A DNA stretch of 64,000 bases from a virus. The number at the start of each line of letters is the position of its first letter. Positions within the stretch are counted from its first letter, which is position 1. The notes under the pieces are model-generated. The model worked only from the letters and a program-made list of their open reading frames with translations. It was not told the origin of the DNA and did not search any database. This document shows, one piece after another, positions 1-64,000 of the stretch. Both the position numbers and the translations under genes were made by a program. The DNA lies in the IMG/VR virus record IMGVR_UViG_3300022699_000293, positions 1 to 64,000 of that record; one strand, 5' to 3'.

Positions 1-489
1 TTAAGTTATCGGTGCTTTAATATCTGAGGGGGATCCAGGAAAAATAATAGCAAATCCTCCAGGACCTGCATTTAGCCAACTTGTAATGGCTGAAGCAACT
101 GCACTTTTAGCGGCATTTTGAGTATCTACGGGGGAACTAATCGCAGACATGTACGCGGATAAAGGGTTAAAAATTCCAGCGCCTATTGCGGAGCTAAAAA
201 AAGCACTTGCGGGACCCGCATTAAAAAAAGCTAAGATTGCATTACCTATTGTGTCTGCTACGGACGGACCGGAATCCAAAGAAAAAGCTGAGATAAGACC
301 TCCCTTCAGCGCGTTTTGCGCCGAAGGGAGGTAGAGAGAAGGTGTGGTAATAGTAATGCCGTTGGACATTGCATTTAACAAATATTCTGTAAAAGCGTCA
401 ACAAAACCTTGTGCAGCTTCTGCTGTAGAAGATTTAGGAGGCGTTTCAGCTGCAATCAAGCCTTTAACAAATGCCGAGGTATTGAGCAT
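1..489 (-). CDS. hypothetical Ala/Ser/Gly-rich protein (162 aa), possibly virion-associated
   Basis: Complete ORF whose start overlaps the stop of the upstream ORF at 489; no recognisable motif. Confidence 0.6.
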   Translation of the reverse strand: MLNTSAFVKGLIAAETPPKSSTAEAAQGFVDAFTEYLLNAMSNGITITTPSLYLPSAQNALKGGLISAFSLDSGPSVADTIGNAILAFFNAGPASAFFSSAIGAGIFNPLSAYMSAISSPVDTQNAAKSAVASAITSWLNAGPGGFAIIFPGSPSDIKAPIT

Positions 490-692
490 TATTCAATTAT
501 GTGGTTAAGTGGCGTAGCTTGAGTAATTTTCCAAGTGTCTTTTTTTCTGTCTTTCGCTAGAACGAGTTTAAATCCTTTAGGACCTCTTTGACATGTATCA
601 CAAATATAGCCGATTATTTCGCCTTTATGACGGATCTCTATTGCTTCCGGGCCTAGAGAATTTTGACATTCTTCGAAAATACATGAAGTCAT
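489..692 (-). CDS. small zinc-ribbon-like protein (~67 aa)
   Basis: ATG at 692 overlaps the nrdJ stop (ATGA), preferred to the 719 start; CxxxxC and CxxC pairs (CIFEEC, CDTC). Confidence 0.6.
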   Translation of the reverse strand: MTSCIFEECQNSLGPEAIEIRHKGEIIGYICDTCQRGPKGFKLVLAKDRKKDTWKITQATPLNHIIE

Positions 693-3322
693 GAGCACAC
701 TCCTGAATTGTATGAGCAATTAGGACATTCGTAACAACTCGCACCTATTTTACGCAGTTGAGAACCGCAATTAGGACACGGTTCTGAATCTAAATCAATG
801 TTGTCTAAAGGAAGCGTACCTTCAATTTTAGGTTGTGGCAATGATTTATTTTCTTCATTTTCGATAAATTTCCAACGAAGCCATTTAAATACGTAAGCTA
901 TTATAGATGTAGCAGAATGTATAACAGGATGTCGTGTAAAACCAGAAGGGTTGAATTTAGTACCTTCAAATCGTTCTATTAATTCTTCAAGAGGAATTCC
1001 ATATTGTAAGGCAAGGGAAACAAGAGTTGCGAAACTATCTAATAAACCGTTAACAGTAGATCCGTGTCCCGCCATTCTTAAAAACATTTCTCCTATTTTT
1101 CCGTCCGGATAAAAACCTACAGTTATATAACCTTTATGTTGTCCAATAGTAAAACGATGACCGAATTGTTCTCGTTCATCTGGCAGGCGTTTTCTTTCCA
1201 AAGTTTCTTTTGATTTTTCTTTTTGTTCTAATACTTCGCGTACGCGTAAGGGTTCGCTTAATTTACTACCTTCACGATAGATAGTAATACATTTTATTCC
1301 ACGCTCCCACGCTTTTAAGAAAGCTCGTTTTACGTCTTCTACAGTTGCGTTTTTAGGCATATTGAATGTTTTTGATATTGCGCCAGAAAGAAATGGTTGT
1401 ACTGCGGCACACATATTAATGTGCGCATCGACTGAAAGACGCCGGGTACCTATAGGGAGAGCACAATCGAATACAGGCAGATGTTCTTCTTTCAATAAAG
1501 AATTTTCGAAATGTCCTTGTTCTTGCACATGTGCCAAGAGTTTTTCTTGCTGTTCAGGAGTGTATCCTAGAGCATTTAAAGCTATCTCAATATTAGGATT
1601 GAGATATTCCATTATATCTCCCCCAACAAGTGTTTTTGTTTTTTTCAAACCGATGTCGGGCTCTATGCCGGTAGTAGCACAGTCCATCATAAACGCAATT
1701 GTGCCGGTAGGTGCTAGTAAAGTAACTTGAGCGTTACGAAGACCGTGTTCTTTTTTAAATGCTGTGTTGAATACATCTCGCCAAGCTGTAATAGCTTTAC
1801 CTCGTAAATTTAGAGGATTTTCACGTAGTTTTCTAGTAGATGTTTGGTGTCGTCTAAGTACTTCCTCCATAACGGTTTTGTTTTCATTAAATTTTTCAAA
1901 AGGTGTTAAGGTAGAAGCTATTTCTGAACTTGTCCCGTAAGCATACGCTGTCATACAACTTGTAATTGCTGAAGCTATATCTCGTCCTTCCTGACTATCA
2001 TAAGCTAACCCCCAAGACATGAGAAGTCCTCCAAGATTGGCGTAGCCTAATCCTAGAGTTCGATAAATATGACTATTTTCTGTAATTTTTTTGGTAGGGT
2101 AACCTGCAAGATCCACGATAATGTCTTGAGCGATGACGAAGAGACGCACAACGTGTTTGAAAAGTTTGATGTCAAATTGTTGTACGTCTTTTGAGAATTT
2201 ATAGAGATTCAAACTGGCTAAGTTACAAGCTGAGTTATTGAGCCAGACAAATTCACTACAAGGGTTGCTAGCAACAATATCCCCGTCGTTTGCACAAGTA
2301 TTGTAGGAATTAATCGTATCTTCAAATTGTAACCCAGGATCCCCACAACTGTGTGCGGCTTCAGCGATTTGGTGGAATAGTTGCTTGACAGAAAGTTGTT
2401 TAGCTTGTTTCTTGGTTGTTCGATTTACAGTATGCCATTCGGAATCTTTTTTGTAGCCGTGGAGGATGTCTCGAACTTCTTGCATGAAGGTATCGGAAAC
2501 ACGTACAGAATTATTTCCAGATTGATGTTTAACAACACGATATGCGTTTTCAGGGTTGGTGAAGTTTGCGGACATTCCCGCAAGTACGAGACGTTTGACG
2601 ATGTCTTCTTGTTTAGCTTTAGTGGTAATAAATTGCTCAATGTCCGGGTGGTCGATGTCAAGAATAACCATCCTTGCTGCTCGACGAGTACGGCCCCCAC
2701 TCAAGATTACGTTAGCAAAGGCGTCGTAACCTTCCATAAAAGAAACAGGACCTGACGCATGTCCTCCGCCGTTTATTTTTTCATTGGTGCCTCTTAAAGG
2801 AGATAAATTGACACCAGAACCAGAACCTTCCTTAAAAATTAATCCTTCAGTTTTAGCTAGGTCCAAAATTGATTGCATGTCGTCTTTAACAGAATTTATG
2901 AAGCATGCGGAACACTGCGGTTTTTCAATACCATCAACACCTAGATTAAACCATACAGGACTATTGAAGGATCCGTATTGGTTAAAGAGTGCCATAGACA
3001 ATTCGTCTTTAAACACTTTTCCGTTTTCTGTATCGAAGTAGCCGTAAGCTATACCTGCTTCCATAAGCGCGTCGGTAACGCGTTCTACCATTGCACGAAC
3101 ACTAGTTTCGTTTTTATTTGTGGTACGTGCTTGACGAAAATATTTACTTGCAACAATTTTGCAAGCATCCGAACTCCAACGACTGGGGAATTCTCCGTCT
3201 AAGCATTCGTAGAACACATCTCCTGTTTGTTGGTTTTTGATGACGATATCAGTTTTTACCCAATCTATTTGTTGGTGAGGTTCTGAATCGTCTAGAGATA
3301 GTTGTCGTTTGAACTCGAGCAT
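689..3322 (-). CDS. nrdJ: class II (adenosylcobalamin-dependent) ribonucleotide reductase with C-terminal TSCPD domain and Zn ribbon
   Basis: Motifs FNSPVWFN, CSACFI, GGRTRRAA, SNPCSE, LAPTGTI..MDC.TTGIEP, SGAISKT; C-terminal CPNC...CPNC. Confidence 0.95.
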   Translation of the reverse strand: MLEFKRQLSLDDSEPHQQIDWVKTDIVIKNQQTGDVFYECLDGEFPSRWSSDACKIVASKYFRQARTTNKNETSVRAMVERVTDALMEAGIAYGYFDTENGKVFKDELSMALFNQYGSFNSPVWFNLGVDGIEKPQCSACFINSVKDDMQSILDLAKTEGLIFKEGSGSGVNLSPLRGTNEKINGGGHASGPVSFMEGYDAFANVILSGGRTRRAARMVILDIDHPDIEQFITTKAKQEDIVKRLVLAGMSANFTNPENAYRVVKHQSGNNSVRVSDTFMQEVRDILHGYKKDSEWHTVNRTTKKQAKQLSVKQLFHQIAEAAHSCGDPGLQFEDTINSYNTCANDGDIVASNPCSEFVWLNNSACNLASLNLYKFSKDVQQFDIKLFKHVVRLFVIAQDIIVDLAGYPTKKITENSHIYRTLGLGYANLGGLLMSWGLAYDSQEGRDIASAITSCMTAYAYGTSSEIASTLTPFEKFNENKTVMEEVLRRHQTSTRKLRENPLNLRGKAITAWRDVFNTAFKKEHGLRNAQVTLLAPTGTIAFMMDCATTGIEPDIGLKKTKTLVGGDIMEYLNPNIEIALNALGYTPEQQEKLLAHVQEQGHFENSLLKEEHLPVFDCALPIGTRRLSVDAHINMCAAVQPFLSGAISKTFNMPKNATVEDVKRAFLKAWERGIKCITIYREGSKLSEPLRVREVLEQKEKSKETLERKRLPDEREQFGHRFTIGQHKGYITVGFYPDGKIGEMFLRMAGHGSTVNGLLDSFATLVSLALQYGIPLEELIERFEGTKFNPSGFTRHPVIHSATSIIAYVFKWLRWKFIENEENKSLPQPKIEGTLPLDNIDLDSEPCPNCGSQLRKIGASCYECPNCSYNSGVCS

Positions 3323-3337
3323 ACACTACTCCTTAGA

Positions 3338-3895
3338 TTAAATATTGTTTGTTTGGTATGTTGAAATGCGACGTTTAGGCTTAGGGTTGTTAATCTTGTG
3401 GATTACTTCCATACGAAAACGTTTTTGTCTAGGATTTTGGTCGAGAGCGTATGCTAGATGGGCTAACCATAACGCATCAGCTTCATCGTCGGTTAATTTT
3501 AAATTCCATTGTGTATGCGCGGCACGGATCATTTTATCTTTGTCCGCATTTCCGTTTCCTGTAGCGTAAAGTTTTAAAAGAGTAGGCGGAACAACAGTAA
3601 TGTTGGAACAAAAATCATGAGCACTTACTGATAAAACTCCTCGTAACTGTCCTTGAGCGTCTGCTCTATTAGTTGCGCCGTAAGCTGCGCCTTCAATACA
3701 TATGTGGTTGATAGGTCCGTAACTGTGAGTGGCTAGCTCACACTGTAATTTGAATTGGTTTTTGATATAAACAAGACGAGGAATGTCCTTGTATTTTCCT
3801 TTCAAAGTGGATGCTGTTGCTCGAGTATCTGTAAGTATTCCGACACCTGTTTTTCGGAGAGAGGGGTCTATTCCAATATAGCTTGACTGTGCCAT
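3338..3895 (-). CDS. ruvC: RuvC-like Holliday junction resolvase
   Basis: IGIDPS..KTG, IEG, ATGNGNADK, DEADALWLA motifs. Confidence 0.88.
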   Translation of the reverse strand: MAQSSYIGIDPSLRKTGVGILTDTRATASTLKGKYKDIPRLVYIKNQFKLQCELATHSYGPINHICIEGAAYGATNRADAQGQLRGVLSVSAHDFCSNITVVPPTLLKLYATGNGNADKDKMIRAAHTQWNLKLTDDEADALWLAHLAYALDQNPRQKRFRMEVIHKINNPKPKRRISTYQTNNI

Positions 3896-3911
3896 TTAAC
3901 TATCCTACTAT
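3883..3911 (+). promoter_or_regulatory. sigma70-like promoter for the 3946-6001 operon
   Basis: TTGACT-17 nt-TACTAT upstream of ATG 3946. Confidence 0.55.
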
Positions 3912-3945
3912 ATCTAGTAGAAATCTTCTACGGAGTCAACAGTAA

Positions 3946-4593
3946 ATGGCAGAATTAACAATTGAGTATGTTCGTGATACTTTGGCGAATGGTTTTTATT
4001 TAGGGACCAGTGTTCTCGGATCTGTCGATATAGATACGAAGTGTTTAGTAATTCGTAAAGGTACGGCAGACACGGAAGAGTACATTGCTAGAGTAGCTAC
4101 GTTAACGGATTTAGCAGGAATTGAAGAAGCTCCGGCAGGCGGTTATGACTGGATACAAGAACCTGGATTTGCGTCGGTTACTCCGGCTGTCGGGGATATC
4201 GTAGTCATACATGCAGCGCCAGCTCTTTGGGATTATTTGGGTTATGCGCCAGTACCAAGAACAGTAACGGCTTGGGATATGGCATACAATGCTGTTTGTG
4301 TAACTCCTGCATTTCCTGCGTATGCTAAGAATCTATCTTTAACATTGTATGATTCAGGGTTTTTAACTAAGGGTATTTTTACGGATAGCGCAGCAGCATG
4401 CTTAGACATTTTTAATCCTTCTTGGTTGTCCCGAACATATTATCGAGCAGCGTCTTATGACGCGCATTTAGATACTTTGGAAGCTGCGATTAACAAGTAT
4501 GTTGTTTTACAATCTGAAGCACAGTCGTTAGTAGATGCTACAGAGACTTATTTGGATGAATACGAAGGTACAGATACGGAGACATATACATGA
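3946..4593 (+). CDS. acidic putative virion protein (paralog 1 of 3)
   Basis: Acidic, Tyr/Thr-rich; shares RVATLTDL and YYR motifs with the next two ORFs. Confidence 0.6.
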   Translation: MAELTIEYVRDTLANGFYLGTSVLGSVDIDTKCLVIRKGTADTEEYIARVATLTDLAGIEEAPAGGYDWIQEPGFASVTPAVGDIVVIHAAPALWDYLGYAPVPRTVTAWDMAYNAVCVTPAFPAYAKNLSLTLYDSGFLTKGIFTDSAAACLDIFNPSWLSRTYYRAASYDAHLDTLEAAINKYVVLQSEAQSLVDATETYLDEYEGTDTETYT

Positions 4594-4961
4594 GTATCCA
4601 TTTGGATTTGAAACAAACTAAAATTATTGAACCAGATTCGGTTTTTTGTGTTGAGAATGAAGTTACGTATGCTCACGGTATCGTACCTGAGATATTTATA
4701 CACAATACAGAAACAGAAGTATTCGAGCATGTAGCTACTGTATACGATTTGGAAAACTATCCGGATAGCAGAACAGAAGCCATCGATGAACAATCTCCTT
4801 ATTATAGGAAAGCCACCGCATTCAAAGAGTTTGAGACAGTTCAAACAGCAGAAAATTTTACAGAGTATACTTACAATCGAGTTCGAGCGTTGGTAAATAC
4901 GTACGAGCAAGCACTAGAATCTTTTGAAGGAATTATTCACCACAGCATAACGAGTTCCTAA
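4590..4961 (+). CDS. acidic putative virion protein (paralog 2 of 3)
   Basis: ATGA overlap; FEHVATVYDL and YYRK motifs. Confidence 0.6.
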   Translation: MSIHLDLKQTKIIEPDSVFCVENEVTYAHGIVPEIFIHNTETEVFEHVATVYDLENYPDSRTEAIDEQSPYYRKATAFKEFETVQTAENFTEYTYNRVRALVNTYEQALESFEGIIHHSITSS

Positions 4962-6001
4962 TGCCTAATACAATTATATCTCAAACTAGAGAACAAGTTT
5001 CGGTGGACGGGAATCAAGTGTACCGAATTATTTCGGTAGTAACAGACAAGGGAGATTTACCACAAGCTGCCTTATTCGTATTAAAAATTAATGATAATGA
5101 CGATCCTACGGATGATACGTTTTTACGTGTAGCTTCTCCGTACGACTTGACTAATCTTTACACGGATCGAGATATTGCAATTTTAAATAGTTCGACAGCT
5201 TTTTTATCAGCTTACGCGTATAGTGATTTTGATGATTTAGAAATTGCTATACAAGCACAACAAGAAATTTCAGGGCGAATTAATACTTTAGTTGAGTTGT
5301 GGCAAACGTATATGGATGAATTTTATACTGCTACTGCGGCAACTTTAACGTTTCCTAGTGCTGATGAAGCGTACAGCCAACAGTTAAAAGACGCTTACGC
5401 GTCTGCTAAAGCTACACGTATTGCAGCAGAAGATGATTTAGAAACAAAGACGGAAGAATTAGTTACAGCAGAAAATGAGTATGCGGATATTGTTGATGAA
5501 ATAGCTACGATTAAAGAATTAGTTGAGTTGTGCGATACCTTAAGAAACACTACAGTACCGGGTTATTGGGAAGTTTTAAAATTAGAATTAAGTTCTTACG
5601 AGACTGGGAATGCAACGTTTGCGGAAAATATGAAATCCGCATATTTGAGTTGGTCGGGCACACCATGGGATCCGTCATCACCTCCTGCAATTAGTGATGA
5701 TTGGTACAATATGTACGATTACATATTAACGTGGACCACTACAGTTAAAAACGTTTGGGAAACGAACGGACAACCTCAACAAGCTAACACAGATACGACA
5801 CTTACATCTTTATGTAATGCTATCTCGGCGTTATACACAACCAAATTAAACACGTATTCTGCCGCATCGAGTACGTTGTCGGCTGCCCAAGAAGCTAAAG
5901 AAAAGGCGACTGCCGATCTGACAGTCGCCCAAGAAGCAGAAGATGAGGCGTTGGCTAATGTGTTAGCTGTATGTCCAGATTTCGATTTTTCTTCAGTTTA
6001 A
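4961..6001 (+). CDS. acidic coiled-coil putative virion protein (paralog 3 of 3)
   Basis: TAATG overlap; FLRVASPYDL motif followed by long Ala/Glu helical segments. Confidence 0.6.
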   Translation: MPNTIISQTREQVSVDGNQVYRIISVVTDKGDLPQAALFVLKINDNDDPTDDTFLRVASPYDLTNLYTDRDIAILNSSTAFLSAYAYSDFDDLEIAIQAQQEISGRINTLVELWQTYMDEFYTATAATLTFPSADEAYSQQLKDAYASAKATRIAAEDDLETKTEELVTAENEYADIVDEIATIKELVELCDTLRNTTVPGYWEVLKLELSSYETGNATFAENMKSAYLSWSGTPWDPSSPPAISDDWYNMYDYILTWTTTVKNVWETNGQPQQANTDTTLTSLCNAISALYTTKLNTYSAASSTLSAAQEAKEKATADLTVAQEAEDEALANVLAVCPDFDFSSV

Positions 6002-6005
6002 TTTT

Positions 6006-7433
6006 TTAGTAGAGAAAATTGTAATTTTGGTGGGAGCTATTAGGGTGGTAGGGGGACACAGTTTTTTCACACAAATTCAAATGACGGTATACTTGAAAAA
6101 CATCTTGAAGGGAAGATACGTTAAAATTCCATGGGAGAAATGTCTTGGCGGACCCCCAATAATAAGAAACGAAAAGGGAGCTTTCTTTATTTAATCTTTC
6201 AATATAGCGAAATGGATAACTTGTTGATCTCCATCCTTGACGCCGTGTAGGACTAAAGGAATGTGTTAATAGTTCTAGTAGGGTAGCTTTTATATTAACT
6301 GGAAGTCTAGTAGGATTTACTTGACAATTTTTTTGACTTGGTACGTAAGTGTCTAACCATTTTTTAGCGATTTTAAAATTAGTAGTGTAGCGTTTAAGTG
6401 GATATGCTTCAGAATGTATTGGTAAAAGTGCAAAAGCTAGTGTGTGAGGTTTTTTAGTAGAGGCAGGATGATACTGTAAAGATGCGACATATTTTCGTCG
6501 ATTTATTCGTTTTTCTAATACCCCACTATGAGTTAACAAGTATTGTATCTGCGCGTCTGTAAAAGGAACGTTTGCTTGTTTTATTACTTTTCTATTTAAT
6601 TGATTAGGAGTGTAAGGGTAGTATCCTGTACAGGACACAAGATCTGACGCGCATGCATCACAAGCAGATGGTTCAAACATAGCACAACGTGGGCAAATTT
6701 CTTTTTGAAGTAAATCGCGATTTTTTCGTGTTTGTGTTGCGGTTTTACGTTGATTTTTATTTTCAGGAATTTGGTGGAAGTCACAAAGTGTTACGTGGCG
6801 AATTGCTGCAGAAGCAGTTGTGTCTGACGTCATGCTTCCTCCTACAGCTACAAAATTTCCAATTTTGGTTTGGTTAAGTTTTACGTTGTCTAAAAAATCA
6901 TCGTAATCCCCGACGAGAGTGTAAGCTTCTTCTTGTAATCCTACTTGGCGTACAGGTAAACAAAGTTTAGAGGGATCCCAAGGTCTATCAAAGGATAATG
7001 CAGGACACTCAGAACAACCGTGTGTGTATTTTTCAGGCAAAGCGCATTCCTTATAAAACTCTTCTCCTTTTTTGGTAATAATTTTTTCTGGAGTTACGAC
7101 GGTTATAGGATAGTTAGAGCTTTCTGCTAATTTTTGTAGCATAAATTTGTTAGACAAGTAAGGAGTAGCTATTAAAGCATGGCGTAATAAAGCGTCATTT
7201 TGACGTGTGTAAAAATGTAAGTTTGAGTTTACTGTGTATTTAATCGGGAGTATTATGAAATACGGGCTTAGTAGTTTAGCTGTTAACGGGTGTTTAGCGA
7301 TGTCTGAATGGTGTGTTGATTCTTCTAAATTTAGAGGAGGAGATTCGCTATCTCCACTAAAAAGTAAACAAAGTGGTCCTTCTGATCCAGACACAAAGAA
7401 ACGGTTGAGCGAAGCGGGCACAAAGTATAACAT
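6006..7433 (-). CDS. Cys-rich hypothetical protein immediately downstream of the RT
   Basis: GGAGG RBS before ATG 7433 (ORF track starts at GTG 7460); Cys clusters CSECP and CPRC...CDAC...C. Confidence 0.7.
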   Translation of the reverse strand: MLYFVPASLNRFFVSGSEGPLCLLFSGDSESPPLNLEESTHHSDIAKHPLTAKLLSPYFIILPIKYTVNSNLHFYTRQNDALLRHALIATPYLSNKFMLQKLAESSNYPITVVTPEKIITKKGEEFYKECALPEKYTHGCSECPALSFDRPWDPSKLCLPVRQVGLQEEAYTLVGDYDDFLDNVKLNQTKIGNFVAVGGSMTSDTTASAAIRHVTLCDFHQIPENKNQRKTATQTRKNRDLLQKEICPRCAMFEPSACDACASDLVSCTGYYPYTPNQLNRKVIKQANVPFTDAQIQYLLTHSGVLEKRINRRKYVASLQYHPASTKKPHTLAFALLPIHSEAYPLKRYTTNFKIAKKWLDTYVPSQKNCQVNPTRLPVNIKATLLELLTHSFSPTRRQGWRSTSYPFRYIERLNKESSLFVSYYWGSAKTFLPWNFNVSSLQDVFQVYRHLNLCEKTVSPYHPNSSHQNYNFLY

Positions 7434-7456
7434 GCAAAAATACCTCCAATGATTTC

Positions 7457-8593
7457 TCACGTAGAAGATTTGTAACGCTCTAAAGCAAATTGAAATTCTT
7501 CTAATAGAGGGGCTCCTCGACGAGCATCGATTTGGTTGAAGATATTCAATTTACCGCGTAAATGTTGTATAAACTTTTCTGTAGATGTGTAGTTGGCACG
7601 ATGTGCTTGTTGCGGAATATCGGTGATAGCACAGTTGTGCACCATTGCTCGAAGTTTTTTATAGTCTGTTTTTGCAATGCTGGGCTTTTTATCGATAACT
7701 ATTCCCAACATACGTGTTCTGTGTTGCGGACCTGTAATTCTAGTTTTTCTAGGATTTACCCAGTATCCTGACTGGTTTACAAGATTCGTAATATCCTGGA
7801 TAATTGTTTTACGTTCACTTTTCGGATATTCGATACCGCAGGACAAAGTCAGATCGTCCGCATAGCGTCCATATACCCATTTAAAAGTTTCTTTAGATAT
7901 GTATTTATTCTTCTCGGATAAGTATTGAAGTATGCGTCGATCTAATTTCTGGTTGGCAACCAAGTTACAAATAGCTCCTGAAGTGGGGGCTCCCTGAGGT
8001 ATTCCTTCATGTGAAATTTTACGTGTTCTAGAATTGTGAATAGGTACAGTCATAAGGTTAGCTAACAAACCGCTAACGTAAAAAGAGTATCCTAAAGATT
8101 GAAAATAGTGTCGTATCCAAGCCCGGCGCGTGTTAGGAAAGAAATTTTTGAGATCCATTTGAATAAAAGTTCCTCTACGAGGACAATCATGTGTGTGGGG
8201 TGAGGGCATTTTAGCTGGAGGAGCATTGTCACAGACAGGACAGGGAGGTAAATGACGCAAAGCTGCGTCCTTGATAGAGTGCCCAGGACGATACGCTGTA
8301 ACATGGTTACCCAATTGTTCTTGCAAAGGATTTAAGATACGAGTGTTTATGCGCTTTAAAAAAGATTTCATTAAAGGTGTAGGGTCATGAAGTGTACGAA
8401 ATTTTCCCGGCGTTTTTTTAGGGATTTTCGAAATACGATACTGTTGGTTTTTGGTGGTAAGTAAATACCATAAAGTTTTAGTTCGATATCCCAGAAAGAA
8501 AGCTAAAGTACAGTCATCAATAATAAAGGGTGCCGGGGATTTTAAAGAAGGTATGGAGATAATATCTAACGTAGTATTTTTAAATCCTACCAT
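7457..8593 (-). CDS. retron-like reverse transcriptase with Zn-finger insertion
   Basis: IPKK..GKFR.L..P, AYRPG.SI..AA..H (region X-like), MDLKNFFP, PQGAPTSG.I.N, Y.RYADDL, VNPRKT, MLG (region Y position); strong GAGGAGG RBS. Confidence 0.9.
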   Translation of the reverse strand: MVGFKNTTLDIISIPSLKSPAPFIIDDCTLAFFLGYRTKTLWYLLTTKNQQYRISKIPKKTPGKFRTLHDPTPLMKSFLKRINTRILNPLQEQLGNHVTAYRPGHSIKDAALRHLPPCPVCDNAPPAKMPSPHTHDCPRRGTFIQMDLKNFFPNTRRAWIRHYFQSLGYSFYVSGLLANLMTVPIHNSRTRKISHEGIPQGAPTSGAICNLVANQKLDRRILQYLSEKNKYISKETFKWVYGRYADDLTLSCGIEYPKSERKTIIQDITNLVNQSGYWVNPRKTRITGPQHRTRMLGIVIDKKPSIAKTDYKKLRAMVHNCAITDIPQQAHRANYTSTEKFIQHLRGKLNIFNQIDARRGAPLLEEFQFALERYKSST

Positions 8594-9208
8594 TTATACC
8601 TCCTCGTTTTTTGAAAGGGAATTTAATGAAATAGTTAATTGCATGCTATCTCTACATATTGATCTACCAGGAGAACAGCCGTTAGCATAGTAACGGGACA
8701 TATGTTTGCATACCGCACATACAGCAGGGATATTTTTTTTCGGCGTATGTAGCGTGATTGCTGGGAGGTTTGTGTTTAGGTTGTGCAGGTCAATAATAAT
8801 TCTAGACAAGGAATAGGCTAATTGGGGAAAAGAACGGTTGGTTGTTTTATCTTTATTAAAAACAATATAAGTAGGAATAACCAGTAACCACTCATGGGGT
8901 GTTAAAGTAATATTTTTTCCTAACCCCTGATGTTCATAGCTTATATATTCGTACTCCAACAAGGTACTACGGGGAATAGTAATGTTTCGACGGTATTCTA
9001 AATTGAGCCCTTGTAGTGCATGATATAAGGAAGTTGAAAGAGGTGTAATTAAACTATGAGGAAACAAGGAAAACGCCATTTCTTGTTGCGAGGTAGGAAC
9101 CAAATAAACACGGTCAAAGGGGAAGTAATCAAAAGAATGCAGCGGATTATCTGCTTTCTTTTTTCTTAACCGTGTTTGGTGTATTTTTACGCAGTAAATT
9201 TGAGTCAT
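8594..9208 (-). CDS. hypothetical protein with C-terminal Cys motif, abutting the RT start
   Basis: 204-aa ORF; stop codon directly adjacent to the RT ATG; CAVC...GCSPG...C. Confidence 0.7.
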   Translation of the reverse strand: MTQIYCVKIHQTRLRKKKADNPLHSFDYFPFDRVYLVPTSQQEMAFSLFPHSLITPLSTSLYHALQGLNLEYRRNITIPRSTLLEYEYISYEHQGLGKNITLTPHEWLLVIPTYIVFNKDKTTNRSFPQLAYSLSRIIIDLHNLNTNLPAITLHTPKKNIPAVCAVCKHMSRYYANGCSPGRSICRDSMQLTISLNSLSKNEEV

Positions 9209-9218
9209 ACACGTTTCC

Positions 9219-10754
9219 TTAGTCGTCGATTTTTAAAACGATATCTCCCATATGCGCATTTTCTTTTCCGCTATTTGTAAGAATCCAGATAAAGGGACAA
9301 GGAGGTGTAAGTTCAGGCATTGGACCGCCTTGAGATGAGTGTACTGGAGCATATCCATCGGTAAAGTTTACAAACAAATCTGTGCGTGGGAGGGTGCGTG
9401 TCAAACGTTCTGCACCATTAACCCAATCTTCATCTTTGTCTAACTGCAACATACGTCTGAAAGGAGGACAAAAGTTTGTCCCACCATACCCATGACGTGT
9501 ACAATAATTTGTAATTTCTTCGTCAGCTTCAATTAAGAATTCTTTTTGTAATCCTGCGTCATACAATAATATTCGCGTAGTAACAGATTCGTTGCTTTTC
9601 ATTATTCCTTGAATCTCACTCATAAATTTGATGAAATCTTCGTCAGAAACAGACCCGGAAGTATCGATAGCTACAGTAATGAAAAAGCTAAAGTCCTTTT
9701 GCATACCAGGAAAAGGTTCGATTCCTTGGGATTGTCCTGTAGTCAGTATTCCCATGTGGGGCCAAGCCGTCGATTCTGCAAGTTTAGATGAGATACTGGA
9801 TTTCAAGAAATTACGAAGAATTTCGTACCAGGGTAGTGTCGGTTCTGACAAAAGATCATCAATAATGCCTTGTACAGATCCTGGGAGCGTACCTCGACTT
9901 TTATGTGTCTGTTGTGCGGCTTTCTTTGTTATGCGCTTAGCTTCTCGTTTGGCTCTATCTATAATGCGCTCTGCTTCTGCTTCGGTCATATGATCTAACA
10001 GATCTTCCCAACGAATATGTTGTGGCATGATACTACCGCGCACATCTTTAAGCCATTGAGGTGCTTGATTTACGGGTTGTGAAGATTTTTGATTTGTGTC
10101 TGGAGAGCTAGATTCTTTACCTTGTGCATTACCGTCTGAATTGGAACCATCTCCTTCAGAAGGAATAGGAATTCCGCTATCCACGAAGATAGGTGTTCCG
10201 TTTGCGTCAGTTTCTTGTTGGTAAGGTGAGTAGCTATCTGTTTCACATTTGTCTAGAAGTAAAGACAAGTATTCGTCAAAGGATTTACCTTCAGGGAAAT
10301 TGTAAGGATCATTTTCAGGAAACAGTAAAGTTTTGTGATGTTTTCGAAAATTAGAAAGTTCCATAAAGCTTCTTAAGGAAATGTCATTGGCAGCAAAATC
10401 CTGTGCCATATTTACGATTGGCATTAATTGTGCCCACTGGTATTCATGTTTGCAGAATTGTTTGTACCGCATCCCTCGGATTAAATGTTGTAATACGATG
10501 TGTGTAGCTTCGTGGATGACGACCAAGATACGCAAAGGAGTATCAATCGAACTAAAGAATTGAGGATCCCAAAGAAATTGATACTTACCTTCTTGCGTTA
10601 AGGATACAGCAGCGGTACCTAAGTTGTTAACGGCACGACGACCACAACCATTGAGCACGCGACCCCAAAAGTTGTTGCCTCCGCGAGGAGAACAGGCCCA
10701 TTGAAGCACTTGTGAAAGTGCTTTTTCAGGGTCATCATTAGTGTTGCTTTGCAT
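9219..10754 (-). CDS. DUF2201-type metallopeptidase-like plus vWA domain protein
   Basis: HExxH (HEATH), RGTLPG, MIDAS DTSGS, GGTNF, FTDGY; GGAGG RBS before ATG 10754. Confidence 0.88.
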   Translation of the reverse strand: MQSNTNDDPEKALSQVLQWACSPRGGNNFWGRVLNGCGRRAVNNLGTAAVSLTQEGKYQFLWDPQFFSSIDTPLRILVVIHEATHIVLQHLIRGMRYKQFCKHEYQWAQLMPIVNMAQDFAANDISLRSFMELSNFRKHHKTLLFPENDPYNFPEGKSFDEYLSLLLDKCETDSYSPYQQETDANGTPIFVDSGIPIPSEGDGSNSDGNAQGKESSSPDTNQKSSQPVNQAPQWLKDVRGSIMPQHIRWEDLLDHMTEAEAERIIDRAKREAKRITKKAAQQTHKSRGTLPGSVQGIIDDLLSEPTLPWYEILRNFLKSSISSKLAESTAWPHMGILTTGQSQGIEPFPGMQKDFSFFITVAIDTSGSVSDEDFIKFMSEIQGIMKSNESVTTRILLYDAGLQKEFLIEADEEITNYCTRHGYGGTNFCPPFRRMLQLDKDEDWVNGAERLTRTLPRTDLFVNFTDGYAPVHSSQGGPMPELTPPCPFIWILTNSGKENAHMGDIVLKIDD

Positions 10755-10772
10755 TCTTTTTCCTCCTATAAT
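10744..10772 (+). promoter_or_regulatory. sigma70-like promoter for the 10805 gene
   Basis: TTGCTT-17 nt-TATAAT, overlapping the divergent vWA RBS and start. Confidence 0.6.
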
Positions 10773-10804
10773 GTGATTGAGAAACAAGAAAGAGGTGTAT
10801 TCTC

Positions 10805-11809
10805 ATGTCTACGTACTATGACCAAACATGCGATCCCGGATATTCTTACTTACGTGTGCTTGTTGAACGTTACCCCAAATTAGGGGAGTTTACGAAAACA
10901 GCGAATATTGATGAAAATGAATTTTCGCAATTACCTGATTCAGCGTTTGCTTGGTCTAGTGAACGTCGGTATCCCATACATACAAAAGAACATGCAGCTC
11001 TTTCATTAGGATATCAAAAATTAGCTAACGCAAAACTTCCTATGGAAGTGGAGCAGAAGTTAAAAACTGCTGCACAAGTTTATGGAATTTACGAAGAATT
11101 ATATGAAGAGAATGTTCCAAAAGTGGCAGAAAATTCGACATACATATTCCCAGAAAAAAAGAGGTTTATGATTAAAACAGCGGAAGATATTAAATTAGCT
11201 GAACGTCGTTTACGAGAAATTTATCGGCAATTATCTGTAGAAGACCGTGCAGAAGGATTTCAACGCTTACACAAATATGCAAAACAATTTGGAGTTACCT
11301 TACATCCTTCTACCGAAAAACTTGCTGGATTTACGCTTACAAGTACGCAACGTTTGCGTGATTGGCTAGATGCGCGACAAGAAGTAACTCGAGGACAAGT
11401 TTTTAGTAAGGCATTTGAAAAAATTTCTAGCACTTTAGAAGGCGTAGCTCCTGAATTTAAAGATTCAGACATACAAGTATCTTTAGTTAAGGCGATACAT
11501 ACTTTAGACAAAGAAGCAGGTTTAGAAAAACTTTATGGTGATAAGTTACCAGACCCTATCCAAACAGTTTTTAATACGGAGAAGCGTGCTGAAGATTCTG
11601 TAGAAATAGGTACAGGTTTTTTAGCGGATAAAGGAAAATTATCTGCTGTACCTTTATCGTTTTGGGAAGATGTGTTAGGTAAAGACGTAGTTGCTGAAAT
11701 TTCTCCGGATAATGAAACTGTGGATTTGGATATGTTAATGCAAATACTTCCAACGTTACCAGACGACTTAAAAGCTATCGTACAAAAACAATTAGCTGCT
11801 TATTTTTGA
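10805..11809 (+). CDS. putative head-associated protein with two DUF6582-like repeats and many K-x-A motifs
   Basis: AFAWSSERRYPIHTKEHA and YIFPEKKRFMIKTAEDI; KTAN, KLAN, KVAE, KTAE, KLAG, KEAG. Confidence 0.55.
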   Translation: MSTYYDQTCDPGYSYLRVLVERYPKLGEFTKTANIDENEFSQLPDSAFAWSSERRYPIHTKEHAALSLGYQKLANAKLPMEVEQKLKTAAQVYGIYEELYEENVPKVAENSTYIFPEKKRFMIKTAEDIKLAERRLREIYRQLSVEDRAEGFQRLHKYAKQFGVTLHPSTEKLAGFTLTSTQRLRDWLDARQEVTRGQVFSKAFEKISSTLEGVAPEFKDSDIQVSLVKAIHTLDKEAGLEKLYGDKLPDPIQTVFNTEKRAEDSVEIGTGFLADKGKLSAVPLSFWEDVLGKDVVAEISPDNETVDLDMLMQILPTLPDDLKAIVQKQLAAYF

Positions 11810-12558
11810 TGTCCACGTATCTAACAAAATTAGCTGAGTACGTTTCTGCGATTCCTGATATTGTTGGCGATACCAGTCCAACAGCTGCAAAAGTATTTTT
11901 GCGCGACAGGTGTGATGATAATCGCTGCGCTGCTGTTTTGTATACAGCAACTCGTTGTGGTTATGGATTTGAAGTGCTTTCTTGGGAACCAGAAACGTTA
12001 TGGTTGGCTATGGAAAAAGATAACATTGATTTGAGCATAGTCTGTAGAGATAAGTTACAAGCGGCTTTAGCGTTAAACATTAATCCTCAGTATTATTGGG
12101 ATTCCATAGTTTTTGAGAATACTGTTCAAGCTTTTGAAGGAAATATAAGTGACTGGGAAACTATACAAGAATGTCACCCAGTAGAGATGGCGCGGACAGT
12201 GTACGAAGCTGAAATTATTAGAGGGATGGACCCTGAAGGAAAAGGGGACGCAGAATACGATGAGGACGTACAGCAGTATACTGCAGTTTGTTTAGATCGT
12301 GCCGGGTACGTAGTAGCTCCAAAACAACTACAATACGCAGATAAAAATTTAGAAAAGTTGCTACCCTCTACCGCACAATCCCTGAGAACTAAGATGAAAA
12401 AAAAGTGGGACAAGTTGAATAAGGAAAATCTCGAAACTGAAGTATTCGAAGAATCTCCCTTAGGTATCAACTTGTCCCGCTTAGCAGGCATTTATTTGGC
12501 CGTAGAGGACCATGCGAAATCTATAGGGCAAGATTTTTTGACGTTCAAGGAAGTTTGA
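11806..12558 (+). CDS. hypothetical protein (250 aa)
   Basis: Overlaps the upstream stop; acidic; no family recognised. Confidence 0.65.
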   Translation: MMSTYLTKLAEYVSAIPDIVGDTSPTAAKVFLRDRCDDNRCAAVLYTATRCGYGFEVLSWEPETLWLAMEKDNIDLSIVCRDKLQAALALNINPQYYWDSIVFENTVQAFEGNISDWETIQECHPVEMARTVYEAEIIRGMDPEGKGDAEYDEDVQQYTAVCLDRAGYVVAPKQLQYADKNLEKLLPSTAQSLRTKMKKKWDKLNKENLETEVFEESPLGINLSRLAGIYLAVEDHAKSIGQDFLTFKEV

Positions 12559-12931
12559 ATTCAGGGGAAATTTCTAGCTGTCGACTTTGGTCAAAAATTC
12601 TTTCACGATCTGTAAGTACGTTAATATCTATCCACAAATCATATTCTTGCAACGTAAGAGATAGCTTTTCCCAATAAGGTTCTTTTGAATATTTGAGGGC
12701 AAGGGGGTGCAATGCTCTTTGTACGTAGATTCGATCATGTACGGGAAGAGCGTACAACAACGCTATGAAATCCATAGCTACATCATCTATAGGAGGCGTT
12801 TCCAGAAACATTTCTTTCAAAACCTTTAAAGTTTGGTACCGCCATTCGTCACTTTTACCATTACATTCTACTGGGGTACAATTCTGACATTCTTTGTGTA
12901 ATTGTACTGTGTGTTGTTGGAGATGTGTCAT
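12545..12931 (-). CDS. hypothetical protein (128 aa)
   Basis: TAATG coupling to the AAA ATPase gene; N-terminal CxxC. Confidence 0.6.
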   Translation of the reverse strand: MTHLQQHTVQLHKECQNCTPVECNGKSDEWRYQTLKVLKEMFLETPPIDDVAMDFIALLYALPVHDRIYVQRALHPLALKYSKEPYWEKLSLTLQEYDLWIDINVLTDRERIFDQSRQLEISPEFKLP

Positions 12932-14166
12932 TATTTATCTCCTCGCAAATCTTGCTCTATCTTAATCTGGCTGTCGTCTAACTGTGTGTGAATTTTAGTC
13001 CACACTTCATGTTCTTGGACTTTGCTGGTCAGCTCAAACAAGTACGGTATTGCTTGATTCTCTTCAGCATACTTTTTCAATTGTGACAAAACAGTAACCT
13101 GTAATTCGTTAGGTAGGTCTGCTAAGTATAAAACCAAGTTACGAGCAGCTTGGGTAACCTCAGGTTGCAAACTGAAAAGATACGTAAGAACGTTTAAGTT
13201 TAGTTCTGTGATTTTTTCGTGTTCTGATTTTTCTAATAGCAAACGTACAGGACGTTGTCCTTTTTCTTCATAATTAAGCAGTACGTCTTCAGCTTTTACA
13301 GCTGTACGATTATCTTTTAAATGCTCTACCAGTTGTTGTGCAGAAGCCATTCCTATCGACGCAGCATAACGACAAAGTGCGAAATCATCGTTAATTGGTT
13401 TTCCAGCTTTTTCTAAGAGGTAGACATCAAGAGATATGGTTTGGACTGTTGCGGGGCACATATATTGTTTGTTTTGTTGTTGTGCTTTTTTATCATACAG
13501 CATCTTAGGGTATTGTGTAACAAAGTTAAGAACTTCTGGGTGGCATGGTCGAGGTTCTCCCAATGCTAATACGTCACTTTCATGAAAACGAGAGCTAGAT
13601 GCGTGGTTCAACCAATCTTTAAAAGATTCTACAGCGTAGAACCATTTCAAACGTCTACGCAATGCCGCGTTATTTTCAATTTGTGTAACCATGTATTGTG
13701 CGGTGGCTGGATTCATGAGAGCAACTACAATTGCCTCGTCTGGAAGGACATAATTGAACATTCGCCTGTCTTCGACTAACGAGAAGAACATAGCAATGCT
13801 GTGTTGAAGACCTTGGTTGATTTCTTCAAACAGCATTATAGCTTTTTCTCCTTGTTTTGGAAAAACAGACGGAACCAGCAAATCAAAATATCCTTCAGGA
13901 GCATCTCTGGTACTAGGGATTCCAGTACCGACTAAGCCGTAATGGGCGGTACGGATATCGTAAATCGAGGCGTTTTCATCTTTTGCAATCTGGGCAACGA
14001 TTTGCGATTTGCCGATACCTGCTTCACCAACAACGCAAATAGCTCCGCGATGTTGCTTCTGTTCCCAGCTTAATTTGATTTGCTCCTGAATTTCACTAAT
14101 TCTCAAACTGGGAATGTCGTACTTTGCTGCGTAAGGTAGGTGTTTGCTGTCTTGTTTTTTTCCCAT
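12931..14166 (-). CDS. MoxR-like AAA+ ATPase (probable partner of the vWA/DUF2201 protein)
   Basis: Walker A GEAGIGKS, Walker B LFEEIN, ALMNP, ALRRR arginine finger. Confidence 0.85.
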   Translation of the reverse strand: MGKKQDSKHLPYAAKYDIPSLRISEIQEQIKLSWEQKQHRGAICVVGEAGIGKSQIVAQIAKDENASIYDIRTAHYGLVGTGIPSTRDAPEGYFDLLVPSVFPKQGEKAIMLFEEINQGLQHSIAMFFSLVEDRRMFNYVLPDEAIVVALMNPATAQYMVTQIENNAALRRRLKWFYAVESFKDWLNHASSSRFHESDVLALGEPRPCHPEVLNFVTQYPKMLYDKKAQQQNKQYMCPATVQTISLDVYLLEKAGKPINDDFALCRYAASIGMASAQQLVEHLKDNRTAVKAEDVLLNYEEKGQRPVRLLLEKSEHEKITELNLNVLTYLFSLQPEVTQAARNLVLYLADLPNELQVTVLSQLKKYAEENQAIPYLFELTSKVQEHEVWTKIHTQLDDSQIKIEQDLRGDK

Positions 14167-14186
14167 TTGCGTGTTACCTTTCGTTT

Positions 14187-15791
14187 ATGACACAGATAGG
14201 TAAAACCCCACTCAGTATAGTTACAGAGTCTTGGATTGTGTTGGATGGTCAACCTTTTCGTTTAGATGATTGGCCTATGCATCGAGCATTCTATGATGGG
14301 CGGTACCAACGTACGTTATTTAAAACAAGTCGCCAAGTAGCCAAGTCTACAACGTTAGCTAATTTTTCTATCATCGAATGTAGTCTTATACCACACTTCT
14401 CAACCATGTTTGTCAGTCCTTCTAAAGAGCAAACTACGCGTTTTTCTAATACACGAGTGGGTAAAACTATGAGGTATTCTCCAATTATCCACGATAATTA
14501 TTTACGTACGGATTTAGCTGATAGGGTATTTCATAAGCAATTCACTAACGGTAGTGAAATGTTATTTACTTATGCTTGCGATGATGCAGAACGTTTACGT
14601 GGACCCTCAGTCGATAGAGCTATGTACGACGAGGTGCAAGATATTTTATATGATCCTGTAATCACAGTAGGGAATGAAACAATGGCTAATTCTGATTATG
14701 CTTATGAAACATACGCAGGAACGCCAAAAACGATGGAAAATACTATTCAATATTTGTGGGAAAACTCAACACAAACAGAATGGGTGATGCGCTGTGAAAA
14801 ATGTAATAAATTAGTTTTTATAGATAATGAAAAAGCTGTAGGCAAATATGGACCTATTTGTACAAATTGTGGAGGGTATTTAAATCCTTACTTAGGACAG
14901 TGGGTTGATATGGCTCCAAATAAACCAATACAAGGATTTCATATCAGCCAATTAATGATGCCCGTCAACGTACCGCATGCGGTTAGATCAGCAGGTAAAT
15001 CCACAGACATAATAGAACAATCTGAAAAGCGTTGGGAGAGGATCGTCCAGAAATACGAAGATCCCAATAACACACTTTCTGTATTTCGTAATGAAGTTCT
15101 CGGAGTTTCTGATGAGATCGGTACTAGGTTAATTTCACAAGAAGAGTTAGAAGCTCTTTGTACCGGACGACCAACCGTAACATATCCTGAGCCTAAGGAT
15201 TTACAAGGATTCTCACAAATTGTAGCGGGTGCGGATTGGTCTGGTGGCGGTACTACGGGAGTTTCGAGAACAGTGTTATGGATTTGGGGTTGGAGACCGA
15301 CAGACCAAAAGCTAGTTTGTCTGTTCTATAAAGTTTACCCAAGTACAAACCCTGTTTCAGTTGTTACTGAAATTGGAGAAATATGTAAACAATACCGGGT
15401 ATCTTTATTTTGTGGTGATGCGGGCGAAGGTGCGTTACCGAATGATACTATGCGACAACATTTGGGCCATCATCGAGTAATTCAAGTACAGTATGGTACT
15501 CAAGCTAAAGCTTTAAAATTCAATCAAGTAGATCGCTATACTGCAGATAGGACCACATTGATAGATAATTACATGATGTTATTGAAACAGAAAAAAGTAG
15601 AATTTGGGCCGTTGTCTGAGATGCGTCTCGCTATTAGTGATATTTTAAATGAATACGAAGACATCACACAAAACGATAGAAAAGTATGGCGGCATTCTCC
15701 GCAGAAACCCGATGATTGTTTGCATGCAGGATTGTTTGGGTGGATTGCTTGGAAGGTAGTAAACAAAGATTTAAAATTTTGGCAGGAATAA
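14187..15791 (+). CDS. terL: terminase large subunit (GpA-like, with Zn-finger)
   Basis: SRQVAKST Walker A region, LRGPS.DR..YDEVQD Walker B, GTPKT, CEKC...CTNC, GADWSGG and PDDCLHA nuclease motifs; start placed at ATG 14187. Confidence 0.88.
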   Translation: MTQIGKTPLSIVTESWIVLDGQPFRLDDWPMHRAFYDGRYQRTLFKTSRQVAKSTTLANFSIIECSLIPHFSTMFVSPSKEQTTRFSNTRVGKTMRYSPIIHDNYLRTDLADRVFHKQFTNGSEMLFTYACDDAERLRGPSVDRAMYDEVQDILYDPVITVGNETMANSDYAYETYAGTPKTMENTIQYLWENSTQTEWVMRCEKCNKLVFIDNEKAVGKYGPICTNCGGYLNPYLGQWVDMAPNKPIQGFHISQLMMPVNVPHAVRSAGKSTDIIEQSEKRWERIVQKYEDPNNTLSVFRNEVLGVSDEIGTRLISQEELEALCTGRPTVTYPEPKDLQGFSQIVAGADWSGGGTTGVSRTVLWIWGWRPTDQKLVCLFYKVYPSTNPVSVVTEIGEICKQYRVSLFCGDAGEGALPNDTMRQHLGHHRVIQVQYGTQAKALKFNQVDRYTADRTTLIDNYMMLLKQKKVEFGPLSEMRLAISDILNEYEDITQNDRKVWRHSPQKPDDCLHAGLFGWIAWKVVNKDLKFWQE

Positions 15792-15958
15792 GAAACACAT
15801 ACACTGCTTGATTTGGTACGTTAGTTGAAGGGGAGAACAACTAATGGACCAAAACTAATCTTTAATTTTTAAAGCTATAAAGTACGTAACGTACTTTTTA
15901 AAAAATGCTATCTGGGGGGAAATAAAATAACATGGTAATCCAGTGTATGTTTTTTTTT
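15792..15958. ncRNA. candidate structured non-coding element: closing inverted repeat enclosing three hairpins
   Basis: ACATACACTG (15797-15806) / CAGTGTATGT (15941-15950); hairpins 15812-15853, 15866-15904, 15905-15933; T-run after the closing stem. Confidence 0.5.
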
Positions 15959-18950
15959 AACTTACGCTATTAAGTAATTCATCCTGAATTTCTTGGTTAA
16001 GAAAATCATCTTTTTCATCTGTTATTATACCGTATTGCTGTTTTCCTTGAAGATACTTATCCACATCATCAAGTTGCCCGTATGAAGGCCCCACTTCTAC
16101 ATCCCAGAGAAGAGGGACAGGTAACCACGAATGGCGTTCCTGAACTTGTTTTACGCCGTAATCATAGATAAAATCTGGAAGTTGTGATGCGTATTTTTTT
16201 GGAATTTCGGCAACAAGAGAGTCGTGTACAGTTATTAGTAAGTGGCCACCAAAGTCATGACGAATAGGTTCGTCGACAGCGGTAAGTACCTCCAAAATAA
16301 TATCAGATGAAGTACTTTGAATAAGCATATTAATTGCTTGACGTTCAGCTTTTCTGCGCATTTTAAACGTCATATTGCCTGTATCAAGTCGGCGTCGACG
16401 TCCGAAAAAGGTTTCAACAACTCCCAGGTATCTAACTTTTTCTTTTGTTTGATCGATGTACTTGCTTATAGTAGGAAATCTTTCAAACAACGAATCAACT
16501 ATAAGCTTGCCCTGAGATTCTGGGATACCTACAATAGATGCTATTTTTCTGGGAGATGCTCCGTATAAAATTCCAAAAACTACTCGCTTAATATTGCTGC
16601 GCAGTTTACCAAGACGTTTTCCATAAGCGACATCAGGTCCAGGTTCCTTGTCTGTTCCTGTAAAGTAACTTCGTTTTTGAAAATCTTCGTAACTCCAACT
16701 ATGTTGGTCATCGATTCCTACAGTACGTAACAATGCTTGTTTTTCTTCTTTAGAAGAAAGATGTTTTGTTAAGGTGTCGGGATTTAAAATGTTAGCTGAA
16801 AAATAACTATGAGGATCTAAACCATCATTGAGAGCTTCTATGAGATTTTTATCCCGACTGTATGCAGCATACAAACGTACTTCAGCAGCTTTAGCATCAG
16901 CATTAACGATAATTTCTGTATCAGGATTAGTAGGAATAAAAGCTCGCTTTAAATTATGCTCCCCTATTGTCATGGGAATATTTTGCATATTTTCATCAAC
17001 AGAACTAAGGCGACCTGTAGCAGTTCCGTGAATATTGAAAGTAGTATGCATTTTCCCATCTTCTTCACTTAGGACTAAAATATTTTCTATAAATGTATCT
17101 CTGGCTTTTGACAACGCACGATATTCTAATAAAGCGTTAGCAAAAGCACACTCGTAATGGTTTTTTAATGTTCGTAAAAATTTAGCATTTGTAGAGATAA
17201 ACCCTGTAGGAGTGTGTGGGATATCTTCTTCAGGTATCGTACCTTTGTAGCAAACAGTCTCCCCGGTTACCGGATGTTTATACCCCGTAGAGAATAATAA
17301 ACGTCGTAATTGAGACACGCTTTTGGGATTGAAATTCTCACTCAAAGCACCCTTGGGAATCATGTGCAACAAGTTAATTTTATGGTGTCGTAGAGACTTA
17401 TCCATGTCTTGAGCAAGACTTGTAACGTAAGGTCTATCTACGCGCATACCCCATGCTTCCATTTGTGCGAGGGTGCGCGAAACCGGAAGAACATGGTGTT
17501 TCATCAAATCGTTTAAGGGGAATGCAGAATTAGGATTTCCTGGACGTGCCAATTTTTTAAAATAGGCGCTTCCTCCTAACATACTACGTTGCTTATTGAT
17601 TTTTTCTTGTTCTGTAATTATTCTTTTCTTTTGAATAAACGTTAAATTTCTAGTTGCGTCTGCATCGATAGCTCCGTACACATTCAATTTTTTAAGAGGA
17701 ACCATTGCAAATCCGCAATCCGTTACTAATTTTTTCTTAGTTCCTTTGAGATCCGCCGACTTAACATCTAATTTTTTTAACAGTTCTTTTTTATGTTTGG
17801 TTACGTAAGTTTGGGTTTCTTCTTCGTAACCTGCGTATTTAGGAATAAACATTTGTACTAATGTTTTTAAACCGTAGTGTCCTTTTTTAGCTTCGGCTAA
17901 TAAGTGTTCTCCTAGCATCGTATCCCACACTACGTTACGTACATCCCAACCTTTACTCCACAAAATTCTAAGATCGTATTTGGCGTTATGAAATGTTTTA
18001 GGCTTGTTACACGTAAGTAATTGTTGGATATACGGAGCTATTTCTGATAGTTCAAAAGGACTATCTTCATGTTCTATAGGGATGGATGCTGCAAGCCCGG
18101 GACCCCAAGAAACTACAAGAGATAAAATTTTAGTTTTTGATCTGTGAGGGAAAAGAGTATTGGTCTCAGTATCTAAAGCAATTAAGTGTTTTGCGGGATT
18201 TAACCCATCTCTGTGTTTGTACTCTATTATTTCTTCAACTAATTCTTTTACTTGCTTGGTAGTTTTAGGAAACCTATAGTCCTTAGCAATTACGTCCGGA
18301 GGTAGTGTTATTTGTAATGCTTTCCCTTGCTTAGCTTCTGTAACCAATTCTAAAAATTGAAGTGCATGTCTGTGCATAATACTGTAATGGTCGGGAGAAG
18401 CAAGTAACTGCCGTTTAGAGATAGTAGGCATAATAACAAAACGTCGGTTATATAAAGTTAATTCTATAGGTTGTCCAATTAACTTTTTATATCCTTTTAC
18501 TTTATAACCTAAAGATTGGAGTACTGCAGGACCTATCGCAAAAACCATGATCGGTCGAGGTGGAGGAAAAGCAGTTTTCATAATTTCTGGATGTAAAAAA
18601 TCAGCACAAGCCTTCACCATTTTGATGTTAGGCTTGTCTTCAGCACAACGTATTGCGTAGGTGTAACAAGAATTCAACTTAGAATATTTTTTTTCTTTTT
18701 GTAATTTAGTGAATAAATTACGTATTAACCTTTCGATATCAGCATTCCAAGGAGTATGTTGTTCTACATTTTCAGAAATTCCGGAAAAAGTTGGAGATTC
18801 GGATATGCAATAAAAGTCTACAGGTTGTGTAGAATCAATGAAAAGACTGTGAAAGTAATGTTTTTGTCGATAGTTAGGACATTTAGAACAATTGGGTCCT
18901 TGCCATGCGTTATCTAATCTACATAAGTTACATTCAGAAACAGCTATCAT
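15957..18950 (-). CDS. family A DNA polymerase with N-terminal uracil-DNA-glycosylase-like domain and 3'-5' exonuclease
   Basis: Exo DTET, HNAKYD, YGAIDA; pol TATGRLSS..NMQNIP, motif A DAKAAEVR, motif B R...K...FGILYG, motif C VHDS; N-terminal CNLC...YAIRC...C pattern. Confidence 0.92.
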   Translation of the reverse strand: MIAVSECNLCRLDNAWQGPNCSKCPNYRQKHYFHSLFIDSTQPVDFYCISESPTFSGISENVEQHTPWNADIERLIRNLFTKLQKEKKYSKLNSCYTYAIRCAEDKPNIKMVKACADFLHPEIMKTAFPPPRPIMVFAIGPAVLQSLGYKVKGYKKLIGQPIELTLYNRRFVIMPTISKRQLLASPDHYSIMHRHALQFLELVTEAKQGKALQITLPPDVIAKDYRFPKTTKQVKELVEEIIEYKHRDGLNPAKHLIALDTETNTLFPHRSKTKILSLVVSWGPGLAASIPIEHEDSPFELSEIAPYIQQLLTCNKPKTFHNAKYDLRILWSKGWDVRNVVWDTMLGEHLLAEAKKGHYGLKTLVQMFIPKYAGYEEETQTYVTKHKKELLKKLDVKSADLKGTKKKLVTDCGFAMVPLKKLNVYGAIDADATRNLTFIQKKRIITEQEKINKQRSMLGGSAYFKKLARPGNPNSAFPLNDLMKHHVLPVSRTLAQMEAWGMRVDRPYVTSLAQDMDKSLRHHKINLLHMIPKGALSENFNPKSVSQLRRLLFSTGYKHPVTGETVCYKGTIPEEDIPHTPTGFISTNAKFLRTLKNHYECAFANALLEYRALSKARDTFIENILVLSEEDGKMHTTFNIHGTATGRLSSVDENMQNIPMTIGEHNLKRAFIPTNPDTEIIVNADAKAAEVRLYAAYSRDKNLIEALNDGLDPHSYFSANILNPDTLTKHLSSKEEKQALLRTVGIDDQHSWSYEDFQKRSYFTGTDKEPGPDVAYGKRLGKLRSNIKRVVFGILYGASPRKIASIVGIPESQGKLIVDSLFERFPTISKYIDQTKEKVRYLGVVETFFGRRRRLDTGNMTFKMRRKAERQAINMLIQSTSSDIILEVLTAVDEPIRHDFGGHLLITVHDSLVAEIPKKYASQLPDFIYDYGVKQVQERHSWLPVPLLWDVEVGPSYGQLDDVDKYLQGKQQYGIITDEKDDFLNQEIQDELLNSVS

Positions 18951-18951
18951 G

Positions 18952-21900
18952 TTACTCCCATTCTTCATATTGCTTATCAAGCTCTTCTACATTGTAAATT
19001 TCTGTGTCTTCTTTATTGTTTGTTACGTGTGGAACTGTTGAAGGTTTTTGTGCATCTTCGTTCAGCCAGGAACCTGGACGGAATACAATCACATCTTCGA
19101 CAGTCAAACTACCTCCCATATACGGACGAGCACGTTCTAAGATACCTAATTTGCGTATAGCGTCAGGTTTTAAAGCTAAATAGTGACGTTCTAAAACGTC
19201 CCTAACACGTATTTTGGACGCTCGTGCCATTTGGTGGTCTCGTGGAATCAATGCAGGTATAGCTTGACTTAAAAACATTAAAAGATGTTTAGTGACAGAA
19301 TCAAAGTATAAACCACAGGTTTGCGTGTTGATTTCTTCCCTCGTATTTGCATTTCCTAAAATTGCTCCAGCTGACGTTTTTCTCTTTTGGTCAAACAGAT
19401 ACAAGTCACCAAAACTGAGCATATCTTTAAATAAGGATTCAGACTCATTAATGGAAGCTGCTCTATGGATTGTTGTTGCGTTACGTGCCACAAACTTGCG
19501 TAAGAATGCTTGCCAATCATGTCCTAGATATTTAAGAAAAGCCAACACCCCAAATAAGGATGAAGCATATCTCCACTCAATTTTGAATGGAAGCATTGAG
19601 TTTAATTTAGGGAATTGTTGTTTTATTTCGGTGTAATGTTTTAAAATCTCAGGTACTCGAGGATACAAAGCTATTGTAACTTGTCGTGCAAGTTGTTGTA
19701 CGCCTTCTATACCTAAGTTTTTAAGGATAATGTTCTCGGGGCTGTCTCGAGCTTCTGTCTTGTTCATCTCTATGATAAGCATTCGGTTAAGGTCTTGGGG
19801 TCGTTCCGCTCCAGCAATACCTGCCAACATAACAGACATTCCTAAGTAAGCTGCGCGGTATCCTTGACCATCTTTACGTCCTACAACGCGTCGAGATTGT
19901 CCTGTGACAATACCTCGAAGTACTTCTAAAATTTGGATACAATGGTCTCGTTTTTGTCCATCTAACTCGAATTCATCCAAGGCAAGCATCCGTGTATCGC
20001 GGTCAGTAGAATACACAATGCCTGGTTTTGTGTAGTCGTCGATTCCTTGAGAACTGAGGTTTAGGCGAATAGTAGGAACTTGGATACCCCCAAAAATTGA
20101 TAATAGATTCGACTTACCTGAAGATGTTTCGCCGGTGATAAACATGAACATTTGGCGATCAAAAGTATTCATGATGGGCATCAACAATAATTGTGCAGCC
20201 AAAAATCGAGGCATTACTTCATGTGCTGTAAACCGAAAAGCTGTATCAAAAAGTTGTTCTAGTTGCTGGAATAAATTACTTACGTCTAGGTCGGAAGCAG
20301 AATACAAGATTTCTGGAGATAGTCTTCCAGGAAACCAAGGACGTGTATCTTCGTTAGGAGACGTAAAACCTACATCAAACAGTATTCCTTTGTGAGCAGG
20401 GCCTTCCAAGCGTCTATAATTGGGGGTTCCCGAGTCAGAACGATCAAAATAGATCACATCTTTACCGCAAACTACGTACTCATCAGCTTTCCCGTCTTTT
20501 TTGGGAATGTAGTGGTAACCCTGCCGTAAACGTCGAGTTTCTGAGATATCAGGAATACCTTTAGCTAAATCAAGGCAAGCTTCTTTTAGATAATATCTAA
20601 TATTGAGATCCGTGCGTCTCCGACTTTGACCTTCCAATGTTTCTGGATCCTCCAGGAATGAAGGAAAACCTACTTCTTCTCGAATAAATTGAAGAAGATT
20701 TCCTGTCGTAGGAGCCAATTCTTGTGCGATAGCTTGTTCACTATCAAGACGAATTTGACGGTATTCCCGCTCTTTTTTCGCGTACATAAGAAGGGCACGA
20801 TTAGAAGTTTCTCTATTGGTGGCTAAAATCGAAAAGTGATCTTTTAGAGCGTCTGTACATCGTAAAATAAATCCCGACTCGGTATCTTCGCTAGAAGCAA
20901 TTTCTCTTTTCAAAATAGGAACAGAAATTTCATTATAAGTTCGGGACAATTCTATAGAATACTTCTCAATATCGTGACGATGTTTTAAGCAACCTCCAAT
21001 ATCTGCTGCAATTTCTACCATGTTTCTGTAGTCTTGATTGGATGCTTTGCTAATTGCTTCTGTAGCTAATGTCACAGCCCATTGCCAAGAAGGTATGAAA
21101 TTTGATTCAACATTTTTCCAAAGACTATCTTCTATTTTTTGTAAACCATGCTGAAGAATAGCTTCGTCAATATCTCCCGAAGAACCTAATTTATCCCACC
21201 CTACAAATATCCGCGTTTGCAATTCGCGAATTTTGTGTAACCAAAAACGAACTACAACATCCCCTCCTGCTTTACCTTTGTAAGGAGAGTCTCCTATAAG
21301 ATATGCGCCGCTAAATCCTGTAGCTTTGAAAATAGGCTCTACATGCGCGGATCCTCCCTTACCCCCCACAGAAAATAAGGGAAATTTAGGCCCACCAGCT
21401 CTTAGCGATTGTGCCATGTAAGTCATGACATCCATCTCGCCTTCTGTAAGGTACGCCCAACTACTTTTTTGGGAATCAAGTAATGATTGATAATGTTGCC
21501 AACCTAGCCCAAAAATACCTAGCAAATCTTCAAAATCATCAGAAGGAAATATGTAATCTTTTTGTGCCTTACTGTGAGGAGCGCGAATTTTGAGTCTTCC
21601 AATTTCGTCAGGAGTCACATGTAGCGGCCAGATTATACCGCCCAATGTAAAAGGTGTATTAAATGAATCTGCCAAATAATCTATAGCTGGATTAGCTACG
21701 TTTTCTGGAGGTGTGATGTTTCGAACCGTGGCTTTTTCCCATGCTTTGTAAGCGCGGTTATAATCGTTTTCAATTAAATTGCCGAGATCTGCTAAAGGAG
21801 GTACAATCCCTACAGGTAAAGCGTAAAGAGTATCCACGGGTAATTGTCGTTCATTGAGCATCCAGTTTAATGCATCTTTGGCAAAAGGATATTTGTCAGG

Positions 21901-22362
21901 CGTAGTTATAGCCTTGCACATAACTTGGTTACAAACACGTGCTATAGCTTGCTTAACGTTTTGGTTAGTTTTCTGGGCTTGTAATTCTTCAGTAATTTTT
22001 TTAGGTAAAAAACTTAAATTATAACGTTCATTTAAAAATTGAATGGCATCGGCTTCAGTACTGTCCATTAAGACAGACAATAAGTATATCGGATTAGACG
22101 TATAAAACTCACAACCAAAACACTTAGCATACCCTTTAGACGTGAATACAAAGAAGGAAGGGACCGTATCCGCATGAGAAGGCAAAGGACACAAAGCTTT
22201 AAGCGTAGTATCCCCTGCGAATTCCACCTTTGATTCGCGTTTATAGTTGTTAAAAAAGTCGTACCAATCCCGGGGGGAAATGGTTTCCCAAATTTTCCAA
22301 ATCTGTTCTCTAGTTATACCCCGCTTTTTATCCTTCTTCTTTCGAGTTTTGGTTGCAGGCAT
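18952..22362 (-). CDS. primase-helicase fusion (CHC2 Zn finger, TOPRIM, P-loop ATPase)
   Basis: CPLPSH.DT.PSF...CFGC; TEGEMD, GDS, GDIDE; GETSSGKS and ALDEFE. Confidence 0.82.
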   Translation of the reverse strand: MPATKTRKKKDKKRGITREQIWKIWETISPRDWYDFFNNYKRESKVEFAGDTTLKALCPLPSHADTVPSFFVFTSKGYAKCFGCEFYTSNPIYLLSVLMDSTEADAIQFLNERYNLSFLPKKITEELQAQKTNQNVKQAIARVCNQVMCKAITTPDKYPFAKDALNWMLNERQLPVDTLYALPVGIVPPLADLGNLIENDYNRAYKAWEKATVRNITPPENVANPAIDYLADSFNTPFTLGGIIWPLHVTPDEIGRLKIRAPHSKAQKDYIFPSDDFEDLLGIFGLGWQHYQSLLDSQKSSWAYLTEGEMDVMTYMAQSLRAGGPKFPLFSVGGKGGSAHVEPIFKATGFSGAYLIGDSPYKGKAGGDVVVRFWLHKIRELQTRIFVGWDKLGSSGDIDEAILQHGLQKIEDSLWKNVESNFIPSWQWAVTLATEAISKASNQDYRNMVEIAADIGGCLKHRHDIEKYSIELSRTYNEISVPILKREIASSEDTESGFILRCTDALKDHFSILATNRETSNRALLMYAKKEREYRQIRLDSEQAIAQELAPTTGNLLQFIREEVGFPSFLEDPETLEGQSRRRTDLNIRYYLKEACLDLAKGIPDISETRRLRQGYHYIPKKDGKADEYVVCGKDVIYFDRSDSGTPNYRRLEGPAHKGILFDVGFTSPNEDTRPWFPGRLSPEILYSASDLDVSNLFQQLEQLFDTAFRFTAHEVMPRFLAAQLLLMPIMNTFDRQMFMFITGETSSGKSNLLSIFGGIQVPTIRLNLSSQGIDDYTKPGIVYSTDRDTRMLALDEFELDGQKRDHCIQILEVLRGIVTGQSRRVVGRKDGQGYRAAYLGMSVMLAGIAGAERPQDLNRMLIIEMNKTEARDSPENIILKNLGIEGVQQLARQVTIALYPRVPEILKHYTEIKQQFPKLNSMLPFKIEWRYASSLFGVLAFLKYLGHDWQAFLRKFVARNATTIHRAASINESESLFKDMLSFGDLYLFDQKRKTSAGAILGNANTREEINTQTCGLYFDSVTKHLLMFLSQAIPALIPRDHQMARASKIRVRDVLERHYLALKPDAIRKLGILERARPYMGGSLTVEDVIVFRPGSWLNEDAQKPSTVPHVTNNKEDTEIYNVEELDKQYEEWE

Positions 22363-23155
22363 TGTCTATTTTGCTCCTGGCATTGTACTCGGGACAAGTT
22401 TCCTTAAAGTCGCACCAATTGCATAAAGGTCCTTGTCGCGTTTCTTTTAAATTTTCAAGATTGGTAGCCTTTAAATTTAACCAGTCAATAAGACGTTCTA
22501 TATAAGGTTGTATCTTAGTTATGTCCCGTCCTTGCTTAGAAAATTCTACCTTAGCCCATTTAGCCCAATGTATTCCAACACGCCCATATTCTAAATTCTG
22601 CAACTTAGCTTTCATAAGAAGCAGGTAACAATCAAATTGTGTTTCATGGTAGCGTAAATGTCTTTGTTTTCCTGTTTTATGATCTAGCAAAATCACATGG
22701 TTTGTATTGTTAGGAAACATCGCTAAGTCAACAATACCCCTAAAAAATGCTTTACTATTATCGAAAAATTGAACAGGGTTTCCTTCAAGATCTGTTGCTA
22801 ATTTTTTCTCTATCCAAGTAGAATGTATGTTATGCTTTTGTTTATACCTTCTAAGTTTTTGGATAAACGCTAAAACGTTAGATTCCATGGCATCTATACG
22901 GTCAATTGCAGAAGCTGGAAGTTTCTCATATTTTTCTAAGGCAGCTTCTCTAGATAGTTTCCAAGATCGGTCACTTATCATAAATTCTAAAATTTGGTGA
23001 ACAGCCTGACCGACTAAAGCATCTTCATTAGGTTTACGTTTACGCTTTTCTATGTATGTAAGATAGAATTTGTAAGGACATTGTTGAGCCATTTCTGCCT
23101 TTGAATAAGACCAAGGAGCATATTTTAAAACTAACTTTGACGGCGAAATAGTCAT
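22328..23155 (-). CDS. PD-(D/E)XK nuclease (RecB/Cas4-like)
   Basis: SYS....QQCP, G...H..LE, RGIVDL, LDHKTG, CNWCDFKETCP. Confidence 0.85.
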   Translation of the reverse strand: MTISPSKLVLKYAPWSYSKAEMAQQCPYKFYLTYIEKRKRKPNEDALVGQAVHQILEFMISDRSWKLSREAALEKYEKLPASAIDRIDAMESNVLAFIQKLRRYKQKHNIHSTWIEKKLATDLEGNPVQFFDNSKAFFRGIVDLAMFPNNTNHVILLDHKTGKQRHLRYHETQFDCYLLLMKAKLQNLEYGRVGIHWAKWAKVEFSKQGRDITKIQPYIERLIDWLNLKATNLENLKETRQGPLCNWCDFKETCPEYNARSKIDNACNQNSKEEG

Positions 23156-23194
23156 TGTTTTGTCCTTAGTAATTACGCTGTTTACCTTAAAGTG

Positions 23195-23232
23195 AAAAAA
23201 ATGAGAGAGAGCTATAAGCTAACTCTCTCTCA
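23195..23232 (-). terminator. Rho-independent terminator after the SSB-like gene
   Basis: TGAGAGAGAG/CTCTCTCTCA stem followed by a T7 run on the minus strand. Confidence 0.75.
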
Positions 23233-23252
23233 CGTATACTTACAATTGCGCT

Positions 23253-24344
23253 CTAAATGTTATCATCTTCCGAGTCAAATTCATCGTAAACATCTTGGGC
23301 TTTTTCTGAATTTGTAGAAGAAGAATCTTCGTCCAGAGTATCTATGTCCACTTCAGCAGCACTATTGTAGATACTTGCTAAACCTGGCAGAATGAAATCG
23401 TGTTCTACAGTTGAGCAAAGAGCTGCACAAAACTCGTTCAATTCTGGGGACATTGTTTCATCTTCATGTGCGTCAATACGCATAACGTGCCATTTAATAC
23501 TAGCCCCGCCTCCACCTTGACGTTCGGCAGAAGTAATACGGAAAAATCTCCTCCAAGGAACCAAGTCTTTCGCGACTAATTTTGATAACTGTCGTCCAGC
23601 TGCCTCGGATGTACGAGAAAAACGAACTAAAACTAAGTCATCCAAATCCGGAGGAAGCATGAAAACAACGACATCATCATTGCAACGAGTTTTTTCTCCT
23701 TTATTCCAAGGACGTTCCGGACATGTTGCGCAGGTGCCGTATTTCGAACCTACCTGACGATCCATTGAGGAGCAAAGAGGAGCACCTCTAGCCTCGTCAG
23801 CACCAGGCCACATAGTTCTTCCTTGCCAAAGAGCAACTACGGCTCCTACAAATGCAGAACCAACATTACGTTTGGTTGTAAAGTAGAAATCACCAACACG
23901 GCAATTATCGGGACGATTTGGATCTGACCCGGTACCTTGGTAAAGTCTTAGTTCTGTAAACTGGGGTCGATTGTCTGCTAGATACAGACCTGGCCGTTCT
24001 GTGTCCATCTTTTTAATCAGATTTACAACTTTTTCATAATGCTCTTCCGACAAACCTTCTACTATGGTTGCAAAATTAGTTGTGGTAGGGCGTTCTATAC
24101 GTTCGAGACGACTACCATACCGTTCCAGAAAAGCCGGATGTTTTGAATTTTTAGCGATATCCGCCAAAATTGGGGATTTGATTTTAGCCAAGTCTAGAGA
24201 CGCATCAGTTACGTTTGCTAGTGTTGTTTCATTTTTTGATGATTCTTTTTCTAAAGAGTTTTCTTCTTCTTTTTCTTCTGGTTGGTTTTCTAAATTTTCT
24301 GTAGTTTGTTTAGAAGTTTGTTTGTTTTTCTTTTTCGATGCCAT
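23253..24344 (-). CDS. putative single-stranded DNA-binding/annealing protein
   Basis: Replication-cluster position, Cys cluster (C...C..CP...C), very acidic C-terminal tail (DEFDSEDDNI), own promoter and terminator. Confidence 0.5.
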   Translation of the reverse strand: MASKKKNKQTSKQTTENLENQPEEKEEENSLEKESSKNETTLANVTDASLDLAKIKSPILADIAKNSKHPAFLERYGSRLERIERPTTTNFATIVEGLSEEHYEKVVNLIKKMDTERPGLYLADNRPQFTELRLYQGTGSDPNRPDNCRVGDFYFTTKRNVGSAFVGAVVALWQGRTMWPGADEARGAPLCSSMDRQVGSKYGTCATCPERPWNKGEKTRCNDDVVVFMLPPDLDDLVLVRFSRTSEAAGRQLSKLVAKDLVPWRRFFRITSAERQGGGGASIKWHVMRIDAHEDETMSPELNEFCAALCSTVEHDFILPGLASIYNSAAEVDIDTLDEDSSSTNSEKAQDVYDEFDSEDDNI

Positions 24345-24376
24345 GTGCGGTCCTCCTTGGTATTGACATAGTTCTC

Positions 24377-24405
24377 AATGTACTCAATATGTGTGGACAA
24401 GTCAA
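24377..24405 (-). promoter_or_regulatory. sigma70-like promoter for the SSB-like gene
   Basis: Minus strand TTGACT-17 nt-TACATT, followed by an AAGGAGG RBS. Confidence 0.6.
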
Positions 24406-24460
24406 ACTAATTCTGATAAATTTTTTCACAGGTAATGACACAAAATAAGGATTTTATTCA

Positions 24461-25489
24461 ATGGAAAATGAAGATACTTTTACAGATAGAGTTTTACAAA
24501 ATTACTACAAAGATTTAAGCAGGAATTCAATTTTATCTTCTGAGGAAGAACGGAATTTACTTCAACGCTACAACTTTTGTAGCAAATGTAAAACTCGGAT
24601 TCCAAATCGTGTACAGCGTAAATATTGTATCGAGTGTGGTACGCCCATACTTAATGTAGTAGAACACCACACAACCATCTGCAAGGTATGTCGTGCTAAA
24701 TTTGATACCTTCTATACTCCTTCTTATTGTATTCAATGTGGCCAACCTCGAGATCTAGCTGCTCGCGACGAATTAATTAAAGGTAATTTACGTTTTGTAG
24801 TCAAGATGGCTAAATCTATTACAAAAGATCCTTACCGTATTAAACAATTAACTTCTGCTGGAAATCTTGGTTTAATGACAGCTATAGATAAATTCGATGT
24901 TGAACAACCTACACGATTTCTAACATACGCGGCCCATTGGATACGTAAAGAAATGTTTGAAGAAATTCAAAATAGTGATTTAGTTCACATACCTTCGCAC
25001 AAACAAAAAACACAGCGTAAAATTGCCAAACATGGAATTTACGAGTGTGTACATTGTGGCCTTCAGATTGAAGAGAAACATCCTACTAAAAAATTACCTC
25101 CCTGTGTTGAGGAAAAACATGAATTTATCGAAACCAAAGAGACAGAAAATTTAAATACTGTAGTACCTTTAGAACCTAAGTTAACTTCTGTATTACCTGT
25201 CGAAGATCAAACTGAAGAAACTATAGTAGACGTGTCTGCAGCAAATTTGTTAAGAAAAGTATTAAGCAAAGTTAAAGCTAGAGCACGAGATAAATTTATA
25301 TTATTACAATATTATAACGTTCCAGAAGAGTCCCGACGCACTTCTTCTAAAAGTCTACATCAGCTTGCAATTTTAGCAGATATCACGCCTGAGCGTGTAC
25401 GCCAGATTAAACAACGTCTTTTAAAAGAAGTGCGTGGGGAATTATGTCGGATGGCTATCACAGATATGGATGATATTTACGGTATATAA
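24461..25489 (+). CDS. sigma70-family sigma factor with zinc-ribbon insertions
   Basis: Region 1.2 YYKDL...ILSSEEE, region 2 NLRFVVKMAK / GNLGLMTAIDKFD / RFLTYAAHWIR, region 4 ITPERVRQI; five CxxC pairs inserted. Confidence 0.88.
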   Translation: MENEDTFTDRVLQNYYKDLSRNSILSSEEERNLLQRYNFCSKCKTRIPNRVQRKYCIECGTPILNVVEHHTTICKVCRAKFDTFYTPSYCIQCGQPRDLAARDELIKGNLRFVVKMAKSITKDPYRIKQLTSAGNLGLMTAIDKFDVEQPTRFLTYAAHWIRKEMFEEIQNSDLVHIPSHKQKTQRKIAKHGIYECVHCGLQIEEKHPTKKLPPCVEEKHEFIETKETENLNTVVPLEPKLTSVLPVEDQTEETIVDVSAANLLRKVLSKVKARARDKFILLQYYNVPEESRRTSSKSLHQLAILADITPERVRQIKQRLLKEVRGELCRMAITDMDDIYGI

Positions 25490-25491
25490 GA

Positions 25492-26589
25492 CTACTCACG
25501 GAGCCCCGCGCAACGTTCGATTCCTCTTAATTCACCTTTAAGAGCAATCTTAGTTTTGTCTGATGTCGCGCGGGATAAACGTTCCGCTACCCCTGCTAAG
25601 TATCCTTTTAGCTCTGTCTTGGATGCTGGTTTAATTTTAGCATCATCATACGCAACAGGAACACTTTTCTCAGGACGTCCACGTTTCTTAGTACCCTTAG
25701 AAGGTGTGTCTGTTTTACTGGATTTGGAAGATGTTTTCTTCGTTGTATCCTTTCTGTCAGAGCTGTCTTTTTCTTTGGCTTTTCTTTTAGCTTCTTTTTC
25801 TCGTTGTTTTTCTTCGTAACGATCAAGATATGTTATAGTTTTATCGTCCGCAGTTTGTGCATCTAATCCTTTATCGATCATTTGGTCAAATAGCTTATAA
25901 AAGAAGGCAGAATGTTCTTCAGCGTTTACTTTGCAAAGAACACGAGCTTGGGACATTGTAATTTGAGCTTTTTCAATAGCTTTTTGAACAGTGGTGTCTA
26001 AGTGTAGTAAAGCTAAATGTTGGGATACGTGTCCTTGCGACTTACCGTAAATTTGTGCGATGTCCCGATTGGAAATTCCATTTTCGCGGACTTCTTCGTA
26101 CATTCGAGCCATTTCCATAGGGTTGTGAGCTTCCCTAACAATATTAGCTACACCGCTGCGCACGTAAGATTGTGTGTCGTCTCCTTCTGCAAGGGTGATG
26201 TGAGCTTGTTTAACTCCCAACTCTTGAAGTGCCATGTAACGACGACGCCCGTCAATTAAAATGTATTTATCTTTTGCGGTTGGATGCTTTCTTACAACCA
26301 GAGCTACAATTTGTCCAACAGCTTTAATGGAAGTTACCAGAGAAGCTAAATTTCCAGGAGATTTGCGATTCCATTTTTCAGGCAATACGATTTGAGACAG
26401 GTTAACAACGTAGTTAGATTCTTTCTCATTCAAAGGATCGGGGAATTGCAAATCTGCTTTTTTCTTAGGTGCCTCTTTTTTGTTAGAAGTTTGTTTCTTT
26501 TTAGTCTTAGGCGCTGCTGTCTTCTTAGTGTTTTTCTTTTTTGTCGTTTTCTCAGTTTTGGTTTTTTGTTCTGATTTACTCTTACTCAT
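25492..26589 (-). CDS. parB: ParB/RepB/Spo0J-family protein
   Basis: SIK.VGQI..LVVR, LIDGRRRY.A, ANIVRE, HTH (NRDIAQIYGKSQGHVSQHL); Lys-rich termini; GAGGAGG RBS before ATG 26589. Confidence 0.8.
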   Translation of the reverse strand: MSKSKSEQKTKTEKTTKKKNTKKTAAPKTKKKQTSNKKEAPKKKADLQFPDPLNEKESNYVVNLSQIVLPEKWNRKSPGNLASLVTSIKAVGQIVALVVRKHPTAKDKYILIDGRRRYMALQELGVKQAHITLAEGDDTQSYVRSGVANIVREAHNPMEMARMYEEVRENGISNRDIAQIYGKSQGHVSQHLALLHLDTTVQKAIEKAQITMSQARVLCKVNAEEHSAFFYKLFDQMIDKGLDAQTADDKTITYLDRYEEKQREKEAKRKAKEKDSSDRKDTTKKTSSKSSKTDTPSKGTKKRGRPEKSVPVAYDDAKIKPASKTELKGYLAGVAERLSRATSDKTKIALKGELRGIERCAGLRE

Positions 26590-26676
26590 TGGAGGTACCT
26601 CCTCTTGATTGACTGGTGCTTGATTGCTATTTTTCGTTGCTTTCATTTTTGTTTTAGATCCTTTTTTTGAAAAGAA

Positions 26677-26907
26677 TTAATCGAAGTATTCTAATTCTTC
26701 TAGCAATGCTTGTTTCTGTATATTGTTAAGATTTAATTCTTCAGGAGCGTGGCCTTCTAAGATTTCTCCGAGAACATGGAAAAGTTCAGTTGATTGTAAG
26801 ATTAAACTATCCTCGTGGTTATAAACAATAAAATAAAGAGCTCGTATAATCCGCAATTTTTCTTCGGGAGACGTTTTGTCTAAGACTCGAAAGGTTGACT
26901 TCCGCAT
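26677..26907 (-). CDS. hypothetical protein (~76 aa)
   Basis: Start moved to ATG 26907 because the 5' part of the tracked ORF is occupied by the small Zn-ribbon gene. Confidence 0.5.
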   Translation of the reverse strand: MRKSTFRVLDKTSPEEKLRIIRALYFIVYNHEDSLILQSTELFHVLGEILEGHAPEELNLNNIQKQALLEELEYFD

Positions 26908-27050
26908 TGAGGACAAATTAGAACGCCTCCGGTTTTGTTTAGATTTTTTAATTTTTTTCCGCACGTGGGGCACTTCAATTCATCCGTTTTTTGCGCAGTT
27001 TTAGTTTTTTTTGTTTGACTCGAAACTTCATCTACTCCGTATTTTTCCAT
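26880..27050 (-). CDS. small zinc-ribbon protein, 56 aa (absent from the ORF track)
   Basis: Hand translation MEKYGVDEVSSQTKKTKTAQKTDELKCPTCGKKLKNLNKTGGVLICPQCGSQPFES*; ATG overlaps the upstream TAA (TAATG). Confidence 0.75.
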   Translation of the reverse strand: MEKYGVDEVSSQTKKTKTAQKTDELKCPTCGKKLKNLNKTGGVLICPQCGSQPFES

Positions 27051-27412
27051 TAGTCTTCAGATTCTTGCTTTGTAGTTTTTTTACGAGATACCCGGTGAAT
27101 ATCGTCTATTAAAGTATGCACGCGATTAAGGCAACCACTACGATTTCGTTTCTTAGTTTCGTCAGGCCCACAGAGAGTTGCCAAAGCTTTCACTTCCAAA
27201 TAACCGTTACCTTGAGCGTCTTCCTTTCGTGTTAAGGTAATTGCTTCGGGTAAAGGATCCTCAAAACTTTCTACAAGTTCTTTTATTTCTTCCACAATTC
27301 TTTTGACTGCATCCTCTTCTTCAATTTTTTGACGCATAAGTGCCGCGTCAGCAGGGATGGTTACGGTTTTTCCACAACGACTACAAACTTCATTCAATTC
27401 CATGGCGATCAC
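27050..27412 (-). CDS. hypothetical protein with N-terminal CxxC
   Basis: Coupled ORF; CSRCG. Confidence 0.65.
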   Translation of the reverse strand: MIAMELNEVCSRCGKTVTIPADAALMRQKIEEEDAVKRIVEEIKELVESFEDPLPEAITLTRKEDAQGNGYLEVKALATLCGPDETKKRNRSGCLNRVHTLIDDIHRVSRKKTTKQESED

Positions 27413-28644
27413 TCCTTTTCAAAAGTTGCTAAAGCCTCACATGTGTTGGGTCCGGGTATTCCATCAATTTTCAAAGTGTGTGCATCATCTGGTTGCTTCA
27501 TGTTATACATTGTTTGAAATTTAGCAACAATTTTTTTAGTTTCTGGTCCGAAACTATCATCCACGTTGACCGAGTATCCGTGCTGATTTAAGTAACGCTG
27601 TACTTCGGAGATACCAAGTATTTTTTGTTGTTCTTCGTTACTATCTTTATCATGTGTAGGAGCATCAGAGCTATGCCCGTATTCGGGACTATCCGCCAGA
27701 TACTGGGTTTCTAGATTCAACGTTTCTGCCTCAATATCAGTTAATACACCATCTTCCAAAGCTAAGTCATATTTGGAAAGTAATGAATATTGTTCTGGAG
27801 GAATAACATCGAACGCCGCATCGTTAACATCTTTGAAAGGCCATAAAGGTCCCATATCTAACTTATATTTGCTCCATTCTTGATGTTGGCTAAAACGTTC
27901 TCTTGGTAATTTACCAGGTAAAGCAGCTAAAATAATGCGTTTGAGTAAAATATTGAGACGTATTTGACTCGCTGTAAAGGGTTGTAAAACATCAGCATTT
28001 CTAAACTTATGCGGTAATCTCACAGGGGGCAAAGAGTCAACTAATTTAGAAGGCAAGGGTGCTGTATACTTGCGGGGCCAGTAACACCATTTTCCTCCGT
28101 GTTGCTTTAGCTTCCCTGCATTGACCATTTCGATACTAATAGAATCCTTGTTTCTAGCAGGTAAATGCCAAGCCCCATGAGACAATGGGATGATATAAAA
28201 AGGATATCCTTGATATCCTAAAACAAAATGTGTAGAAGCCCCATGGTAGCGAAGTCGTCCTTTACGTTTAGATTTTTTAGAACTGAACCAACTTAAGGTA
28301 GACCATTTAGATATACCTGCGGTGTAATGGTCAATCCACCACAAATATGCGTCATTCTCTAATCTATTTTTTGAAAATTGCTGTGTAGGGTAGTACTTTG
28401 CTAAAGCTGCTGAATACTCTTTAATACGTCGATGACTGTCGATGAATAGCGCATCTAATCCTTGTATTGCTTCAAAAGAATTTAATCGTTGGTCAGCAGC
28501 TTTAGAAAAAATTTCGCGAACTGTTTGACGTGCTTGTTCTGCTTGTGAATCGACTAATTTCCAAAAATCTTTTTTTGTGTATTGCGTAGTAAAATCGGTT
28601 ATTGAAATGTCCGTTTTGTTATGTATCATTTTGGCCCTCGACAC
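27409..28644 (-). CDS. N-acetylmuramoyl-L-alanine amidase (Amidase_2) with C-terminal peptidoglycan-binding domain
   Basis: HYTA, ASTHF, AWH, SISIEMVN, HQE..K.D.GP; VQRYL...GY...VD..FGPET, KIDGIPGPNT. Confidence 0.85.
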   Translation of the reverse strand: MSRAKMIHNKTDISITDFTTQYTKKDFWKLVDSQAEQARQTVREIFSKAADQRLNSFEAIQGLDALFIDSHRRIKEYSAALAKYYPTQQFSKNRLENDAYLWWIDHYTAGISKWSTLSWFSSKKSKRKGRLRYHGASTHFVLGYQGYPFYIIPLSHGAWHLPARNKDSISIEMVNAGKLKQHGGKWCYWPRKYTAPLPSKLVDSLPPVRLPHKFRNADVLQPFTASQIRLNILLKRIILAALPGKLPRERFSQHQEWSKYKLDMGPLWPFKDVNDAAFDVIPPEQYSLLSKYDLALEDGVLTDIEAETLNLETQYLADSPEYGHSSDAPTHDKDSNEEQQKILGISEVQRYLNQHGYSVNVDDSFGPETKKIVAKFQTMYNMKQPDDAHTLKIDGIPGPNTCEALATFEKE

Positions 28645-29483
28645 CTTTCATAGTACCCACAAAATTTAGAATCGCAACACCAATCTGTCGGATGGCAACG
28701 AGGAAATATTCCCCGTTTGATTAAATCTGCAGTTTCTTCGAAATCTTCAATTAAAAGTTTTGCATCTTGAGGAGTTCGCGTAGACCGTTCTTGGGTATAT
28801 TTTGGCCCCGTTTTTTGGTTAAGTAGAAAGTCAACACGTACGCGGGGTAGTCCTTTTACATGAGCATACAAAGTTAACTGCGTGTCTTTACGCAATTTCT
28901 TGGGTGCCCATTTACGTCCTGTAAACTTTAAATCAGAAACTATTTCTGTTACTAGCGGTCCTTCGCCAGGAACTAAAATGTCTTTATCTCGTTCTAACAA
29001 TATTTCATCAACTAGGTCTATAAAACCGATAACAGGAACATTTCCTATATTGACTGCAAAAGCTTCTTCTACTGTCTTAGGACGGATTAAAGGAACAGCT
29101 TGGGTATAGTAAACTTTGTAATGCGCAAGAATAGCATCTTTAATTACTCCAGGCGCGACATCTTCCCAATCTACAATTTGATCTTTTCTAAGTTCAAATT
29201 CGTCAGATACTATACTTTCTCCCTGCTCTAGAGGTAAGGGTTTTCCGTAATCTAAAGTATGTTGGTGTGTCTTTTCTGCACCTACATGCAATACAGAACC
29301 TTGAGTCATTGCTATGCCTGGAGGTTGTCTGATGTTTAAAATATATCTATACATGTATTGGCGCGGACACCTTTTATACATATTATATTGCGAGTGTGAG
29401 AAATATCCTTGACCCGGAAGTTTTAAATCTTTAAAATTTTCAGGAACTTTAATTTTTTTCCCATGAACATCGATTTCTGTCAT
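28626..29483 (-). CDS. second PD-(D/E)XK nuclease (RecB/Cas4-like)
   Basis: SHSQ...YKRCPRQY, G...H, GFIDL, SDLKF, QLTLY, C-terminal WCC...CGYYERC. Confidence 0.85.
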   Translation of the reverse strand: MTEIDVHGKKIKVPENFKDLKLPGQGYFSHSQYNMYKRCPRQYMYRYILNIRQPPGIAMTQGSVLHVGAEKTHQHTLDYGKPLPLEQGESIVSDEFELRKDQIVDWEDVAPGVIKDAILAHYKVYYTQAVPLIRPKTVEEAFAVNIGNVPVIGFIDLVDEILLERDKDILVPGEGPLVTEIVSDLKFTGRKWAPKKLRKDTQLTLYAHVKGLPRVRVDFLLNQKTGPKYTQERSTRTPQDAKLLIEDFEETADLIKRGIFPRCHPTDWCCDSKFCGYYERCRGPK

Positions 29484-29884
29484 AATTGTTCCTTCCCGTT
29501 TCGTGTAGGGGGTGGAGAAGCAGTAAATCGATTAGACGTTTGTGATGCTTTTTGTGACGGAATGGGGGAAGCATCTTGCATGAGTTCTTCATTTTGGCGT
29601 TGTAATTCTTCCATAGTTAGCGGAGAATCATCAGTACTTGGGAGAGATTCTGATTCGTCCTCAGCTTGCATAGTTTTCTTTGTTGCTTTTTCAGAATTTA
29701 AAATTTCTGTTTCCTTAGTTCCGACAAATTCATGTTTTCTTAAATATTGGGCTGCGTCCTCAATAATTGCTGAAATTTTATTATTGTCTATAACGCGTAT
29801 TCTCACTTTTTGTGCACCCTCAAAAATTCCTAACGTGTCTGCGATTAGTATGCGAATATCCTCTTCGGATAAGATGATATCCAT
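29480..29884 (-). CDS. hypothetical protein (134 aa)
   Basis: Coupled ORF, low-complexity C-terminus. Confidence 0.6.
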   Translation of the reverse strand: MDIILSEEDIRILIADTLGIFEGAQKVRIRVIDNNKISAIIEDAAQYLRKHEFVGTKETEILNSEKATKKTMQAEDESESLPSTDDSPLTMEELQRQNEELMQDASPIPSQKASQTSNRFTASPPPTRNGKEQL

Positions 29885-31950
29885 TACGCATCCTCCTTTG
29901 TATCTTCTTGCAGTTCAATGATTCCCGCACGTGTAGGTTGTTTTATTACATTTTTTTGTAAAATGCAATCATCACTCCAAGGTTCTATACCTTCTTTTAA
30001 ACATTTAGAATATCGTGAACAAATTAAACAATTGATATGTTGCGTTAGAGTGGATGCTATATCTTTTTTGGATCGCAAAGCACTTAATTGTTGTATTTCA
30101 ACAGTGTGCCTCCCGCATAAGATATACACTACGGTTTTTTCTTCCTGACCAATTCTATAATTACGATTTTGTGATTGTAACCAATTTTCTAATGACCAGT
30201 TACGTGAGTAGTAAATAGTATACTTAGCTGCTGTAAGAGTAATTGAAATACCTACAGATACTTGACCCAAAAATATGCGGCAACTTGGATCTGTTTGAAA
30301 CGTTGATTCCATTAGATACATTTGACTTGTATTTGTACCGTCAGCACGAACATACTTTAATTTTTTAGCTTGTAGTATTTTTTCTATATCGTCTAATTCA
30401 GCTATAAAATTAGCCCAAATAATAACTTTATTGTTAGGGGCGTTAAGGAGATTGTCTAAAAATTCATTCAGGAATTCTAATTTAGGGTTAGGGGAATAGC
30501 GAACAATTTCTCTAGATTGTTGGGTTAGTTGTGTTTTATTGTACACACATTTAGATGATCCTGGTTGGGTACCTCGAGCTATGCATTGACGTAGATACGG
30601 ACAATCATCACAAATGTCTGTAAGCTTATGAGTATCATAGTAAAAACCGCTACAAATCTGGAGAAGTTTAGACAAACAAATTGCATTATTTTGGATTTCT
30701 AAAGGATCGTGCAAATAACGAGTAATTGACATATCTGTTATAGCTTCGTTATAATCTTTACGCTGTTTTTGTGTCAAATCAAAATATAGAGGAACAAAAG
30801 TACGCTCAGGTAAGTCAACACAATCAGCCAATTTTTTTTGGTCAGAAACCCAAGACACTAATCGGTTTAATTCATCTAGCTTCTTATACCCGACAACTAT
30901 GGGTTTATTTTGATGTGCGTAAGCTATATGCTTACGACAAAATTTATCATATTGTGTAGGAAGTATATACGGAGCTAAAAACTTTAATTGAGGGTAAAGA
31001 TCACGAGGATCTCCTAAACTTAGAGTACCGCTAAGTAAGTATCGACGAGAAAATTTAGCGGCAAGCCGCATACAAACCTTAGTTCGTTGACTTTCAATTG
31101 TTTTTATACGGTGGGACTCATCGGCTACTATAATAGAAAATTCAGTTAACTGTGAAATCCATTGATATGAATCTCTTGTTAAATCTTTTACTTCTTCTTT
31201 AATGTCTTTAACTTCACGTCCTTTAATCCAATCATCCATTAATTGCGTTTGTTTCTTAGGATCATTAACCATACGCAGTGCACGAGTTAGGGAAATAGGT
31301 TCTTCACGTTGCTTCTTTTCTAGTACCAATTTTCGAGCTTGTCCAAAAACTGTAGGTATACCGTAACGACGTGCAGTATCATAAGATACTATTAGAAAAT
31401 CTTTTTGAGCACAATTATTGAGTATTTTCAATTTACGTTTGCGTGTTCCTGTCATGCCTACAGCTGAAAGAGTGCTATCAGTATGCTTTTCAACTTCTTT
31501 TAACCAGGTACCGATAGCTACAGGAGGACAAAGAACAAGAACTTTTTTACGGAGTAAATAAGCTAAATCGATTACAGGTTTAGTTTTTCCCGTACCCATT
31601 TCCCACTGCAAGATATACCTATAATTACACAGAAGTCTACCTAACCCTTCAGACTGATGCTGATAACTTTTGTAAGAACCTGGCAATGTTACGTTTCGAG
31701 CATAGTCAAACCATTCTTCTTCCGTGTGTTGGTTATCTAAATAATTTTGAGCTTCTGGGGAAAAGTCCAAATGTTTGTAGACTTCTTCCAAATCGTGTAG
31801 TACTCTATCTAAAAATGGAGGAAATGCTGGGTAGCGCCAAAATTCTTTAGATTTATCCAAGGATGCTCCAAAAATTTTACTACCCAATGTTTTAGGATTT
31901 TTTGTTATGAATACAGGAAGTTTGTTGATATATTCTAATTCAATTTTCAT
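29884..31950 (-). CDS. SNF2-family (SF2) helicase
   Basis: YQHQ, MGTGKT, ADESH, LSGT, KLLQICSG, KVIIWA.F, QSQNRNYRIGQ; start placed at ATG 31950. Confidence 0.9.
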   Translation of the reverse strand: MKIELEYINKLPVFITKNPKTLGSKIFGASLDKSKEFWRYPAFPPFLDRVLHDLEEVYKHLDFSPEAQNYLDNQHTEEEWFDYARNVTLPGSYKSYQHQSEGLGRLLCNYRYILQWEMGTGKTKPVIDLAYLLRKKVLVLCPPVAIGTWLKEVEKHTDSTLSAVGMTGTRKRKLKILNNCAQKDFLIVSYDTARRYGIPTVFGQARKLVLEKKQREEPISLTRALRMVNDPKKQTQLMDDWIKGREVKDIKEEVKDLTRDSYQWISQLTEFSIIVADESHRIKTIESQRTKVCMRLAAKFSRRYLLSGTLSLGDPRDLYPQLKFLAPYILPTQYDKFCRKHIAYAHQNKPIVVGYKKLDELNRLVSWVSDQKKLADCVDLPERTFVPLYFDLTQKQRKDYNEAITDMSITRYLHDPLEIQNNAICLSKLLQICSGFYYDTHKLTDICDDCPYLRQCIARGTQPGSSKCVYNKTQLTQQSREIVRYSPNPKLEFLNEFLDNLLNAPNNKVIIWANFIAELDDIEKILQAKKLKYVRADGTNTSQMYLMESTFQTDPSCRIFLGQVSVGISITLTAAKYTIYYSRNWSLENWLQSQNRNYRIGQEEKTVVYILCGRHTVEIQQLSALRSKKDIASTLTQHINCLICSRYSKCLKEGIEPWSDDCILQKNVIKQPTRAGIIELQEDTKEDA

Positions 31951-32003
31951 GAAATTTACCTTACACTTTGTTGAAGGTTGGATGGTTACAGGAGAGTAAG
32001 TAC

Positions 32004-33743
32004 ATGGCAAACGAATTTAATACTAGCGATCCCTACTTGTTTACAGGTCGTCGCAATGTAGCGCCACATAGTAATCCTTATCACAGCTATACACAAGTTT
32101 TTAGTCCAAGACGTTTAAAAGACTTGTTTAAATGGTGTGAGTTTTTATTTGCTAATTCTGCCCATATCTATGCTGCTTTGCGGAAATTTGGGGAATACCC
32201 TATTACTGAAATTTTATACGAAACAAATAATGAAACACTTAAAACCAAACATAAAAATATTTTAGAAAAAATTATACACATTCGTGAATTGCTTATTGAA
32301 ATGACCTTAGATAAATACGTGTATGGGAATGCTTTTCTTTCCATGTACCAACCATTTATCCGCTTTTTAAAATGTACTAAATGTCAAACATTGACGAACA
32401 TTCAAAATGTTAAATATGAGTATAATTACCAAGCAATGAAGTTCACGTATGAGTGTCCTGCGTGTCATAAAAAAGTCGTTGCTACAGAAAAACATATTAT
32501 AGATCGAAAAGTTTCGGTTAGTCGCAAAATTAATTTTATTCGATGGGATCCTAAAAAAATAGATATCGACCATAACCCCCTAACAGGAGCTTCAGTTTAT
32601 TATTACAATATTCCAGAATCTGTAAAAGAAAGCGTAAAAAAAGGACATAAGTTTTTAATAGACAGTATGCCTTTAGGCTTTTTGAAAGCAATAAAAGAAA
32701 AACAACAATTCAGATTTGCTCCTGGATATATTTTTCATATGAAGATAGGAGGTCCCGCAGGTATTAATCCGCAATGGGGACTGCCTCCGTTACTTTCGAC
32801 ATTACAATTGTTCCATTATACCGCTATTTTAAGAAAAGCTAACGAAGCTATTTCTCTGGATTATTTAACTCCTCTTCGTATTGTCCACCCAGCACCGCAA
32901 AGTGGTAACGCAGATCCTGTCACTACAATTAGTTTACAAGAGTGGCAACAAAACTTAAAAGGAAATATAAAGGATTGGAGACAAGATCCTTTACATATGA
33001 TGTTTGCACCTGTTCCTGTAGGAATGACGCAAGTAGGGGGACAAGGACGAGCATTATTAACTTTAGGAGAAGTGCAAGAAGCGGAAAAAAATATTGTAGC
33101 CGCTTTAGGAATTCCTCTAGAATTTCTTTACGGAGGCTTAACGCGAAGTGGTATGGAAGCTACTTTAAGATTAATAGAGAATCAATTAGAGACACACATT
33201 AGTGATTTGAATGACTGCATACAATGGATATCTGATAATTGTGCTAAGTTTTTGGGTTATGATAAAGTTTCTATGGAATTAGCCCCGTTCCGGATGATCG
33301 ACGACCAAACACAAAAGAATATTTCGTTACAATTATACCAAGCAGGACACCAACTAGGTCGGAAAATAATTTCGGAAAAAACCATAGCAGAACAGAACAA
33401 CTTGGATTTAGACAAAGAAGAAGATCGCATCAAACAAGAAGAGCTGGATGCTGTGCGGCGTGATGCAGAATTGCAAATCGAGATAAGTAAGCTACAAAAC
33501 AACATGGCAAATCGAATTAGGCAAGAAACCCAACAAAGCGAAATGGCTATGGGTGGTGGTGGTGCTCCTACAGGTTATAACCAACAACAAGTAATTGCAC
33601 AAGCTGATCAACTTGTAGCACAATGGGCACAAATGGAAGAAGGGAGACGTAAAAGTATGATGGATTCTTTAATGAAAGAAGACTTCGTGTTGTACTCTGT
33701 AGCTATGCAACGTTGGGAAGACTTTGAACAACAACAACAATAA
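32004..33743 (+). CDS. putative portal protein with Zn-ribbon insertion
   Basis: YVYGNAF, WDP..I, WGLPPL, IVAALGIPLEFL portal-like motifs; size and position; GGAGAG RBS before ATG 32004. Confidence 0.6.
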   Translation: MANEFNTSDPYLFTGRRNVAPHSNPYHSYTQVFSPRRLKDLFKWCEFLFANSAHIYAALRKFGEYPITEILYETNNETLKTKHKNILEKIIHIRELLIEMTLDKYVYGNAFLSMYQPFIRFLKCTKCQTLTNIQNVKYEYNYQAMKFTYECPACHKKVVATEKHIIDRKVSVSRKINFIRWDPKKIDIDHNPLTGASVYYYNIPESVKESVKKGHKFLIDSMPLGFLKAIKEKQQFRFAPGYIFHMKIGGPAGINPQWGLPPLLSTLQLFHYTAILRKANEAISLDYLTPLRIVHPAPQSGNADPVTTISLQEWQQNLKGNIKDWRQDPLHMMFAPVPVGMTQVGGQGRALLTLGEVQEAEKNIVAALGIPLEFLYGGLTRSGMEATLRLIENQLETHISDLNDCIQWISDNCAKFLGYDKVSMELAPFRMIDDQTQKNISLQLYQAGHQLGRKIISEKTIAEQNNLDLDKEEDRIKQEELDAVRRDAELQIEISKLQNNMANRIRQETQQSEMAMGGGGAPTGYNQQQVIAQADQLVAQWAQMEEGRRKSMMDSLMKEDFVLYSVAMQRWEDFEQQQQ

Positions 33744-33763
33744 TAAAGTTAAAAGGCAAGTAC

Positions 33764-34333
33764 ATGGTTAAGGACACACGACAAGATTCAACTTTTGCAA
33801 CTTTGGTTCAATCAGCAAGAGACAAACCTCCTCGCATGTCTCAAGAAACAGAGATTCCTTCTTTATTTTCGCCACCATCCGACGATTCTTCAAAAGATTC
33901 GTTTGTAGCTAAAGAATTAACAAACAATAAACCTGGACGACAAATACGTCTTGTAAGTTTTACGCGTACTTTTGTATTGTGGCGTCCTTGGGAAAAATGT
34001 TCTCGATGTTTGGAAATGTTAAAACAGGGAGAAATAGAATTACCTTCAATAGGGGATATGACTTGCCCCCATGTACAGCTTGCGGAGTATAAAGAAATTA
34101 AAGATGCTGTTCTCAGAGGTGACGGTATTAAAGAATTTGAAGAATACTTTCAATTACATGACGGTACTCGATGTGTTCAATTTTCTTGGTTGGAAGCTGA
34201 TCCAGAATTTTTAGAAAAAATGAAAAAAGAAGCTCAAAAAAACAAGGATAGCGTGTACCCACCAAACCCTGAAAAAGTTTTTAACCAAAAAGAGGAGGAG
34301 ACTCCGAATAATGATTCTGAAGTCTCCTCCTGA
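33764..34333 (+). CDS. hypothetical protein (189 aa)
   Basis: ORF after portal; CSRC...CPH. Confidence 0.65.
   Translation: MVKDTRQDSTFATLVQSARDKPPRMSQETEIPSLFSPPSDDSSKDSFVAKELTNNKPGRQIRLVSFTRTFVLWRPWEKCSRCLEMLKQGEIELPSIGDMTCPHVQLAEYKEIKDAVLRGDGIKEFEEYFQLHDGTRCVQFSWLEADPEFLEKMKKEAQKNKDSVYPPNPEKVFNQKEEETPNNDSEVSS
34287..34331 (-). terminator. intrinsic terminator-like hairpin oriented for a minus-strand transcript
   Basis: AGGAGGAGACT (34293-34303) / AGTCTCCTCCT (34321-34331); the minus strand continues CTTTTT. Confidence 0.55.
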
Positions 34334-34483
34334 CGGTTCTGGGGTGAGTTTGTCGACGGTTCTTAGGGATTTTTCAGACTACTTAAATAGTCTGAAGAAT
34401 TCCCACAGGAGTTCGACAATCACCCCAGGCTTTTCGCCAGCATTCCCATTTTTATCCTCCTTGTAAAAAGCCGTCTACCGTCA
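34331..34483. ncRNA. candidate structured non-coding element with a 90-nt hairpin
   Basis: Nested inverted repeats CTGGGGTGA/TCACCCCAG, TTGTCGA/TCGACAA, TTCAGACTA/TAGTCTGAA (34339-34428); GGCTTTT/AAAAGCC; outer TGACGGT/ACCGTCA. Confidence 0.55.
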
Positions 34484-34555
34484 TCTTCTTTTACCAAAAT
34501 GTCTTTTCGAATCTGAAAGAATGTTCTATACTTGAACCGTTCAGAAGGAGAGCAA

Positions 34556-37500
34556 ATGCCTAAGCTAACACCTTTGATGATAGGTCCAGATCAACGTAGA
34601 ACTCTTATTCACGAAAAAGTGAAAGAGGGTTTGAATGAATCATTTCCTATACAGTCTCGGAATAAGACATTGGAAGTGAAAGATCTTCGCATAATAAATA
34701 AAGACTATACGCCGACAGAACAGAAACGCGCAATTCTTTCTGGAGATTCTCTCTTTGAATCTGTTAAAGGAACTGTAAGTATAAAAGATAAGAAGGGTAA
34801 AATTTTAGATGAAGCCAAAAACTTTACTTTAGTCCGAATTCCTTATTTTACTCCTCGACATACTTTTATCATTGGGGGTAACGAACATTCTGTTTCTAAT
34901 ATGGTACGTCGTAAACCGGGAGTTTATTCTCGTAAAAGAGCTAATGGTATTTTAGAGGCAGGGTTTAACACCATCGGAGGATCTAATTTTCGAGTAAGCA
35001 TGGATCCTTCTAAAGGACAGCCACAATTAGAATACGGGTCGACTAAAATTCCATTATATCCTATTTTACGTAAATCTGGAATTTCTCACGACAATATAGC
35101 TAAAGCGTGGGGGTCTAAATTAGCAGATATTAATGAAAAAGAACTATCTTCTAAAACAGACAGATATATTGATAAGTTATATAACAAAGAAATTCCTCCT
35201 TATTTTAGAGACGAAACAAAAACTTCTCAGGAAAAAATGGAGGATATTTTAACACGTTATAAAGATGCTAAAATGGATCCTGAAGTTAATCAAAAAACTT
35301 TAGGACGTCCTCACACGCATGTTACTCCTGACAGTTTGCTGGACGCGTCTACTCGTGTATTGAAAATATTTAACAAAGAAGAAGACGTGGACGATCAAGA
35401 TAATTTGGGCTTTAAAACATTAATGTCTGTTGATGATTTTTTTAAAGAGCGTATAAAATTACACGCTAGAAACGTTGCTAATAAAACAGCGATAAAAATG
35501 GAAAGAACCCCGCAACTTAAGAAAGCATTACCTCCAGGCCCATTTACAAAAGATCTGTTACAATTTATTTCTACTTCCTCTTTGTCTTCAATTCCAGATC
35601 AAACTAACCCTGTGGATTTGATTGACTCAGCTATGAGAGTAACGTCTTTAGGTGAAGGTGGAATCTCAACTGAACGTGCTATTCCTATCGAAGCTCGACA
35701 AACCCATGTAACTCAAATGGGTGCTTTAGATCCTATTAGAACACCAGAATCTAGTCGTGCCGGTATTGATGTAAGAGCTGCAGTAACAGCTCAACGAGAT
35801 GAAAATGGAGATATCTACGTTCCTGTTTACGACGTAAAAAGTCAACGAGAAAAATACATTAAAGCAGGTCACCTCCAGGACTCTGTTGTAGCTTTTGCGA
35901 ACCAACCCTTGAAAGGGTCTGTTGAGGCTGTCGCACGAGGTGTTGTTCGTCGTGTACCTGCACGAGAAGTAGACTACCAAATACCGCACCAATCTCGTTT
36001 ATACAGTGCTACAACAAACTTAATTCCTTTTTTGGAATCGGCACAAGGCAATCGAGCTGTAATGGGTTCGAAAATGCAAGTGCAAGCGTTATCCTTGGTT
36101 AATCGTGACGCTCCTTATGTTCAAGTTGCGACGCCTTCACAAAAATCTTTCGAACGAATGATAGGTAAGATTGTTAATCCCCATTCTCCAGTATCAGGCA
36201 CTGTTAAAAAAATAGATAATGATTACATTTACGTGTTGCCCGACCAAGAAAAACAAGCCGCAATTAACAAAGCTATTAAAATTCCTTATGACAATAATTT
36301 TCCGTTAGCTACCAAAACATATTTAAATCATGATTTGTTTGTCAAACCTGGAGATAAAGTTAAGAAGGGTCAAACTTTAGGTACTTCTAATTTTACTAAA
36401 AATGGGGTTTTGGCACTAGGTAAGAACATGAGTGTTGCTTACATGCCGTATTACGGAAAAAATTCTAATGATGCGGTAGTGATTAGCGACAAAGCAGCAA
36501 AAAACTTAACGTCTGAACGTATGTATAAAATCGTAGTACCTCAAGAACCCAACTTAACTTTAAACCAAAACAAACATAAAACGTATTACGGGCATAGATA
36601 TAAAAAGGATCAATATAGAAGGTTAGACAAAGATGGAGTAATCGAAGCAGGTACTAAATTAACTCCACACGACCCATTGGTGGTAGGTGTTCGAAAAACT
36701 GAATTATCTCCGGATGACTTAATACTAGGACGATTGCATCGTTCTCTTGCAAACCCTTACAAAGAATTTAAACACGAGTGGGATCACGATTATGAAGGAG
36801 AAGTTGTAGATGTAGTCAAAACACCTAAACGTGTAACCATGACAGTTAAAACACGAGAACCTGCACGAATAGGAGACAAGTTAAGTGGGCGTTTTGGGAA
36901 TAAGGGGGTTGTTTCTGAAATCATTCCTCAAGATGAAATGGTTAAGGATGAGGCTGGAAAGCCTATTGATATTATTATGACTTCCGCTGGTGTTGTGTCA
37001 CGAATTAATCCTAGCCAAATTATAGAAACAGCGGTAGGGAAAGTTGCTGAAAAAACAGGAAAACCAATTATTGTAGATAACTTTACTAGAAAAGATAATG
37101 TTAAATGGGCAAGAAAATTATTAAAAGAACATGATTTAAAAGATAAGGAAACTGTTTACGATCCAAAATCAGGAAAAAAAATTCCTAACATTATGGTAGG
37201 TCGTCAATATCTTTATAAGTTATCTAAATCTACTGATACAAATTATAGTGCTCGAAGTATGGGTACTTATGACATGAATATGCAACCAACTCGGGGAGGA
37301 ATTCAAGGAGCTAAGGCTTTAGGCAAAATGGAATTCGATGCTTTGCTAGGTCATAATGCACGCAATATTTTAAGAGAAGCTGCTACAGTTAAAAGTCAAA
37401 AGAATGATGAATTTTGGCGTGCTATTCAACTAGGTCAAATGCCTCCTACACCAAAATCTATTTTTGCTTACGATAAATTTCTCAACATGTTGAAAGGTGC

Positions 37501-38917
37501 AGGTGTTCGCGTAGACCGCGAAGGTAGTAAAATGTCTTTAGCCCCCCTTACGGACAAAGATGTTACTGAAATGTCTTCCGGTGAAATCAAAGATGCTAAG
37601 ATAGTACGCGCCAAGGATTTACGTCCGGAAACCGGAGGTTTGTTTGATCCGGGAATAACTGGAGGTTTACGAGGAACTCGCTGGTCTCATATTTCTTTGG
37701 CTGAACCTATAATTAACCCTGTATTTAAAGAACCTGTTAGGCGGTTACTAGATATGTCTAACGCACAATTGACAGATACGCTAAAAACTAAAGGAGGAAA
37801 TCATATTAAAAAAGAATTGGGTAAGATTGATTTGGATGCTAAAGAAAAAGAGCTTAAACGACAATTAAAGAAAAAGAATCCAAGTCAAGTAGATAATTCT
37901 TTAAAACAAATAAAATACATACGCGCATTAAAAAAATTAAATTTAAAACCTGATGAAGCGTATACAATGACGAAAGTACCCGTTGTTCCGCCGGTGATTC
38001 GTCCTGTAGTACCCGGTAAAGGTGGGACACAACTTGTTTACGGTGATGCCAATCCTTTATACCAAGATTTGATTTATATTAATAATCAAATGAAAGAAAT
38101 AAAGGATCCTAAAAATCCTACACCTCCGGGTGAAGAAGAAAAACTTAGACCTTCATTGCAACAAGCTGTAGGCGCAGTTTATGGGACTGATGAGCCCGCC
38201 ACAGCAAAATCTCGAGGACGAAAGCATAAAGGTTTTTTAACTTATATCTCGGGAGAGGGAGGACCAAAGCATGGATTTTTTCAATCAAAGTTGATGTCTC
38301 GAGCTCAAGATATGGCTGGGAGAGGAACAATTGTTCCTGACAGTACTTTGGGAGTAGATGAGATTGGCGTACCTGAAGAAATGCTATGGACGATGTACCG
38401 AGATTTTATCATCAGGGGCTTAGTTCAAAAAGGTTTTCCGGCTATCCAAGCTCGTCAAATGGTGGAAGACAAACATCCAGCTGCAAAAGATACGCTAAAC
38501 CGAATTATTAAGGAACGTCCTGTATTAATGAACCGCGCACCTACGTTACACAGGTACAACATTGTAGGAGCTAAACCTGTACCTGTACCAGGACGTACAT
38601 TACGAGTTAATCCTTTTATAGAAGCGCATATGAATGCAGATTATGACGGAGATGCAATGACCCTACATGTTCCCATCTCGCCTGCTGCTGTTAAAGAAGC
38701 GGAGGATATTACGCTTTCTAAACTTTTATACGGGGATAAAACCAAAAATGACTTATTAGTTTTCCCACAGCACGAAGCGATAATGGGGATACACCAAGCT
38801 AGTGGCGCGGACGATAAGAATACAATACCTAAAAAATTTAAAAATCAGGGTGAAGCAATAGCAGCTTACAAACGTGGAGAAATTGGACTAGGAACTCGGG
38901 TAACTATTGGAAATTAA
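34556..38917 (+). CDS. multisubunit RNA polymerase: beta fused to the N-terminal half of beta' (contains the catalytic motif)
   Basis: beta: IPYFT..F.IGG.E, DPIRTPE, NRAVMGSKMQ.QA, GDKLSGRFGNKGVV, GKMEFDAL; beta': GGLFD, HI.LAEP, PVVPP..RP, NRAPTLHR, NADYDGD; AAGGAG RBS before ATG 34556. Confidence 0.93.
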   Translation: MPKLTPLMIGPDQRRTLIHEKVKEGLNESFPIQSRNKTLEVKDLRIINKDYTPTEQKRAILSGDSLFESVKGTVSIKDKKGKILDEAKNFTLVRIPYFTPRHTFIIGGNEHSVSNMVRRKPGVYSRKRANGILEAGFNTIGGSNFRVSMDPSKGQPQLEYGSTKIPLYPILRKSGISHDNIAKAWGSKLADINEKELSSKTDRYIDKLYNKEIPPYFRDETKTSQEKMEDILTRYKDAKMDPEVNQKTLGRPHTHVTPDSLLDASTRVLKIFNKEEDVDDQDNLGFKTLMSVDDFFKERIKLHARNVANKTAIKMERTPQLKKALPPGPFTKDLLQFISTSSLSSIPDQTNPVDLIDSAMRVTSLGEGGISTERAIPIEARQTHVTQMGALDPIRTPESSRAGIDVRAAVTAQRDENGDIYVPVYDVKSQREKYIKAGHLQDSVVAFANQPLKGSVEAVARGVVRRVPAREVDYQIPHQSRLYSATTNLIPFLESAQGNRAVMGSKMQVQALSLVNRDAPYVQVATPSQKSFERMIGKIVNPHSPVSGTVKKIDNDYIYVLPDQEKQAAINKAIKIPYDNNFPLATKTYLNHDLFVKPGDKVKKGQTLGTSNFTKNGVLALGKNMSVAYMPYYGKNSNDAVVISDKAAKNLTSERMYKIVVPQEPNLTLNQNKHKTYYGHRYKKDQYRRLDKDGVIEAGTKLTPHDPLVVGVRKTELSPDDLILGRLHRSLANPYKEFKHEWDHDYEGEVVDVVKTPKRVTMTVKTREPARIGDKLSGRFGNKGVVSEIIPQDEMVKDEAGKPIDIIMTSAGVVSRINPSQIIETAVGKVAEKTGKPIIVDNFTRKDNVKWARKLLKEHDLKDKETVYDPKSGKKIPNIMVGRQYLYKLSKSTDTNYSARSMGTYDMNMQPTRGGIQGAKALGKMEFDALLGHNARNILREAATVKSQKNDEFWRAIQLGQMPPTPKSIFAYDKFLNMLKGAGVRVDREGSKMSLAPLTDKDVTEMSSGEIKDAKIVRAKDLRPETGGLFDPGITGGLRGTRWSHISLAEPIINPVFKEPVRRLLDMSNAQLTDTLKTKGGNHIKKELGKIDLDAKEKELKRQLKKKNPSQVDNSLKQIKYIRALKKLNLKPDEAYTMTKVPVVPPVIRPVVPGKGGTQLVYGDANPLYQDLIYINNQMKEIKDPKNPTPPGEEEKLRPSLQQAVGAVYGTDEPATAKSRGRKHKGFLTYISGEGGPKHGFFQSKLMSRAQDMAGRGTIVPDSTLGVDEIGVPEEMLWTMYRDFIIRGLVQKGFPAIQARQMVEDKHPAAKDTLNRIIKERPVLMNRAPTLHRYNIVGAKPVPVPGRTLRVNPFIEAHMNADYDGDAMTLHVPISPAAVKEAEDITLSKLLYGDKTKNDLLVFPQHEAIMGIHQASGADDKNTIPKKFKNQGEAIAAYKRGEIGLGTRVTIGN

Positions 38918-40507
38918 ATGACTCATTCTTCACCAGCGCAGCGTACTGCAGCCTGGGCTAATCGGAAATACCCAGATGTAGAAAACTTGAATACTGTTTT
39001 AGTAGATAGTCCAAGTACTAGCCTACGAATGACAAAAAAAGATGTATTAGATTATTATACAACACCAGAGGTGCAACGTAACTTGTTGCCCCAATTACGT
39101 CAAAAAGATTTAATTGCCTTAGTTGCTAGAGATCCTAACAATCCAATAATCAGAAGGTATCGTAGAAGAAAGGAACCTGTCCGCATATCTGATAAAAAAG
39201 ACTTAGATTGGTATGCCAAGCGCAGATATGTTGAATTTCACCCAACGTTAAAATCCAAATCTAAAGAGTTGTGGGTAGACTTGGATGCGGGTAAGAATGT
39301 AGGTATCGACGAAATAAAACCTGCAGTTAAAGATGTACAAAAAGCTGTTTCTAAAATCCCCAACATTAAAAAAACGGACATAACATTTTCTGGTGGTCGA
39401 GGTTTTCATGTTCGAGGAGAGTTAAATAAAGAACAAAGAACAAGTTCCTTAGAAAAAGTTATCAAACGCGTTATGGCTCGTTTGGCACGACGAAATAAAC
39501 GTTACACTACACGCCCTCCCAAAACCAATGAAATTCGTCTTGACACTTCTACGTTTCACGAACGAGGTTCAATACGCGCTCCTTTTTCACTTAATCAAAA
39601 AACAGGATTAGTTTCAGTTCCTGTAAAAAATAATCATTTAAAATCTTTTGATCCTATTGCTCATGCTAACCCTTGGGCAGTGATTGCTGAATTACGACGT
39701 AAAAAGAAAACTTCGCGTGAATTTGCTCCAGGCATTCCCGAAAATAGAGCTATTAAATCTTTACCTAGCTTTAAACAACCTAAATCGTGGATTATGTCTG
39801 TTCAAGAGCATGACGCAAAAAAAGCAGGAAAACATTACGATTTACGTTTAGTGGATCCTTGGAGTGACTACGCTCACTCTTGGGCAATCCCTAAAAGTAA
39901 ACTACCTCGAGCAGGAGAAAAACCTGTTCTAGCAATCCAAACTCCTACACATACATCGAACTATGCATTAACCTTTGGAGCTAAAAAACCTGAGCATATT
40001 GCCAAGGGCTACGGAGCAGGCACAGTACAAATAAAACATAAGGAACCTGTACAATTAACTTCTTCTCCAGATTTTATTAAATTCAAAAGACAAAAAGGTC
40101 GTGGCCAAGAAGAAAATTTTGTGCTATTCCGAACTAAAGGAGATTCTTGGTTATTACGTAATGTGACAAAATCGGGAACAGTAAAGGAAGCTGTAATGAG
40201 TTCTTTATATTGGAATGGATTTGAAGAAACGCTACAAAAATTAGGTATGTCTAATGAAGTGCGTGCGGCTATAAAACAACGTGGTCAATCGGAAAATATG
40301 CAACAATCTTTAGAAACAGAAGATCAAGGATTACCTTCTGCGGCTTTAGCTAAACAACTACAGAAATTACCTGTACCTGAAATTGTACACAAAAATAAAG
40401 GACAAGATAGCGTTGAAAATAGACTAAATAGATCTGTATCTTGGGGACCTAAACAAGAAATTTCACATGAAGTTGCTACGGGACCTTCCCCGATAATGGG
40501 AATTTAA
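38918..40507 (+). CDS. LigD-like primase-polymerase (AEP) plus 3'-phosphoesterase, no ligase domain
   Basis: EFHP, VDLD, FSGGRGFHV, IRLD, RAPFSL; QEHDA...HYDLRL, SWAIPK, LAIQT.TH, GYGAG. Confidence 0.85.
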   Translation: MTHSSPAQRTAAWANRKYPDVENLNTVLVDSPSTSLRMTKKDVLDYYTTPEVQRNLLPQLRQKDLIALVARDPNNPIIRRYRRRKEPVRISDKKDLDWYAKRRYVEFHPTLKSKSKELWVDLDAGKNVGIDEIKPAVKDVQKAVSKIPNIKKTDITFSGGRGFHVRGELNKEQRTSSLEKVIKRVMARLARRNKRYTTRPPKTNEIRLDTSTFHERGSIRAPFSLNQKTGLVSVPVKNNHLKSFDPIAHANPWAVIAELRRKKKTSREFAPGIPENRAIKSLPSFKQPKSWIMSVQEHDAKKAGKHYDLRLVDPWSDYAHSWAIPKSKLPRAGEKPVLAIQTPTHTSNYALTFGAKKPEHIAKGYGAGTVQIKHKEPVQLTSSPDFIKFKRQKGRGQEENFVLFRTKGDSWLLRNVTKSGTVKEAVMSSLYWNGFEETLQKLGMSNEVRAAIKQRGQSENMQQSLETEDQGLPSAALAKQLQKLPVPEIVHKNKGQDSVENRLNRSVSWGPKQEISHEVATGPSPIMGI

Positions 40508-40508
40508 T

Positions 40509-42305
40509 ATGACTACACAAACTTTTGGGCGATACTTACTTAACCAACATATTCCTAAAGATTATCAATTGTCGGGAGAATCTGGGAAAAAAGAATTACG
40601 TACCAAAATGAACGCATTGGCAAAAAAAGATCCGGTGGCTTATGTGAAAACAATTACAGATCTTAAGCGTGAAGGTGATTTCTTAGCTACAATGTCGGGA
40701 CTTTCTGTGGGCTTGGATGATATTTCACCGGCACCGACACGCGATGAAGTATTGAAACCTTTGGTATCTGCTTTTAATCGCGCACAAACAGATAAACAAA
40801 GACGGCGTATTGCCGAACAAGCACAGGAAAAATTACTCAGTACTGTATCCAAACATCCAGGATCCATGACACAACAAGTAAAAAGTGGGGCTCGAGGAAA
40901 ACCTGTACAGTATATGAAAATTGTCGCATCTCCTGCTGCAGCTAGAGATTCTTACGGATATACAGAACCTTGGTTGATTACTCGGTCATATGCCGAAGGT
41001 TTACGCCCTTCTGATTATTGGGTTGCGGGTAACGAAGCTATCTTAGACACTATCAAAAGCACTGTTTCAGTGTCTGAACCAGGGGAATTGACTAAAGTCC
41101 TTATGAGTAATATGGCAGATACGCTTGTAATTGAAATTGATTGCGGCACACATAATGGTATTTCCTTAAATGTTAGTGACTCTAATATTTTAGACAGGTA
41201 CTTGGCTCGAGATACCGGACGCTTTAAGCGTAATACTTTAATTACATCACAAGTACAAACGGCTTTAAAAAAAGCAGGAAAACAAAAAATCCTGGTACGT
41301 TCTCCTATGACTTGTGAGTCTGATGATGGAGTTTGTCAGAAATGCCAAGGGTTGGATGAGAAAGGTAATCCTCAAGAATTGGGTGTGAACGTTGGTGTGC
41401 GTGCAGCTTCTGCGTTAGGGGAACCTTTAAGTCAATTTGCCTTGGATGCTAAGCACGGAGTACGTACGGCTAAAGGAGATCGTGCTAGATTGCAAGGAGT
41501 TTCTGGCTTTCGTCAAATAATAGAATCGCCACAACAATTTTTAAACAAAGCAACTCTTGCGGAACACGGCGGGAATGTAGATAAGATTGAAACTGCTCCT
41601 CAGGGAGGTCATTTCGTATACGTGAATGCTAAAAAACATTTTGTACCTCCTAATTTACAAGTAACAGCAAAAAAGGGGGATTCCATAGAACCAGGAGATT
41701 CTCTTAGTGAAGGCATTCCCAAACCTGATGAAATAGTTCGTTACAAAGGACTCGGTGCAGGACGGCAGTATCTTGTAAATACTTTGCGTGATTTGTATGC
41801 TAATCAAGGACGAGACTTAGATCAGAGACATTTTGAATTATTAGCAAAGAACGAATTGAACCATGTGCGCGTTTTAGAAGATCCAGGTAACAATTTTTTA
41901 AAAGGAGACGTGGTATCTTATAATGCTCTTCGATCTACATTAGCTAAACAATCAAAAGAAATACCTATTAACGAGTCGTTAGGGCAAGTATTAGGAAAAC
42001 CTTACTTTCATTTTTCTGTAGGTCAGCGTATTACTCCAGCAGTTCTTCACTATTTAAAGAAAGAAGGTTTGAAATCTGTACTCATTGCTTCAAAAGCACC
42101 TAATGTAGAATTTATTATGAAACCTGCAACACGCGCACCCTTGTTAAACCCTGATTGGATGGCTCGATTAGGTCACAGGTACTTAAAAACAACTCTAAAG
42201 GAAGCTGCTCATTTTGGGGATATTTCTAATTTACAAGGTACCCACCCTGTTCCTGCTTACGCTGCTGGCGTAAACTTTGGTCAGGGAAAACAAGGACGCT
42301 ATTAG
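40509..42305 (+). CDS. rpoC: RNA polymerase beta' C-terminal half
   Basis: TFGR, SGARG, SYAEGL.P, DT.....EPGELTK, DCGT, VRSP.TC...VCQKC.G, VGV.AA..LGEP.SQ, HFELL. Confidence 0.9.
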   Translation: MTTQTFGRYLLNQHIPKDYQLSGESGKKELRTKMNALAKKDPVAYVKTITDLKREGDFLATMSGLSVGLDDISPAPTRDEVLKPLVSAFNRAQTDKQRRRIAEQAQEKLLSTVSKHPGSMTQQVKSGARGKPVQYMKIVASPAAARDSYGYTEPWLITRSYAEGLRPSDYWVAGNEAILDTIKSTVSVSEPGELTKVLMSNMADTLVIEIDCGTHNGISLNVSDSNILDRYLARDTGRFKRNTLITSQVQTALKKAGKQKILVRSPMTCESDDGVCQKCQGLDEKGNPQELGVNVGVRAASALGEPLSQFALDAKHGVRTAKGDRARLQGVSGFRQIIESPQQFLNKATLAEHGGNVDKIETAPQGGHFVYVNAKKHFVPPNLQVTAKKGDSIEPGDSLSEGIPKPDEIVRYKGLGAGRQYLVNTLRDLYANQGRDLDQRHFELLAKNELNHVRVLEDPGNNFLKGDVVSYNALRSTLAKQSKEIPINESLGQVLGKPYFHFSVGQRITPAVLHYLKKEGLKSVLIASKAPNVEFIMKPATRAPLLNPDWMARLGHRYLKTTLKEAAHFGDISNLQGTHPVPAYAAGVNFGQGKQGRY

Positions 42306-42312
42306 GAATAAA

Positions 42313-42816
42313 ATGGATTACGATTTTTATAAGTTAGGATGGGATGCAGCACTTGTAGACTTAGGCTTATGTAAAGAAGCTGCGTGGCCTAAAAGTTTAG
42401 CACGTGTGGGGAAATTTTTAAAAAGTAAGGTTCCTTCTAAAGCAGGTGTAAAAAAATTTTTTATAGGCAGTCCTAGACGTTTTATGCATGAATTTCGCAG
42501 TAAAAAATTATTGCAACCTGGAAGTACTTTGCGTGAGGGTTACAGAGCACGCAGTCCTCTGGAAAAAGCGCTGCTTTACGGTTTTCCATTGTACGAGGGA
42601 GGCCGTATTTTAACAGGAGACCCTGGACAAAGAGCTGAAAATATAGGAGGATTGCTGGGAGGTATGACTCTTGGTTTGGGTGCGTGGGGGCCTTCAGGTA
42701 TGTTAGGCTCCATAGCTGCAGGTAGCTTGGGAGACTATTTAGGAAGAGGACTTGCCCGAACAGCTAAACATTCTTTGGGAGTAACCCCCGACGTAACGAA
42801 TATATACAAAAAATAA
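42313..42816 (+). CDS. basic glycine-zipper protein with N-terminal tag; putative head cargo/ejection protein
   Basis: FYKLGWDAALVDLGLCKEAA followed by GxxxG-rich hydrophobic helices. Confidence 0.55.
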   Translation: MDYDFYKLGWDAALVDLGLCKEAAWPKSLARVGKFLKSKVPSKAGVKKFFIGSPRRFMHEFRSKKLLQPGSTLREGYRARSPLEKALLYGFPLYEGGRILTGDPGQRAENIGGLLGGMTLGLGAWGPSGMLGSIAAGSLGDYLGRGLARTAKHSLGVTPDVTNIYKK

Positions 42817-42825
42817 AATTAAATC

Positions 42826-42854
42826 TTGGTAATTTTCACCGAATGCCATATACT
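42826..42854 (+). promoter_or_regulatory. sigma70-like promoter
   Basis: TTGGTA-17 nt-TATACT, then GGAGG RBS and ATG 42883. Confidence 0.45.
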
Positions 42855-42882
42855 TGGCGTGAACACTTTGGAGGTAAATAAA

Positions 42883-43326
42883 ATGGATACAGCAACAGCT
42901 AACGCATTAATCAAAGCCGCTTATGCCGAAGGCGTGAAACAAGCATTAACTGAGCGTGGATTAGACGAAAAAACAGCGTCTATTCGAAGTGAAGTGTTTA
43001 CAGAAGAAAAATTTGCCGGTATTGCAGATGTCGGACAAGCTATTCGAAGCGGTCTTGGTCGCGCTGGGCAAGCTGTAGGCGGGGCTGCTAGCCGTGCTGG
43101 GCAAGCTGTAGGCGGGGCTGCTAGCCGTGCTGGGCAAGCTGTAGGCGGGGCTGCTAGGTCTGCAAAAGAAACCGCAAGCATCCCTATTGAAAATTTGAAG
43201 CTTCTACGTGAAACCAATCCGGAAGCCTTTAATGCTCTTATGGGTGGTGGTATCATCGGTGGTGGTGCAGGTTTAGGTGCTGGAATTGGTGGGACGTTGG
43301 GTACTCAAGCTCTTTTAGAAGATTGA
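42883..43326 (+). CDS. Gly/Ala-rich protein with 11-aa repeats and glycine zipper; putative head cargo
   Basis: AYAEGVKQALTERGLDEKTA; RAGQAVGGAAS-type unit about 3x; C-terminal GGGIIGGGAGLGAGIGG. Confidence 0.6.
   Translation: MDTATANALIKAAYAEGVKQALTERGLDEKTASIRSEVFTEEKFAGIADVGQAIRSGLGRAGQAVGGAASRAGQAVGGAASRAGQAVGGAARSAKETASIPIENLKLLRETNPEAFNALMGGGIIGGGAGLGAGIGGTLGTQALLED
43063..43157 (+). repeat. 33-bp perfect tandem repeat, ~2.9 copies
   Basis: Unit GCTGGGCAAGCTGTAGGCGGGGCTGCTAGCCGT. Confidence 0.95.
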
Positions 43327-43358
43327 GTTTTTAAAAAAAGCAACCGGGAGAAAACACC

Positions 43359-44381
43359 ATGGGATTGTTCAAACGTGCACATGTAAGGGGCATCAATCAT
43401 GAATTGGTACGACAAGGAATGATTGGATGGCCTTCTGAAAAAATTGCTGAAGAAGCAACTGATGTCATAGCCGACGAACTTGCAGAAGAAGAAATACCTG
43501 AAGTTAGCGGTGACGAAGGTTTGTCTGCTGAAGAAGCAGCAGCTATCATTGATCAATTGGTCGAAGTAGCAGAAGCTATTGCAGAAAAAACCGGACAAGT
43601 ACATGATGATAACTTGTCTAAGATGGCTGCTTCAGTGAATTATGAAACAGCAGCATCAGCGCATGCTACGTCTTTGTTGCAAAAAGCAGCAGCCGAGGCA
43701 GGTACTGATGTTACAGGGGATGGAAGATTTCAGGAAACTATGATGGATGGGGGCATGGGGCATATTGATGCTCGAAAAGATCCTTCATCGGAAAAAGTTG
43801 GTCCTCAAGGTACTAGTACTTTAGATACTTCTCCTGGAGAGGTTGGAGCACAAACACCCCAACCCGAAACTATCGGTCCGGCAGAAGAAGTTAGTTCAGA
43901 AGTTTCTAAACTTTCGTCACGTATTGAAAAGTTAAATGACCTTCTGAACAAGCAGTCCAGTACCGACCCAGGGTCAGGAAATACAGGTACTCCTGCGCGA
44001 AAAGAACCTAAGGATAACCAAGAAATGTCGGGTGTAGCTCCGGCTCAAGGAAAAACTACACAACCTAAGGGTCCTCTAATGGGTTCGCAACAACCACAAC
44101 CACGCGCAGAAAGCCCTGCTACTCCTGGTGAAGTAGCTAAACTGTCTTCTTTGCTTCAAAATGCCCTTAATAAGTTGTCTGGTGAAGTGCCTCCTGAGTT
44201 GAAAGAAAACGCAGAAGATATGAAACAACAAGAGGCTAAGGAAGAAAAGGCAAAGCAAGAGGGTAAAAAACCTCCTAAAGAAGAAAAAGACGATAAAGCT
44301 GATTCTGAAAAAAGCGAAGAAGAGAAAAAAGCTCAGTTCGCGCACGCGTTACAAATTTTACAGAACTATGCAGGAAGCTGA
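43359..44381 (+). CDS. acidic, Pro/Gly-rich putative scaffold/internal head protein
   Basis: Low complexity; internal repeat EVSKLSS/EVAKLSS; K-x-A/S motifs. Confidence 0.55.
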   Translation: MGLFKRAHVRGINHELVRQGMIGWPSEKIAEEATDVIADELAEEEIPEVSGDEGLSAEEAAAIIDQLVEVAEAIAEKTGQVHDDNLSKMAASVNYETAASAHATSLLQKAAAEAGTDVTGDGRFQETMMDGGMGHIDARKDPSSEKVGPQGTSTLDTSPGEVGAQTPQPETIGPAEEVSSEVSKLSSRIEKLNDLLNKQSSTDPGSGNTGTPARKEPKDNQEMSGVAPAQGKTTQPKGPLMGSQQPQPRAESPATPGEVAKLSSLLQNALNKLSGEVPPELKENAEDMKQQEAKEEKAKQEGKKPPKEEKDDKADSEKSEEEKKAQFAHALQILQNYAGS

Positions 44382-44460
44382 AAATCTTCCTTTCCTATCT
44401 TCGAATTCAACGGTATAATTTAAATCAAGAATATAAACCCTTTGGAAGGGAGAGATACCT

Positions 44461-47076
44461 ATGCCTATGATTACGCCCCAAGCACAACAGGGTATTCCAG
44501 CTGCGCCTGCAGCAGAACAAGCTGAGCAGATGCTTAAAGAGCGTTTTTCACAAACAGCTTATAGTGTACTGTTCTCTAAATTTCCTGATCTGGCGCAAAA
44601 TGTTGTGACTTTCAAAATTTTGGAAACTGACGGAGAAAAAGGTAATGGGGTAGGGGCATTCATAATTTTACAGGATCAACTTCCCTTTTATATTCCTGTT
44701 GTTTTGGTGGATGGGCAACTGAAACCGTTAGAAATGTTTTATTATAAGCCTTTAAATATTTTCTTGCCTTTAAACAAAAAATGGATTGACGAAATTGGAA
44801 AGATGACTCTTGAAGAAATGGGAGAATCTGAGAACGCACCGGATGTTGTACCGAAAGATATGAGTGTGCGTAATTTAGTTTTACCTCCAATGACGACAGG
44901 GAGGTTTGGGTACGCGAGTGTTTCTGAAGAAAATTTAGAACACGGTGTAAATTCAATGATCAAAGCAGCGGAAGATCATTCCTTGGATACCCATCCCCAA
45001 TTTTTAAATATTCTTCAAGAAGGAAATCGTTTATTACTAGATGGCGTAAAAATAGCTTTTGAGCAACATCCTCAATTGTTGCAAAAATTAGCTTCTGTTT
45101 ACGGTGTAAAAGAATTAATACAAGCATTTAATAAAGGATACGCCAAAGCAGAACAAACAGAAAAGATTGCAGAAAAACACGAACCTGAAAACCCTGCTTT
45201 AAAAGTACTTACGATAGACGCGTCTCCAGAAGAGTTACAAGAATCTTTTGGGGATTCAGCGAAGATTGCTTTTCAAAATATTTTAAAACATGGTTACGAT
45301 GCTGCTGATAACCGAGATAAAAATGATCTGAACCGTGTCGTAAAAGTAGAAGGAGAACGTTTTCTACAGGAACCAGGACCTGAAGGAGGCTGGTACCGTC
45401 TTTATTTTGTGGATACGAATCCTGAAATTTACTACGTAATTCCCTGGCCTGTAGAATGTACAGGAGAAACAGGATTTGTAGAAAATTCAAAACAAAGACC
45501 TATAAAATATCTTGCGATACGTAAAGATACACAAATAGCCTTTGTCGTATCTCAATTGATGGGCGAGCCTGTACACTTAATGGATAAAACAATTACGAAA
45601 TCTCCTCTGTACAAAATTTTGACAGAAACTTCAAAAAACTCTACTAAACCTAAACCAGATGTTTACGGATGTTTTATAGTACCTTGTGACAAAGGTGCTC
45701 AGGCTACGGCTCCTACATGGATAGAACAAGCTATTTCCGACAATGGAAAACAACGTTACATTTCAGCATATGGAGATGTTACATATATCCTTGATGACGA
45801 TCCTACACGAAAATATATACAAAGAGTACCACCGGCAACGGAAGACAGGTATACAGATTTAATATTTCTTCCAGCAAATGCTAAATGGATTCCTTTAGGA
45901 TCTTTTTCTAGAGATACAAAAGCTCCTGAACTAAAGTATGAACGTAAGCGAAAAGTTGAAAGTAAGCAACGAAGACATTCTATCATTCGGGATCCTCGTT
46001 TAGTAACTCGCTGGTTAGATGCTAAATTACAAAAAGAAGGTGCTCAAGTTATTAATGTTCGAAGTGATGGTTCTAGTTTCTGGAGAATAGAAGATGATTC
46101 CCTATCATATCCTTTTAAAAATGCTTTGGAGAAAGTAGCTTTACAATACCATATAAGTGTACCCGAAGCCGAAGAAGTCTTAAAAGAAGCTCAACAGTAT
46201 GGGCGTGCTCCCGTGCGTTTAGTTAAAGGTGGTAATGTATTGGAAAATTTTTTTGAAAACATTGGCAAAGAAGCACAAGCACCAATGCCTATAGCTACCC
46301 AACAAATGCAACAAATACCTGCTGGAACTATGCCACCGGGTGGGATGTTACCTCCTGCAGGAGGTCAACAGCAGCAACCAGCTGTAGACCCAACAGATTT
46401 AGCTATTACAGAAGCTATACAAAATCTACAACAACAAAACCAATTGCAAACGCAAGAAATGCAAGCACAGGCTGAACAATTACAGCAAGCTACACAGCAA
46501 CAAGCACAACAAACACAGCAGTTAGTTGGTGTTTTACAAGGGATACAACAAAGGTCAGCAGAGATCGGACAAGCTACAGGCGGAATGATTCCTCCAGAAG
46601 CTATGGAAGCTCCTGCAGCTGCTGCTGAAATGTTAGCACCTACTCCACCTCCAGAGAGCGTACCTCCGCCAATGCCGATAATGGATGAAGACACTGAATC
46701 GGTTACACCCGAAATGGTGGCGCAACAAATTAATCCATTTTTAGTTGATCAAGCTGAAGAGTTACAAGATAACCAAATATTCGATACAGCTGCCATCTCC
46801 ATGTTGGCAACGTCGCCAATTTTACAAAACATTGTTTCTATTTATGTTCCTAATATGGAAAAATGTTTAGATAATTTAGGAAGAGTTTTACTAACTCTAT
46901 GGCTAACTGAGGAAGAAACTAAAAAAGCTATAGGTGATGAGGCATTTATTTCTTTAGAAGATAAATTACGAGCTGTATTCAAATCTTTAGGAGACATAAT
47001 TATTAACTTGAGTCAAAACGCAATTAGTACTAGCCCTGAAATGCAAGCACAGCAAGGGCCTGCTACTGGGGTATAA
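44461..47076 (+). CDS. large putative internal head protein (871 aa) with Gln/Pro-rich region
   Basis: Long ORF in the head module; K-x-A motifs; TATAAT at 44414 upstream. Confidence 0.6.
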   Translation: MPMITPQAQQGIPAAPAAEQAEQMLKERFSQTAYSVLFSKFPDLAQNVVTFKILETDGEKGNGVGAFIILQDQLPFYIPVVLVDGQLKPLEMFYYKPLNIFLPLNKKWIDEIGKMTLEEMGESENAPDVVPKDMSVRNLVLPPMTTGRFGYASVSEENLEHGVNSMIKAAEDHSLDTHPQFLNILQEGNRLLLDGVKIAFEQHPQLLQKLASVYGVKELIQAFNKGYAKAEQTEKIAEKHEPENPALKVLTIDASPEELQESFGDSAKIAFQNILKHGYDAADNRDKNDLNRVVKVEGERFLQEPGPEGGWYRLYFVDTNPEIYYVIPWPVECTGETGFVENSKQRPIKYLAIRKDTQIAFVVSQLMGEPVHLMDKTITKSPLYKILTETSKNSTKPKPDVYGCFIVPCDKGAQATAPTWIEQAISDNGKQRYISAYGDVTYILDDDPTRKYIQRVPPATEDRYTDLIFLPANAKWIPLGSFSRDTKAPELKYERKRKVESKQRRHSIIRDPRLVTRWLDAKLQKEGAQVINVRSDGSSFWRIEDDSLSYPFKNALEKVALQYHISVPEAEEVLKEAQQYGRAPVRLVKGGNVLENFFENIGKEAQAPMPIATQQMQQIPAGTMPPGGMLPPAGGQQQQPAVDPTDLAITEAIQNLQQQNQLQTQEMQAQAEQLQQATQQQAQQTQQLVGVLQGIQQRSAEIGQATGGMIPPEAMEAPAAAAEMLAPTPPPESVPPPMPIMDEDTESVTPEMVAQQINPFLVDQAEELQDNQIFDTAAISMLATSPILQNIVSIYVPNMEKCLDNLGRVLLTLWLTEEETKKAIGDEAFISLEDKLRAVFKSLGDIIINLSQNAISTSPEMQAQQGPATGV

Positions 47077-47080
47077 TTTA

Positions 47081-47794
47081 ATGCATGTACTACACACTCC
47101 AGATCCATGTTGGCGTTGGAACATGCTGCGCAAGTGTGTGGAAGAGGGTGCACCTCCTAACGAACCTTATTTAAAAGAGTTTTATACTATAATTGTCCAA
47201 CAACAGGGAGATACAGAGAAACAATATGCCTTAGATTTAGTTCGTAAAAGACTACACCGAGAAATTTTGCAAGCTTTTTTTCTTTGCAACTCTAAATTAG
47301 AATTAATTTCAGATACTTTAAAAATAGAAATAGATGTATTAAATCATGTAAAATTACTGGTTGCGGATACCTCAGAATTTAGGAATCGTTTAGAACATTT
47401 TAGCTATGTTCAAGAGTTACTAGAAAACCCTAACGCATTAACGGATTCGGGTAAAAAGTATCTGTTTATGGCAATGACACACGGTCCCGAGTTTATGGCA
47501 AATCACTTCAACATTGGTGATGAAAAATTTGTAGTTACGCCTAAAAAGTTAATAGAGAAATTTATACAAACAGCGTATCATTTAGGTGCGAATGCACAAG
47601 GAAATTCTGTGACAGCTGATGTAACAAAACAAGCACGTTTGTGGATGTTGGACGGTGTGAAGTATTTGGAAGCGTATAAAGATGCCGAAGGTGGAGGTGA
47701 TGTAGACGATGATCCGCTAATGGCTATAGAAGAACGTAAACGTACGATTTCTGTCACAGATTTAGATGCTAGTCCTGAAGATATCATTCATTGA
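47081..47794 (+). CDS. hypothetical protein (237 aa)
   Basis: ORF within the operon; no family recognised. Confidence 0.65.
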   Translation: MHVLHTPDPCWRWNMLRKCVEEGAPPNEPYLKEFYTIIVQQQGDTEKQYALDLVRKRLHREILQAFFLCNSKLELISDTLKIEIDVLNHVKLLVADTSEFRNRLEHFSYVQELLENPNALTDSGKKYLFMAMTHGPEFMANHFNIGDEKFVVTPKKLIEKFIQTAYHLGANAQGNSVTADVTKQARLWMLDGVKYLEAYKDAEGGGDVDDDPLMAIEERKRTISVTDLDASPEDIIH

Positions 47795-47815
47795 TCGGGG
47801 AGATAGAGGACAACA

Positions 47816-48643
47816 ATGTTAACGAAAAATGATTTTGAAAAAGCTGCTGAAACAATAGCTAAACAATACATGCAAACTGAAGGAAATAAGACAATAAATC
47901 AGTTAGCAAAAAAAATAGCATCTGATAACAATCTGAATCCTGATCAAATTAGAACTATGGTTCGACTAGCTAACGTGTCTGTGTTTGGCAAGCTATTTCA
48001 AACCAAGACGGGAGAAGATAAGAACATCCAATTTGAAACTGGTGATCCAGAAGTGGTGATTGACGCTCTTTATGATGATACGAAAACTTTGAAACTTGCT
48101 AGCAACGCTGACACGTATGATCAGACTTTAGATTTTTACGGAGATATGTATACTGTAGAGCAAGCTGAAAAAACGGCAGCTGCTGAAGAAGATCCTGATG
48201 AAACAAAGCCTATCAAGTTAGGATATTCTAAAAAAGAATTGGTGATGCAATTAAAACGAGCATCTGACCGCTTTGATATACGTAGCAAACAAGCAGAACA
48301 ACGATGGAAAACATGTATGGAAACTGCTACATCAATGTTTAATAAAACTGCAGGAATGGAAAAAACTTCTCATTTTTCTAAATTTGAAAAAGATGTCTTA
48401 GCAGCAAATACCGAATTAATACCAGAAGTCCAAGCATTGCGGGTAATGTCCATGCGTGGTAAAGTTGCATCACCTACAAAGGAAACTCTTGAAAAAATCG
48501 CTAATACGCATGTAGCTAATTTACAAGGGGATACTAAGGAAATTTTTGAACACTTAAAACAGGCTGCTGCGGCTCGTTTGGACTACCAAGAATGTCGGGA
48601 ATGCTTAACAAAAATAGATGATAGTATTTTGAAATTGTCATGA
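47816..48643 (+). CDS. putative internal head protein rich in K-x-A motifs
   Basis: KAAE, KIAS, KLAS, KTAA, KRAS, KTAG, KVAS, KIAN, KQAA. Confidence 0.6.
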   Translation: MLTKNDFEKAAETIAKQYMQTEGNKTINQLAKKIASDNNLNPDQIRTMVRLANVSVFGKLFQTKTGEDKNIQFETGDPEVVIDALYDDTKTLKLASNADTYDQTLDFYGDMYTVEQAEKTAAAEEDPDETKPIKLGYSKKELVMQLKRASDRFDIRSKQAEQRWKTCMETATSMFNKTAGMEKTSHFSKFEKDVLAANTELIPEVQALRVMSMRGKVASPTKETLEKIANTHVANLQGDTKEIFEHLKQAAAARLDYQECRECLTKIDDSILKLS

Positions 48644-49413
48644 ATTTTGAAACTGTAGAAAAATTAGCAACTCCTGGAACAGGAAAAACGGCTAAATCTT
48701 TGCTAAGCCGAATAAAAAATTTGTACCGAACACACCCAAAAAAAATGATGGCAGGGACTGTTGCAGGAGTAGGCGGAGCAGGAATGTTAGCAGCACTGCC
48801 TAAAGCACGACGAGAAGGACAAAGATTGGAGGCTGAAATGGCTGAGGCGTATACAGGAGCTCCGGGAGGTAAATATGTTTTTGCGGCACTAGAAAAGTTC
48901 GCAGAACGCAAACAATATTTAAGTGAAAAAATAGCGATGGTAAAGAAAGCTTATAACTTTGCACAACCTGCTTCTAATTATCCCGGGAGACGGGAACGTC
49001 CATCTTTTGCTGAAAACGTTGAAGGAGGCGTTGCAAAAGCGTTAGGTGGGGGGATAGCTCAAGCAGGTATTTCTGCGTTGGGTAAGCTTATTAGCGGTAC
49101 TGCAAAATCTCTTAAAGAGCGCATGGTTCTAGACAAGAAAAGAGAAGCTATTGTAGACCACATTATGGAGCATGACCCCATCGTTTCTGTTCAGGAAGAA
49201 CTTAACCCGGGATCTACTATTCAAGCATATTCGACCATGGTCAAGTTTGCTCCTCGCTTAAGTACGGACCCAAACGTAGTAACATCATTTTTACGTGAAG
49301 CTTCTCAATCTGAAGGTGGGATTAATCCCTTGACGGTTCAACAATTAGCTAAGACTGAATCAGCCATTAACCAGATTTACGGCCCCTCCGGAGGCGGCGG
49401 TAAAGGTCGATAA
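48640..49413 (+). CDS. putative head cargo protein with glycine-rich hydrophobic helices
   Basis: EKLA, EKFA, EKIA; AGTVAGVGGAGMLAAL; ALGGGIAQAGISALG. Confidence 0.55.
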   Translation: MNFETVEKLATPGTGKTAKSLLSRIKNLYRTHPKKMMAGTVAGVGGAGMLAALPKARREGQRLEAEMAEAYTGAPGGKYVFAALEKFAERKQYLSEKIAMVKKAYNFAQPASNYPGRRERPSFAENVEGGVAKALGGGIAQAGISALGKLISGTAKSLKERMVLDKKREAIVDHIMEHDPIVSVQEELNPGSTIQAYSTMVKFAPRLSTDPNVVTSFLREASQSEGGINPLTVQQLAKTESAINQIYGPSGGGGKGR

Positions 49414-49428
49414 AGAAGGAGATACGTC

Positions 49429-49647
49429 ATGGACGAATTTAAATTATTAGACACGTTATTGCCTGCTAATTTAAAATTAGCGATGCTGACGGGGAATGCT
49501 GACAAGATTGCAACAGCATGTACAGGTTTAGACAAATTTGAATTTAGAGATGTGGCACAGTATGTCGGTACTAAACTTGCCGAACATGGACGGCATTATC
49601 AAAAAATAAGTCGTGGATTGTTAGCACTTGAAAAGTTAAAAGGTTAA
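49429..49647 (+). CDS. small hypothetical head-module protein
   Basis: AAGGAG RBS; KLAM, KIAT, KLAE. Confidence 0.65.
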   Translation: MDEFKLLDTLLPANLKLAMLTGNADKIATACTGLDKFEFRDVAQYVGTKLAEHGRHYQKISRGLLALEKLKG

Positions 49648-49652
49648 TCACC

Positions 49653-50027
49653 ATGCAACGTAAATTTGCAAAAGACGTATCTTGTGCTGTACATGAATTA
49701 GGGCAGTTAGAAACTATTGCAGTTAAAACAGCATCAGAAAATGCCAGCGCAGAAGCACAACGAACTATCTCAATGGCAGCTAGCGGTATTTACGACGTAA
49801 TACAACAAAAAGCTGCGGAAGAATGTGCTGGTGATTTTTGTCAATGTGTCGACAAAGTAGCAACAACTTTACAAAAGCCCAAAATGTCTGTAGACGCTAA
49901 AACTAAATTAGCGGCAGCTGTTGCTGTAGATACTGTATTAACGGAACAACCGCAAACAGAGAAAATTGCTCGTGCTCGGGCTTACGGTCGAGAATTTATA
50001 GCAGAGTTTCTGAGAGAAATTATTTAA
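49653..50027 (+). CDS. hypothetical head-module protein
   Basis: KFAK, KTAS, KAAE, KVAT, KLAA, KIAR. Confidence 0.65.
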   Translation: MQRKFAKDVSCAVHELGQLETIAVKTASENASAEAQRTISMAASGIYDVIQQKAAEECAGDFCQCVDKVATTLQKPKMSVDAKTKLAAAVAVDTVLTEQPQTEKIARARAYGREFIAEFLREII

Positions 50028-50028
50028 A

Positions 50029-52110
50029 ATGCTTTCAAAAATATTACATTTAGATTCGCATTTCCCTACAGGCGAGTTAACAGTACAGCCTGTATTTTTG
50101 TGGGCTAATGGAAAAGCATGTCTTGAAAATATAAGCAAGTATGCAAGTGTGGGTCACGATTACTTCAAAACAATTGAACCTATTCCCGGACACTCCGTTG
50201 TTTATGTTCTTGCTGTTAGTGGTTGGGAAACTTACGGAGAAAATAAAAATGGGGACGGTTTTCCTGAATTCCCATATAAAGAAGATTCTTCTCCACCATG
50301 GATTGCTCCTGATGAAGTTCTTCCGTTACATTATAAATCTTTTGAAAAACACGGAAATAACTTTCGACATCATCAAAATAAAGATCCTAAAAAAGCTGTA
50401 GGGAAAGTTATAAAATCTTTTTGGAATCCTACAATGCACCGAGTTGAACTTCTAATTGATTTAGAAGATGAAAAAGCTCCAGATTTAGCGGAAAGAATTG
50501 CTTCCGGTGAATTCCCTCCTGTTAGTATGGGAACTCGAGTTAGGTACGATGTTTGTAACATTTGCGGTAATCGCGCACCTACTCGTGCTCAATATTGTGA
50601 CCATCTTAAATTTCAAATGAAGCAGACACTACCAGACGGTAGAACTATTTGTGCTTTAAACCCTAATCCTAAATTTTTTGATATTAGTTGGGTTTTTAAA
50701 CCAGCAGACCCGACAGCGTATATGCTAAAAAAAGTAGCTGATAACGAACCTTATGAGTTGTCAGGTGCAGCTGCAGGAGAGTACTTAGACAAGATGGCGG
50801 AACGAAAATTAGCCGCTAAAAAATTAGCTGTAATTGACAAACTTATTCAAGGTTATCCTCTAGACGCTAAATGCGAAGGATTTAATCCCTCCGATATACA
50901 TAACATTCAAGCTATAAGAGATCTTGTTCTATCCGTAGTAGACGACATTCCTGAATTCTCAGACGATACTTTGAAAGAATTGTCGATCCACCCTCTTAAC
51001 AAAATTTTTTCTACTTTGTTTTCAGGAGGAATTTCTCTTTCTACTCCGGAGTTAGTAAAAATAATCGTCTATAAAAATTATCCTAATACGGAAATAGGGG
51101 ATGATATTTTAGACAAGTGCGTTATTATGCAACAACCTTTAAGGGAATTTATTGAAGATTGTCCCCAAATTATGGATCAGTTTGAAAAAGATGGGTACTT
51201 TGACTTAGGTATCGATAAAGTAGATACCAAAATAGCTTCAATTGTTGATCCTTATTTTGAAAAACGTTCTGGTATTCCTCAATATTTAAAACGACAATTT
51301 GTACCTTCAAAATATCGAGATGTGCCTGAGCCTAAAACAACACCTCTTACCGTTAGTGATCCAGTTACAGGAACTCGATACCAAACTACACGAGGTGCTG
51401 CTCTAACGGCACATGACGAAATAGCTAAAAAGAATTTAATGAAAGTTTTGGGGGGTGCTGCTTTGTTGGGCGGTGCTTATAAGTTACTTGGAACAGGTTT
51501 AGAGCATATAGGGAAACGAAAATTAAAACCACTATTAGGGTTATCTTTAGCAGGTTTAGGTGTTAGTCAGTGGCCTGATATGGGTCCGCATTACAGGACA
51601 GACCAAGGCGTTCCTGTGCCGACATTGACTGAAATGGTACCTAAGCAGGCAGCTATAACATCTTCTTTAGCATTGCCTGCTTTAGGTACTTTAGCAGCTA
51701 TGACTGCTTTGGGCTTAGACTATAAATCTCGATTACGGCGAGGAGAACCTATAGGGCATCCTGCATTACCTTTATCTCGACGACTATTGGATAGGGTTGA
51801 ACGTTTTACTTATGAGCACCCTGTAGTTACTGCTATTGGTGGAACAGCTGCCTTGAAAGGTCTTGGAAAAATTCCTCTTGTGCAGAAAGGTATGGGTTAT
51901 GCCGGACGTGCAGGAGAATATGCAAAAAGAAAAGCTCAAGATGCTGCTTCAAATGTGCGCGATGCTTTTCGTACTATGGCTCGGGAACGTGTAAAAGTAT
52001 CTGAACTTCTCGAACCAGATTTACCAACACCTACAGGTACAGTAGAATTGCCCCCTATAGATTTGGATAAAATAGCTACAAAAATTGGTTATCTAATTTG
52101 GGAAGGCTAA
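50029..52110 (+). CDS. putative prohead maturation protease (HK97/assemblin-like) with C-terminal extension
   Basis: N.NGDGF, FRHH.N.D....VG (His), VSMG (Ser), CNIC..CDH Zn insert, FFDISWV..PAD; upstream of the scaffold/capsid genes. Confidence 0.65.
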   Translation: MLSKILHLDSHFPTGELTVQPVFLWANGKACLENISKYASVGHDYFKTIEPIPGHSVVYVLAVSGWETYGENKNGDGFPEFPYKEDSSPPWIAPDEVLPLHYKSFEKHGNNFRHHQNKDPKKAVGKVIKSFWNPTMHRVELLIDLEDEKAPDLAERIASGEFPPVSMGTRVRYDVCNICGNRAPTRAQYCDHLKFQMKQTLPDGRTICALNPNPKFFDISWVFKPADPTAYMLKKVADNEPYELSGAAAGEYLDKMAERKLAAKKLAVIDKLIQGYPLDAKCEGFNPSDIHNIQAIRDLVLSVVDDIPEFSDDTLKELSIHPLNKIFSTLFSGGISLSTPELVKIIVYKNYPNTEIGDDILDKCVIMQQPLREFIEDCPQIMDQFEKDGYFDLGIDKVDTKIASIVDPYFEKRSGIPQYLKRQFVPSKYRDVPEPKTTPLTVSDPVTGTRYQTTRGAALTAHDEIAKKNLMKVLGGAALLGGAYKLLGTGLEHIGKRKLKPLLGLSLAGLGVSQWPDMGPHYRTDQGVPVPTLTEMVPKQAAITSSLALPALGTLAAMTALGLDYKSRLRRGEPIGHPALPLSRRLLDRVERFTYEHPVVTAIGGTAALKGLGKIPLVQKGMGYAGRAGEYAKRKAQDAASNVRDAFRTMARERVKVSELLEPDLPTPTGTVELPPIDLDKIATKIGYLIWEG

Positions 52111-52113
52111 ACC

Positions 52114-52142
52114 TTGTAAAAATAAAAAACTTACCCTATCAT
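52114..52142 (+). promoter_or_regulatory. sigma70-like promoter for the scaffold/capsid operon
   Basis: TTGTAA-17 nt-TATCAT upstream of GAGG RBS and ATG 52175. Confidence 0.45.
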
Positions 52143-52174
52143 TAGGGCATCGTAACCTGAAGCGAGGTACTAAA

Positions 52175-52936
52175 ATGGAACTGGAAGCAATCATCAATGA
52201 ACTGAAAAAAGATCCGGAGACTGAGAAAGTCGCCAATGACAACAGTTCAACAACCCCTGCTCAATCCCAGGACAAAAGTGCGGAAGAATTGAGTGATGCG
52301 TTAAAGGATGCCCTCAAAACGGGGGAACCAAATAAGCAAGCTTCTGCAGAAGAAGAAAATCCTGTGGAAGCTTTGATGAAAATGGCGAGTGAAATGTCTA
52401 GCATGGACAAAGAAGCAGAAGAAGCCACTGTACGAAATTTAGGTATTGCTTTTGCAGATAGTGCACACCGCCGATGGAACGAGTTAAATGAAAAAGTAGG
52501 TAACGTTTTAGATCCTCTGGCTGAAGCAGTGAAAATTGCAGCTATGCAGGGTTACGAGGATACTAATACCGCTTTAGGAAAACAAGCAACACTTCAGCAA
52601 GGTTACGAAGATACTGATCTTGCATTAACAAAACAAGCAGCACTCCAACAAGGTTATAGTGATGCTAACGCTACTTTAGATGGCTACCAAAAAACAGCGG
52701 CGGGACAGACTGACGTGTCTGACGAACAAGTATTAGAGCAACTCGTAAAGCATGCAGAAGCTGGTGACGCTGAAGCTCAGCAATACTTACAAAAAATTGC
52801 AGAAGAATATGAAGCTGGTAGTCAAGCTGCATTGCAAATGGCTCACAAGGTAGCATCTGAAGAATTTTTAAAGGGTGCGGCAGAAGTTCAGGTTTTGCTT
52901 AACGCTCTGCGAGAACAACAACAGCAACAACAATAA
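52175..52936 (+). CDS. putative scaffolding protein with three 17-aa repeats
   Basis: Acidic and helical; GYED/GYSD...KQA repeats at 51-bp period; more than 10 K-x-A motifs. Confidence 0.6.
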   Translation: MELEAIINELKKDPETEKVANDNSSTTPAQSQDKSAEELSDALKDALKTGEPNKQASAEEENPVEALMKMASEMSSMDKEAEEATVRNLGIAFADSAHRRWNELNEKVGNVLDPLAEAVKIAAMQGYEDTNTALGKQATLQQGYEDTDLALTKQAALQQGYSDANATLDGYQKTAAGQTDVSDEQVLEQLVKHAEAGDAEAQQYLQKIAEEYEAGSQAALQMAHKVASEEFLKGAAEVQVLLNALREQQQQQQ

Positions 52937-52937
52937 A

Positions 52938-53024
52938 ATGTACGATTCAAGTACCATAAAATTCTATACTGAATTGTACAAACAGGCATATGAGATTGCT
53001 GCTAAAAGGTTTAATACACTATGA
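52938..53024 (+). CDS. 28-aa mini-protein (absent from the ORF track)
   Basis: MYDSSTIKFYTELYKQAYEIAAKRFNTL*; fills the gap exactly, ATGA overlap with 53021. Confidence 0.5.
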   Translation: MYDSSTIKFYTELYKQAYEIAAKRFNTL

Positions 53025-53272
53025 AACGTGTACCTAATGTGCGAGAAGTTATGGACGCTGTTCAGACTGCTGTCCAAACATCTTCTCAAGAAAAATTGGC
53101 TGCTGACATAGATGCACCTTCTAATTTCGTTGTGGAAACATCACAACAATTAGAAAAATTGGCTAGAAAAATTAGACGTGGAAATTTTGCGCCAGTGACC
53201 TATAATGATGTTATGGAATTCGGCTCGTTTGTTAAAAAGGCAGTGAATCGTGAAAGCCACGGAACAACTTAA
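53021..53272 (+). CDS. small head-module protein
   Basis: EKLAA, EKLAR. Confidence 0.65.
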   Translation: MKRVPNVREVMDAVQTAVQTSSQEKLAADIDAPSNFVVETSQQLEKLARKIRRGNFAPVTYNDVMEFGSFVKKAVNRESHGTT

Positions 53273-53405
53273 AAAATTTGCTCAAGAACTTCGCGAAGTG
53301 GCGCAAGAAGTAGAGCAAGAAAAAATGCGCAAATGTGCGCAAATTCTTGTGGCGGCTCAAGGACTGTCAACTTTACAAACACGAATTACGGGAGATGTGG
53401 ATTAA
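53250..53405 (+). CDS. 51-aa helical protein (absent from the ORF track)
   Basis: GTG start; MKATEQLKKFAQELREVAQEVEQEKMRKCAQILVAAQGLSTLQTRITGDVD*; TAATG overlap with the next gene. Confidence 0.6.
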   Translation: MKATEQLKKFAQELREVAQEVEQEKMRKCAQILVAAQGLSTLQTRITGDVD

Positions 53406-53755
53406 TGCAAGTCGATTCTACCATGCTGTCTAAAATTGCTTCAGTCATTGAAAAGACTGCAGAGTATATTGAACGGCGCGAAGCACAAACGGTCACAGAA
53501 CAACAAGAAAAGCGTGCAGAAGAGGCTAAACGCATCGCAGATAAGTTGTCTTCTCTTACGGGTGAAGACTTAGATAACAGTATTACTGAAAAATTAGCAG
53601 AAATAGATCCTAGGATTGTCAACGTTCTTGATAGGATTACGGGAGACGATGTTGAAATCGACTCTATGGGTGGCCCTGGTACTGCCAGGGAAAAAGTAGC
53701 ATCGAGCATAAGATCCGCTAATGATGAGTTTGTTGAGTGGGTCACGGGACCGTAA
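53405..53755 (+). CDS. scaffold-like small protein
   Basis: Start at ATG 53405 (MQVDST); KIAS, KTAE, KRAE, KLAE, KVAS. Confidence 0.65.
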   Translation: MQVDSTMLSKIASVIEKTAEYIERREAQTVTEQQEKRAEEAKRIADKLSSLTGEDLDNSITEKLAEIDPRIVNVLDRITGDDVEIDSMGGPGTAREKVASSIRSANDEFVEWVTGP

Positions 53756-53770
53756 ACGGAGGAAACTGAA

Positions 53771-54268
53771 ATGAGTCTACTGAACAACAATTTCGATATC
53801 ATCACAAAGGACCCGCATCCTAATGCCTTGGCGAGTCTTATGGTTATTTTGGATGTTTCTGGTGCTCCTGGCCCAGCACCGTCCGGAACACCTACTCCAG
53901 GTACGATTGAACCTGGGCATATCGTCATGATGGACGCAACAGGCGAAGCTGTTTTGGGTGACCGTGCTGCCTGGACTACAGCTACCCCCATTATGTATAT
54001 GGCTGCGGTAGATGGTGATATGGATATGGACGGTGCATTTTTACACCGTATTACATGTCTCCAAGGTGGTTTTGAGATGACCACAGAACAATACGTTGCT
54101 GCTGCGTACACTCCAGGTCAACCTTTGACTGTAGGTACAGGCGCAAACGTAGGTCTGTTAGAAGGGTTGACGTTAGCAGGACAACCTTTATATGGTTTTG
54201 TAGGACCGAGAGGCGTAGGGTCTGACGGTACGTTAGATGTAATTGTACCTCAGAGTAATGGCCGCTAA
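53771..54268 (+). CDS. putative capsid decoration/cement protein
   Basis: Gly/Pro/Thr-rich beta-type protein directly before the capsid gene; YTPGQPLTVG motif; GGAGG RBS. Confidence 0.55.
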   Translation: MSLLNNNFDIITKDPHPNALASLMVILDVSGAPGPAPSGTPTPGTIEPGHIVMMDATGEAVLGDRAAWTTATPIMYMAAVDGDMDMDGAFLHRITCLQGGFEMTTEQYVAAAYTPGQPLTVGTGANVGLLEGLTLAGQPLYGFVGPRGVGSDGTLDVIVPQSNGR

Positions 54269-54282
54269 TAAGGAGGGCAGCC

Positions 54283-55194
54283 ATGGATTATAACGTTGAA
54301 ACACCTGAAGCAAGCGCACAGCTTATTAATTCTAGTTTCGTACGGAAGCTCGAAGAAGGTCGTGTGAAGGAAGCCGCAGACCAGAGTACAGCTTTTATTC
54401 GCGAAAAGCTACGTCAAGAAGCTGCCGTCCGAGAATTAATGGCTCCGGAAGGTATTTCTGAAGAAGAAATCGACCGGGACGAAGACACGGACCAACCAAA
54501 GAAAATTATCGACAAAGAACCGGACTCGTACGCTACATTCGTACAGTTCCAAGGTTCTGGTCCGCGCACATGGTTTAAAGGACCCCGTTACGCTATTTAT
54601 TTTGGTAAGGTAGAATCTCAGCGCTTTACCAAGAATAAATGGGAATTAATGTCCTATACCAGCGACATTAGGAAGATTCTGTCTGACAATTCTGTAAAGG
54701 ACATGGCAGACGAGGAAGATTCCAAGTGGAATAATCTCGTAACCGACATCATTAACGGGAACCCGCTAGAACAACGTACGGCAGGACCATTTCAAAGTAC
54801 CACGTTTAAGCGTGCTATGCAGAAAATGATCGGTCGTCGGCGTCCTATCGGTAAGATGCTAATGACGAAATATCGTTATTTCGATGCTTTAGATCTTCCC
54901 GCTTTGAGCGTTGGTGATGATATTGCTACGCGTCATTTTGACGAGGGTATCGAAGCTTCTGAAAAGTTATGGGGTCTTCCAGTAGTAACTACTATCAAGG
55001 GAGACATCTACGACGAAAGTAAAGCGTGGATCTTTTCACCGCAAAAGCCTAATAACTATTTAGGGAACTTTTACCTTCTGCAAGATGCTACATTGTTTAT
55101 CAAGCAAGAAGCAGATGTCATCATGTTCTGGAGTTACGAAGCTCCGGGTATTGGAATAGGTAATCGTTTATCGATGCAAGAAATTCAGTTCTAA
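54283..55194 (+). CDS. major capsid protein (putative, HK97 fold)
   Basis: 303 aa, strong AAGGAGG RBS, follows protease/scaffold/decoration; KDMADEED, LWGLPVVTTIK, YEAPGIGIGN. Confidence 0.7.
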   Translation: MDYNVETPEASAQLINSSFVRKLEEGRVKEAADQSTAFIREKLRQEAAVRELMAPEGISEEEIDRDEDTDQPKKIIDKEPDSYATFVQFQGSGPRTWFKGPRYAIYFGKVESQRFTKNKWELMSYTSDIRKILSDNSVKDMADEEDSKWNNLVTDIINGNPLEQRTAGPFQSTTFKRAMQKMIGRRRPIGKMLMTKYRYFDALDLPALSVGDDIATRHFDEGIEASEKLWGLPVVTTIKGDIYDESKAWIFSPQKPNNYLGNFYLLQDATLFIKQEADVIMFWSYEAPGIGIGNRLSMQEIQF

Positions 55195-55233
55195 TAGTGT
55201 CTTGTCACAAAAGTCTACTAAGGGAGTTTAACT

Positions 55234-55725
55234 GTGAAGTACGTTAAATTGGAGAATTTAACTGATAACCGTCTTTCTTTTTCTGGTTTACGTGACGGTG
55301 AAGGTCGACCCTTACGTATCGAACCTCGTCAAGTTGCGCTAGTTCACCCTCGAGTTCCTGACCACCCTAAAGTAAAAGGATTGCTAGGTACTCTTGTCAA
55401 AGTTGTTAAATCTGGAAATGAAGCAAAAGTTAAAAATAAAGAAACTGCTCCTATTAAAGAAAAGCCAGAACTCAATGATAAAGAAAAGTTACCTGTAAAA
55501 GAAAAAACGGTTAAAGAAGAAGACGAAAAAGAATTGACGGAATATGTTCCAAAAGAACTATATCTAGAAGCTCCTGGAATTACTGAAAAAAACGTTGATT
55601 CTGTTTTTGGTAAATTTTCTAATCTAAAAGAATTAGCGTCAGCCAAAGAAAAAGATTTAGTTGGTTGCGGTGTGCAAAAATCTTTTGCTGGGCGTGTGAT
55701 TGATTGGGCAAAAGAACAAGCCTAA
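55234..55725 (+). CDS. protein with Lys/Glu linker and C-terminal helix-hairpin-helix-like domain
   Basis: APGITEK, LVGCGVQKSFA. Confidence 0.55.
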   Translation: MKYVKLENLTDNRLSFSGLRDGEGRPLRIEPRQVALVHPRVPDHPKVKGLLGTLVKVVKSGNEAKVKNKETAPIKEKPELNDKEKLPVKEKTVKEEDEKELTEYVPKELYLEAPGITEKNVDSVFGKFSNLKELASAKEKDLVGCGVQKSFAGRVIDWAKEQA

Positions 55726-55792
55726 GCATATAATTATTTCGTTAAATTCTTTTGTACTTTAATCTCCCTTATAGTTGCCGTATCCTTATAAT

Positions 55793-56068
55793 ATGGCAAC
55801 GAAAGTAGACCATAATTACCCAACGGTTGACGCTCTAACTGTTACAGATTCTGAAACATTAGAACCTGTACAGTACGCAATCATTAGAATTTATCATGCT
55901 GACAGCTATCCTACTACCTCAGATTCTTATACTTGGGTAGGAGGTACGATTACAAATGAAAGGGGGCGATGGGCAGATCCTATTTTTTTGGATGATGGTC
56001 TTGAGTGGGTAGTCGAAATTACTCGAGAATTAACATACGACACGCAAACAGTGAACATTACAACATGA
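55793..56068 (+). CDS. small beta-sandwich virion protein (paralog A)
   Basis: VDHNYP...IRIY...TNERGRW...WVV. Confidence 0.6.
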   Translation: MATKVDHNYPTVDALTVTDSETLEPVQYAIIRIYHADSYPTTSDSYTWVGGTITNERGRWADPIFLDDGLEWVVEITRELTYDTQTVNITT

Positions 56069-56334
56069 GTGTTACAGTAGACCATAATTACCCACATCGA
56101 AATGATCTAAAAATTGTAGATCATGCAGGTGCTCCTTTAGAAAATGTAGAAATTAGGATTTTTGCTTTAGAGAAATTTTTGGCTTGTGACACAAATGTAC
56201 CTGTCGCACAAACAACTACTAACCATAAAGGTGAATGGACGGACAGTATCGAATTACCAGACGGTCGCTCATGGGTTGTACATTTTCAAAAATTAGGTGT
56301 AGTTGGTCCTGCACATCGTGAAATTATTACTTGA
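56065..56334 (+). CDS. small beta-sandwich virion protein (paralog B)
   Basis: ATGA overlap; VDHNYP...IRIF...TNHKGEW...WVV. Confidence 0.6.
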   Translation: MSVTVDHNYPHRNDLKIVDHAGAPLENVEIRIFALEKFLACDTNVPVAQTTTNHKGEWTDSIELPDGRSWVVHFQKLGVVGPAHREIIT

Positions 56335-56343
56335 GGTGCTGTT

Positions 56344-56943
56344 ATGTCTTCTTCGAGTTCCACACCCCCTTCTACTTACAGGCTTGGTAACAATGGAAGT
56401 GCTTATAAATGGATTGAACGAGAATTGCAACGTCTTGATAAAGGTAAAACAGATAAATCCCATTGCACACCTACAACAAGCGCTATAAATGGAAAATTGA
56501 AAGATCTAGGACGAGAAATTCATGATCTAAAACAAGAACTAGACAAGGACATAACAGGAATACAGGATGTAGCTTCCGAAGCTCGTAAAAAAGCTATCAA
56601 TCTTGTTTGTCCTAATGAAGCAAGGGTGAATGCTATGGAAAAAACCGTAAGTCTTTGGAGCTCATGGTTAATTAGAGGATTGGCAACTATTATTATCTTG
56701 TTACTGACTGCTGGTGGAGGTTGGGTTTATTCTTATGTACGCTTAGAAGAAACCGCTAAAACTGCCAGTAAAGCTGTAGACTCTTTCAAGGGTACTGTTG
56801 AGCATGTGCGCATGGAACAGAAAAAACAGCAAGAAACTCTTGAACGCATAGAACGTACGAATGATATTGCTTCTAACAATTTAAAAGATGTTTTGAAGCA
56901 AGCTCTTGCAGAAGCTCTAGAAAAAGCAGATGAAGATTCTTAG
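56344..56943 (+). CDS. single-pass membrane coiled-coil protein (possible lysis-related)
   Basis: Hydrophobic stretch WLIRGLATIIILLLTAGGGWVYSY flanked by coiled coils. Confidence 0.55.
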   Translation: MSSSSSTPPSTYRLGNNGSAYKWIERELQRLDKGKTDKSHCTPTTSAINGKLKDLGREIHDLKQELDKDITGIQDVASEARKKAINLVCPNEARVNAMEKTVSLWSSWLIRGLATIIILLLTAGGGWVYSYVRLEETAKTASKAVDSFKGTVEHVRMEQKKQQETLERIERTNDIASNNLKDVLKQALAEALEKADEDS

Positions 56944-56986
56944 AAATAGGCTATAATGTAATTAGAAATAATTAGAGGAGGCTCGA

Positions 56987-57790
56987 ATGCCCAAAGTCAT
57001 ACCCACACGTACGCTAGATTCTAATACACTTGTAGGCCACGCTCTTATAGGAGTGCGCCAACGTGTTGACGGTACTAAACAAATTACGGGGGTATCTCCA
57101 ACTATAACCGGACCCCCTGCAATACGTCCTTGGGACGGAGTTATGTTTAATAAAGATTTGTACACTTATGCAGACATACAATCCGAATGTTTAGTCGGGG
57201 ATTCTGCAAACATTAATGCTCAAGTTATTCTAAAGGCTCTAGACGAAACTGTAGACGCACAAAAAATGACAGTAACTGTCGCGGAATCCACGGCCGCTTC
57301 AGTTACAGTAGTCGGGCGTGTGATTAGAATCAATTTTGTTCCTGGAGTCACTACTTATGCTAACATTAACGCTATGCTTGGAGCGCATCCTGATTTACCT
57401 CTTAGTTTAGCTTTTATTTTGCCAGGGACAGGAGCTCCTAATGTGTTTGCGCAAGATAAGCTATATTTCAAACAACCAGCATTAACGCAAGCAGTCCAGG
57501 ATGACGGGGGGATTTTCAGGTTCGCGGAAACAGAACGTTGCTATACCTTACAAGCAATTAGCTTAGTGTGCGGAGCAGGGTCTACTGTAGATGCGTATAT
57601 CCAAGATGCGGGTGGTGGGCATCCCAGAAAAATTTTAGCGGGTGTCAGCGGAGTAGCCGACGACCACCAAATAGACTTACCTCTTTTATCTAATGAAGAA
57701 GTACTAATCGAAGAAACTGTATCAGGAGGTCCCGCACCAGGAACCGATAAATATATAACACTTTACCTCGTAAATACTAATTCAAGTTAA
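56987..57790 (+). CDS. putative virion structural protein
   Basis: beta-rich composition; TATAAT at 56952 and GAGGAGG RBS. Confidence 0.6.
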   Translation: MPKVIPTRTLDSNTLVGHALIGVRQRVDGTKQITGVSPTITGPPAIRPWDGVMFNKDLYTYADIQSECLVGDSANINAQVILKALDETVDAQKMTVTVAESTAASVTVVGRVIRINFVPGVTTYANINAMLGAHPDLPLSLAFILPGTGAPNVFAQDKLYFKQPALTQAVQDDGGIFRFAETERCYTLQAISLVCGAGSTVDAYIQDAGGGHPRKILAGVSGVADDHQIDLPLLSNEEVLIEETVSGGPAPGTDKYITLYLVNTNSS

Positions 57791-57792
57791 AA

Positions 57793-58296
57793 ATGGCTAC
57801 TTCATTAAATCCGAATGCTGCTCCTCTAACAATGGACGTGATCCGTATGTTCTTACGGGATCAACCAGAAAAAAATCCTTTGTTGGAAGATGTTGAATGG
57901 GAACCAGAAGAGATCAATAACGCAATAGATTTAGCTGTATCTAAATACAATGCTATGACCCCTATTACCCGCACTTATCCGGAACAAATGAATGCTTGGT
58001 TGTTGTTGAGTGGTGTGTGCTGTATTTTATTTCGCTCAGAGGGAGCGCGACAATTAAGAAACCAAGTTCAGGCGCAAGATGGCGGTATCGCTCCTGTTGG
58101 TCTGGATGAAAAAGAATCTCTGTATATGCGTTGGGCTGACTGGTTCTGTCAAGAATTCGAACATTTGGCTCGAGGTATAAAAACTCAAGCTAATATGGAA
58201 GGTGGATGGGGAGGTTTGACAAGTGGGGGTGGTGGTGCATATGGTAAAGTGTCTTCAGGGTATCGTTGGACAGGGCGATGGTATCGTAGGAGTTAA
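57793..58296 (+). CDS. putative head-tail adaptor/neck protein
   Basis: IRMFLRD...EEI..AI..A helical pattern; position after the capsid genes. Confidence 0.5.
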   Translation: MATSLNPNAAPLTMDVIRMFLRDQPEKNPLLEDVEWEPEEINNAIDLAVSKYNAMTPITRTYPEQMNAWLLLSGVCCILFRSEGARQLRNQVQAQDGGIAPVGLDEKESLYMRWADWFCQEFEHLARGIKTQANMEGGWGGLTSGGGGAYGKVSSGYRWTGRWYRRS

Positions 58297-58307
58297 GGAG
58301 AATTTTT

Positions 58308-58619
58308 ATGAATCCGAAATTACGTGAAAAAATAGCACAATTTTTAGAACAACAAGGTGTATTTATTAAAGAGGCGATATCCTCTAGAGCTGTTGGGTCT
58401 GCGGGAGAAAGTCTAGGCGGACTTTTAGCAAAACATAGAGGAAAGATAGGATTAATTGGTGGTTTAGCAGGGGGTGGAGGTACCGCAGCAGGTGTAGCAG
58501 CATTAGGTAAAGAAGAATTGCAGAATCAACAAGAAGCCGCAGAACTGAACCAATTGTTGGAAGCCTATCCTGAATTGCTATACACAACACCTACAACACC
58601 TTATACGCCACCTCAGTAA
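58308..58619 (+). CDS. small glycine-zipper protein with K-x-A motifs
   Basis: EKIAQ, IKEAI; GLIGGLAGGGGTAAGVAALG. Confidence 0.55.
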   Translation: MNPKLREKIAQFLEQQGVFIKEAISSRAVGSAGESLGGLLAKHRGKIGLIGGLAGGGGTAAGVAALGKEELQNQQEAAELNQLLEAYPELLYTTPTTPYTPPQ

Positions 58620-58632
58620 GGATTAATCTTTT

Positions 58633-59496
58633 ATGGGAACTCCTTATTCCCAGACTTACGGGAAGCAACGTACTCCCGCATTGCCTAAAAACTTTAGTGT
58701 AGAAATTACACGCACTGTAGCGGCTTATCCTAAACAAGTATTTGTTCAGTGGACATTAAGAAAACCTCCTTCAGGTACAGGATTCACGTTTGATATTTAC
58801 CGCTCAGGATCCTCAGAAGGTCCTTGGGAAGAGTTAGCTACAGATTTAGTAGATACTTTTTTTTATGTTGATGCTAAGTTTGGAAAAAAACACGATGCAA
58901 ATCTTTTTTCTATCCAGCGTGTTATCTACTATCGCATAGTCTGTCATTATACAGACGTAACTGTAGAAGATATTAGACAACTAGAGCCTGGTTTAGACCG
59001 GAGGAGAAAAGGTATACGCCGTAAATTAATTCGAGACGCGTCTAAAGCTCTTAAATTAGTGACGGGAACCGAAGTAGCTATTTTAAAAAAACGTCGTTGG
59101 GGCGAACGTTGTACCCATTGTGTTTCTAAGGGAACTTCTCAAAATGTTCGTGCCCATTGTGCTTATTGTTGGGGTACAGGATTTCTCCATGGTTATTGGG
59201 ATCCTGTATACGGTTACGCGCAACGTCGTAGAGTTCCTGTACAGACACAAATAGCTCCAGAAGGAAACGTAGAAACGCACAGAATAGAGATCCTAATGCT
59301 GAATGTGCCTAAAGTAGAACCTGGAGATTTGTTGATTTTTCTCAGAGACGACACCAGATATTTGGTAGAAATGTCCAACCCCACACAGTTACACTCTGTA
59401 GACGTACACCAAGAAGTACAAGTTTCTGAATTATCTAGATCTTCGAGAGAATATGGGCCTCCCGTTGATCCTTGGCATGACCCTGTATGGTTTTGA
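58633..59496 (+). CDS. putative neck/head-closure protein
   Basis: FN3-like start (VQW...FDIYRS....GPW) and CTHC...HCAYCWGTGF..GY Zn motif. Confidence 0.5.
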   Translation: MGTPYSQTYGKQRTPALPKNFSVEITRTVAAYPKQVFVQWTLRKPPSGTGFTFDIYRSGSSEGPWEELATDLVDTFFYVDAKFGKKHDANLFSIQRVIYYRIVCHYTDVTVEDIRQLEPGLDRRRKGIRRKLIRDASKALKLVTGTEVAILKKRRWGERCTHCVSKGTSQNVRAHCAYCWGTGFLHGYWDPVYGYAQRRRVPVQTQIAPEGNVETHRIEILMLNVPKVEPGDLLIFLRDDTRYLVEMSNPTQLHSVDVHQEVQVSELSRSSREYGPPVDPWHDPVWF

Positions 59497-59498
59497 AC

Positions 59499-60230
59499 AT
59501 GGGTGGTATAGTTATAACTCAGCCAGAAAATTCTCCTCGTTTACGAGGAGAGCATCAAGACATTGTACCGGGTACTCCCCTGGCTGTTATTGGTGTGTGG
59601 TTAGCAGCTCTGCGTTATAGGTTTAACGACAATCGTGGAGAACCTCTTCCGTGGGTTTGGGATCCTGATTTACGTCCTGAGGATGATGAAAATGCTCAAC
59701 CTAGAAATGAAGAAAATGGAGAACCTCGAAAATTACTGATTGAAGCAGCTTTTCATACAGAAAAAGAAGTTAGAAATTACCGGCCAGCTATTTATGTAGA
59801 TCGAGGTACTATTACGCCTATGAAGCACCACGTAGATAACTTCGTAGGCAAGTACATTCCTACAAATTATAAAGCTTTTCATGCTATGGCGGACATGCCC
59901 ATTTCGTTTTTGGTGGATTCCGAATCAGCTGGAGAATGTAGCTTAATTGCAGATACTGCTTGGTTTTTTGTTTTAGCCACGCGAGATATTTTCAGAAAAG
60001 ACTTTGGTTTTCATGAAATTTCCAATCCCGTAATGGGGCCTACACAACCCCAACCAGCACAAGATAAAACTGTATGGCAAACTTCCATTGACTTTAATGT
60101 ACAATTTGATTTGCGTTGGACTACAAAACCCGTTGCTCCATTCTTGCAAGACATCAGTTTAAAAATTAAAAAATCGTCGGATGCACAGTTACTTTACCAC
60201 GAGATAGCACTACGCGAATCTCAAGAATGA
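59499..60230 (+). CDS. putative tail completion/terminator protein
   Basis: RPAIYVDRG motif; immediately upstream of the sheath. Confidence 0.45.
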   Translation: MGGIVITQPENSPRLRGEHQDIVPGTPLAVIGVWLAALRYRFNDNRGEPLPWVWDPDLRPEDDENAQPRNEENGEPRKLLIEAAFHTEKEVRNYRPAIYVDRGTITPMKHHVDNFVGKYIPTNYKAFHAMADMPISFLVDSESAGECSLIADTAWFFVLATRDIFRKDFGFHEISNPVMGPTQPQPAQDKTVWQTSIDFNVQFDLRWTTKPVAPFLQDISLKIKKSSDAQLLYHEIALRESQE

Positions 60231-60280
60231 CCGTATAATTGTGCGCGTAGACAAGAAGTTTCAGACGTGGAGGATATCCC

Positions 60281-63184
60281 ATGGCTATGCAACGACCTAA
60301 CGTACTTGTTTTCCAAGAATACGAATCTATTACTGTAGCTCCGGACATCCCTGATTTGGATGTCCTCGTTGTGGGTTACGCGTATCAAATTTTAGATTAC
60401 TTAGATGATAAATCTGATTGTCAAGCAGAATCAGACTATGGAACAGAAAAAGGGGATATCCCTGTAGCCGGTGGTGACAACTATACCTCACCTTCTCAAG
60501 TTGTTTTATCCGACCCTCCCAATGTAAAGGCTGGAGGGGTATTAGTAGAGGATAGTGTTTCTATTTATTTTGATAGCGTAGAAGCTGTTATTGCAGAGCA
60601 TGATGGTGCGGCCAACTCTTACGGACGATATCTCACAGGAGATAATCTTTTTTGGGCTAACAGTACAGATGGTTCGTCTCCCCTTCCAGGCGCAACAGGA
60701 CAACATCTAGGTCAAGCGGGTATCGCACCTGGTGACTTATTGTTTGTACAACAAAACGCCGGTGGTTCCGCAGATATTCAGAAAACAGTGAGAGAGTTAT
60801 GTTACACATTTTACGATGGTAGTGTCTCTGCTCTTCAATTTGTGACTAACGGTGTTTCTCCTGGAGACACTATGACCGTTTGGAATGACGGGGCTGGAAC
60901 GTCTAGAGACGGGGAATACACAGTAAAACGTGTGTTAAGTGAAACTGTTTTAGAAGTTGAAGAAACTATCCCAGGTGCGGGGAATCTAGCAGCGGCACCA
61001 AACTGTTATATCCGTATTCAAGCTCCTTCAGGCACAATTCGAGTAGAGAACACAACTCCTGCAGACGGAGCTCTGTACGATTGGTGTAACGCGCGTACAA
61101 ATTCAGATTTTGGGTCTGATTATGTAGGTCCTCCTCCGGGAGCATCGTCAGAAAAATGGCGTTTTGAAAGAGAGTTAACGGATGTAGAGTTAGGTGATTC
61201 AGATTATTCAATTAGTGATAATACCATCACTCTTAATGGAAGTATCACAATCGATGTGAGTCCTTCATTGTTAGGTTGTGCCGTTACGTACTCAAAAATT
61301 TATGTCGAGTATCAAGCGTTAAGAACAGACTTGCAAGACGTTACAACGTTATCATCGACATCTGAAATGGCCTCTACATTGGGTAAGTTAGATGCTCGTA
61401 ACCCACTGTATGTCGGGGCTCATGTAGCTATGGCCAATACAACTACGCCTATTAAAATTTACGGTCTAGGAAATTTTGCTAGTGAGTTATTGGCTTATCA
61501 GGACTTTATTGACCGTATTAGTTCAGAACGAAACGTGTACGCTATTGTTCCACTCACGTATAGTTCTTCCGTATACGGTGCTTTGAAAGCCATGACGGAA
61601 AACTTAGCAGACCCTAATTACGTTTTAGATAACGGTGTACGTCAAAAATTCCGGATGATTTTGGGTGCGATTGAGTTAGAAACCAAAAAAGTTGTTGATG
61701 ACGTTACTGGTGGCGCATCTACCCTTCAAAAAACAGGGACTAAACCTATTCCTGCAACCAATGATGACTATCTGACAGCTAAACTATCAGGTACTATCTT
61801 GCCTGCTCTAGGGGACGCGGGTGCTAAGCTGGTACCTGGAGATATTTTTGAAGTTAAGTTGTGGGACGGTGCCGCAAACCATACGTATCAATTTACAGTC
61901 GCACATTACAACGGATTGAATGTAGGTGTAGAAAACTTAGAAATCGATTTACGTGCATCGGAACCTGTAGGACAACAAGCATTACCTGTATGGGGTGGTG
62001 CTCCAGGAACATGGAATGATTGGTCTGCTCCGTATGATTTGGACAATACGGGAATTCCTGGAGGTAGCGAACAGCATATCGATATTTTGGATGGTTCGAC
62101 AGGGCTGACAAAAATAGGCGGGCCAATTGCCCCGGGAGCTGCGGCTGGTGAAATTATTGTTGAAGCAGACGAGTTAGATGACTACTACTTGATCTTAAAA
62201 TCTCCAGGTGCGACTTTCATTTCTGACGGTGTTACTCCGGGAGATTTGCTACAAATGGCCGTTAACTGTGAATCTGATCCTGGAGATTGGGACGATGAAG
62301 CAGTGTTGCAAGAATGGACTATTAATACAGTACTCAGTGAAGAACGTGTAGAAATTGTAAATGAAGGTTCGAATACTTCTACCGTGGCTAACGAATTACC
62401 CCATAATTTCAAACGTTCTCTAGTGAGCGGTGTATTGGAAGAGGTGACTAACGGAGATATTTACTTCCGTATCATGCGAGATATGGATAAGACAGAACAA
62501 GTCGACAATATGGTATCGGTCGCATCTAGTTTCTCGAGTCAAAGATTAGTTCTCGCATATCCGGATTCTGTGGATGTTTCAAACCTAGTTGATGGAAGCA
62601 AAGACCGTTACGGTGCAAATACTGCTGCAGAAGCAGATCCTCAACCAGGTTACTATTTATCTTGTGCTATCGGGGGACAAACTGCTGGACAACCTTCACA
62701 GCAAGGTTTTACTAATTTAGGAATTAACGGAATTTCGAAAATCTACAATTCTCGAAATTATTTTACAGAAAAGCAACTTACTGATTTGTCCAATGGTGGT
62801 GTGTACGTGTTTGTGCAAGATACGCCAGCAGCATTGCCGTACACTATTCACGAAGTGACTACTGATACGACAGCTATAGAGACTGGCGAATACATGAACA
62901 TCAAGAATTTTGATTTCATTTCTTGGACATTTTTAGATACGTTACTGCCATTCTTAGGTATTTGGAACGTTACTCCAGAAACTATCGAGTATATCCGTCA
63001 AGCCTTACGTACCGTTCAAGAAAACTTAAAAGCTCGATACGTAACTAAAATTGGTCCACCTTTAATAGATGCTGTAATCGATACAGTTGAAGAATCAGAG
63101 TTAAGTAGTGATCGTATAGAAGCATATGTCAGCGTGGATTTACCTGCAGTATTGAATACAATAGGTCTACATTTAGTAGCGTAA
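60281..63184 (+). CDS. contractile tail sheath protein with large insertions
   Basis: N-terminal RPNVLVFQE; YAIVPLT; C-terminal PGYYL...G, QQGFTN, FTEKQL..L..GG, HEVTTD, P..LN.I.LHL. Confidence 0.8.
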   Translation: MAMQRPNVLVFQEYESITVAPDIPDLDVLVVGYAYQILDYLDDKSDCQAESDYGTEKGDIPVAGGDNYTSPSQVVLSDPPNVKAGGVLVEDSVSIYFDSVEAVIAEHDGAANSYGRYLTGDNLFWANSTDGSSPLPGATGQHLGQAGIAPGDLLFVQQNAGGSADIQKTVRELCYTFYDGSVSALQFVTNGVSPGDTMTVWNDGAGTSRDGEYTVKRVLSETVLEVEETIPGAGNLAAAPNCYIRIQAPSGTIRVENTTPADGALYDWCNARTNSDFGSDYVGPPPGASSEKWRFERELTDVELGDSDYSISDNTITLNGSITIDVSPSLLGCAVTYSKIYVEYQALRTDLQDVTTLSSTSEMASTLGKLDARNPLYVGAHVAMANTTTPIKIYGLGNFASELLAYQDFIDRISSERNVYAIVPLTYSSSVYGALKAMTENLADPNYVLDNGVRQKFRMILGAIELETKKVVDDVTGGASTLQKTGTKPIPATNDDYLTAKLSGTILPALGDAGAKLVPGDIFEVKLWDGAANHTYQFTVAHYNGLNVGVENLEIDLRASEPVGQQALPVWGGAPGTWNDWSAPYDLDNTGIPGGSEQHIDILDGSTGLTKIGGPIAPGAAAGEIIVEADELDDYYLILKSPGATFISDGVTPGDLLQMAVNCESDPGDWDDEAVLQEWTINTVLSEERVEIVNEGSNTSTVANELPHNFKRSLVSGVLEEVTNGDIYFRIMRDMDKTEQVDNMVSVASSFSSQRLVLAYPDSVDVSNLVDGSKDRYGANTAAEADPQPGYYLSCAIGGQTAGQPSQQGFTNLGINGISKIYNSRNYFTEKQLTDLSNGGVYVFVQDTPAALPYTIHEVTTDTTAIETGEYMNIKNFDFISWTFLDTLLPFLGIWNVTPETIEYIRQALRTVQENLKARYVTKIGPPLIDAVIDTVEESELSSDRIEAYVSVDLPAVLNTIGLHLVA

Positions 63185-63903
63185 TGGCAATGTTGGATAC
63201 CAAAGATTTGATTAAAATAGCACAGCTTTTAGGAACAACTAGGGCTTTGTTAGATGCCGGTTATTCTGAAAAAAATGTAAAGTTAGCTTTCATGCAAACT
63301 GACATTTTTTCTGAATACGTAGCTGAGACTTTTACAAAAGAAGCTTCTGGAATAAGTTCAGAAGATTTGATGGTTAAAGAAGCTTTATGGGGTGCAGTAG
63401 CCAACATAGGATCTAAAATTTTACCCTGGTTAACCCGCACTGGGAGTAAACTTGTAGGTAGTGCAAAAACTATAGGTAGCGCTACCGGAAAAGCACAAAG
63501 ACGTTTGATGCAAGGCGGTAAAATACCTCGATTAGCTGGAAAAGTAGTTGGGGGAGCCGGGCACATTGCAGGAAAAACTACTAAAGGGTTGGGTAAAAAA
63601 ACATTTCAAGCTACCCAAGCTTTACGCCAAGCTGGTCGAGGTATGCAAACAGCTCCTTTTAAAACTTTAGGAAAAGGTATGCTTAATTTCGGAAAAGGTG
63701 CTGTTATTGGTGGAGGGAAAGGTATTGGAGGCACTCTAGGCAAAGGTACGCTTTACGGGGGATTGGCCTATACAGGAGCTTCTATGTTGGGGGGTAGTAG
63801 TGGGGGTAGACAAATCCCACAAAATATGAGAAACTTACCACAGATAAGTCCAACGACTGCGCAACAATATGGAAGTGCAGGTCGTAGCTTTTACGGAGGA
63901 TAA
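63184..63903 (+). CDS. basic Gly-rich protein with N-terminal K-x-A-rich segment; putative head cargo
   Basis: IKIAQLLGTTRALLDAG, KLAF, KEAS, KEAL, then Lys/Gly-rich amphipathic segments. Confidence 0.55.
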   Translation: MAMLDTKDLIKIAQLLGTTRALLDAGYSEKNVKLAFMQTDIFSEYVAETFTKEASGISSEDLMVKEALWGAVANIGSKILPWLTRTGSKLVGSAKTIGSATGKAQRRLMQGGKIPRLAGKVVGGAGHIAGKTTKGLGKKTFQATQALRQAGRGMQTAPFKTLGKGMLNFGKGAVIGGGKGIGGTLGKGTLYGGLAYTGASMLGGSSGGRQIPQNMRNLPQISPTTAQQYGSAGRSFYGG

Positions 63904-63904
63904 G

Positions 63905-64000
63905 ATGCCAGGGCAAGTACCATTAGGGATAACTAAAGGAATCGGTAACTGGTTTTCACAACAACATTCAGTAGAACGTGTCATGGATAATGCTGCATAT
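63905..64000 (+). CDS. 5' fragment of the next gene (probably tail tube), truncated by the window end
   Basis: GGAGG RBS; MPGQVPLGITKGIGNWFSQQHSVERVMDNAAY open to the end; position after the sheath. Confidence 0.45.
   Translation, partial: MPGQVPLGITKGIGNWFSQQHSVERVMDNAAY

What the first reader, a model, noticed from the sequence alone, without database searches (positions are those of the whole stretch)
34287..34500. Antisense-terminated ~200-nt structured element with a 90-nt hairpin directly upstream of the RNAP gene
Seen on the minus strand, 5' to 3': TGACGGT, then AG, then a ~45-nt stem (GGCTTTT...AAAAGCC) enclosing AAGGAGG and a 9-codon ORF start (MGMLAKSLG*). Next come a 90-nt imperfect hairpin (34339-34428), ACCGTCA complementary to the first 7-mer, and an 11-bp GC-rich hairpin with a U tract. 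All flanking genes are on the plus strand, so a minus-strand terminator implies a separate small transcript. The order (inverted repeat + AG, short structured region, long hairpin, inverted repeat) matches retron msr-msd, making it a candidate trans-acting template for the orphan RT 26 kb away. Alternatives: an antisense regulator, a cruciform origin or packaging signal, or a hairpin promoter for the phage RNAP. The outer repeat is only 7 bp, and wobble pairs in the long hairpin favour the plus-strand sequence, which would be the cDNA strand in the retron model.
Basis: partly seen in the sequence, partly recalled or inferred. Interest (0 to 1): 0.8.

Follow-up and report, generated by a model that had tools for sequence, protein, structure and literature searches.

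The report
Tiny conserved phage peptide gene, not retron
The folded ~195-base element upstream of this phage's RNA polymerase gene is the messenger RNA of a very small, evolutionarily conserved peptide gene with its own promoter and terminator, not a template for the phage's distant reverse transcriptase.

Summary
The structure is real: three hairpins closed by a 7-bp helix, and no shuffle folds as well (z about -6 on both strands). The retron reading does not hold.

About 60 related uncultured jumbo-phage contigs carry a compact minus-strand unit at the same spot. It has a TGGTAHAAG promoter box, a strong Shine-Dalgarno and a 9-21-codon hydrophobic ORF. The ORF core is M-[VIL]-I-polar-x-hydrophobic-x-hydrophobic-[LF]. 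A terminator usually follows.

- **Coding:** the ORF is under protein-level selection (pN/pS 0.24; differences at codon positions 1/2/3 = 31/12/65).
- **Promoter:** the box belongs to a multi-copy, strand-consistent class. In this genome it also precedes the tmRNA and a tRNA cluster.
- **Window clade:** the conserved ORF (GTG 34423, 14 codons) forms the 5' arm of the "90-nt hairpin" (-45 kcal/mol). This suggests translation gated by upstream-ORF coupling.
- **RT link:** the micro-gene occurs in a complete genome with no RT. RT-bearing relatives outside the window clade lack the retron-like fold.

What the peptide does is unknown. The scan had noted this same stretch once before, read from an overlapping window.

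The parts
34486..34497 (-). Promoter box TTGGTAAAAGAA (extended -10-like, TG-n-TAAAAG). The predicted transcription start is about 34483-34480.
   Evidence: A G[GT]TANAAG box lies within 140 nt of the RNAP start, in the same orientation, in all 98 distinct RNAP-upstream regions. KGGTAHAAG is multi-copy and strand-consistent in complete relatives (0/10, 0/10, 6/0). All 10 G011 sites are intergenic and followed by SD+ATG. In this genome the motif precedes the tmRNA and tRNA-Asn. No RNA data are available, so the start site is inferred.
34477..34483 (-). 5' arm of the closing helix (TGACGGT), at or next to the predicted 5' end of the RNA.
   Evidence: It pairs with 34331-34337 in the MFE and centroid folds. 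The core GACG/CGTC is invariant in the window, L016 and L015, so there is no covariation in it.
34428..34472 (-). Hairpin 1, carrying the Shine-Dalgarno AAGGAGG (34456-34462) and the upstream-ORF ATG in its weakly paired upper part.
   Evidence: AAGGAGG sits at the same place in L016 and L015.
34420..34449 (-). Its sequence is not conserved, but it ends in GGG-TGA in all three clade members, overlapping the GTG of the next ORF (GUGA).
34379..34423 (-). Conserved micro-ORF: GTG start, 14 codons plus stop. The peptide is MIVELLWEFFRLFK if GTG is read as Met. It belongs to the family-wide M-[VIL]-I-polar-x-hydrophobic core.
   Evidence: Homologous ORFs occur in 63 loci (56 distinct). pN/pS is 0.24, and codon-position differences are 31/12/65 with chi-square p = 2e-9. 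Ile at codon 3 is written with ATC/ATT/ATA. The ORF is present in 54 of 54 distinct loci with RNAP at 56% identity or more.
34339..34428 (-). Long hairpin. Its 5' arm is the upstream-ORF stop plus the micro-ORF, and its 3' arm is non-coding complement. It buries the GTG start.
   Evidence: It folds at -45.3 kcal/mol, z -9.2. The same arrangement is seen in L016 and L015, with some two-sided changes. The minus strand is the more stable one in L016 and L015.
34331..34337 (-). 3' arm of the closing helix (ACCGTCA). It overlaps the TGA stop of the convergent 189-aa gene.
34287..34331 (-). Intrinsic terminator of the minus-strand unit (stem 34331-34293, T run 34291-34287). It also encodes the C-terminal tail of the plus-strand gene 33764-34333.
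   Evidence: It folds at -24.7 kcal/mol, z -5.8. It persists under every ribosome-occupancy constraint tested. A hairpin plus T run follows the micro-ORF in at least 42 of 60 distinct loci.
34525..34533 (+). TCTATACTT: a likely -10 region (TATACT) of the divergent promoter of the RNAP gene. This is context, not part of the minus-strand unit.
   Evidence: It is conserved between the minus-strand promoter box and the RNAP start in many relatives. There is a single exact copy in the window. Its role is inferred only.

Best explanation
The element is a stand-alone micro-gene, transcribed leftward away from the RNA polymerase operon.

The RNA. A promoter of the phage's TGGTAHAAG class starts an RNA of about 195 nt near 34483. 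An intrinsic terminator ends it at about 34288. The RNA is the mRNA of a 14-residue amphipathic peptide. This peptide belongs to a family of 9-21-residue hydrophobic peptides found at this position throughout a clade of uncultured ~175-200 kb phages.

The gating, in the window's own sub-clade (inferred from structure, not demonstrated):
- The conserved ORF has no Shine-Dalgarno of its own.
- Its GTG start lies inside a -45 kcal/mol hairpin.
- The strong AAGGAGG instead serves a 9-codon upstream ORF whose stop overlaps that GTG (GUGA).
- Ribosomes translating the upstream ORF would melt the foot of the hairpin. They would then reach the micro-ORF by termination-reinitiation, or by a -1 slip on G-GGG-UGA.

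The closing helix. The 5'-3' helix most likely stabilises the RNA.

The peptide's role (guess). It most likely acts as a small hydrophobic effector. A cis-acting nascent-peptide role is the main alternative.
For: Comparative anatomy:
- Promoter box, SD and micro-ORF occur in the same order and place in 63 loci. A terminator follows in at least 42 of 60 distinct loci.
- The micro-ORF is present in 54 of 54 distinct loci with RNAP at 56% identity or more, and in 9 of 43 more distant ones.

Coding:
- Across 16 disjoint pairs, pS is 0.389, pN is 0.095 and pN/pS is 0.24.
- Differences by codon position are 31/12/65, p = 2e-9.
- Ile at codon 3 is written with three synonymous codons.
- The register from the initiator Met is conserved.
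- The antisense plus-strand frame has no start codon and is less conserved.

Promoter:
- The motif is multi-copy and strand-consistent in complete relatives.
- All 10 G011 sites are intergenic and followed by SD+ATG.
- In this genome it drives the tmRNA and tRNA genes.

Gating:
- GUGA overlap and a buried GTG occur in all three clade members.
- The hairpin folds at -45.3 kcal/mol.
- The upstream ORF sequence is not conserved but its position is.
- L130 has the same peptide type with its own SD and no upstream ORF.
Against: - There is no transcript, ribosome-profiling or peptide evidence of any kind.
- The -10 box ends in G, which is unusual for sigma-70, so which polymerase or sigma factor reads it is unknown.
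- The rule used to pick the ORFs favoured Ile at codon 3 and hydrophobic residues. Those two features are partly built in, though the pN/pS and codon-position tests are not.
- Only three distinct sequences carry the window-type fold, so covariation support is thin. The closing-helix core never varies.
- Peptides of 9-14 residues are too short for a membrane helix, and no function can be assigned.
- The promoter class also drives stable RNAs here, so the RNA itself could be the active product.
Confidence: 0.7

Rival explanations
1. Retron-like msr-msd RNA. The closed RNA would be a trans-acting template that the retron-type RT at 7460-8593 primes from a branching G and copies into a ~90-nt ssDNA.
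For: - The topology matches superficially: terminal 7-bp inverted repeat, an AG after it, a short hairpin, a long hairpin, then the second repeat.
- The RT is retron-type by profile (PADLOC RT_III-A/RT_XIII at 1e-54) and has no room for an adjacent ncRNA.
- The only window-clade relative whose contig reaches that far (G003) has both the RT and the fold.
Against: - The 5' arm of the 'msd' is a conserved ORF under purifying selection, with an SD-led upstream ORF coupled to it.
- The unit lies 26 kb from the RT with its own promoter and terminator, whereas retron ncRNA is contiguous and co-transcribed (PMC7736814).
- The micro-gene family occurs in complete genome G013, which has no RVT_1 match.
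- Five RT-bearing relatives have transcripts without the closing helix plus separate long hairpin.
- The region after the closing helix is not conserved.
- There is no Rfam match.
Confidence: 0.03
2. The RNA is the main actor. It would be a structured regulatory RNA (dual-function or cis-antisense) whose small ORF is secondary. For example, it could pair with read-through plus-strand RNA between the 189-aa gene and the RNAP gene, or act in trans.
For: - The same promoter class drives stable RNAs in this genome: tmRNA, tRNAs and an ~80-nt terminator-ended RNA.
- The RNA is very stable, with a closed 5'-3' helix.
- There is no plus-strand terminator after the 189-aa gene, so read-through RNA would be fully complementary.
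- Distant relatives keep the promoter box without a micro-ORF.
Against: - Selection acts on the amino-acid sequence.
- Most relatives have a minimal SD-ORF-terminator unit of 100-130 nt with little else.
- No convincing complementarity to the RNAP translation start was found.
- The elaborate fold is confined to one sub-clade.
Confidence: 0.15
3. Cis-acting leader peptide. Translation, or nascent-chain arrest, on the micro-ORF would control termination, RNA stability or expression of genes downstream on the minus strand.
For: - A short ORF directly precedes a terminator.
- In L058, L059 and L061 the micro-ORF stop overlaps the ATG of a longer minus-strand gene.
- The register is conserved from the initiator Met, with a 9-residue minimal core.
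Against: - In the window the terminator persists under every ribosome position, and no antiterminator exists.
- The next gene is convergent, so there is nothing to regulate.
- ORF-to-downstream complementarity is not a family trait (mean z -0.41).
Confidence: 0.07
4. Plus-strand or DNA-level element: an RNase III-type processing hairpin, or a leader of the RNAP mRNA, or a replication origin, packaging site or hairpin promoter.
For: - The long hairpin is slightly more stable on the plus strand in the window (-49.1 against -45.3).
- CCUCCUU in the plus-strand RNA could mask the RNAP SD (pairs I11 and I17).
Against: - In L016 and L015 the minus strand folds better.
- The likely RNAP promoter lies downstream of the element.
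- The T tract follows the hairpin only on the minus strand.
- The cumulative GC-skew minimum is near 30 kb, not here.
- Cultured distant relatives have no spacer at all.
Confidence: 0.04

Closest known systems
Leader-ORF translational coupling into a masked start (IncFII tap/repA, IncI-alpha/IncB repY/repZ, hok/mok). Named from established knowledge, not tested here.
   Same: - A short leader ORF with its own SD ends at or over the start of the next ORF.
- That start is buried in a stable helix.
- The leader's sequence is free to vary while its position is fixed.
- As in hok mRNA, the 5' end pairs with the 3' region.
   Different: - The gated product is only 14 residues.
- No antisense RNA partner (CopA or Sok type) was found.
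- The element sits in a lytic-type jumbo phage next to the RNAP operon.
- There is no evidence of toxicity.
Retron msr-msd ncRNA (Mestre et al. 2020, PMC7736814)
   Same: Terminal inverted repeats close the RNA. A short hairpin comes first and a long hairpin second. A retron-type RT is present in the same genome.
   Different: - It is not contiguous with the RT.
- It carries a conserved, SD-served coding frame in the long hairpin.
- It has its own promoter and terminator.
- The family occurs without the RT, and the RT occurs without the fold.
Leader-peptide transcription attenuators (trpL, hisL, pheL, ilvL types)
   Same: A promoter, a very short hydrophobic ORF and an intrinsic terminator lie within about 200 nt.
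   Different: There is no alternative antiterminator fold and no downstream gene in the same direction. The peptide is conserved by position rather than enriched in one regulatory amino acid.
Dual-function RNAs that encode small peptides (S. aureus RNAIII/hld, psm-mec, B. subtilis SR1/SR1P). Named from established knowledge.
   Same: A highly structured RNA with its own promoter and terminator carries a tiny ORF for an amphipathic or hydrophobic peptide.
   Different: No base-pairing target is known here. The peptide is shorter. The conserved part across the family is the ORF, not the RNA fold.

Membership tests
Retron msr-msd ncRNA | The ncRNA gene is contiguous with, and co-transcribed with, its RT. 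| tested here: not met
   The RT is at 7460-8593 (-) and the element at 34287-34497 (-), 26 kb apart with many genes on both strands between them. The element has its own promoter box and terminator. The feature is as described in PMC7736814.
Retron msr-msd ncRNA | Inverted repeats at the two ends hybridise (a1/a2). | tested here: met
   There are 7 bp in the window. A 4-bp core GACG/CGTC is kept in L016 and L015 without covariation.
Retron msr-msd ncRNA | A conserved branching G follows a1. | tested here: inconclusive
   A G follows the helix in the window (34475). The few bases after the helix differ between the window and L016/L015. Priming cannot be tested here.
Retron msr-msd ncRNA | msd is a long non-coding stem-loop that serves only as template. 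| tested here: not met
   The 5' arm is the conserved micro-ORF, with pN/pS 0.24 and third-position bias.
Retron msr-msd ncRNA | The ncRNA co-occurs and co-evolves with the RT. | tested here: not met
   The micro-gene is in complete RT-less genome G013. RT-bearing G006-G010 lack the retron-like fold.
Retron msr-msd ncRNA | Production of msDNA. | not testable with these tools
   This needs co-expression and detection of a branched RNA-DNA.
Leader-peptide transcription attenuator | Mutually exclusive antiterminator and terminator folds, set by ribosome position. | tested here: not met
   The terminator stays intact in all constrained folds.
Leader-peptide transcription attenuator | Regulated genes lie downstream in the same orientation. 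| tested here: not met
   The next gene (33764-34333) is convergent. Only some distant relatives have a downstream minus-strand gene.
Leader-ORF coupled translation (tap/repA, mok/hok type) | The leader stop overlaps or abuts the start of the gated ORF. | tested here: met
   GUGA at 34423-34420 in the window, and the same in L016 and L015.
Leader-ORF coupled translation (tap/repA, mok/hok type) | The gated start is sequestered in a stable secondary structure. | tested here: met
   The GTG lies in a -45.3 kcal/mol hairpin. It is equally buried in L016 and L015.
Leader-ORF coupled translation (tap/repA, mok/hok type) | Translation of the gated ORF depends on leader translation. | not testable with these tools
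   This needs reporter fusions with the leader start removed.
Type I toxin-antitoxin | A small hydrophobic membrane toxin, usually a transmembrane helix of about 19 residues or more. | tested here: inconclusive
   Family lengths are 9-21 residues. The window peptide has 14 residues, four of them charged, which is too short for a membrane span. Toxicity was not tested.
Type I toxin-antitoxin | A dedicated antisense RNA antitoxin. | not tested
   No promoter-class box was seen on the plus strand inside the element. Read-through plus-strand RNA would be antisense.

The most novel reading that the evidence does not exclude
The 9-21-residue 'M-[VIL]-I' peptide is a genuine trans-acting phage effector. 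It would be one of the smallest conserved autonomous genes known in any virus. It is kept next to the RNA polymerase operon across a family-level clade of jumbo phages, and in this lineage it is released only through an upstream-ORF-operated RNA gate.

One lead from memory, untested: the shortest members end in a motif resembling bacterial sliding-clamp-binding pentapeptides.
Probability: 0.4. Interest if true: 0.6.

Novelty: new member of a known kind. Interest (0 to 1): 0.42.

Why it matters
**What it removes.** It takes away an attractive but wrong lead, a trans-acting retron template in a phage.

**What it adds.** In its place is a concrete, testable object: an unannotated micro-gene that ordinary gene callers cannot see because it has only 9-21 codons. 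It is conserved, under protein-level selection, in every examined member of a large clade of uncultured jumbo phages. A defined promoter class shared with the phage's tmRNA and tRNA genes drives it.

**Why the peptide matters.** If the peptide is an effector, it extends the lower size limit of conserved phage genes. The window's version would also give a compact natural example of translation gated by upstream-ORF coupling into a very stable hairpin.

**Open question left behind.** The conserved retron-like RT module in these phages still has no known template.

Tried and rejected
- **Known RNA families.** Rfam at gathering threshold over the whole window, and at E up to 10 over 34150-34650, gave only sub-threshold generic hairpin hits. 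There is no tRNA or tmRNA in the window.
- **Sequencing runs.** None was listed for 33000-36000. This is not evidence either way.
- **Cultured phages, DNA search.** There was no DNA match.
- **Cultured phages, protein search.** It found only distant relatives: Salmonella phage Arash and Vibrio phages D69, D181 and D148, at 32-34% RNAP identity. In Arash and D69, the two records examined, the RNAP gene abuts the upstream genes; Arash, the one scanned for it, lacks the CTTNTACC box.
- **Plus-strand 51-aa ORF (34311-34466).** Rejected. The homologous frame has no start codon in the window, and it is less conserved than the minus frame.
- **Classic attenuation.** Rejected by constrained folding.
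- **ORF masked by a downstream complement as a family trait.** Rejected. Mean z is -0.41 and 7 of 49 reach p <= 0.05. It holds for only some clades, including the window's.
- **Promoter box as a unique site.** I first took it to be unique. That is true only for the 12-mer. The 9-mer is a multi-copy promoter class.
- **Downstream minus-strand genes in distant relatives.** No Pfam match.
- **Paralogous micro-genes in the 87-kb genome.** None convincing.
- **Template next to the RT.** The four genes abut or overlap and are all conserved as proteins. There are no TR/VR-type repeats.
- **RT co-occurrence inside the window clade.** It could not be broken, because four of five contigs end before the RT position.

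Full report
**Context**

The window is the first 64 kb of an 87,130-bp IMG/VR virus record, estimated about half complete.

- The gene downstream of the element (34556-38914) is a fusion of RNA polymerase beta and the N-terminal part of beta'. A PrimPol/LigD-like gene follows, then the rest of beta'.
- The genes upstream (31968-33743 and 33764-34333) are on the plus strand and have no family match.
It scores as retron-type (PADLOC RT_III-A and RT_XIII, about 1e-54; NCBIfam retron models below cut-off).
- The RT sits in a tightly packed four-gene module with no spacer for an RNA gene.

**Observation**

See the observation check for coordinates.

- Fold energies are far beyond shuffles: z -6.4 for the 256-nt stretch, -9.2 for the long hairpin and -5.8 for the terminator.
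- Both strands fold about equally well in the window. Strand assignment therefore has to come from elsewhere.
- Only the minus strand has the T tract after the GC hairpin.

**Relatives**

Searches with the RNAP N-terminus returned 122 loci, giving 97 distinct upstream regions plus the window, at 42-79% identity. Several contigs are 172-198 kb, and some are complete with terminal repeats.

Read on the minus strand, the spacer in front of the RNAP gene has the same layout in all 54 distinct loci at 56% identity or more, and in 9 of 43 more distant ones:

- a box (T/G)GGTA-N-AAG;
- often a small 5' hairpin 20-76 nt further on, then a strong Shine-Dalgarno;
- an ORF of 9-21 codons;
- usually a GC hairpin with a T run (at least 42 of 60 distinct loci by a crude test).

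**The ORF is coding**

- The 50 distinct peptides share an ungapped register from the initiator: M, then V/I/L, then Ile in 48 of 50. Next come a polar residue (R/T/E/Q), any residue, a hydrophobic residue, any residue, I/L, then L/F in 43 of 50. The shortest members are exactly this 9-residue core.
- Ile-3 is written ATC 33 times, ATT 16 times and ATA 5 times.
- In 16 phylogenetically disjoint equal-length pairs, synonymous differences per site are four times the non-synonymous ones (pS 0.389, pN 0.095, ratio 0.24).
- The 108 differences fall 31/12/65 on codon positions 1/2/3 (chi-square p = 2e-9).
- My selection rule rewarded Ile-3 and hydrophobicity, so those frequencies are partly circular. 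The substitution tests are not.
- The codon-aligned plus-strand frame would put most changes at its first position. It lacks a start codon in the window.

**The box is a promoter**

- In three complete high-GC relatives the 9-mer occurs 10, 10 and 6 times, always on one strand (controls 0-5).
- All ten G011 sites lie in spacers, mostly just after terminator-like hairpins. An SD and ATG follow 15-70 nt later.
- In the window's own genome the same box lies 31 nt before the tmRNA (Rfam 100 bits) and 32 nt before tRNA-Asn.
- With an identical 13-mer, it also lies before another ~80-nt terminator-ended RNA.
- The minus-strand unit therefore starts about 34483-34480, at the 5' arm of the closing helix. 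The start is inferred from position only. The box ends in G, which the sigma-70 scan rejects.

**What is special in the window**

In the window, L016 and L015/L019 (RNAP 78-79% identical), the homologous ORF starts with GTG (M-I-V/I-E-L-L-W-E-F-F...) and has no SD of its own.

- The AAGGAGG instead precedes a 9-12-codon ATG ORF. That ORF's sequence is not conserved, but it always ends GGG-TGA, so its stop overlaps the GTG.
- The GTG and most of the micro-ORF form the 5' arm of the long hairpin (-45.3 kcal/mol in the window).
- The hairpin, a 5'-3' closing helix and a terminator recur in L016 and L015, with different terminator sequences and some two-sided changes in the hairpin. With three sequences this is descriptive only, and the 4-bp helix core never varies.
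- In L016 and L015 the minus strand folds clearly better than the plus strand.
- L130, a further relative with the same peptide type, has its own SD and no upstream ORF. L092 and L023 have a separate mini-ORF plus a second SD and an anti-SD after the micro-ORF.
- Constrained folding shows that the terminator forms whatever the ribosome covers. This is not an attenuator.
- The simplest reading is coupling: only ribosomes that have read the upstream ORF can open the hairpin foot and start, or slip -1 on G-GGG-UGA, into the micro-ORF. This step is inferred.

**Retron test**

The defining features are taken from Mestre et al. 2020 (PMC7736814).

- Contiguity with the RT fails.
- The 'msd' is coding.
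- The family exists in the complete, terminally redundant genome G013. That genome has no match to the RT protein or to Pfam RVT_1, while the control G006 is positive.
- The RT is conserved at 41-46% identity in G006-G010, at a syntenic place. Their micro-gene RNAs (116-178 nt in the five examined) lack a closing helix plus separate long hairpin.
- Within the window's own sub-clade, RT and fold cannot be separated. Only one contig reaches the RT position, and it has both. The retron reading keeps a small residual probability for this reason.

**Function**

- Shown: a conserved, autonomously organised micro-gene.
- Inferred: transcription from the class promoter, and upstream-ORF gating in this clade.
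- Guess: what the peptide does.

In L058, L059 and L061 the micro-ORF is the first cistron of a divergent operon, with stop and start overlapping. In most lineages it stands alone before a terminator, which argues for a role of its own.

The window peptide is a 14-residue amphipathic sequence, and many relatives are plainly hydrophobic. All are too short for a membrane span. I commit to a trans-acting small hydrophobic effector as most likely. The alternatives are a cis-acting nascent-peptide role and an RNA-level (dual-function or antisense) role.

**Unexplained**

In many of the most distant relatives (for example L098, L101 and L103-L135), the same box sits in the same orientation between the upstream plus-strand gene and the RNAP ATG. 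There is no micro-ORF behind it.

**Earlier notes of this scan**

- A second first-reader note on the same stretch, from an overlapping window, also saw a hidden minus-strand unit.
- Another note remarks that the RT has no room for a cis ncRNA.
- Neither had been followed up.

Noticed in passing
window 6006-10787 (-): The retron-type RT (7460-8593) sits in a four-gene module: a DUF2201/VWA-like protein, a 204-aa protein, the RT and a 484-aa protein. The genes abut or overlap. The RT is kept at 41-50% identity in six related contigs. Its flanking genes are recognisably conserved in most of those contigs. The RT is absent from complete relatives G011 and G013. It has YADD, AALRH and MLG where retron RTs have VTG, plus a Cys/His-rich insert. 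Its template is still unknown.
   Followed up: partly
genome G000:C1 73646-74071 and 77761-77875 (beyond the window; locus L166): The promoter box TGGTA[AC]AAG lies about 31 nt upstream of a phage tmRNA (Rfam 100 bits) and of tRNA-Asn. Eleven tRNA genes lie in 74.4-79 kb. A TTGAAA lies 13-15 nt upstream of the box at both sites, so these look like extended -10 promoters with an unusual G at the last -10 position.
   Followed up: partly
genome G000:C1 about 71790-71885 (-), beyond the window: Another small unit shares the identical 13-mer TGGTAAAAGAAGA. It gives a structured RNA of about 80 nt ending in a GC hairpin and a T run, with no SD or ORF. It is a candidate small RNA.
   Followed up: no
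loci L098, L101, L103-L135 (distant relatives): The promoter-type box sits in the same orientation directly between the stop of the upstream plus-strand gene and the RNAP ATG (for example CTTGTACCAAAATG on the plus strand). There is no micro-ORF. This could be an antisense promoter, a remnant or a second function.
   Followed up: no
window 34287-34333: The last 13 codons and the stop of the plus-strand 189-aa gene are written by the minus-strand terminator hairpin and the 3' arm of the closing helix. In relatives this C-terminal tail varies together with the terminator.
   Followed up: partly
L112 and the window micro-ORF: The micro-ORF frame is codon-aligned antisense to an acidic plus-strand frame. 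In L112 an ORF that starts M-V-I and exceeds 30 codons runs antisense to the acidic tail of the upstream gene. Antisense of Glu/Asp codons gives Phe/Leu/Val/Ile, so this may hint at how the hydrophobic micro-ORF arose.
   Followed up: no
window 34525-34533 (+): TCTATACTT (-10-like TATACT) is conserved between the minus-strand promoter box and the RNAP start in many relatives, at variable spacing (10-35 nt). It is probably the divergent RNAP promoter.
   Followed up: partly
L144 (Salmonella phage Arash) and L145 (Vibrio phage D69): These are the nearest cultured relatives of this RNAP (32-34% identity). A portal gene (annotated as such in Arash) and a small gene overlap the RNAP start, with no spacer. 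Arash is described as an orphan phage (PMC10585845, title only).
   Followed up: partly

Follow-up and report, generated by a model that had tools for sequence, protein, structure and literature searches.

The assembly of bacterial RNA polymerase (RNAP) is taught as the series α2 → α2-β → α2-β-β′. Fusions of rpoB and rpoC in Helicobacter and Wolbachia, together with an engineered fusion in E. coli, join the C-terminus of β to the N-terminus of β′; these are cellular enzymes, and they keep the whole of β′, the zinc-binding domain, α and ω. In the γ/β′ arrangement of cyanobacteria and plastids, β′ is broken after its double-psi barrel into two co-assembling halves, with no fusion to β. Among phages, phiKZ and AR9 also encode multisubunit RNAPs without α or ω, and one of their two sets is packaged in the virion. 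Their β′ is likewise split after the barrel, but β is in two or three pieces and the sequences are far more diverged; σ is missing and a phage-specific fifth subunit is present. Ralstonia phage RP13, which is annotated 'β/β′', was found to carry separate phiKZ-style pieces and not a β-β′N fusion.

A further group are the mReC, metagenomic Caudovirales with compact, bacterial-like and deep-branching β and β′ (Weinheimer and Aylward 2020, PMC7481178). Every mReC listed has a separate β (~1000–1400 aa) and β′ (~900–1200 aa), none of them fused, and the filters used called for two matches of at least 800 aa each (PMC7481178); these filters probably missed fused forms. Some mReC come from the same samples as the family described below. 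The identical architecture occurs in Salmonella phage Arash, for which both the database record and the paper name gp206 and gp216 simply β and β′, leaving the fusion unremarked (Yousefi et al. 2023, PMC10585845).

A fused β-β′N gene and its separate β′C

The window, that is, the whole stretch of DNA analysed here, comprises the first 64,000 nucleotides of IMG/VR virus record IMGVR_UViG_3300022699_000293. Its fused RNAP gene holds the following features.

34556–38917, + strand: fused RNAP gene, complete β (about residues 1–985) and the N-terminal half of β′ (about 990–1453)
35576–35662, + strand: rifampicin-pocket-equivalent segment of β, reading ...SSLSSIPDQTNPVDLIDSAMRVTSLGEGG in the alignment
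36872–36907, + strand: β active-site motif GDKLSGRFGNKG, residues 773–784, with two catalytic-centre lysines
37478–37555, + strand: β/β′ junction, the β C-terminal helix running straight into β′ at about residue 17 without a linker
37634–37693, + strand: site of the missing β′ N-terminal zinc-binding domain, GGLFDPGITGGLRGTRWSHI, residues 1027–1046, no Cys
38633–38653, + strand: catalytic Mg-binding motif NADYDGD, residues 1360–1366, Y replacing the usual F

The reading frame (34532/34556–38917, +) is open, with its ATG at 34556 preceded by GAAGGAG and its TAA stop at 38915–38917, and the product is a chain of 1453 aa and 162 kDa. A preliminary description had proposed that this chain runs from β into β′ through NADYDGD and so contains both double-psi barrels, a claim borne out by Pfam, the PDB search and the motifs. 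Pfam found Rpb2_3 and Rpb2_6 (E=1e-49) followed by Rpb1_1 and Rpb1_2, while the PDB search matched bacterial β over residues 19–986 and β′ over 1079–1451; identity to the bacterial subunits is about 30%. At the junction, the end of β, FLNMLKGAGVRV, is followed by LAPLTDKDV... of β′, the same order of joining as in Helicobacter and Wolbachia. The chain stops, however, at the equivalent of β′ ~552, and the entire β′ of those fusions, which is present in single-chain phage relatives, is thus not found in it.

The two active-centre motifs are well kept. The lysines of GDKLSGRFGNKG (GDK...GNKG) are invariant across 20 family members, and NADYDGD retains all three Asp, its Y form being typical of the clade with split genes. 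The flap-tip and clamp helices, which are sites of σ binding, are also retained in the alignment, and residues ~811–900 of β have no large deletion relative to Gram-positive β. By contrast, GGLFDPGITGGLRGTRWSHI falls where enterobacterial β′ has a Cys-rich segment, and the zinc-binding domain is lacking family-wide, in Arash as well as in both the split and the fully fused forms, as the preliminary description had supposed for this locus. In the rifampicin-pocket equivalent, S, S and T align with E. coli Q513, H526 and S531 (rpoB numbering).

The remainder of β′ is encoded downstream, beyond an intervening gene.

38918–40507, + strand: intervening gene, LigD-type Prim-Pol plus 3′-phosphoesterase, 529 aa, no ligase domain
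40509–42305, + strand: β′ C-half gene, 598 aa, 66 kDa, Pfam Rpb1_5
41025–41114, + strand: bridge-helix region, AGNEAILDTIKS...GELTKVL against GARKGLADTALK...GYLTRRL, strongly diverged
41136–41351, + strand: second zinc site, Cys212, Cys269, Cys276 and Cys279
41418–41468, + strand: trigger loop GEPLSQFALDAKHGVRT, M-R-T-F changed to L-D-A-K, His kept

The proposal of a separate 598-aa remainder beginning at the T.GR motif was confirmed by its TFGR start (equivalent to E. coli β′ 573), its second zinc site (Cys 212/269/276/279, matching E. coli β′ 814/888/895/898) and its trigger loop; the C-terminal end is the conserved ...GRY, and SI3 is not present when mapped on E. coli β′ numbering. Alignment to E. 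coli β′ likewise upheld LDAKH in place of MRTFH: QFALDAKH replaces QLTMRTFH, retaining His936 and replacing M932, R933 and F935, and the resulting K/R-H pair marks out the split clade. The bridge-helix segment is present and alignable with its basic residues largely lost, a change conserved within the clade.

The cut had been placed near the cyanobacterial one, and near it is, but not identical: cyanobacterial γ (624 aa) runs ~65 residues past the phage stop, so that the same inter-domain region is broken at a different point. Cyanobacterial β′ also bears a large trigger-loop insertion, of which there is none here. The contrast drawn with phiKZ-type enzymes stands for β, which is split differently, and fails for β′, which is reportedly split after the same barrel domain. 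Relative to phiKZ and AR9, the window's enzyme has an intact and fused β, a single set of subunits and a σ factor. Neither does it follow the mReC plan of separate genes encoding at least 800 aa each, having a fused chain and a 598-aa remainder.

Distribution, artefacts and the origin of the split

Chains of ~1450 aa with Rpb2 and Rpb1 domains form more than 120 protein clusters (90% identity), and relatives are encoded on 314 IMG/VR contigs; in the kept loci with a whole fused gene, the match spans the full length, at identities as low as 39%. The length of β′C is 597–602 aa in more than 120 clusters. The same architecture occurs in four isolates, Salmonella phage Arash and Vibrio phages D69, D148 and D181, as a β-β′N of 1525 aa and a β′C of 606 aa with the portal upstream. 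The Arash-type chains are 35% and 31% identical to those of the window over their full length and belong to the same split clade.

With a single metagenomic contig, errors of assembly, reading frame or gene calling, or the decay of a pseudogene, come to mind as the source of the split or of the fusion, and the preliminary description had itself raised assembly error. For practical purposes this explanation is refuted. Since the architecture recurs in clusters, IMG/VR contigs and four isolates, it is not an assembly error; moreover, stop and start positions are identical in 55 non-identical loci and the four isolate genomes, β′C is fixed at ~598 aa, residues are strongly conserved, and the two Arash proteins have peptide coverage of 100% and 89%. 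Relatives also carry in-frame inteins at GDK/GNKG, the commonest insertion point, and just after NADYDGD, and such placement at catalytic motifs implies selection for intact chains. Judged from these comparisons, the two-gene topology is genuine and under selection.

The frequency of inteins in this gene family could also suggest that a split intein or other trans-splicing restores a mature single chain from the two translation products. This is very improbable, given that the ends (TRVTIGN before the stop, and MTTQTFGR) have no Cys/Ser/Thr nucleophile pattern. The first ORF aligns with fully fused forms to its last residues and the β′C ORF does so from residue ~3–5; the end of the former and the start of the latter lie only a few residues from sites that adjoin in single-chain forms, which leaves no room for N- and C-intein halves.

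Of 150 representatives, ~70 are such single-chain forms, continuous through the cut position. In 57 of 69 loci a single ORF of ~2020–2200 aa was found, longer where inserts are present, and the typical product is a whole β-β′ of ~2050 aa with 35–40% identity to the window's enzyme. The single-chain forms share with it the β/β′ junction, the loss of the zinc-binding domain, the C-terminal tail and the upstream portal; they differ in having no break after the β′ barrel and in keeping the canonical NADFDGD, trigger loop (M..FH) and bridge helix. Contigs of the phage family reach ~190 kb.

The phylogeny that the preliminary description had called for places the phage family apart from the bacterial β′ sampled, with support of 100 against a small outgroup of 14 sequences; as with the mReC, this is a phage clade distinct from cellular RNAPs. 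All split forms, Arash included, make up one clade (FastTree 99, IQ-TREE SH-aLRT 99.1). With the tree rooted on bacteria, this clade sits among fully fused lineages, and the deep nodes responsible have only moderate support (79–93). Being monophyletic and nested in this way, the split forms point to one event, and the two-chain topology derives, on this tree, from one fission of a phage enzyme that was originally a single chain. The split clade altered its active centre as well, from NADFDGD to NADYDGD and from F-H to K/R-H in the trigger loop. The claim of a new topology therefore needs dividing. We found no description of either fused form in the searchable literature, and to that extent it holds; it is not a stand-alone invention but a derived fission within a larger fused family. 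The identical architecture was, in addition, already deposited in isolates (Arash gp206/gp216, with proteomics).

Most members of an initial set of 'unfused' β′ proteins were fragments of fused genes: one matches a stretch of a fused ORF exactly, and others begin within β or within an intein. This left P0461, P0465 and P0471 as stand-alone candidates. These proteins (1004–1014 aa, the mReC size class) lie inside the phage clade on the β′ tree, hinting at a third, unfused form of the enzyme family. A pattern scan for relatives of P0461 returned no matches.

Genomic neighbourhood, σ factor and the missing α and ω

Four other genes of the window bear on the function of the pair.

24461–25489, + strand: σ70-family factor, 342 aa, with region 2, a double zinc ribbon and a region-4.2-like C-terminus
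29884–32010, − strand: SNF2-family helicase, in conserved synteny with the RNAP locus throughout the split clade
31968–33743, + strand: portal-protein homologue, 30% identity to the Arash-annotated portal
50029–52110: head-protease match, downstream of the RNAP pair

The order SNF2 helicase (−), portal, fused gene, variable gap of 0.5–5.7 kb and β′C was seen in every locus with sufficient flank, and with few exceptions split loci have the portal upstream of the RNAP gene, as do most of the fully fused loci. With the head-protease match, the portal homologue supports the head-module location first suggested for the pair. The SNF2-family helicase may be a transcription-associated ATPase. The portal, the neighbours and the LigD-like gene all lack a PHROGs family.

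The earlier gene inventory is amended in two places, by the 529-aa LigD-like gene between the RNAP genes and by the σ70-family gene. The former fills the gap only in a subclade at ≥58% identity and is not an RNAP part; in the Arash type, 4.7 kb separates the RNAP genes, an interval that contains opposite-strand genes and no LigD-like gene. Gap genes of other subclades were scanned for a cut-making homing endonuclease, and none was found; one of the scanned genes encodes EF-hands, another a ferritin-like product, and eight have no assigned function. As for the σ70-family factor, it is likely the specificity subunit of the RNAP, and a σ gene is present in five of five records examined (the 87-kb record, two relatives, Arash and D181). 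A pattern scan for relatives of the window's σ gave no matches. A complex prediction of β′N residues 985–1453 (with alignment) against this σ scored 0.00, which is evidence neither way.

Each complete genome has one catalytic RNAP gene. The absence of α and ω, first remarked for the window, held for the 87-kb record and extends to four further records: profiles PF01000, PF01193 and PF01192 had no match at E≤1 in that record, in two relatives or in Arash and Vibrio phage D181, whose genomes are complete, whereas 14 of 14 control genomes were matched. A Protein Atlas search with the small conserved neighbours at 33764–34333 and 42277–42816 found nothing α- or ω-like (scores <0.9, TM <0.5).

Virion association and a proposed enzyme

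Gp206 tops the list of proteins detected in Arash particles, with 3516 spectra and 100% coverage; Gp216 has 1210 spectra and 89% peptide coverage. Both are among the five most-detected proteins, and the σ factor Gp10 is also present (PMC10585845). The same 'virion' list takes in 116 of 272 proteins, ribonucleotide reductases and kinases among them (PMC10585845), and with metabolic enzymes on it, carry-over from the lysate is plausible. The spectral counts of Gp206 are inflated by its large size.

Taken together, we consider it probable that the pair forms a two-polypeptide, phage-encoded core of a bacterial-type, DNA-dependent RNAP that is directed by σ, needs no phage α or ω and is delivered by the virion. 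Chain 1 (162 kDa) supplies the complete β and the first ~470 residues of β′, with the lid, rudder, flap-tip helix and clamp helices; since both double-psi barrels are on it, so is the whole Mg/lysine active centre. Chain 2 (66 kDa) contributes the secondary-channel rim, bridge helix, second zinc site, trigger loop and C-terminal region, and would assemble with chain 1 much as the split cyanobacterial β′ does. Promoters would be recognized by the phage's own σ70-type factor or factors, and the covalent β-β′ link may substitute for the α dimer in uniting the large subunits. We infer independence from α only from the absence of the genes, with which the use of host α2 and ω is also compatible. 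Likewise, we infer virion delivery: packaged in the head and entering with the DNA, the enzyme would make phage transcription independent of the host polymerase. Counted against this reading was the divergence of the bridge helix and trigger loop, which is unusual in a working enzyme, although the changes are conserved in the clade.

The same two-chain core could instead be an intracellular enzyme, made after infection, working on host α2 (and ω) at middle or late genes, and present in Arash particles as contamination. Many phages provide only a σ to the host core, no large gaps interrupt the alignment of the segments of β beside the active centre with Gram-positive β, and the obvious metabolic enzymes on the Arash 'structural' list would suit such an account. 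It is nevertheless rather unlikely, considering the top-five rank of Gp206 and Gp216, the position of the genes downstream of the portal (in the split clade and most fused loci) and ahead of the window's head protease, and the want of an α or ω gene in two complete genomes that do encode both large subunits.

Returning to the virion-delivered enzyme, a bolder version of it can be offered tentatively, as the less likely case: that this is the simplest σ-dependent bacterial-type RNAP known, a core of one chain (the ancestral form) or two (the split clade) that folds and functions without α, ω or the β′ zinc-binding domain and is carried in the capsid so as to start infection, the split clade having since re-tuned its catalytic loop. 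If so, the α scaffold would be dispensable once the large subunits are tethered. An abundant natural family that tethers these subunits and has its own σ and no α or ω gene would permit a direct test of the role of that scaffold, all the more as matched natural forms (one chain, or β-β′N plus β′C) are available. The family would extend the published mReC lineage of phage RNAPs to fused forms and, next to the N4 and phiKZ types, may represent a third class of polymerase delivered by virions. Culturable models exist in Arash on Salmonella and in the Vibrio phages, of which D181 and D148 have a homing-endonuclease insert interrupting the fused gene.

Anatomy of the two-gene polymerase

The window belongs to an 87-kb IMG/VR virus record that is estimated to be about half complete. 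The genes that bear on its RNA polymerase (RNAP) are as follows:

24461-25489, sigma70-family gene (region 2, double zinc ribbon and region-4.2-like C-terminus)
34556-38917, plus strand, fused RNAP gene (chain 1; 1453 aa, 162 kDa)
38918-40507, LigD-like gene (529 aa; LigD Prim-Pol and LigD 3'-phosphoesterase domains, without a ligase)
40509-42305, plus strand, beta'C gene (chain 2; 598 aa, 66 kDa; Pfam Rpb1 domain 5)

The fused-gene ORF is open from 34532, with a likely start at the ATG at 34556, following GAAGGAG, and a TAA stop at 38915-38917. By Pfam, this one polypeptide has Rpb2 domains 3 and 6 (E=1e-49) followed by Rpb1 domains 1 and 2, and comparison with solved structures matches residues 19-986 to bacterial beta and 1079-1451 to bacterial beta', at ~30% identity to many phyla. 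Chain 2 resembles the C-terminal half of bacterial beta'. These matches bear out the preliminary description, in which beta is fused to the N-terminal half of beta' in a single 1453-aa chain and the remainder of beta' is a separate 598-aa gene. Absent from that account was the LigD-like gene, which separates the two RNAP genes with stop-to-start packing.

The mapping, in enterobacterial numbering, relied on two loci present in the phage collection, one of Salmonella (rpoBC) and one of Enterococcus, and on family alignments. At the beta/beta' junction, no linker separates the final beta helix, FLNMLKGAGVRV, from beta', which is entered at about residue 17. Chain 1 retains the zipper, lid, rudder, clamp helices, RAPTLH switch, flap-tip helix and GDK...GNKG motif, its Mg motif is NADYDGD, and it ends at about beta' 552; chain 2 then starts at TFGR, equivalent to beta' 573. 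The core thus consists of two polypeptides: chain 1 contains the entire active centre, and chain 2 the mobile catalytic elements. Chain 2 retains SGARG and, in the second zinc site, all four Cys; it lacks the trigger-loop insertion and most basic residues of the bridge helix. Two further details noted at first reading hold in the alignments: the Cys-rich beta' zinc-binding domain is missing, with GGLFDPGITGGLRGTRWSHI in place of GLFCARIFGP...ERMGHI, and the trigger loop reads QFALDAKH instead of QLTMRTFH. The extreme C-terminus of chain 2 (42276-42302) ends in FGQGKQGRY, with the final GRY kept from the window to Salmonella phage Arash and Vibrio phage D181. In the rifampicin-pocket segment, S, S and T align to the E. 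coli rpoB pocket positions Q513, H526 and S531, which suggests that the enzyme is probably not sensitive to rifampicin.

Reality and spread of the split layout

A word-indexed search recovered upwards of 120 clusters (90% identity) that share the four Pfam domains and a length of ~1450 aa (longer where inteins occur); the beta'C gene, likewise in more than 120 clusters, is constant at 597-602 aa. A relative of the fused gene is encoded on 314 IMG/VR contigs, and the kept loci holding the whole gene match that of the window over its full length, with identities as low as 39%. The split layout also occurs in four isolates, namely Arash (proteins of 1525 aa, gp206, and 606 aa, gp216) and Vibrio phages D69, D148 and D181. 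Every locus with enough flank has the same order: an SNF2 helicase (minus strand), portal, the fused gene, a gap of 0.5-5.7 kb and beta'C. Only loci of the subclade at >=58% identity have the LigD-like gene in this gap; in other subclades it is filled by unrelated small genes (EF-hand, ferritin-like or unknown), so the gap acts like a site for variable cargo.

The fused genes of relatives repeatedly carry inteins or LAGLIDADG insertions, in-frame and 320-550 aa long, at the equivalents of window residues ~400, ~777, ~1041-1044, ~1238 and ~1366. The insertion points are precise: the RTPES motif, the interior of GDK/GNKG, the place of the missing zinc domain and the position directly after NADYDGD. 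Some proteins carry three or four such inserts. Inteins at such sites are sensible only if the entire fused ORF is translated and needed. Proteomics of Arash gave peptide coverage of 100% of Gp206 and 89% of Gp216 (Yousefi et al. 2023, PMC10585845). Given the clusters, contigs, isolates, constant order, inteins and peptides, an assembly error or pseudogene is excluded as the origin of the split layout.

Other kinds of inserts also occur. In one subclade of the split family, represented by P0091, P0107 and some 30 other clusters, a surface loop in the beta portion contains one or two in-frame inorganic-pyrophosphatase domains (Pfam InPase PF18823, E=8e-28 to 3e-51; PF00719). The insertion point corresponds to window residues ~560-580 (about nt 36230-36300), and the product would be an RNA polymerase with a built-in pyrophosphatase. 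In D181 (locus L010, 10546-11494) and D148, the fused gene is broken by ~0.95 kb holding a homing-endonuclease gene, probably an intron, and in the sister phage D69 it is uninterrupted.

Single-chain relatives and the origin of the split

When window residues 254-1453 were searched against 1.8 billion representatives, many proteins of 2000-2090 aa appeared among the matches below about 40% identity. In ~70 of the 150 matches listed, the beta'C part lies in the same chain, where it begins 3-10 residues past the point at which chain 1 of the window stops (BLAST). In IMG/VR, 57 of 69 scorable loci of the single-chain type have one ORF of about 2020-2200 aa (longer with inserts), with a portal homologue upstream in most loci of this type. 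The single-chain forms likewise lack the zinc-binding domain and have a C-terminal tail in common with the split forms; NADFDGD, the YGARKG bridge helix and a trigger loop of canonical M..FH type are all retained in them. Their tail, EFG......Y, resembles the FGQGKQGRY end of chain 2, and bacterial beta' has no counterpart to such a tail.

A beta' tree, with split halves concatenated and 14 bacterial beta' as the outgroup, sets the phage family apart from the sampled bacteria (support 100). The 55 split rows, Arash and the window among them, group as one clade (FastTree support 99), which was also recovered with IQ-TREE LG+G4 on 65 rows (SH-aLRT 99.1). With the root placed on bacteria, the earliest branches are fully fused lineages and the split clade arises among them; deep-node support is moderate, at 79-93. 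The two-chain core is thus derived from a one-chain enzyme. Only the split clade shows Y in place of F in the Mg motif and a K/R-H trigger loop, and the most economical reading of these sequences would be a single ancient fission, with re-tuning of the catalytic loops alongside or after it. As one branch of a larger fused family, the split enzyme is less singular than was first thought.

The searched literature yielded no description of either the single-chain or the fused-then-split form, and the identical architecture was found in no describing paper; the Arash proteins are named simply beta and beta' (PMC10585845). The RNAP-encoding Caudovirales contigs (mReC) of Weinheimer and Aylward 2020 list separate beta and beta' genes only (PMC7481178). 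The fused forms would probably have escaped the filters used there, which require two hits, each of >=800 aa (PMC7481178). Three stand-alone beta' proteins (1004-1060 aa) fall inside the same phage clade on our tree, and two of them (1004-1014 aa) match the size class of published mReC beta'. Two beta/beta' pairs that differ in size class (about 1360+1005 and about 1010+900 aa) are listed together on each of several large mReC contigs (supplementary data 2, PMC7481178), a pattern that recalls the paired polymerase sets of phiKZ-like phages; the window's family has one set only.

Partners, probable mode of action and known systems

A Pfam search at E<=1 found no match to alpha N-terminal domains or omega in the whole record, two relatives or the complete Arash and D181 genomes, and all 14 control genomes were matched (14/14), which extends the earlier remark on their absence from the window. 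Each complete genome (Arash, D181) has one catalytic gene, and a sigma70-family protein is encoded in 5/5 records. The phage encodes a sigma, but no alpha or omega. In the window sigma, the double zinc ribbon (Pfam DZR_2, DZR) lies ahead of region 2, and because the polymerase has no N-terminal zinc domain of its own, a functional link between the two is conceivable.

The cut lies within the same inter-domain region as the cyanobacterial gamma/beta' break, so the two chains could assemble much like gamma and beta'. The covalent beta-beta' link may take over the role of the alpha scaffold, and use of host alpha by the phage core is possible; the phage sigma would bind the kept flap tip and clamp helices. 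The enzyme might also travel inside the capsid and enter the host along with the DNA. This is suggested by the RNAP genes, which are always downstream of portal and here also ahead of the head protease, and by Gp206 and Gp216, respectively the most-detected and fifth most-detected Arash particle proteins. Since the same preparation gave 116 'structural' proteins, ribonucleotide reductases among them (PMC10585845), we put virion delivery at an even chance or slightly better.

The predicted working mode is that of the bacterial core plus sigma, without three features that define this core, namely the zinc-binding domain, alpha and omega. The phage enzyme has its beta-beta' junction in common with the fusions of Helicobacter and Wolbachia, but in those the chain holds the whole beta'. 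Cyanobacteria split beta' on the same idea at another position; the preliminary description put the two cuts near each other, which is right as to the inter-domain region, although gamma extends about 65 residues beyond the phage cut. Similarly, phiKZ-type enzymes had been called far more diverged and differently split. They are more diverged, and the window enzyme differs from them in its intact fused beta, its sigma, the presence of one set only and a much closer resemblance to bacteria, but they too have beta' split after the barrel and lack alpha and omega, and virion packaging may well be another shared trait. The interest of the family lies in its wide occurrence, its culturable models and the dispensability of alpha, which is directly testable.

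Elsewhere in the window, a family-A DNA polymerase (15957-18980, minus strand) has a weak N-terminal match to the uracil-DNA-glycosylase superfamily (E=0.003) and adjoins two PD-(D/E)XK nucleases, a ParB-like protein and a large primase-like protein.

Follow-up and report, generated by a model that had tools for sequence, protein, structure and literature searches.

The window analysed here covers the opening 64 kb of a record of 87,130 bp from an uncultured large phage. Among related genomes, one of 91 kb is rated 51% complete and one of 179 kb is rated 100%, complete relatives measuring about 180 kb, and this record may therefore likewise be a partial genome. Its structural genes form a plus-strand block between about 32 and 73 kb, which runs from the RNA polymerase beta-beta'N gene through a gene for a LigD-type primase-polymerase with 3'-phosphoesterase (LigD) and the C-terminal piece of RNA polymerase beta' (beta'C) to three small adjacent genes, named here by their first nucleotides as 42313, 42883 and 43359, and then to several head genes (Table 1). 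Relatives were gathered as loci L001-L024, with L001-L009 obtained through the protease and L015-L024 through a degenerate DNA pattern of the 42883-type tag; a search for related loci with the tag alignment and the proteins P0021 and P0047 as queries returned nothing. The order RNA polymerase, LigD, beta'C, 42313, 42883, 43359, 44461 is common to all fetched relatives, and two cultured phages, Salmonella phage Arash and Vibrio phage D69, have the same gene order as the block of this phage. Mass spectrometry of Arash virions places RNA polymerase beta and beta' near the top in abundance, in a list of 116 virion proteins that may include contaminants (PMC10585845). In Arash, a distant relative, these virion subunits are encoded in the corresponding gene block.

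Table 1. Positions of genes, tag segments, candidate leaders and selected K-x-A motifs in the window
Feature	Position	Strand	Remarks
RNA polymerase beta-beta'N gene	34556-38917	+	Structural block
LigD-type primase-polymerase and 3'-phosphoesterase (Pol-PE) gene	38918-40507	+	Pfam PF21686, PF13298
K-E-A of LigD	40184..40192	+	Residues 423-425, start of the C-terminal tail; putative protease site
Class B/D helix and tag segment in the LigD tail	40202..40258	+	Residues 429-447 of 529; homology to the N-terminus of the 42313 family
RNA polymerase beta' C-terminal piece	40509-42305	+	PHROG
Gene 42313	42313-42816	+	167-aa Gly-zipper protein
Class B candidate leader of 42313	42322..42381	+	N-terminal; ends G-L-x-K-E-A
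Tag segment of 42313	42322-42378	+
K-E-A of 42313	42373-42381	+
Gene 42883	42883-43326	+	147-aa protein
Class A candidate leader of 42883	42913..42978	+	K-A-A, helix, Gly turn, K-T-A
Tag segment of 42883	42916-42972	+
Gene 43359	43359-44381	+	340-aa acidic protein
Class C candidate leader of 43359	43371..43448	+	K-R-A, helix, G-x8-G, K-I-A
Tag segment of 43359	43374-43430	+
Putative prohead (head maturation) protease	50029..52110	+	Long C-terminal extension; PHROG 18299, E 2.7e-11
Scaffold-like protein	52175..52936	+	Triplicated unit 52526-52699
Major capsid protein	54283..55194	+	38% identity to Arash gp226 (annotated major capsid protein), E 2e-69
K-E-A of the capsid protein	54367-54375	+	Residues 29-31
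Gene 63184	63184-63903	+	239-aa Gly/Lys-rich protein
Class A candidate leader of 63184	63214..63384	+	K-I-A, helix, K-L-A
Tag segment of 63184	63217-63273	+

An earlier note, made from the sequence of the window, had proposed that five unrelated proteins share a short helical tag for capsid targeting. All five segments were found where they had been claimed, each with a K-x-A motif at most 12 residues away, and four of them begin at residues 4-12 of their protein, the copy in LigD being the exception. The segments form a gapless alignment of 19 columns in which neither glycine of G-x8-G varies, and their common pattern is that of short amphipathic helices in which an aromatic residue stands three positions ahead of the first Gly, Leu/Met/Phe five positions after it and the second Gly a further four positions on. 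A strict regular expression gives five matches where 0.06 are expected, which is circular because the expression was derived from those same five segments. In an unbiased comparison of all 16-mers of the proteome (27,004 residues) with one another under BLOSUM62, the tag pairs scored 8-26 whereas 75 unrelated pairs scored at least 38, and leave-one-family-out HMMs never recovered the family left out. By both measures, the likeness of the five segments within this genome alone is not above chance. The description of the five carriers as unrelated holds only in part, since 42883 and 63184 are paralogues and the C-terminal parts of 42313, 42883 and 63184 are all rich in glycine.

The first homology link between carriers joins 42883 and 63184 (class A). 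An HMM of 42883 orthologues, built with the window sequences excluded, recovered 42883 with an E value of 1.5e-11 and 63184 with 0.0017, while the other proteins did no better than E 4. On this profile evidence, the two proteins share a homologous N-terminal module and are paralogues. The K-A-A of 42883 lies at -6 to -4 counted from the first Gly; in 63184, the K-L-A is followed by two K-E-A motifs, at 63337 and 63376, and T-K-E-A is retained in the orthologues of L011 and L012. A search of 1.84 billion representative sequences with the class A profile returned 54 clusters of proteins of 47-268 residues, in which the module nearly always occupies residues 1-45 and is followed by a C-terminus that is Gly-zipper-like or rich in Lys/Arg. 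The 40 N-terminal residues are conserved and the payloads behind them are highly variable. No enzyme was found among the carriers in these 54 clusters, and the proposal of a code placed on enzymes is not supported for the 42883-type tag, which was seen on small Gly-zipper or basic proteins only. All of 52 class A proteins have a K-x-A at -6, a position fixed by the pattern with which they were selected, and most have a second at about +13, +21 or +26. The Gly-zipper character itself consists of compositional GxxxG runs, together with an Atlas lead at 0.76; Pfam searches of 42313, 42883 and 63184 at E values up to 0.1 gave no Gly-zipper profile match. Two further tag-like ORFs were not confirmed as genes, namely a 69-aa ORF on the minus strand of the 179-kb relative (L010:1279-1488, E 0.001), which has no homologues, and an ORF on the minus strand of this genome (85485-85862, E 0.034), whose relatives match in a Pro-rich stretch only.

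The second link joins 42313 and the C-terminal tail of LigD (class B/D). In profile alignments made with hhalign, the LigD-tail segment matched the N-terminal part of the 42313 family with P 3.7e-10, ranking first among 105 pairs that included 11 control N-terminal families, and on this basis the two are homologous. In 42313, the helix begins at the initiator Met and terminates in G-[L/M]-x-K-x-A, which is present in 11 of 11 tag-bearing orthologues. In LigD, whose Pol and PE domains are backed by Pfam, the helix starts 3-8 residues behind a K-x-A that is conserved across relatives as KEA, KTA, KGA or KVA, and residues G434, L439, K441, L442 and G443 are nearly invariant. Several relatives read K-E-A-x-M-T-P-F..G at this point of LigD, near-identical to the M-T-P-F..G start of 42313 orthologues. 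The idea that both enzymes and membrane-active proteins are tagged is thus upheld to the extent that a class B/D helix follows K-x-A in LigD; LigD is the sole enzyme, and its helix is internal to the C-terminal tail. An HMM of classes B and D had no match in the Arash and D69 loci. By eye, Arash gp221 and the product of D69 gene 269 begin with G-x7-G-h-x-K-x-A, a lead without statistical support.

The acidic 43359 protein (class C) is also best conserved in its N-terminal 40 residues, with one K-x-A at -6 to -4 from the first Gly and the next at +17 to +19; in the ESM Atlas, all scores for 43359 and 42313 were under 0.9. Between classes, likeness falls to background. The 42883 family aligned with LigD at P 0.0014 and with 43359 at P 0.0032, values equal to that of the best control pair (P 0.0019), whereas 42883 with 42313 and 43359 with LigD took ranks 19 and 27 of 105, and 42313 with 43359 aligned out of register. 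Each family-specific HMM recovered its own family only, and a combined tag profile had no match in the Arash and D69 records. We therefore distinguish three sequence classes by these profile comparisons (A: 42883/63184; B/D: 42313/LigD; C: 43359). Of the modular arrangement of tag, K-x-A and payload that had been put forward, the layout is real and conserved, and the single universal tag has to give way to three classes at background likeness.

These values bear directly on the possibility that there is no common tag at all, and that Gly, a hydrophobic residue and Gly recur by chance or as generic helix capping, the real relationships being the paralogue pair 42883/63184 and a local duplication or fusion of 42313 and LigD. 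Such an explanation accommodates the within-genome scores, which lie far below those of chance pairs, the failure of every HMM outside its own family, the control-level cross-class alignments and the lack of a match in Arash or D69, as well as the observation that repeats in the unrelated proteins P0051 and P0060 fit the latter half of the class A motif too. It accounts less well for the finding that all pairwise profile alignments of the tag families but one share the same register and that three of the six tag pairs take ranks 1, 2 and 4 of 105, although the families had been picked for their likeness. In addition, the two glycines are invariant or nearly invariant in each family of relatives, and the copies always stand at the N-terminus or right behind a K-x-A. 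On balance, we regard the absence of any common tag as somewhat unlikely, while a serious competitor.

The K-x-A motif is considerably more widespread than the helices. Across 16 orthologue groups (5,990 alignment columns), a conserved Lys followed two positions later by a conserved Ala was seen 32 times where 3.5 were expected, the largest excess among conserved i/i+2 pairs; the runner-up, GxP, occurred 16 times against 5.7 expected. The conserved motifs are distributed over the scaffold (8), the 44461 protein (5), the protease (4; residues 235, 260, 265 and 681), the 47816 and 49653 proteins (3 each), the 49429 protein (2), the capsid protein (2; residues 29 and 176), 43359 (2; residues 5 and 109), and 42313 (residue 21), the 48640 protein and the beta'C piece (1 each). 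Raw counts likewise exceed the expectation from composition in the scaffold (14 vs 2.9), the 47816 protein (10 vs 2.9) and the protease (10 vs 4.2), and most genes from 55.7 to 63.2 kb have none. Arash and D69 share this bias of K-x-A towards head genes, as well as the capsid site, Q-G-L-[V/T]-K-E-A; in the family of the window's capsid protein, 7 of 7 orthologues have the K-E-A. Gly is preferred at -3 of the motif and Leu or Met at -2, giving [L/M]-x-K-x-A, with Glu as the middle residue at some sites only. K-x-A brackets the tags in every family, and in three of four families another one follows 2-17 residues downstream.

The assignment of the 50029 protein as the head protease, a candidate for the gp21 type (MEROPS S77), is putative, its basis being a single PHROG family together with annotated relatives: tblastn matched annotated maturation proteases from phages of Erwinia and Gordonia (E 4e-6 to 4e-8), and searches of Pfam and NCBIfam and a phmmer search of the PDB gave no match. 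Studied relatives of a protease of this type cleave after Glu and not near Lys-x-Ala, which we count against reading the helices as cleavable leaders. The distribution of the motif points the other way. In T4 and SPN3US, the prohead-protease motif occurs many times in the scaffold, again around the protease domain and once close to where the capsid protein begins (PMC5694885), and since K-x-A is distributed in like manner, it is likely to be the recognition motif of the head-maturation protease, in the form [G]-[L/M]-x-K-x-A.

Several apparent extensions of the tag to other proteins did not hold. The 'looser triple version' that had been noticed in the scaffold-like protein is a triplication, specific to the window, of one K-x-A-bounded unit, and its likeness to the tag is not significant (P 0.09); with the same value we rejected the idea that the tag mimics a conserved scaffold segment, and tag profiles run against full-length head-protein alignments gave nothing significant. 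A K-E-A and an 'AYAAGV' segment in RNA polymerase were also discarded as tags; they lie within polymerase regions that are conserved, and the beta' C-terminal piece has a K-E-A that lacks conservation. As the tag is absent from the RNA polymerase subunits and from most of the remaining head proteins with K-x-A, it is not a general address.

We propose, with a probability of roughly 45%, that the helices are cleavable leaders resembling the capsid targeting sequence (CTS) of T4, bounded by prohead-protease sites with a different cutting rule and falling into three classes. In favour of this reading we count the enrichment of K-x-A in head genes, its position on the flanks of the tags, conserved N-termini in front of variable payloads, the class B/D homology and a confident structure prediction for class A (pLDDT above 90). 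Guided by the leader helices, the carriers would enter the prohead's scaffolding core, and the head protease would then clip the helices off, as happens to the T4 sequence. As every copy lies at an N-terminus or behind a K-x-A, each would have a free N-terminus, either natively or after one cut, and in classes A, B and C a second cut could remove the helix. The cargo would comprise small Gly-zipper or basic proteins resembling ejection proteins, one acidic protein and the LigD polymerase-phosphoesterase. We infer that K-x-A is cleaved, that the carriers are located in the head and that the helix loads them; for packaging, the support is by analogy with Arash, in whose virions RNA polymerase subunits from this gene block abound (PMC10585845).

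The helices could instead be conserved modules of the mature proteins, serving oligomerisation, association with membrane or DNA, or the solubility of Gly-zipper proteins, with K-x-A left uncut and the LigD copy a relic of a fusion to a small gene nearby. The predicted structure of class A lends some weight to this explanation. In an AF2 model of 42883 made with a 34-sequence alignment, a helix (residues 3-24) is joined by a turn at the second Gly (25-28) to a second helix (29-61), and residues 1-40, the best-conserved part of the protein, have a pLDDT of 91-98, which would be unusual for a discarded propeptide; Foldseek found no match to the model in the PDB and BFVD at E up to 0.001. The upstream K-x-A lies inside the confidently predicted first helix, which counts against a cleavable leader. 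In LigD, the predicted helix (419-441) has a pLDDT below 50 and does not dock on the enzyme. It is situated 80 residues from the C-terminus, with a better-conserved C-terminal module behind it, and this too counts against a leader. The C-terminal module has no second copy elsewhere in the genome, and the LigD tail (residues 418-529), searched against 5.8 billion proteins, matched only itself. Relative L015 has both genes, and both its LigD and its 42313 orthologue are without the class B/D helix, again at odds with a leader. In favour of a fusion relic, the different module that takes the place of the helix in the LigD tail of L015 is a separate small ORF in L004, and the LigD copy keeps a Met, as a fused ORF would. 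The neighbouring positions of 42313, 42883 and 43359 are those expected of tandem paralogues. Against uncut mature modules stand the clustering of two to four K-x-A motifs in the roughly 35 residues that surround the helix, with few elsewhere in the same proteins, the occurrence of the motif in scaffold, protease and capsid N-terminus, and payloads as variable as the internal proteins of T4. We consider such modules unlikely, though they deserve to be weighed beside the leaders.

Within the leader interpretation, it is tempting to speculate that class B/D is a portable prohead-loading module, functional wherever a K-x-A cut lays it bare, which the phage has placed on the LigD tail; the enzyme would then enter the head together with the virion RNA polymerase, and a head protease with a new specificity, for Lys-x-Ala, would free it from its tail. 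This more specific proposal is rather improbable as it stands. If correct, the LigD tail would be a C-terminal, self-releasing cargo signal for a DNA-end-processing enzyme, unknown in T4 or phiKZ-like phages. Should the leaders and the K-x-A rule hold, a widespread uncultured lineage would run the 'load, then clip' scheme of T4 with another protease code, packing membrane-active proteins and a DNA-repair-type enzyme alongside the virion RNA polymerase. Head cargo would become predictable from sequence by rule, a second, independent pair of targeting and cleavage signals would be available for loading proteins into capsids, and the phage would provide a testable example of altered specificity within the prohead protease family.

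Short peptides that dock cargo inside an HK97-fold shell are known from the C-terminal helix-turn-helix of the P22 scaffold and from the cargo-loading peptides of encapsulins, neither of which is known to be removed by a protease. The proposed leaders resemble them in being short N- or C-terminal peptides, with a helix-turn-helix predicted for class A; we know of no sequence likeness between these peptides and the tags.

A closer parallel is offered by the phiKZ-like phage SPN3US (gp53/gp54 and gp47, with protease gp245), in which diverged paralogues keep a leader and propeptides contain several protease motifs (PMC5694885, PMC10052503). Its paralogues gp53 and gp54 are identical in their N-terminal 15 residues (PMC5694885). 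Further points that we list as alike are a processed ejection protein that spans a membrane with one segment, a gene for a virion RNA polymerase within the head region and a protease that trims its own C-terminus (PMC5694885, PMC10052503). SPN3US differs in cutting at (A/S/G)-x-E (PMC5694885, PMC10052503), and its known cuts, the one that the protease makes in itself excepted, all take off N-terminal propeptides (PMC10052503), whereas a cut in LigD would be C-terminal. No similarity at the sequence level was detected between the proteins studied here and the SPN3US propeptide proteins.

The principle itself is that of the T4 CTS, which is borne by the internal proteins IPI-III and by Alt and is removed by the prohead protease gp21 (PMC3012670, PMC5694885), and the concept is therefore not undescribed, as the earlier note had it. 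In both systems, one short leader stands on otherwise dissimilar proteins (here class A in 54 clusters and class B/D in 42313 and LigD) and ends at a motif that scaffold, capsid protein and protease carry as well, here the putative cut site K-x-A. Payloads are variable in both and include one enzyme, Alt in T4 and LigD here, and the genes lie in or beside the head module. Unlike the T4 protease, which cleaves after Glu in (L/I)-x-E, the conserved motif here is [L/M]-x-K-x-A. The candidate leaders, known from sequence alone, are also longer than the T4 CTS (about 20-40 residues) and helical, have sites on both sides and form three classes; their payloads are mostly of the Gly-zipper membrane type, and the LigD copy sits in a C-terminal tail. 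The proposed system is novel in its K-x-A rule, in having Gly-zipper proteins as cargo and in placing a leader within the tail at an enzyme's C-terminus.

A K-x-A-bounded unit (Q-G-Y-x-D...A-L) stands in three tandem copies in the scaffold-like protein. Since each of the six relatives compared carries at most one copy, the triplication is recent. The 147-aa class A protein holds three tandem copies of R-A-G-Q-A-V-G-G-A-A-S at residues about 75-110. Its orthologue in the 91-kb relative is 58 residues long and lacks the glycine-rich part, which may reflect a frameshift or a genuine truncation.

The C-terminal tail of the LigD Pol-PE protein is modular, as read from the loci L015 and L025. In L015, a module beginning M-K-K-T-A-N-Q-I-A-D stands in place of the class B/D helix, the segment homologous to the 42313 N-terminus, and in the relative L004 this module opens a small ORF of its own, which lies between the genes for LigD and the RNA polymerase piece beta'C.

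Outside the head block, close to the 534-aa ORF at 14187 taken for the large terminase, lies a 334-aa protein with ten K-x-A motifs where 2.2 would be expected, a bias that it shares with the head proteins. This excess suggests that it may be a further protease substrate or a head protein.

In two relatives, L021 and L023, the 32004 protein homologue measures 1,015 aa, compared with 579 aa in the window, and the RNA polymerase beta-beta'N homologue 2,000 aa, compared with 1,453 aa; the extra length may represent large insertions, possibly inteins or fusions. Two neighbouring paralogous genes in the window encode products that both begin with V-D-H-N-Y-P and have a G-x-W-x-D segment in common.

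Coordinates of the features in the window and in relatives
Feature	Position	Strand
Triplicated scaffold unit	52526-52699	+
Class A protein	42883-43326	+
Its short orthologue	L001:3282-3458
LigD tail	L015:2228-3760
LigD tail	L025 = G002:C1:40800-43400
K-x-A-rich protein	10805-11809	+
534-aa ORF	14187
Longer 32004 and beta-beta'N homologues	L021:2431-5478, L023:1069-7071
Paralogues, each about 90 aa	55793-56334	+

Salmonella phage Arash (gp221) and Vibrio phage D69 (gene 269 product) each encode a small structural protein immediately upstream of the protease. The likeness of their N-termini to class B is without significance by HMM; both read G-x7-G-[L/M]-x-K-x-A, near class B minus one residue.

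Follow-up and report, generated by a model that had tools for sequence, protein, structure and literature searches.

A K-x-A motif in the head-module proteins of a phage as the probable cut-site code of its prohead protease

Maturation proteases of phage heads recognize short motifs. T4 gp21 cuts at I/L-x-E sites in gp22, gp67, gp68, gp23, gp24 and internal proteins, and the T4 core proteins are degraded at multiple sites; the sites of phiKZ gp175 are S/A/G-x-E and those of SPN3US gp245 are A-x-E. To our knowledge, every studied phage enzyme of the prohead-protease type cuts after glutamate. The stretch of DNA of a large uncultured phage analyzed here (64,000 nucleotides, IMG/VR record IMGVR_UViG_3300022699_000293; hereafter the window) encodes a prohead protease amid head proteins in which a first-pass annotation had noticed repeated K-x-A/S motifs. 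This raises the question whether these motifs are the sites of an enzyme with a different specificity. We consider it probable (roughly 0.7) that K-x-A is the cut-site code of the prohead serine protease encoded at position 50029, the cut being made after the Ala. Genes are named here by their first position. Cleavage itself, the bond that would be cut and the order of events are predicted from the motif, its conservation and its position relative to the protease fold.

K-x-A enrichment in the head module

Compared with composition-shuffled controls, as the first-pass annotation had itself proposed, the 12 ORFs at 42277-53755 (3618 aa) contained 78 K-x-A where 27.4 were expected (z 10.7), and the highest pooled count in 2000 shuffles was 48. 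K-x-A ranked first among all 2000 residue pairs at gaps 0-4 in these ORFs, and K and A at gaps of 0, 2, 3 and 4 (KA, KxxA, KxxxA, KxxxxA) occurred in the head module at expectation. K-x-A-[ESA] was found 43 times (6.8 expected). No enrichment was found in the remaining 42 ORFs of the window (74 K-x-A versus 77.6 expected) or in the contig at 64-87 kb. Only the head module around the protease shows the enrichment, and only at the one-residue gap. Both K and A are strictly required, K-x-S (12 versus 14.9) and R-x-A (13 versus 14.8) being at expectation in the head module. Since K-x-S is not enriched, the motif is K-x-A and not the initially noticed K-x-A/S, of which the alanine part is borne out. 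As a positive control, T4 gp67, gp68, gp21 and gp22 were scanned; I-x-E came first and L-x-E third, so that the known I/L-x-E code is recovered by the same scan. The Glu-type motifs [LI]xE (51 versus 40.4, z 1.8) and [SAG]xE (69 versus 70.1, z −0.2) were not enriched in the head set, in agreement with the earlier proposal of a specificity different from the Glu type.

The pattern could merely reflect the composition of amphipathic helices or coiled coils in scaffold proteins rich in Ala, Lys and Glu, in which L at −2, the hydrophobic residue at +1 and A at +2 might line one helix face. We regard this as highly improbable: the one-residue gap alone is enriched, R-x-A and K-x-S show no enrichment although they are physico-chemically equivalent, the middle position prefers T, V and I, which are beta-branched, and the sites found at the protease fold edges are in non-helical surroundings.

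Expectations for individual proteins were obtained from 500 composition shuffles (Table 1). By these counts the copy numbers first given for the 52175, 47816 and 49653 proteins (more than 10, about 10 and 6) were right. The statement that nearly every protein of the module carries repeated motifs was too broad: taken singly, 42277, 43359 and 47081 show no enrichment, and that of 48640 is borderline. The 48640 protein has three E-K-x-A (0.2 expected). A, E and K are abundant in the enriched proteins. The 47816 product weakly matches a PHROG minor head protein; its counterparts in Vibrio phage D69 (0268, the best BLAST match, 28% identity) and Salmonella phage Arash (gp220, assigned by position and without a BLAST match) are also K-x-A enriched. 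The 44461 product is the orthologue of Arash gp218, which was found in Arash virions; the virion proteomics paper on Arash gives protein identifications only and never mentions a protease or cleavage. The 44461 product is not the portal; it has no similarity to the phage G portal. By tblastn, the protein at 31968-33743 matches the portals of Arash (E 5e-85) and phage G (gp14, E 2e-5).

Three proteins outside the module had also been listed as motif carriers. The one at 10805 is strongly enriched, and those at 58308 (2 versus 0.7) and 63184 (5 versus 2.3) are not significant. The 10805 product may be packaged or be an internal protein of the head; no homologue was found in the phage collection. 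The decoration protein at 53771 and the 967-aa protein at 60281, described earlier as a sheath nearly devoid of the motif, indeed contain no K-x-A; the latter had no PHROG match and no significant Pfam match.

A K-x-A site lies within the first 40 residues of 10 of the 12 head proteins, versus 3 of 41 others (Fisher p 8e-7). An N-terminal 14-residue tag stands between K-A-A and K-T-A in the 42826 product and between K5-R-A and K28-I-A in the 43359 product, and precedes K33-E-A in the 42277 product. The 42826 ORF likely starts at M20 (42883), the 42277 ORF probably at the ATG at 42313, and the true start of the 53333 ORF is probably M25 (53405). K-x-A might be an uncleaved docking or capsid-targeting motif, by which scaffold and cargo bind the inner shell or each other, many copies giving avidity; it is limited to head-interior proteins, often near their N-termini, and the separate tag adjoins it in three of them. 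However, docking does not account for the near-invariance of the copies located precisely at the two edges of the catalytic fold, or for the 10-14 copies per scaffold-like protein, which resemble the multi-site degradation of the T4 core, and we consider it unlikely.

Table 1. Coordinates of the features discussed, with observed and expected numbers of K-x-A.
Feature	Position	Strand	K-x-A (expected)	Remark
334-aa protein outside head module	10805..11809	+	10 (2.3)	z 5.8
Portal protein	31968..33743	+	0 (2.8)	
179-aa ORF	42277..42816	+		not enriched
Gly/Ala-rich protein, 166 aa	42826..43326	+	4 (1.3)	
Acidic protein, 340 aa	43359..44381	+	5 (3.5)	not individually significant
Head-module virion protein, 871 aa	44461..47076	+	11 (4.6)	
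Head-module protein, 237 aa	47081..47794	+	2 (1.1)	not enriched
Head protein, 275 aa	47816..48643	+	10 (2.9)	
Head-module protein, 257 aa	48640..49413	+	6 (2.7)	borderline (p 0.05)
Ala-rich protein, 124 aa	49653..50027	+	6 (1.8)	directly 5' of protease
Prohead protease polyprotein, 693 aa	50029..52110	+	10 (4.3)	
K37-Y-A39	50137..50145	+		predicted N-terminal autoprocessing site just ahead of fold
K235-V-A237	50731..50739	+		predicted release site at C-terminal fold edge; assemblin R-site analogue
K681-I-A683	52069..52077	+		candidate tail-release site, ten residues before C-terminus
Scaffold-like acidic Ala-rich protein, 253 aa	52175..52936	+	14 (3.1)	z 7.0
83-aa protein	53021..53272	+	3 (0.6)	
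140-aa protein	53333..53755	+	5 (0.6)	four are E-K-x-A
Decoration-like protein, 165 aa	53771..54268	+	0	one Lys
K29-E30-A31 in major capsid protein (54283-55194)	54367..54375	+		possible N-terminal maturation site

Conservation of the motif in related phages

A sequence logo of 2307 sites showed constraint from −2 to +4 only, and the full motif reads [LFM]-E-K-[TVI]-A-[SEA]. At the middle position of the logo T, V and I are preferred and G, P and D avoided; directly after the Ala, Ser occurs 3.3 times as often as expected, and depletion is seen for Pro, Leu, Ile and Lys. A peptide such as L-E-K-V-A-S-E is also compatible with an amphipathic helix. Motif K is conserved at 55% versus 33% for other K (p 6e-7) and motif A at 64% versus 38% for other A (p 8e-9); the middle residue, at 34%, equals the background of 36%. 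Whole K-x-A sites are retained at 49%, versus 20-22% for control spacings. In the alignment of the 52175 protein the sites form conserved islands at 16-58% identity, and those of the 53333 protein are kept in 7 orthologues. This conservation pattern indicates that selection acts on the motif K and A and not on the middle residue.

In 48 of 51 further related IMG/VR loci (39-77% protease identity), K-x-A ranked first among the 400 one-gap pairs; these loci share phylogeny and so are not independent trials. Enrichment was likewise seen in Arash, D69 and four IMG/VR relatives, in the proteins that correspond by position to the head proteins. The phage clade is very large and mostly uncultured. 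It comprises more than 560 IMG/VR loci, Arash and Vibrio phages, and the lineages of phage G and Bxz1 may belong to it as well. These comparisons indicate that K-x-A co-varies with the 50029 protease family across Salmonella and Vibrio hosts and many metagenome sources; around the gene for the more distant Alexandra protease, K-x-A was absent. The link between enzyme and motif is indirect here, and the motif might be recognized by a different enzyme, for instance a protease of the host or an enzyme that modifies lysine. We give this very little weight, given that the motif tracks the protease family across Salmonella, Vibrio and many metagenome sources, is absent around the Alexandra protease, and flanks the 50029 enzyme's own domain.

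The 50029 protease and the sites at its fold edges

The 50029 product matches the PHROG head maturation protease (E 2.7e-11). Its protease domain is N-terminal (about aa 40-237) and contains a Zn-ribbon insert; a C-terminal extension of 450 residues follows, with helical, Gly-rich hydrophobic and conserved tail segments. An AF2 model (pLDDT 83.7) was compared by VIA-align with 48,161 chains, and the best matches were VZV protease (Z 10.3) and T4 gp21 (5JBL, Z 10.1), the next match having Z 7; Foldseek by itself was weak for this domain. The model thus assigns the domain to the T4 gp21/herpes assemblin fold. Five residues, H115, S166, D218, S220 and D227, do not vary among 46 homologues (33-83% identity), and H115 and S166 are the conserved His and Ser that would act in catalysis. 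The catalytic triad of herpesvirus assemblin is Ser-His-His. The gene is followed by those for the scaffold-like protein 52175, the decoration protein 53771 and the capsid protein 54283, and the gene order around the protease is identical in Arash, D69, phage G and the IMG/VR loci.

K37, A39, K235 and A237 are each at least 90% conserved in the same 46 homologues, and the near-invariant K-x-A at both edges of the fold supports, as judged from the alignments, the reading of K-x-A as a cut-site code. Residues 1-38 are mostly of low confidence in the model (pLDDT <50 at 1-8, 20-27 and 29-38), and pLDDT drops again at 240-244, just past K235-V-A237. The latter site is invariant in 6 orthologues, Arash and D69 among them, and phage G gp19 has EKVAS at the equivalent place. 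By analogy, K681-I-A683 is a candidate counterpart of the assemblin M-site; DLDK[IV]A is kept there in the close relatives L003 and L007, and R-A-A stands in L009. The K-x-A at K121 and K224 lie inside the folded core and are probably uncut, so that the motif by itself does not predict cleavage.

The capsid K29-E30-A31 is kept without change in 7 orthologues, the most distant at 40% identity. The 28 residues before it are conserved as well, and in phage G gp27 GRVALAQ stands at a seemingly corresponding N-terminal position (compared by eye); cleavage at this site is therefore uncertain. The capsid protein is small (303 aa) and was grouped with gp27 by gene order, size and by-eye N-terminal resemblance, and 53771 takes the position of phage G gp26.

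Proposed cleavage and its relation to known proteases

All computational tests made here point to the 50029 protease as the reader of K-x-A, as the first-pass annotation had predicted; its further claim of a cut after Ala draws on analogy. Characterized relatives use a P3-x-P1 register (PMC5694885, PMC10052503), T4, phiKZ and SPN3US enzymes cutting directly after the triplet (PMC5694885). Assemblins cut after a C-terminal Ala, with which mature PrV assemblin ends (PMC4498786). This register and the 3.3-fold Ser after the Ala, as in the assemblin Ala|Ser, make a cut after Ala, not after Glu, the most likely one. The register is not fixed by the sequence and the constraint spans −2 to +4, and the protease might recognize K-x-A and cut a different bond, for example after the Lys or one residue further. 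Against this improbable alternative stand the positions of the cuts in the phage enzymes and in assemblins, and the Ser enrichment and Pro depletion immediately after the Ala.

On the favored reading, cut after Ala, P3 would be Lys, P2 free with beta-branched residues preferred, P1 Ala, and P1' Ser, Glu or Ala. In the assembled prohead the enzyme would first free itself at K37-x-A39 and K235-V-A237. N-terminal leaders would be trimmed next, in the 10 of 12 head-module proteins with a site in the first 40 residues. Scaffold-like and internal proteins would be chopped at many sites, and the fragments would leave or reposition before DNA packaging.

The system resembles that of T4 gp21 in its fold (rmsd 2.7 Å over 128 residues), in a gene located among scaffold/core genes upstream of the capsid gene, in many sites per core protein and in N-terminal leaders, self-trimming being predicted here, and in a P3-x-P1 motif architecture found by the same statistic. 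It differs in that the motif is Lys-x-Ala instead of Ile/Leu-x-Glu, with [LI]xE not enriched, in the Zn-ribbon insert and long C-terminal extension (identity about 16%), and in a small capsid protein that was not placed with T4 gp23. With phiKZ and SPN3US it shares the features of large myoviruses, a phage-encoded multisubunit RNA polymerase and many head-interior proteins; phiKZ gp175 and SPN3US gp245 cut after Glu, whereas the predicted P1 here is Ala and [SAG]xE is at expectation. Both of these proteases undergo C-terminal auto-cleavage, and the SPN3US enzyme prefers Ser at P1' (PMC5694885, PMC10052503).

The likeness to assemblin/pUL26 includes the VZV protease fold and a protease followed by a long C-terminal extension with sites at the domain edge and near the C-terminus, known here from sequence only; the predicted cut would add Ala at P1, with Ser favored at P1'. 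In contrast, P3 is Lys here and Val/Leu there, the two to three assemblin sites compare with dozens here, distributed among about ten different proteins, and the virus is bacterial, its enzyme carrying a Zn-ribbon insert. The proteases of Bacillus phage G (gp19) and of mycobacteriophage Bixzunavirus (Rabinovish gp94) are recognizably related in sequence, share the Zn-ribbon insert and have K-x-A before and after the fold, and phage G likewise has a decoration gene followed by a small capsid gene, but their head modules are only weakly enriched in K-x-A (z 3.2 and 3.1). No cleavage specificity of gp19 or gp94 was found published in the literature searched.

A more tentative proposal, which we hold to be rather doubtful, is that the Ala|Ser rule and the protease-extension layout, with its release site and its site close to the C-terminus, are common to this clade and the herpesvirus assemblins by descent, the clade keeping the ancestral specificity of the superfamily. 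If so, Glu specificity would be a derived state of T4 and phiKZ. On this tentative proposal, a non-Glu code would also allow the phages to evade immune sensors of the host that act as bait for Glu-specific prohead proteases.

Enrichment of K-x-A in the head module

The window covers the first 64 kb of a phage contig of 87 kb, in which the RNA polymerase and LigD-like genes stand between the portal gene and the rest of the head module (see Table; ORFs are named by their start coordinates). Almost all head-module proteins lack a match in PHROGs and Pfam. The 871-aa product of ORF 44461 was considered as a portal and rejected, since it has neither similarity to the phage G portal nor a match to PDB sequences. 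The mechanically assigned starts at 42277, 42826 and 53333 are probably too far upstream, and overlap with the upstream gene together with the N-termini of orthologues makes 42313, 42883 and 53405 the likely true ATG codons.

The K-x-A (Lys-any-Ala) count of each ORF was tested against composition-preserving shuffles. In the 12 pooled ORFs from 42277 to 53755 we found 78 K-x-A where 27 are expected (z about 11), the maximum over 2000 shuffles being 48. An unbiased scan of 2000 residue pairs with gaps of 0 to 4 placed K-x-A first by a wide margin, with QQ as the runner-up (z 6.4). Such an excess might arise from composition or helical periodicity, but K...A pairs at gaps of 0, 2, 3 and 4 occur at exactly the expected level in this head set. 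The enrichment is thus confined to the one-residue gap, which excludes both causes. The other 42 ORFs of the window contain 74 K-x-A versus 77.6 expected, and nothing is enriched among the ORFs at 64-87 kb of the contig.

The high counts that the first-pass annotation had cited for individual proteins (52175, 47816, 49653), and likewise that of 10805, held up against the shuffles, as did the near absence of the motif from the decoration-like protein and from the 967-aa protein 60281. Its broader claim, that the motif occurs in nearly every head-module protein and in 10805, 58308 and 63184, applies to the pooled set and to 10805, but not to 42277, 43359 and 47081 (3 of the 12 head-module proteins), 58308 or 63184, none of which is individually enriched. 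No homologue of 10805 was found in the phage collection. Together, the portal, capsid, decoration-like and sheath-candidate proteins and three downstream proteins contain 2 K-x-A versus about 9 expected, a deficit that was noticed post hoc. Of the head-module proteins, 10 of 12 have a K-x-A within the first 40 residues, compared to 3 of 41 others (p = 8e-7), and the capsid protein, 10805, 58308 and 63184 likewise have one there.

Features of the window and of two relatives, with K-x-A counts versus shuffled expectation
Feature	Position	K-x-A (observed vs expected)	Remark
ORF 10805	start 10805	10 vs 2.3	
Large terminase	14124-15791		
Portal	31968-33743	0 vs 2.8	
Multisubunit RNA polymerase and LigD-like gene	34.5-42.3 kb		
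RNA polymerase	34532-42305	13 vs 9.5	not enriched
LigD-like primase-polymerase/phosphoesterase	38918-40507		
Head module	42.3-55.2 kb		ends with decoration-like 53771 and 303-aa capsid protein 54283
14-residue tag, three copies	42328-42369, 42922-42963, 43380-43421		each bracketed by K-x-A sites
ORF 47816	start 47816	10 vs 2.9	
ORF 49653	start 49653	6 vs 1.8	
Zn-ribbon-like insert of protease 50029	50554-50604		aa 176-192
C-terminal half of 50029	51400-52000		two Gly-rich hydrophobic segments
Scaffold-like protein 52175	52175-52936	14 vs 3.1	
ORF 53333	start 53333	5 vs 0.6	
Decoration-like protein 53771	start 53771	0 vs 0.1	
ORF 60281 (967 aa)	start 60281	0 vs 2.3	'sheath' of the first-pass annotation
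Genes downstream of head module			plus strand; tail genes according to the first-pass annotation; without family match
Phage G gp19	11704-12606 of locus L014	8 vs 2.5	includes EKVAS after the fold
Rabinovish gp94	8767-12876 of locus L095		1369 aa, protease domain N-terminal

Sequence context and conservation of the sites

The motif had originally been described as K-x-A/S. The K-x-A part and its E-K-x-A context were borne out (E-K-x-A, 20 versus 2.4 expected; K-x-A-[ESA], 43 versus 6.8), whereas K-x-S is flat (12 versus 14.9), so the motif of the head set is K-x-A within [LFM]-E-K-[ILTVQ]-A-[ESA], with no Ser alternative. R-x-A was likewise rejected as a variant (13 versus 14.8). In a logo built on 2307 K-x-A sites from related IMG/VR loci, constraint is limited to positions -2 to +4, with L, F or M at -2 and E at -1. 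The middle position favours T, V and I and avoids G, P and D; directly after the Ala, Ser is 3.3-fold enriched, followed by Glu and Ala, while Pro, Leu, Ile and Lys are depleted.

Positional counterparts of the head-module proteins in Salmonella phage Arash and Vibrio phage D69 (protease identity 35-37%) are K-x-A-enriched, and the same holds for IMG/VR relatives with 49-83% identity; the sites form conserved islands in the alignments of the scaffold-like and 53333 families (16-58% identity). Over eleven ortholog families, 55% of motif Lys residues are conserved compared to 33% of other Lys (p = 6e-7), and 64% of motif Ala residues compared to 38% of other Ala (p = 8e-9), the middle residue staying at background (34% versus 36%). 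Whole K-x-A sites are retained in 49% of cases, compared to 20-22% for KA, KxxA and KxxxA. A profile search returned more than 560 related IMG/VR loci. For the 51 with full flanks (39-77% protease identity), all 400 one-gap pairs were ranked. K-x-A led in 48 of these loci; in the remaining three it came second or third.

When the identical scan was applied to T4 gp67, gp68, gp21 and gp22, I-x-E ranked first and L-x-E third, which is the known gp21 code; the method therefore recovers a real protease code. Glutamate codes are flat in the window ([LI]xE, z 1.8; [SAG]xE, z -0.2), in agreement with the earlier claim of a specificity unlike that of Glu-cutting proteases. K-x-A is at expectation around the more distant protease of Erwinia phage Alexandra and weakly enriched in phage G and mycobacteriophage Rabinovish (z about 3), where gp94 carries K-H-A before and K-T-A after the protease fold. 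The code may thus extend, weakly, to these two lineages.

The protease 50029 and its candidate substrates

The 693-aa product of 50029 matches a PHROG head-maturation protease. Proteins of Vibrio phages D69, D148 and D181, of Arash, Bacillus phage G and Alexandra also match it, as do those of Gordonia phages and of cluster C mycobacteriophages. For residues 1-260, 114 clusters of homologues were found, and in an alignment of 46 of these H115, S166, D218, S220 and D227 are invariant, while the Zn-ribbon ligands C176, C179, C190 and H192 and the pairs K37/A39 and K235/A237 are at least 90% conserved. The Zn-ribbon-like insert lies inside the protease fold and is common to phage G gp19 and the cluster C mycobacteriophage proteases, whereas T4 gp21 lacks it. 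Among 48,161 PDB representatives, VIA-align returned varicella-zoster virus protease (Z 10.3) and T4 gp21 (Z 10.1) as the clear top pair; Foldseek matches to assemblins in the PDB were weak (E at least 0.007). In the AF2 model (pLDDT 83.7) residues 1-38 are mostly of low confidence, the fold spans about 40-237 and a drop in confidence follows at 240-244, so that both conserved K-x-A sites fall exactly on the edges of the fold. K235-V-A237 is invariant, Arash and D69 included, and a further K-I-A lies ten residues before the polyprotein C-terminus. Judged by sequence, this layout resembles herpesvirus pUL26, in which the R-site releases assemblin, itself ending in Ala, and an M-site close to the C-terminus sets the scaffold free (PMC4498786). 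The hydrophobic segments in the C-terminal half of 50029 look membrane-like; they are kept in close relatives and missing from Arash and D69.

An N-terminal tag of 14 residues, [YH]xxGxxx[AEL]LxxxG[LM], is common to three adjacent proteins (42277, 42826 and 43359); 0.09 matches to it are expected by chance. The tag resembles the T4 capsid-targeting leaders removed by gp21 and looks like a targeting leader that would be excised. In its C-terminal region (about aa 420-445) the LigD-like protein carries V-K-E-A and then a sequence close to the tag, YWNGFEETLQKLGM, which suggests that this protein is packaged head cargo. The neighbouring polymerase could also be virion-packaged, given that in the virion proteomics of Arash the beta subunit of RNA polymerase outranks all other detected proteins in abundance (PMC10585845). 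Within the scaffold-like protein a segment is repeated in tandem, GKQATLQQGYEDT / TKQAALQQGYSDA, with K-Q-A in each copy, and the protein ends in poly-Gln; a 58%-identical relative lacks the repeat. In the capsid protein K29-E-A31 is invariant, but cleavage there is uncertain because the N-terminal segment is conserved as well and its phage G counterpart, by eye, has no Lys.

A candidate second specificity in the gp21/gp175 fold

The proposal that K-x-A is the cleavage code of 50029 is supported computationally by the motif statistics, the selection on Lys and Ala, the sites at the fold edges, the fold itself and the wide occurrence of the motif in the clade. We consider it most likely, at a probability of about 0.7, that this protease reads K-x-A as its cut-site code, with Lys at P3 and Ala at P1. 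We infer cleavage itself, the bond cut and the order of events; a cut after Ala would fit the P3-x-P1 pattern of characterised relatives as well as the preference for Ser in the following position. Such a specificity would differ from that of the characterised gp21/gp175-type phage proteases, which, according to PMC5694885 and PMC10052503, all cut after glutamate. A full-text literature search for prohead proteases with a K-x-A code or with Ala at P1 returned nothing relevant. The Arash virion study lists orthologues gp218 and gp220-226 as virion proteins, as identifications only and with neither protein termini nor processing analysis (PMC10585845), and cleavage sites are likewise absent from the phage G multi-omics preprint. 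Since Arash, D69, D148 and D181 are in culture, the claim is directly testable.

A CBASS sensor reportedly recognises T4 gp21 via an L-x-E-containing loop (PMC12991175), and a changed protease code could therefore alter which defences a phage triggers. If true, Lys-x-Ala would add a second class of specificity to the gp21/gp175 fold and would tighten the link between phages and herpesviruses, because assemblins likewise cut after Ala. A simple sequence rule would then predict head-interior or ejected cargo among unannotated proteins, together with their mature ends, in hundreds of large uncultured phages.
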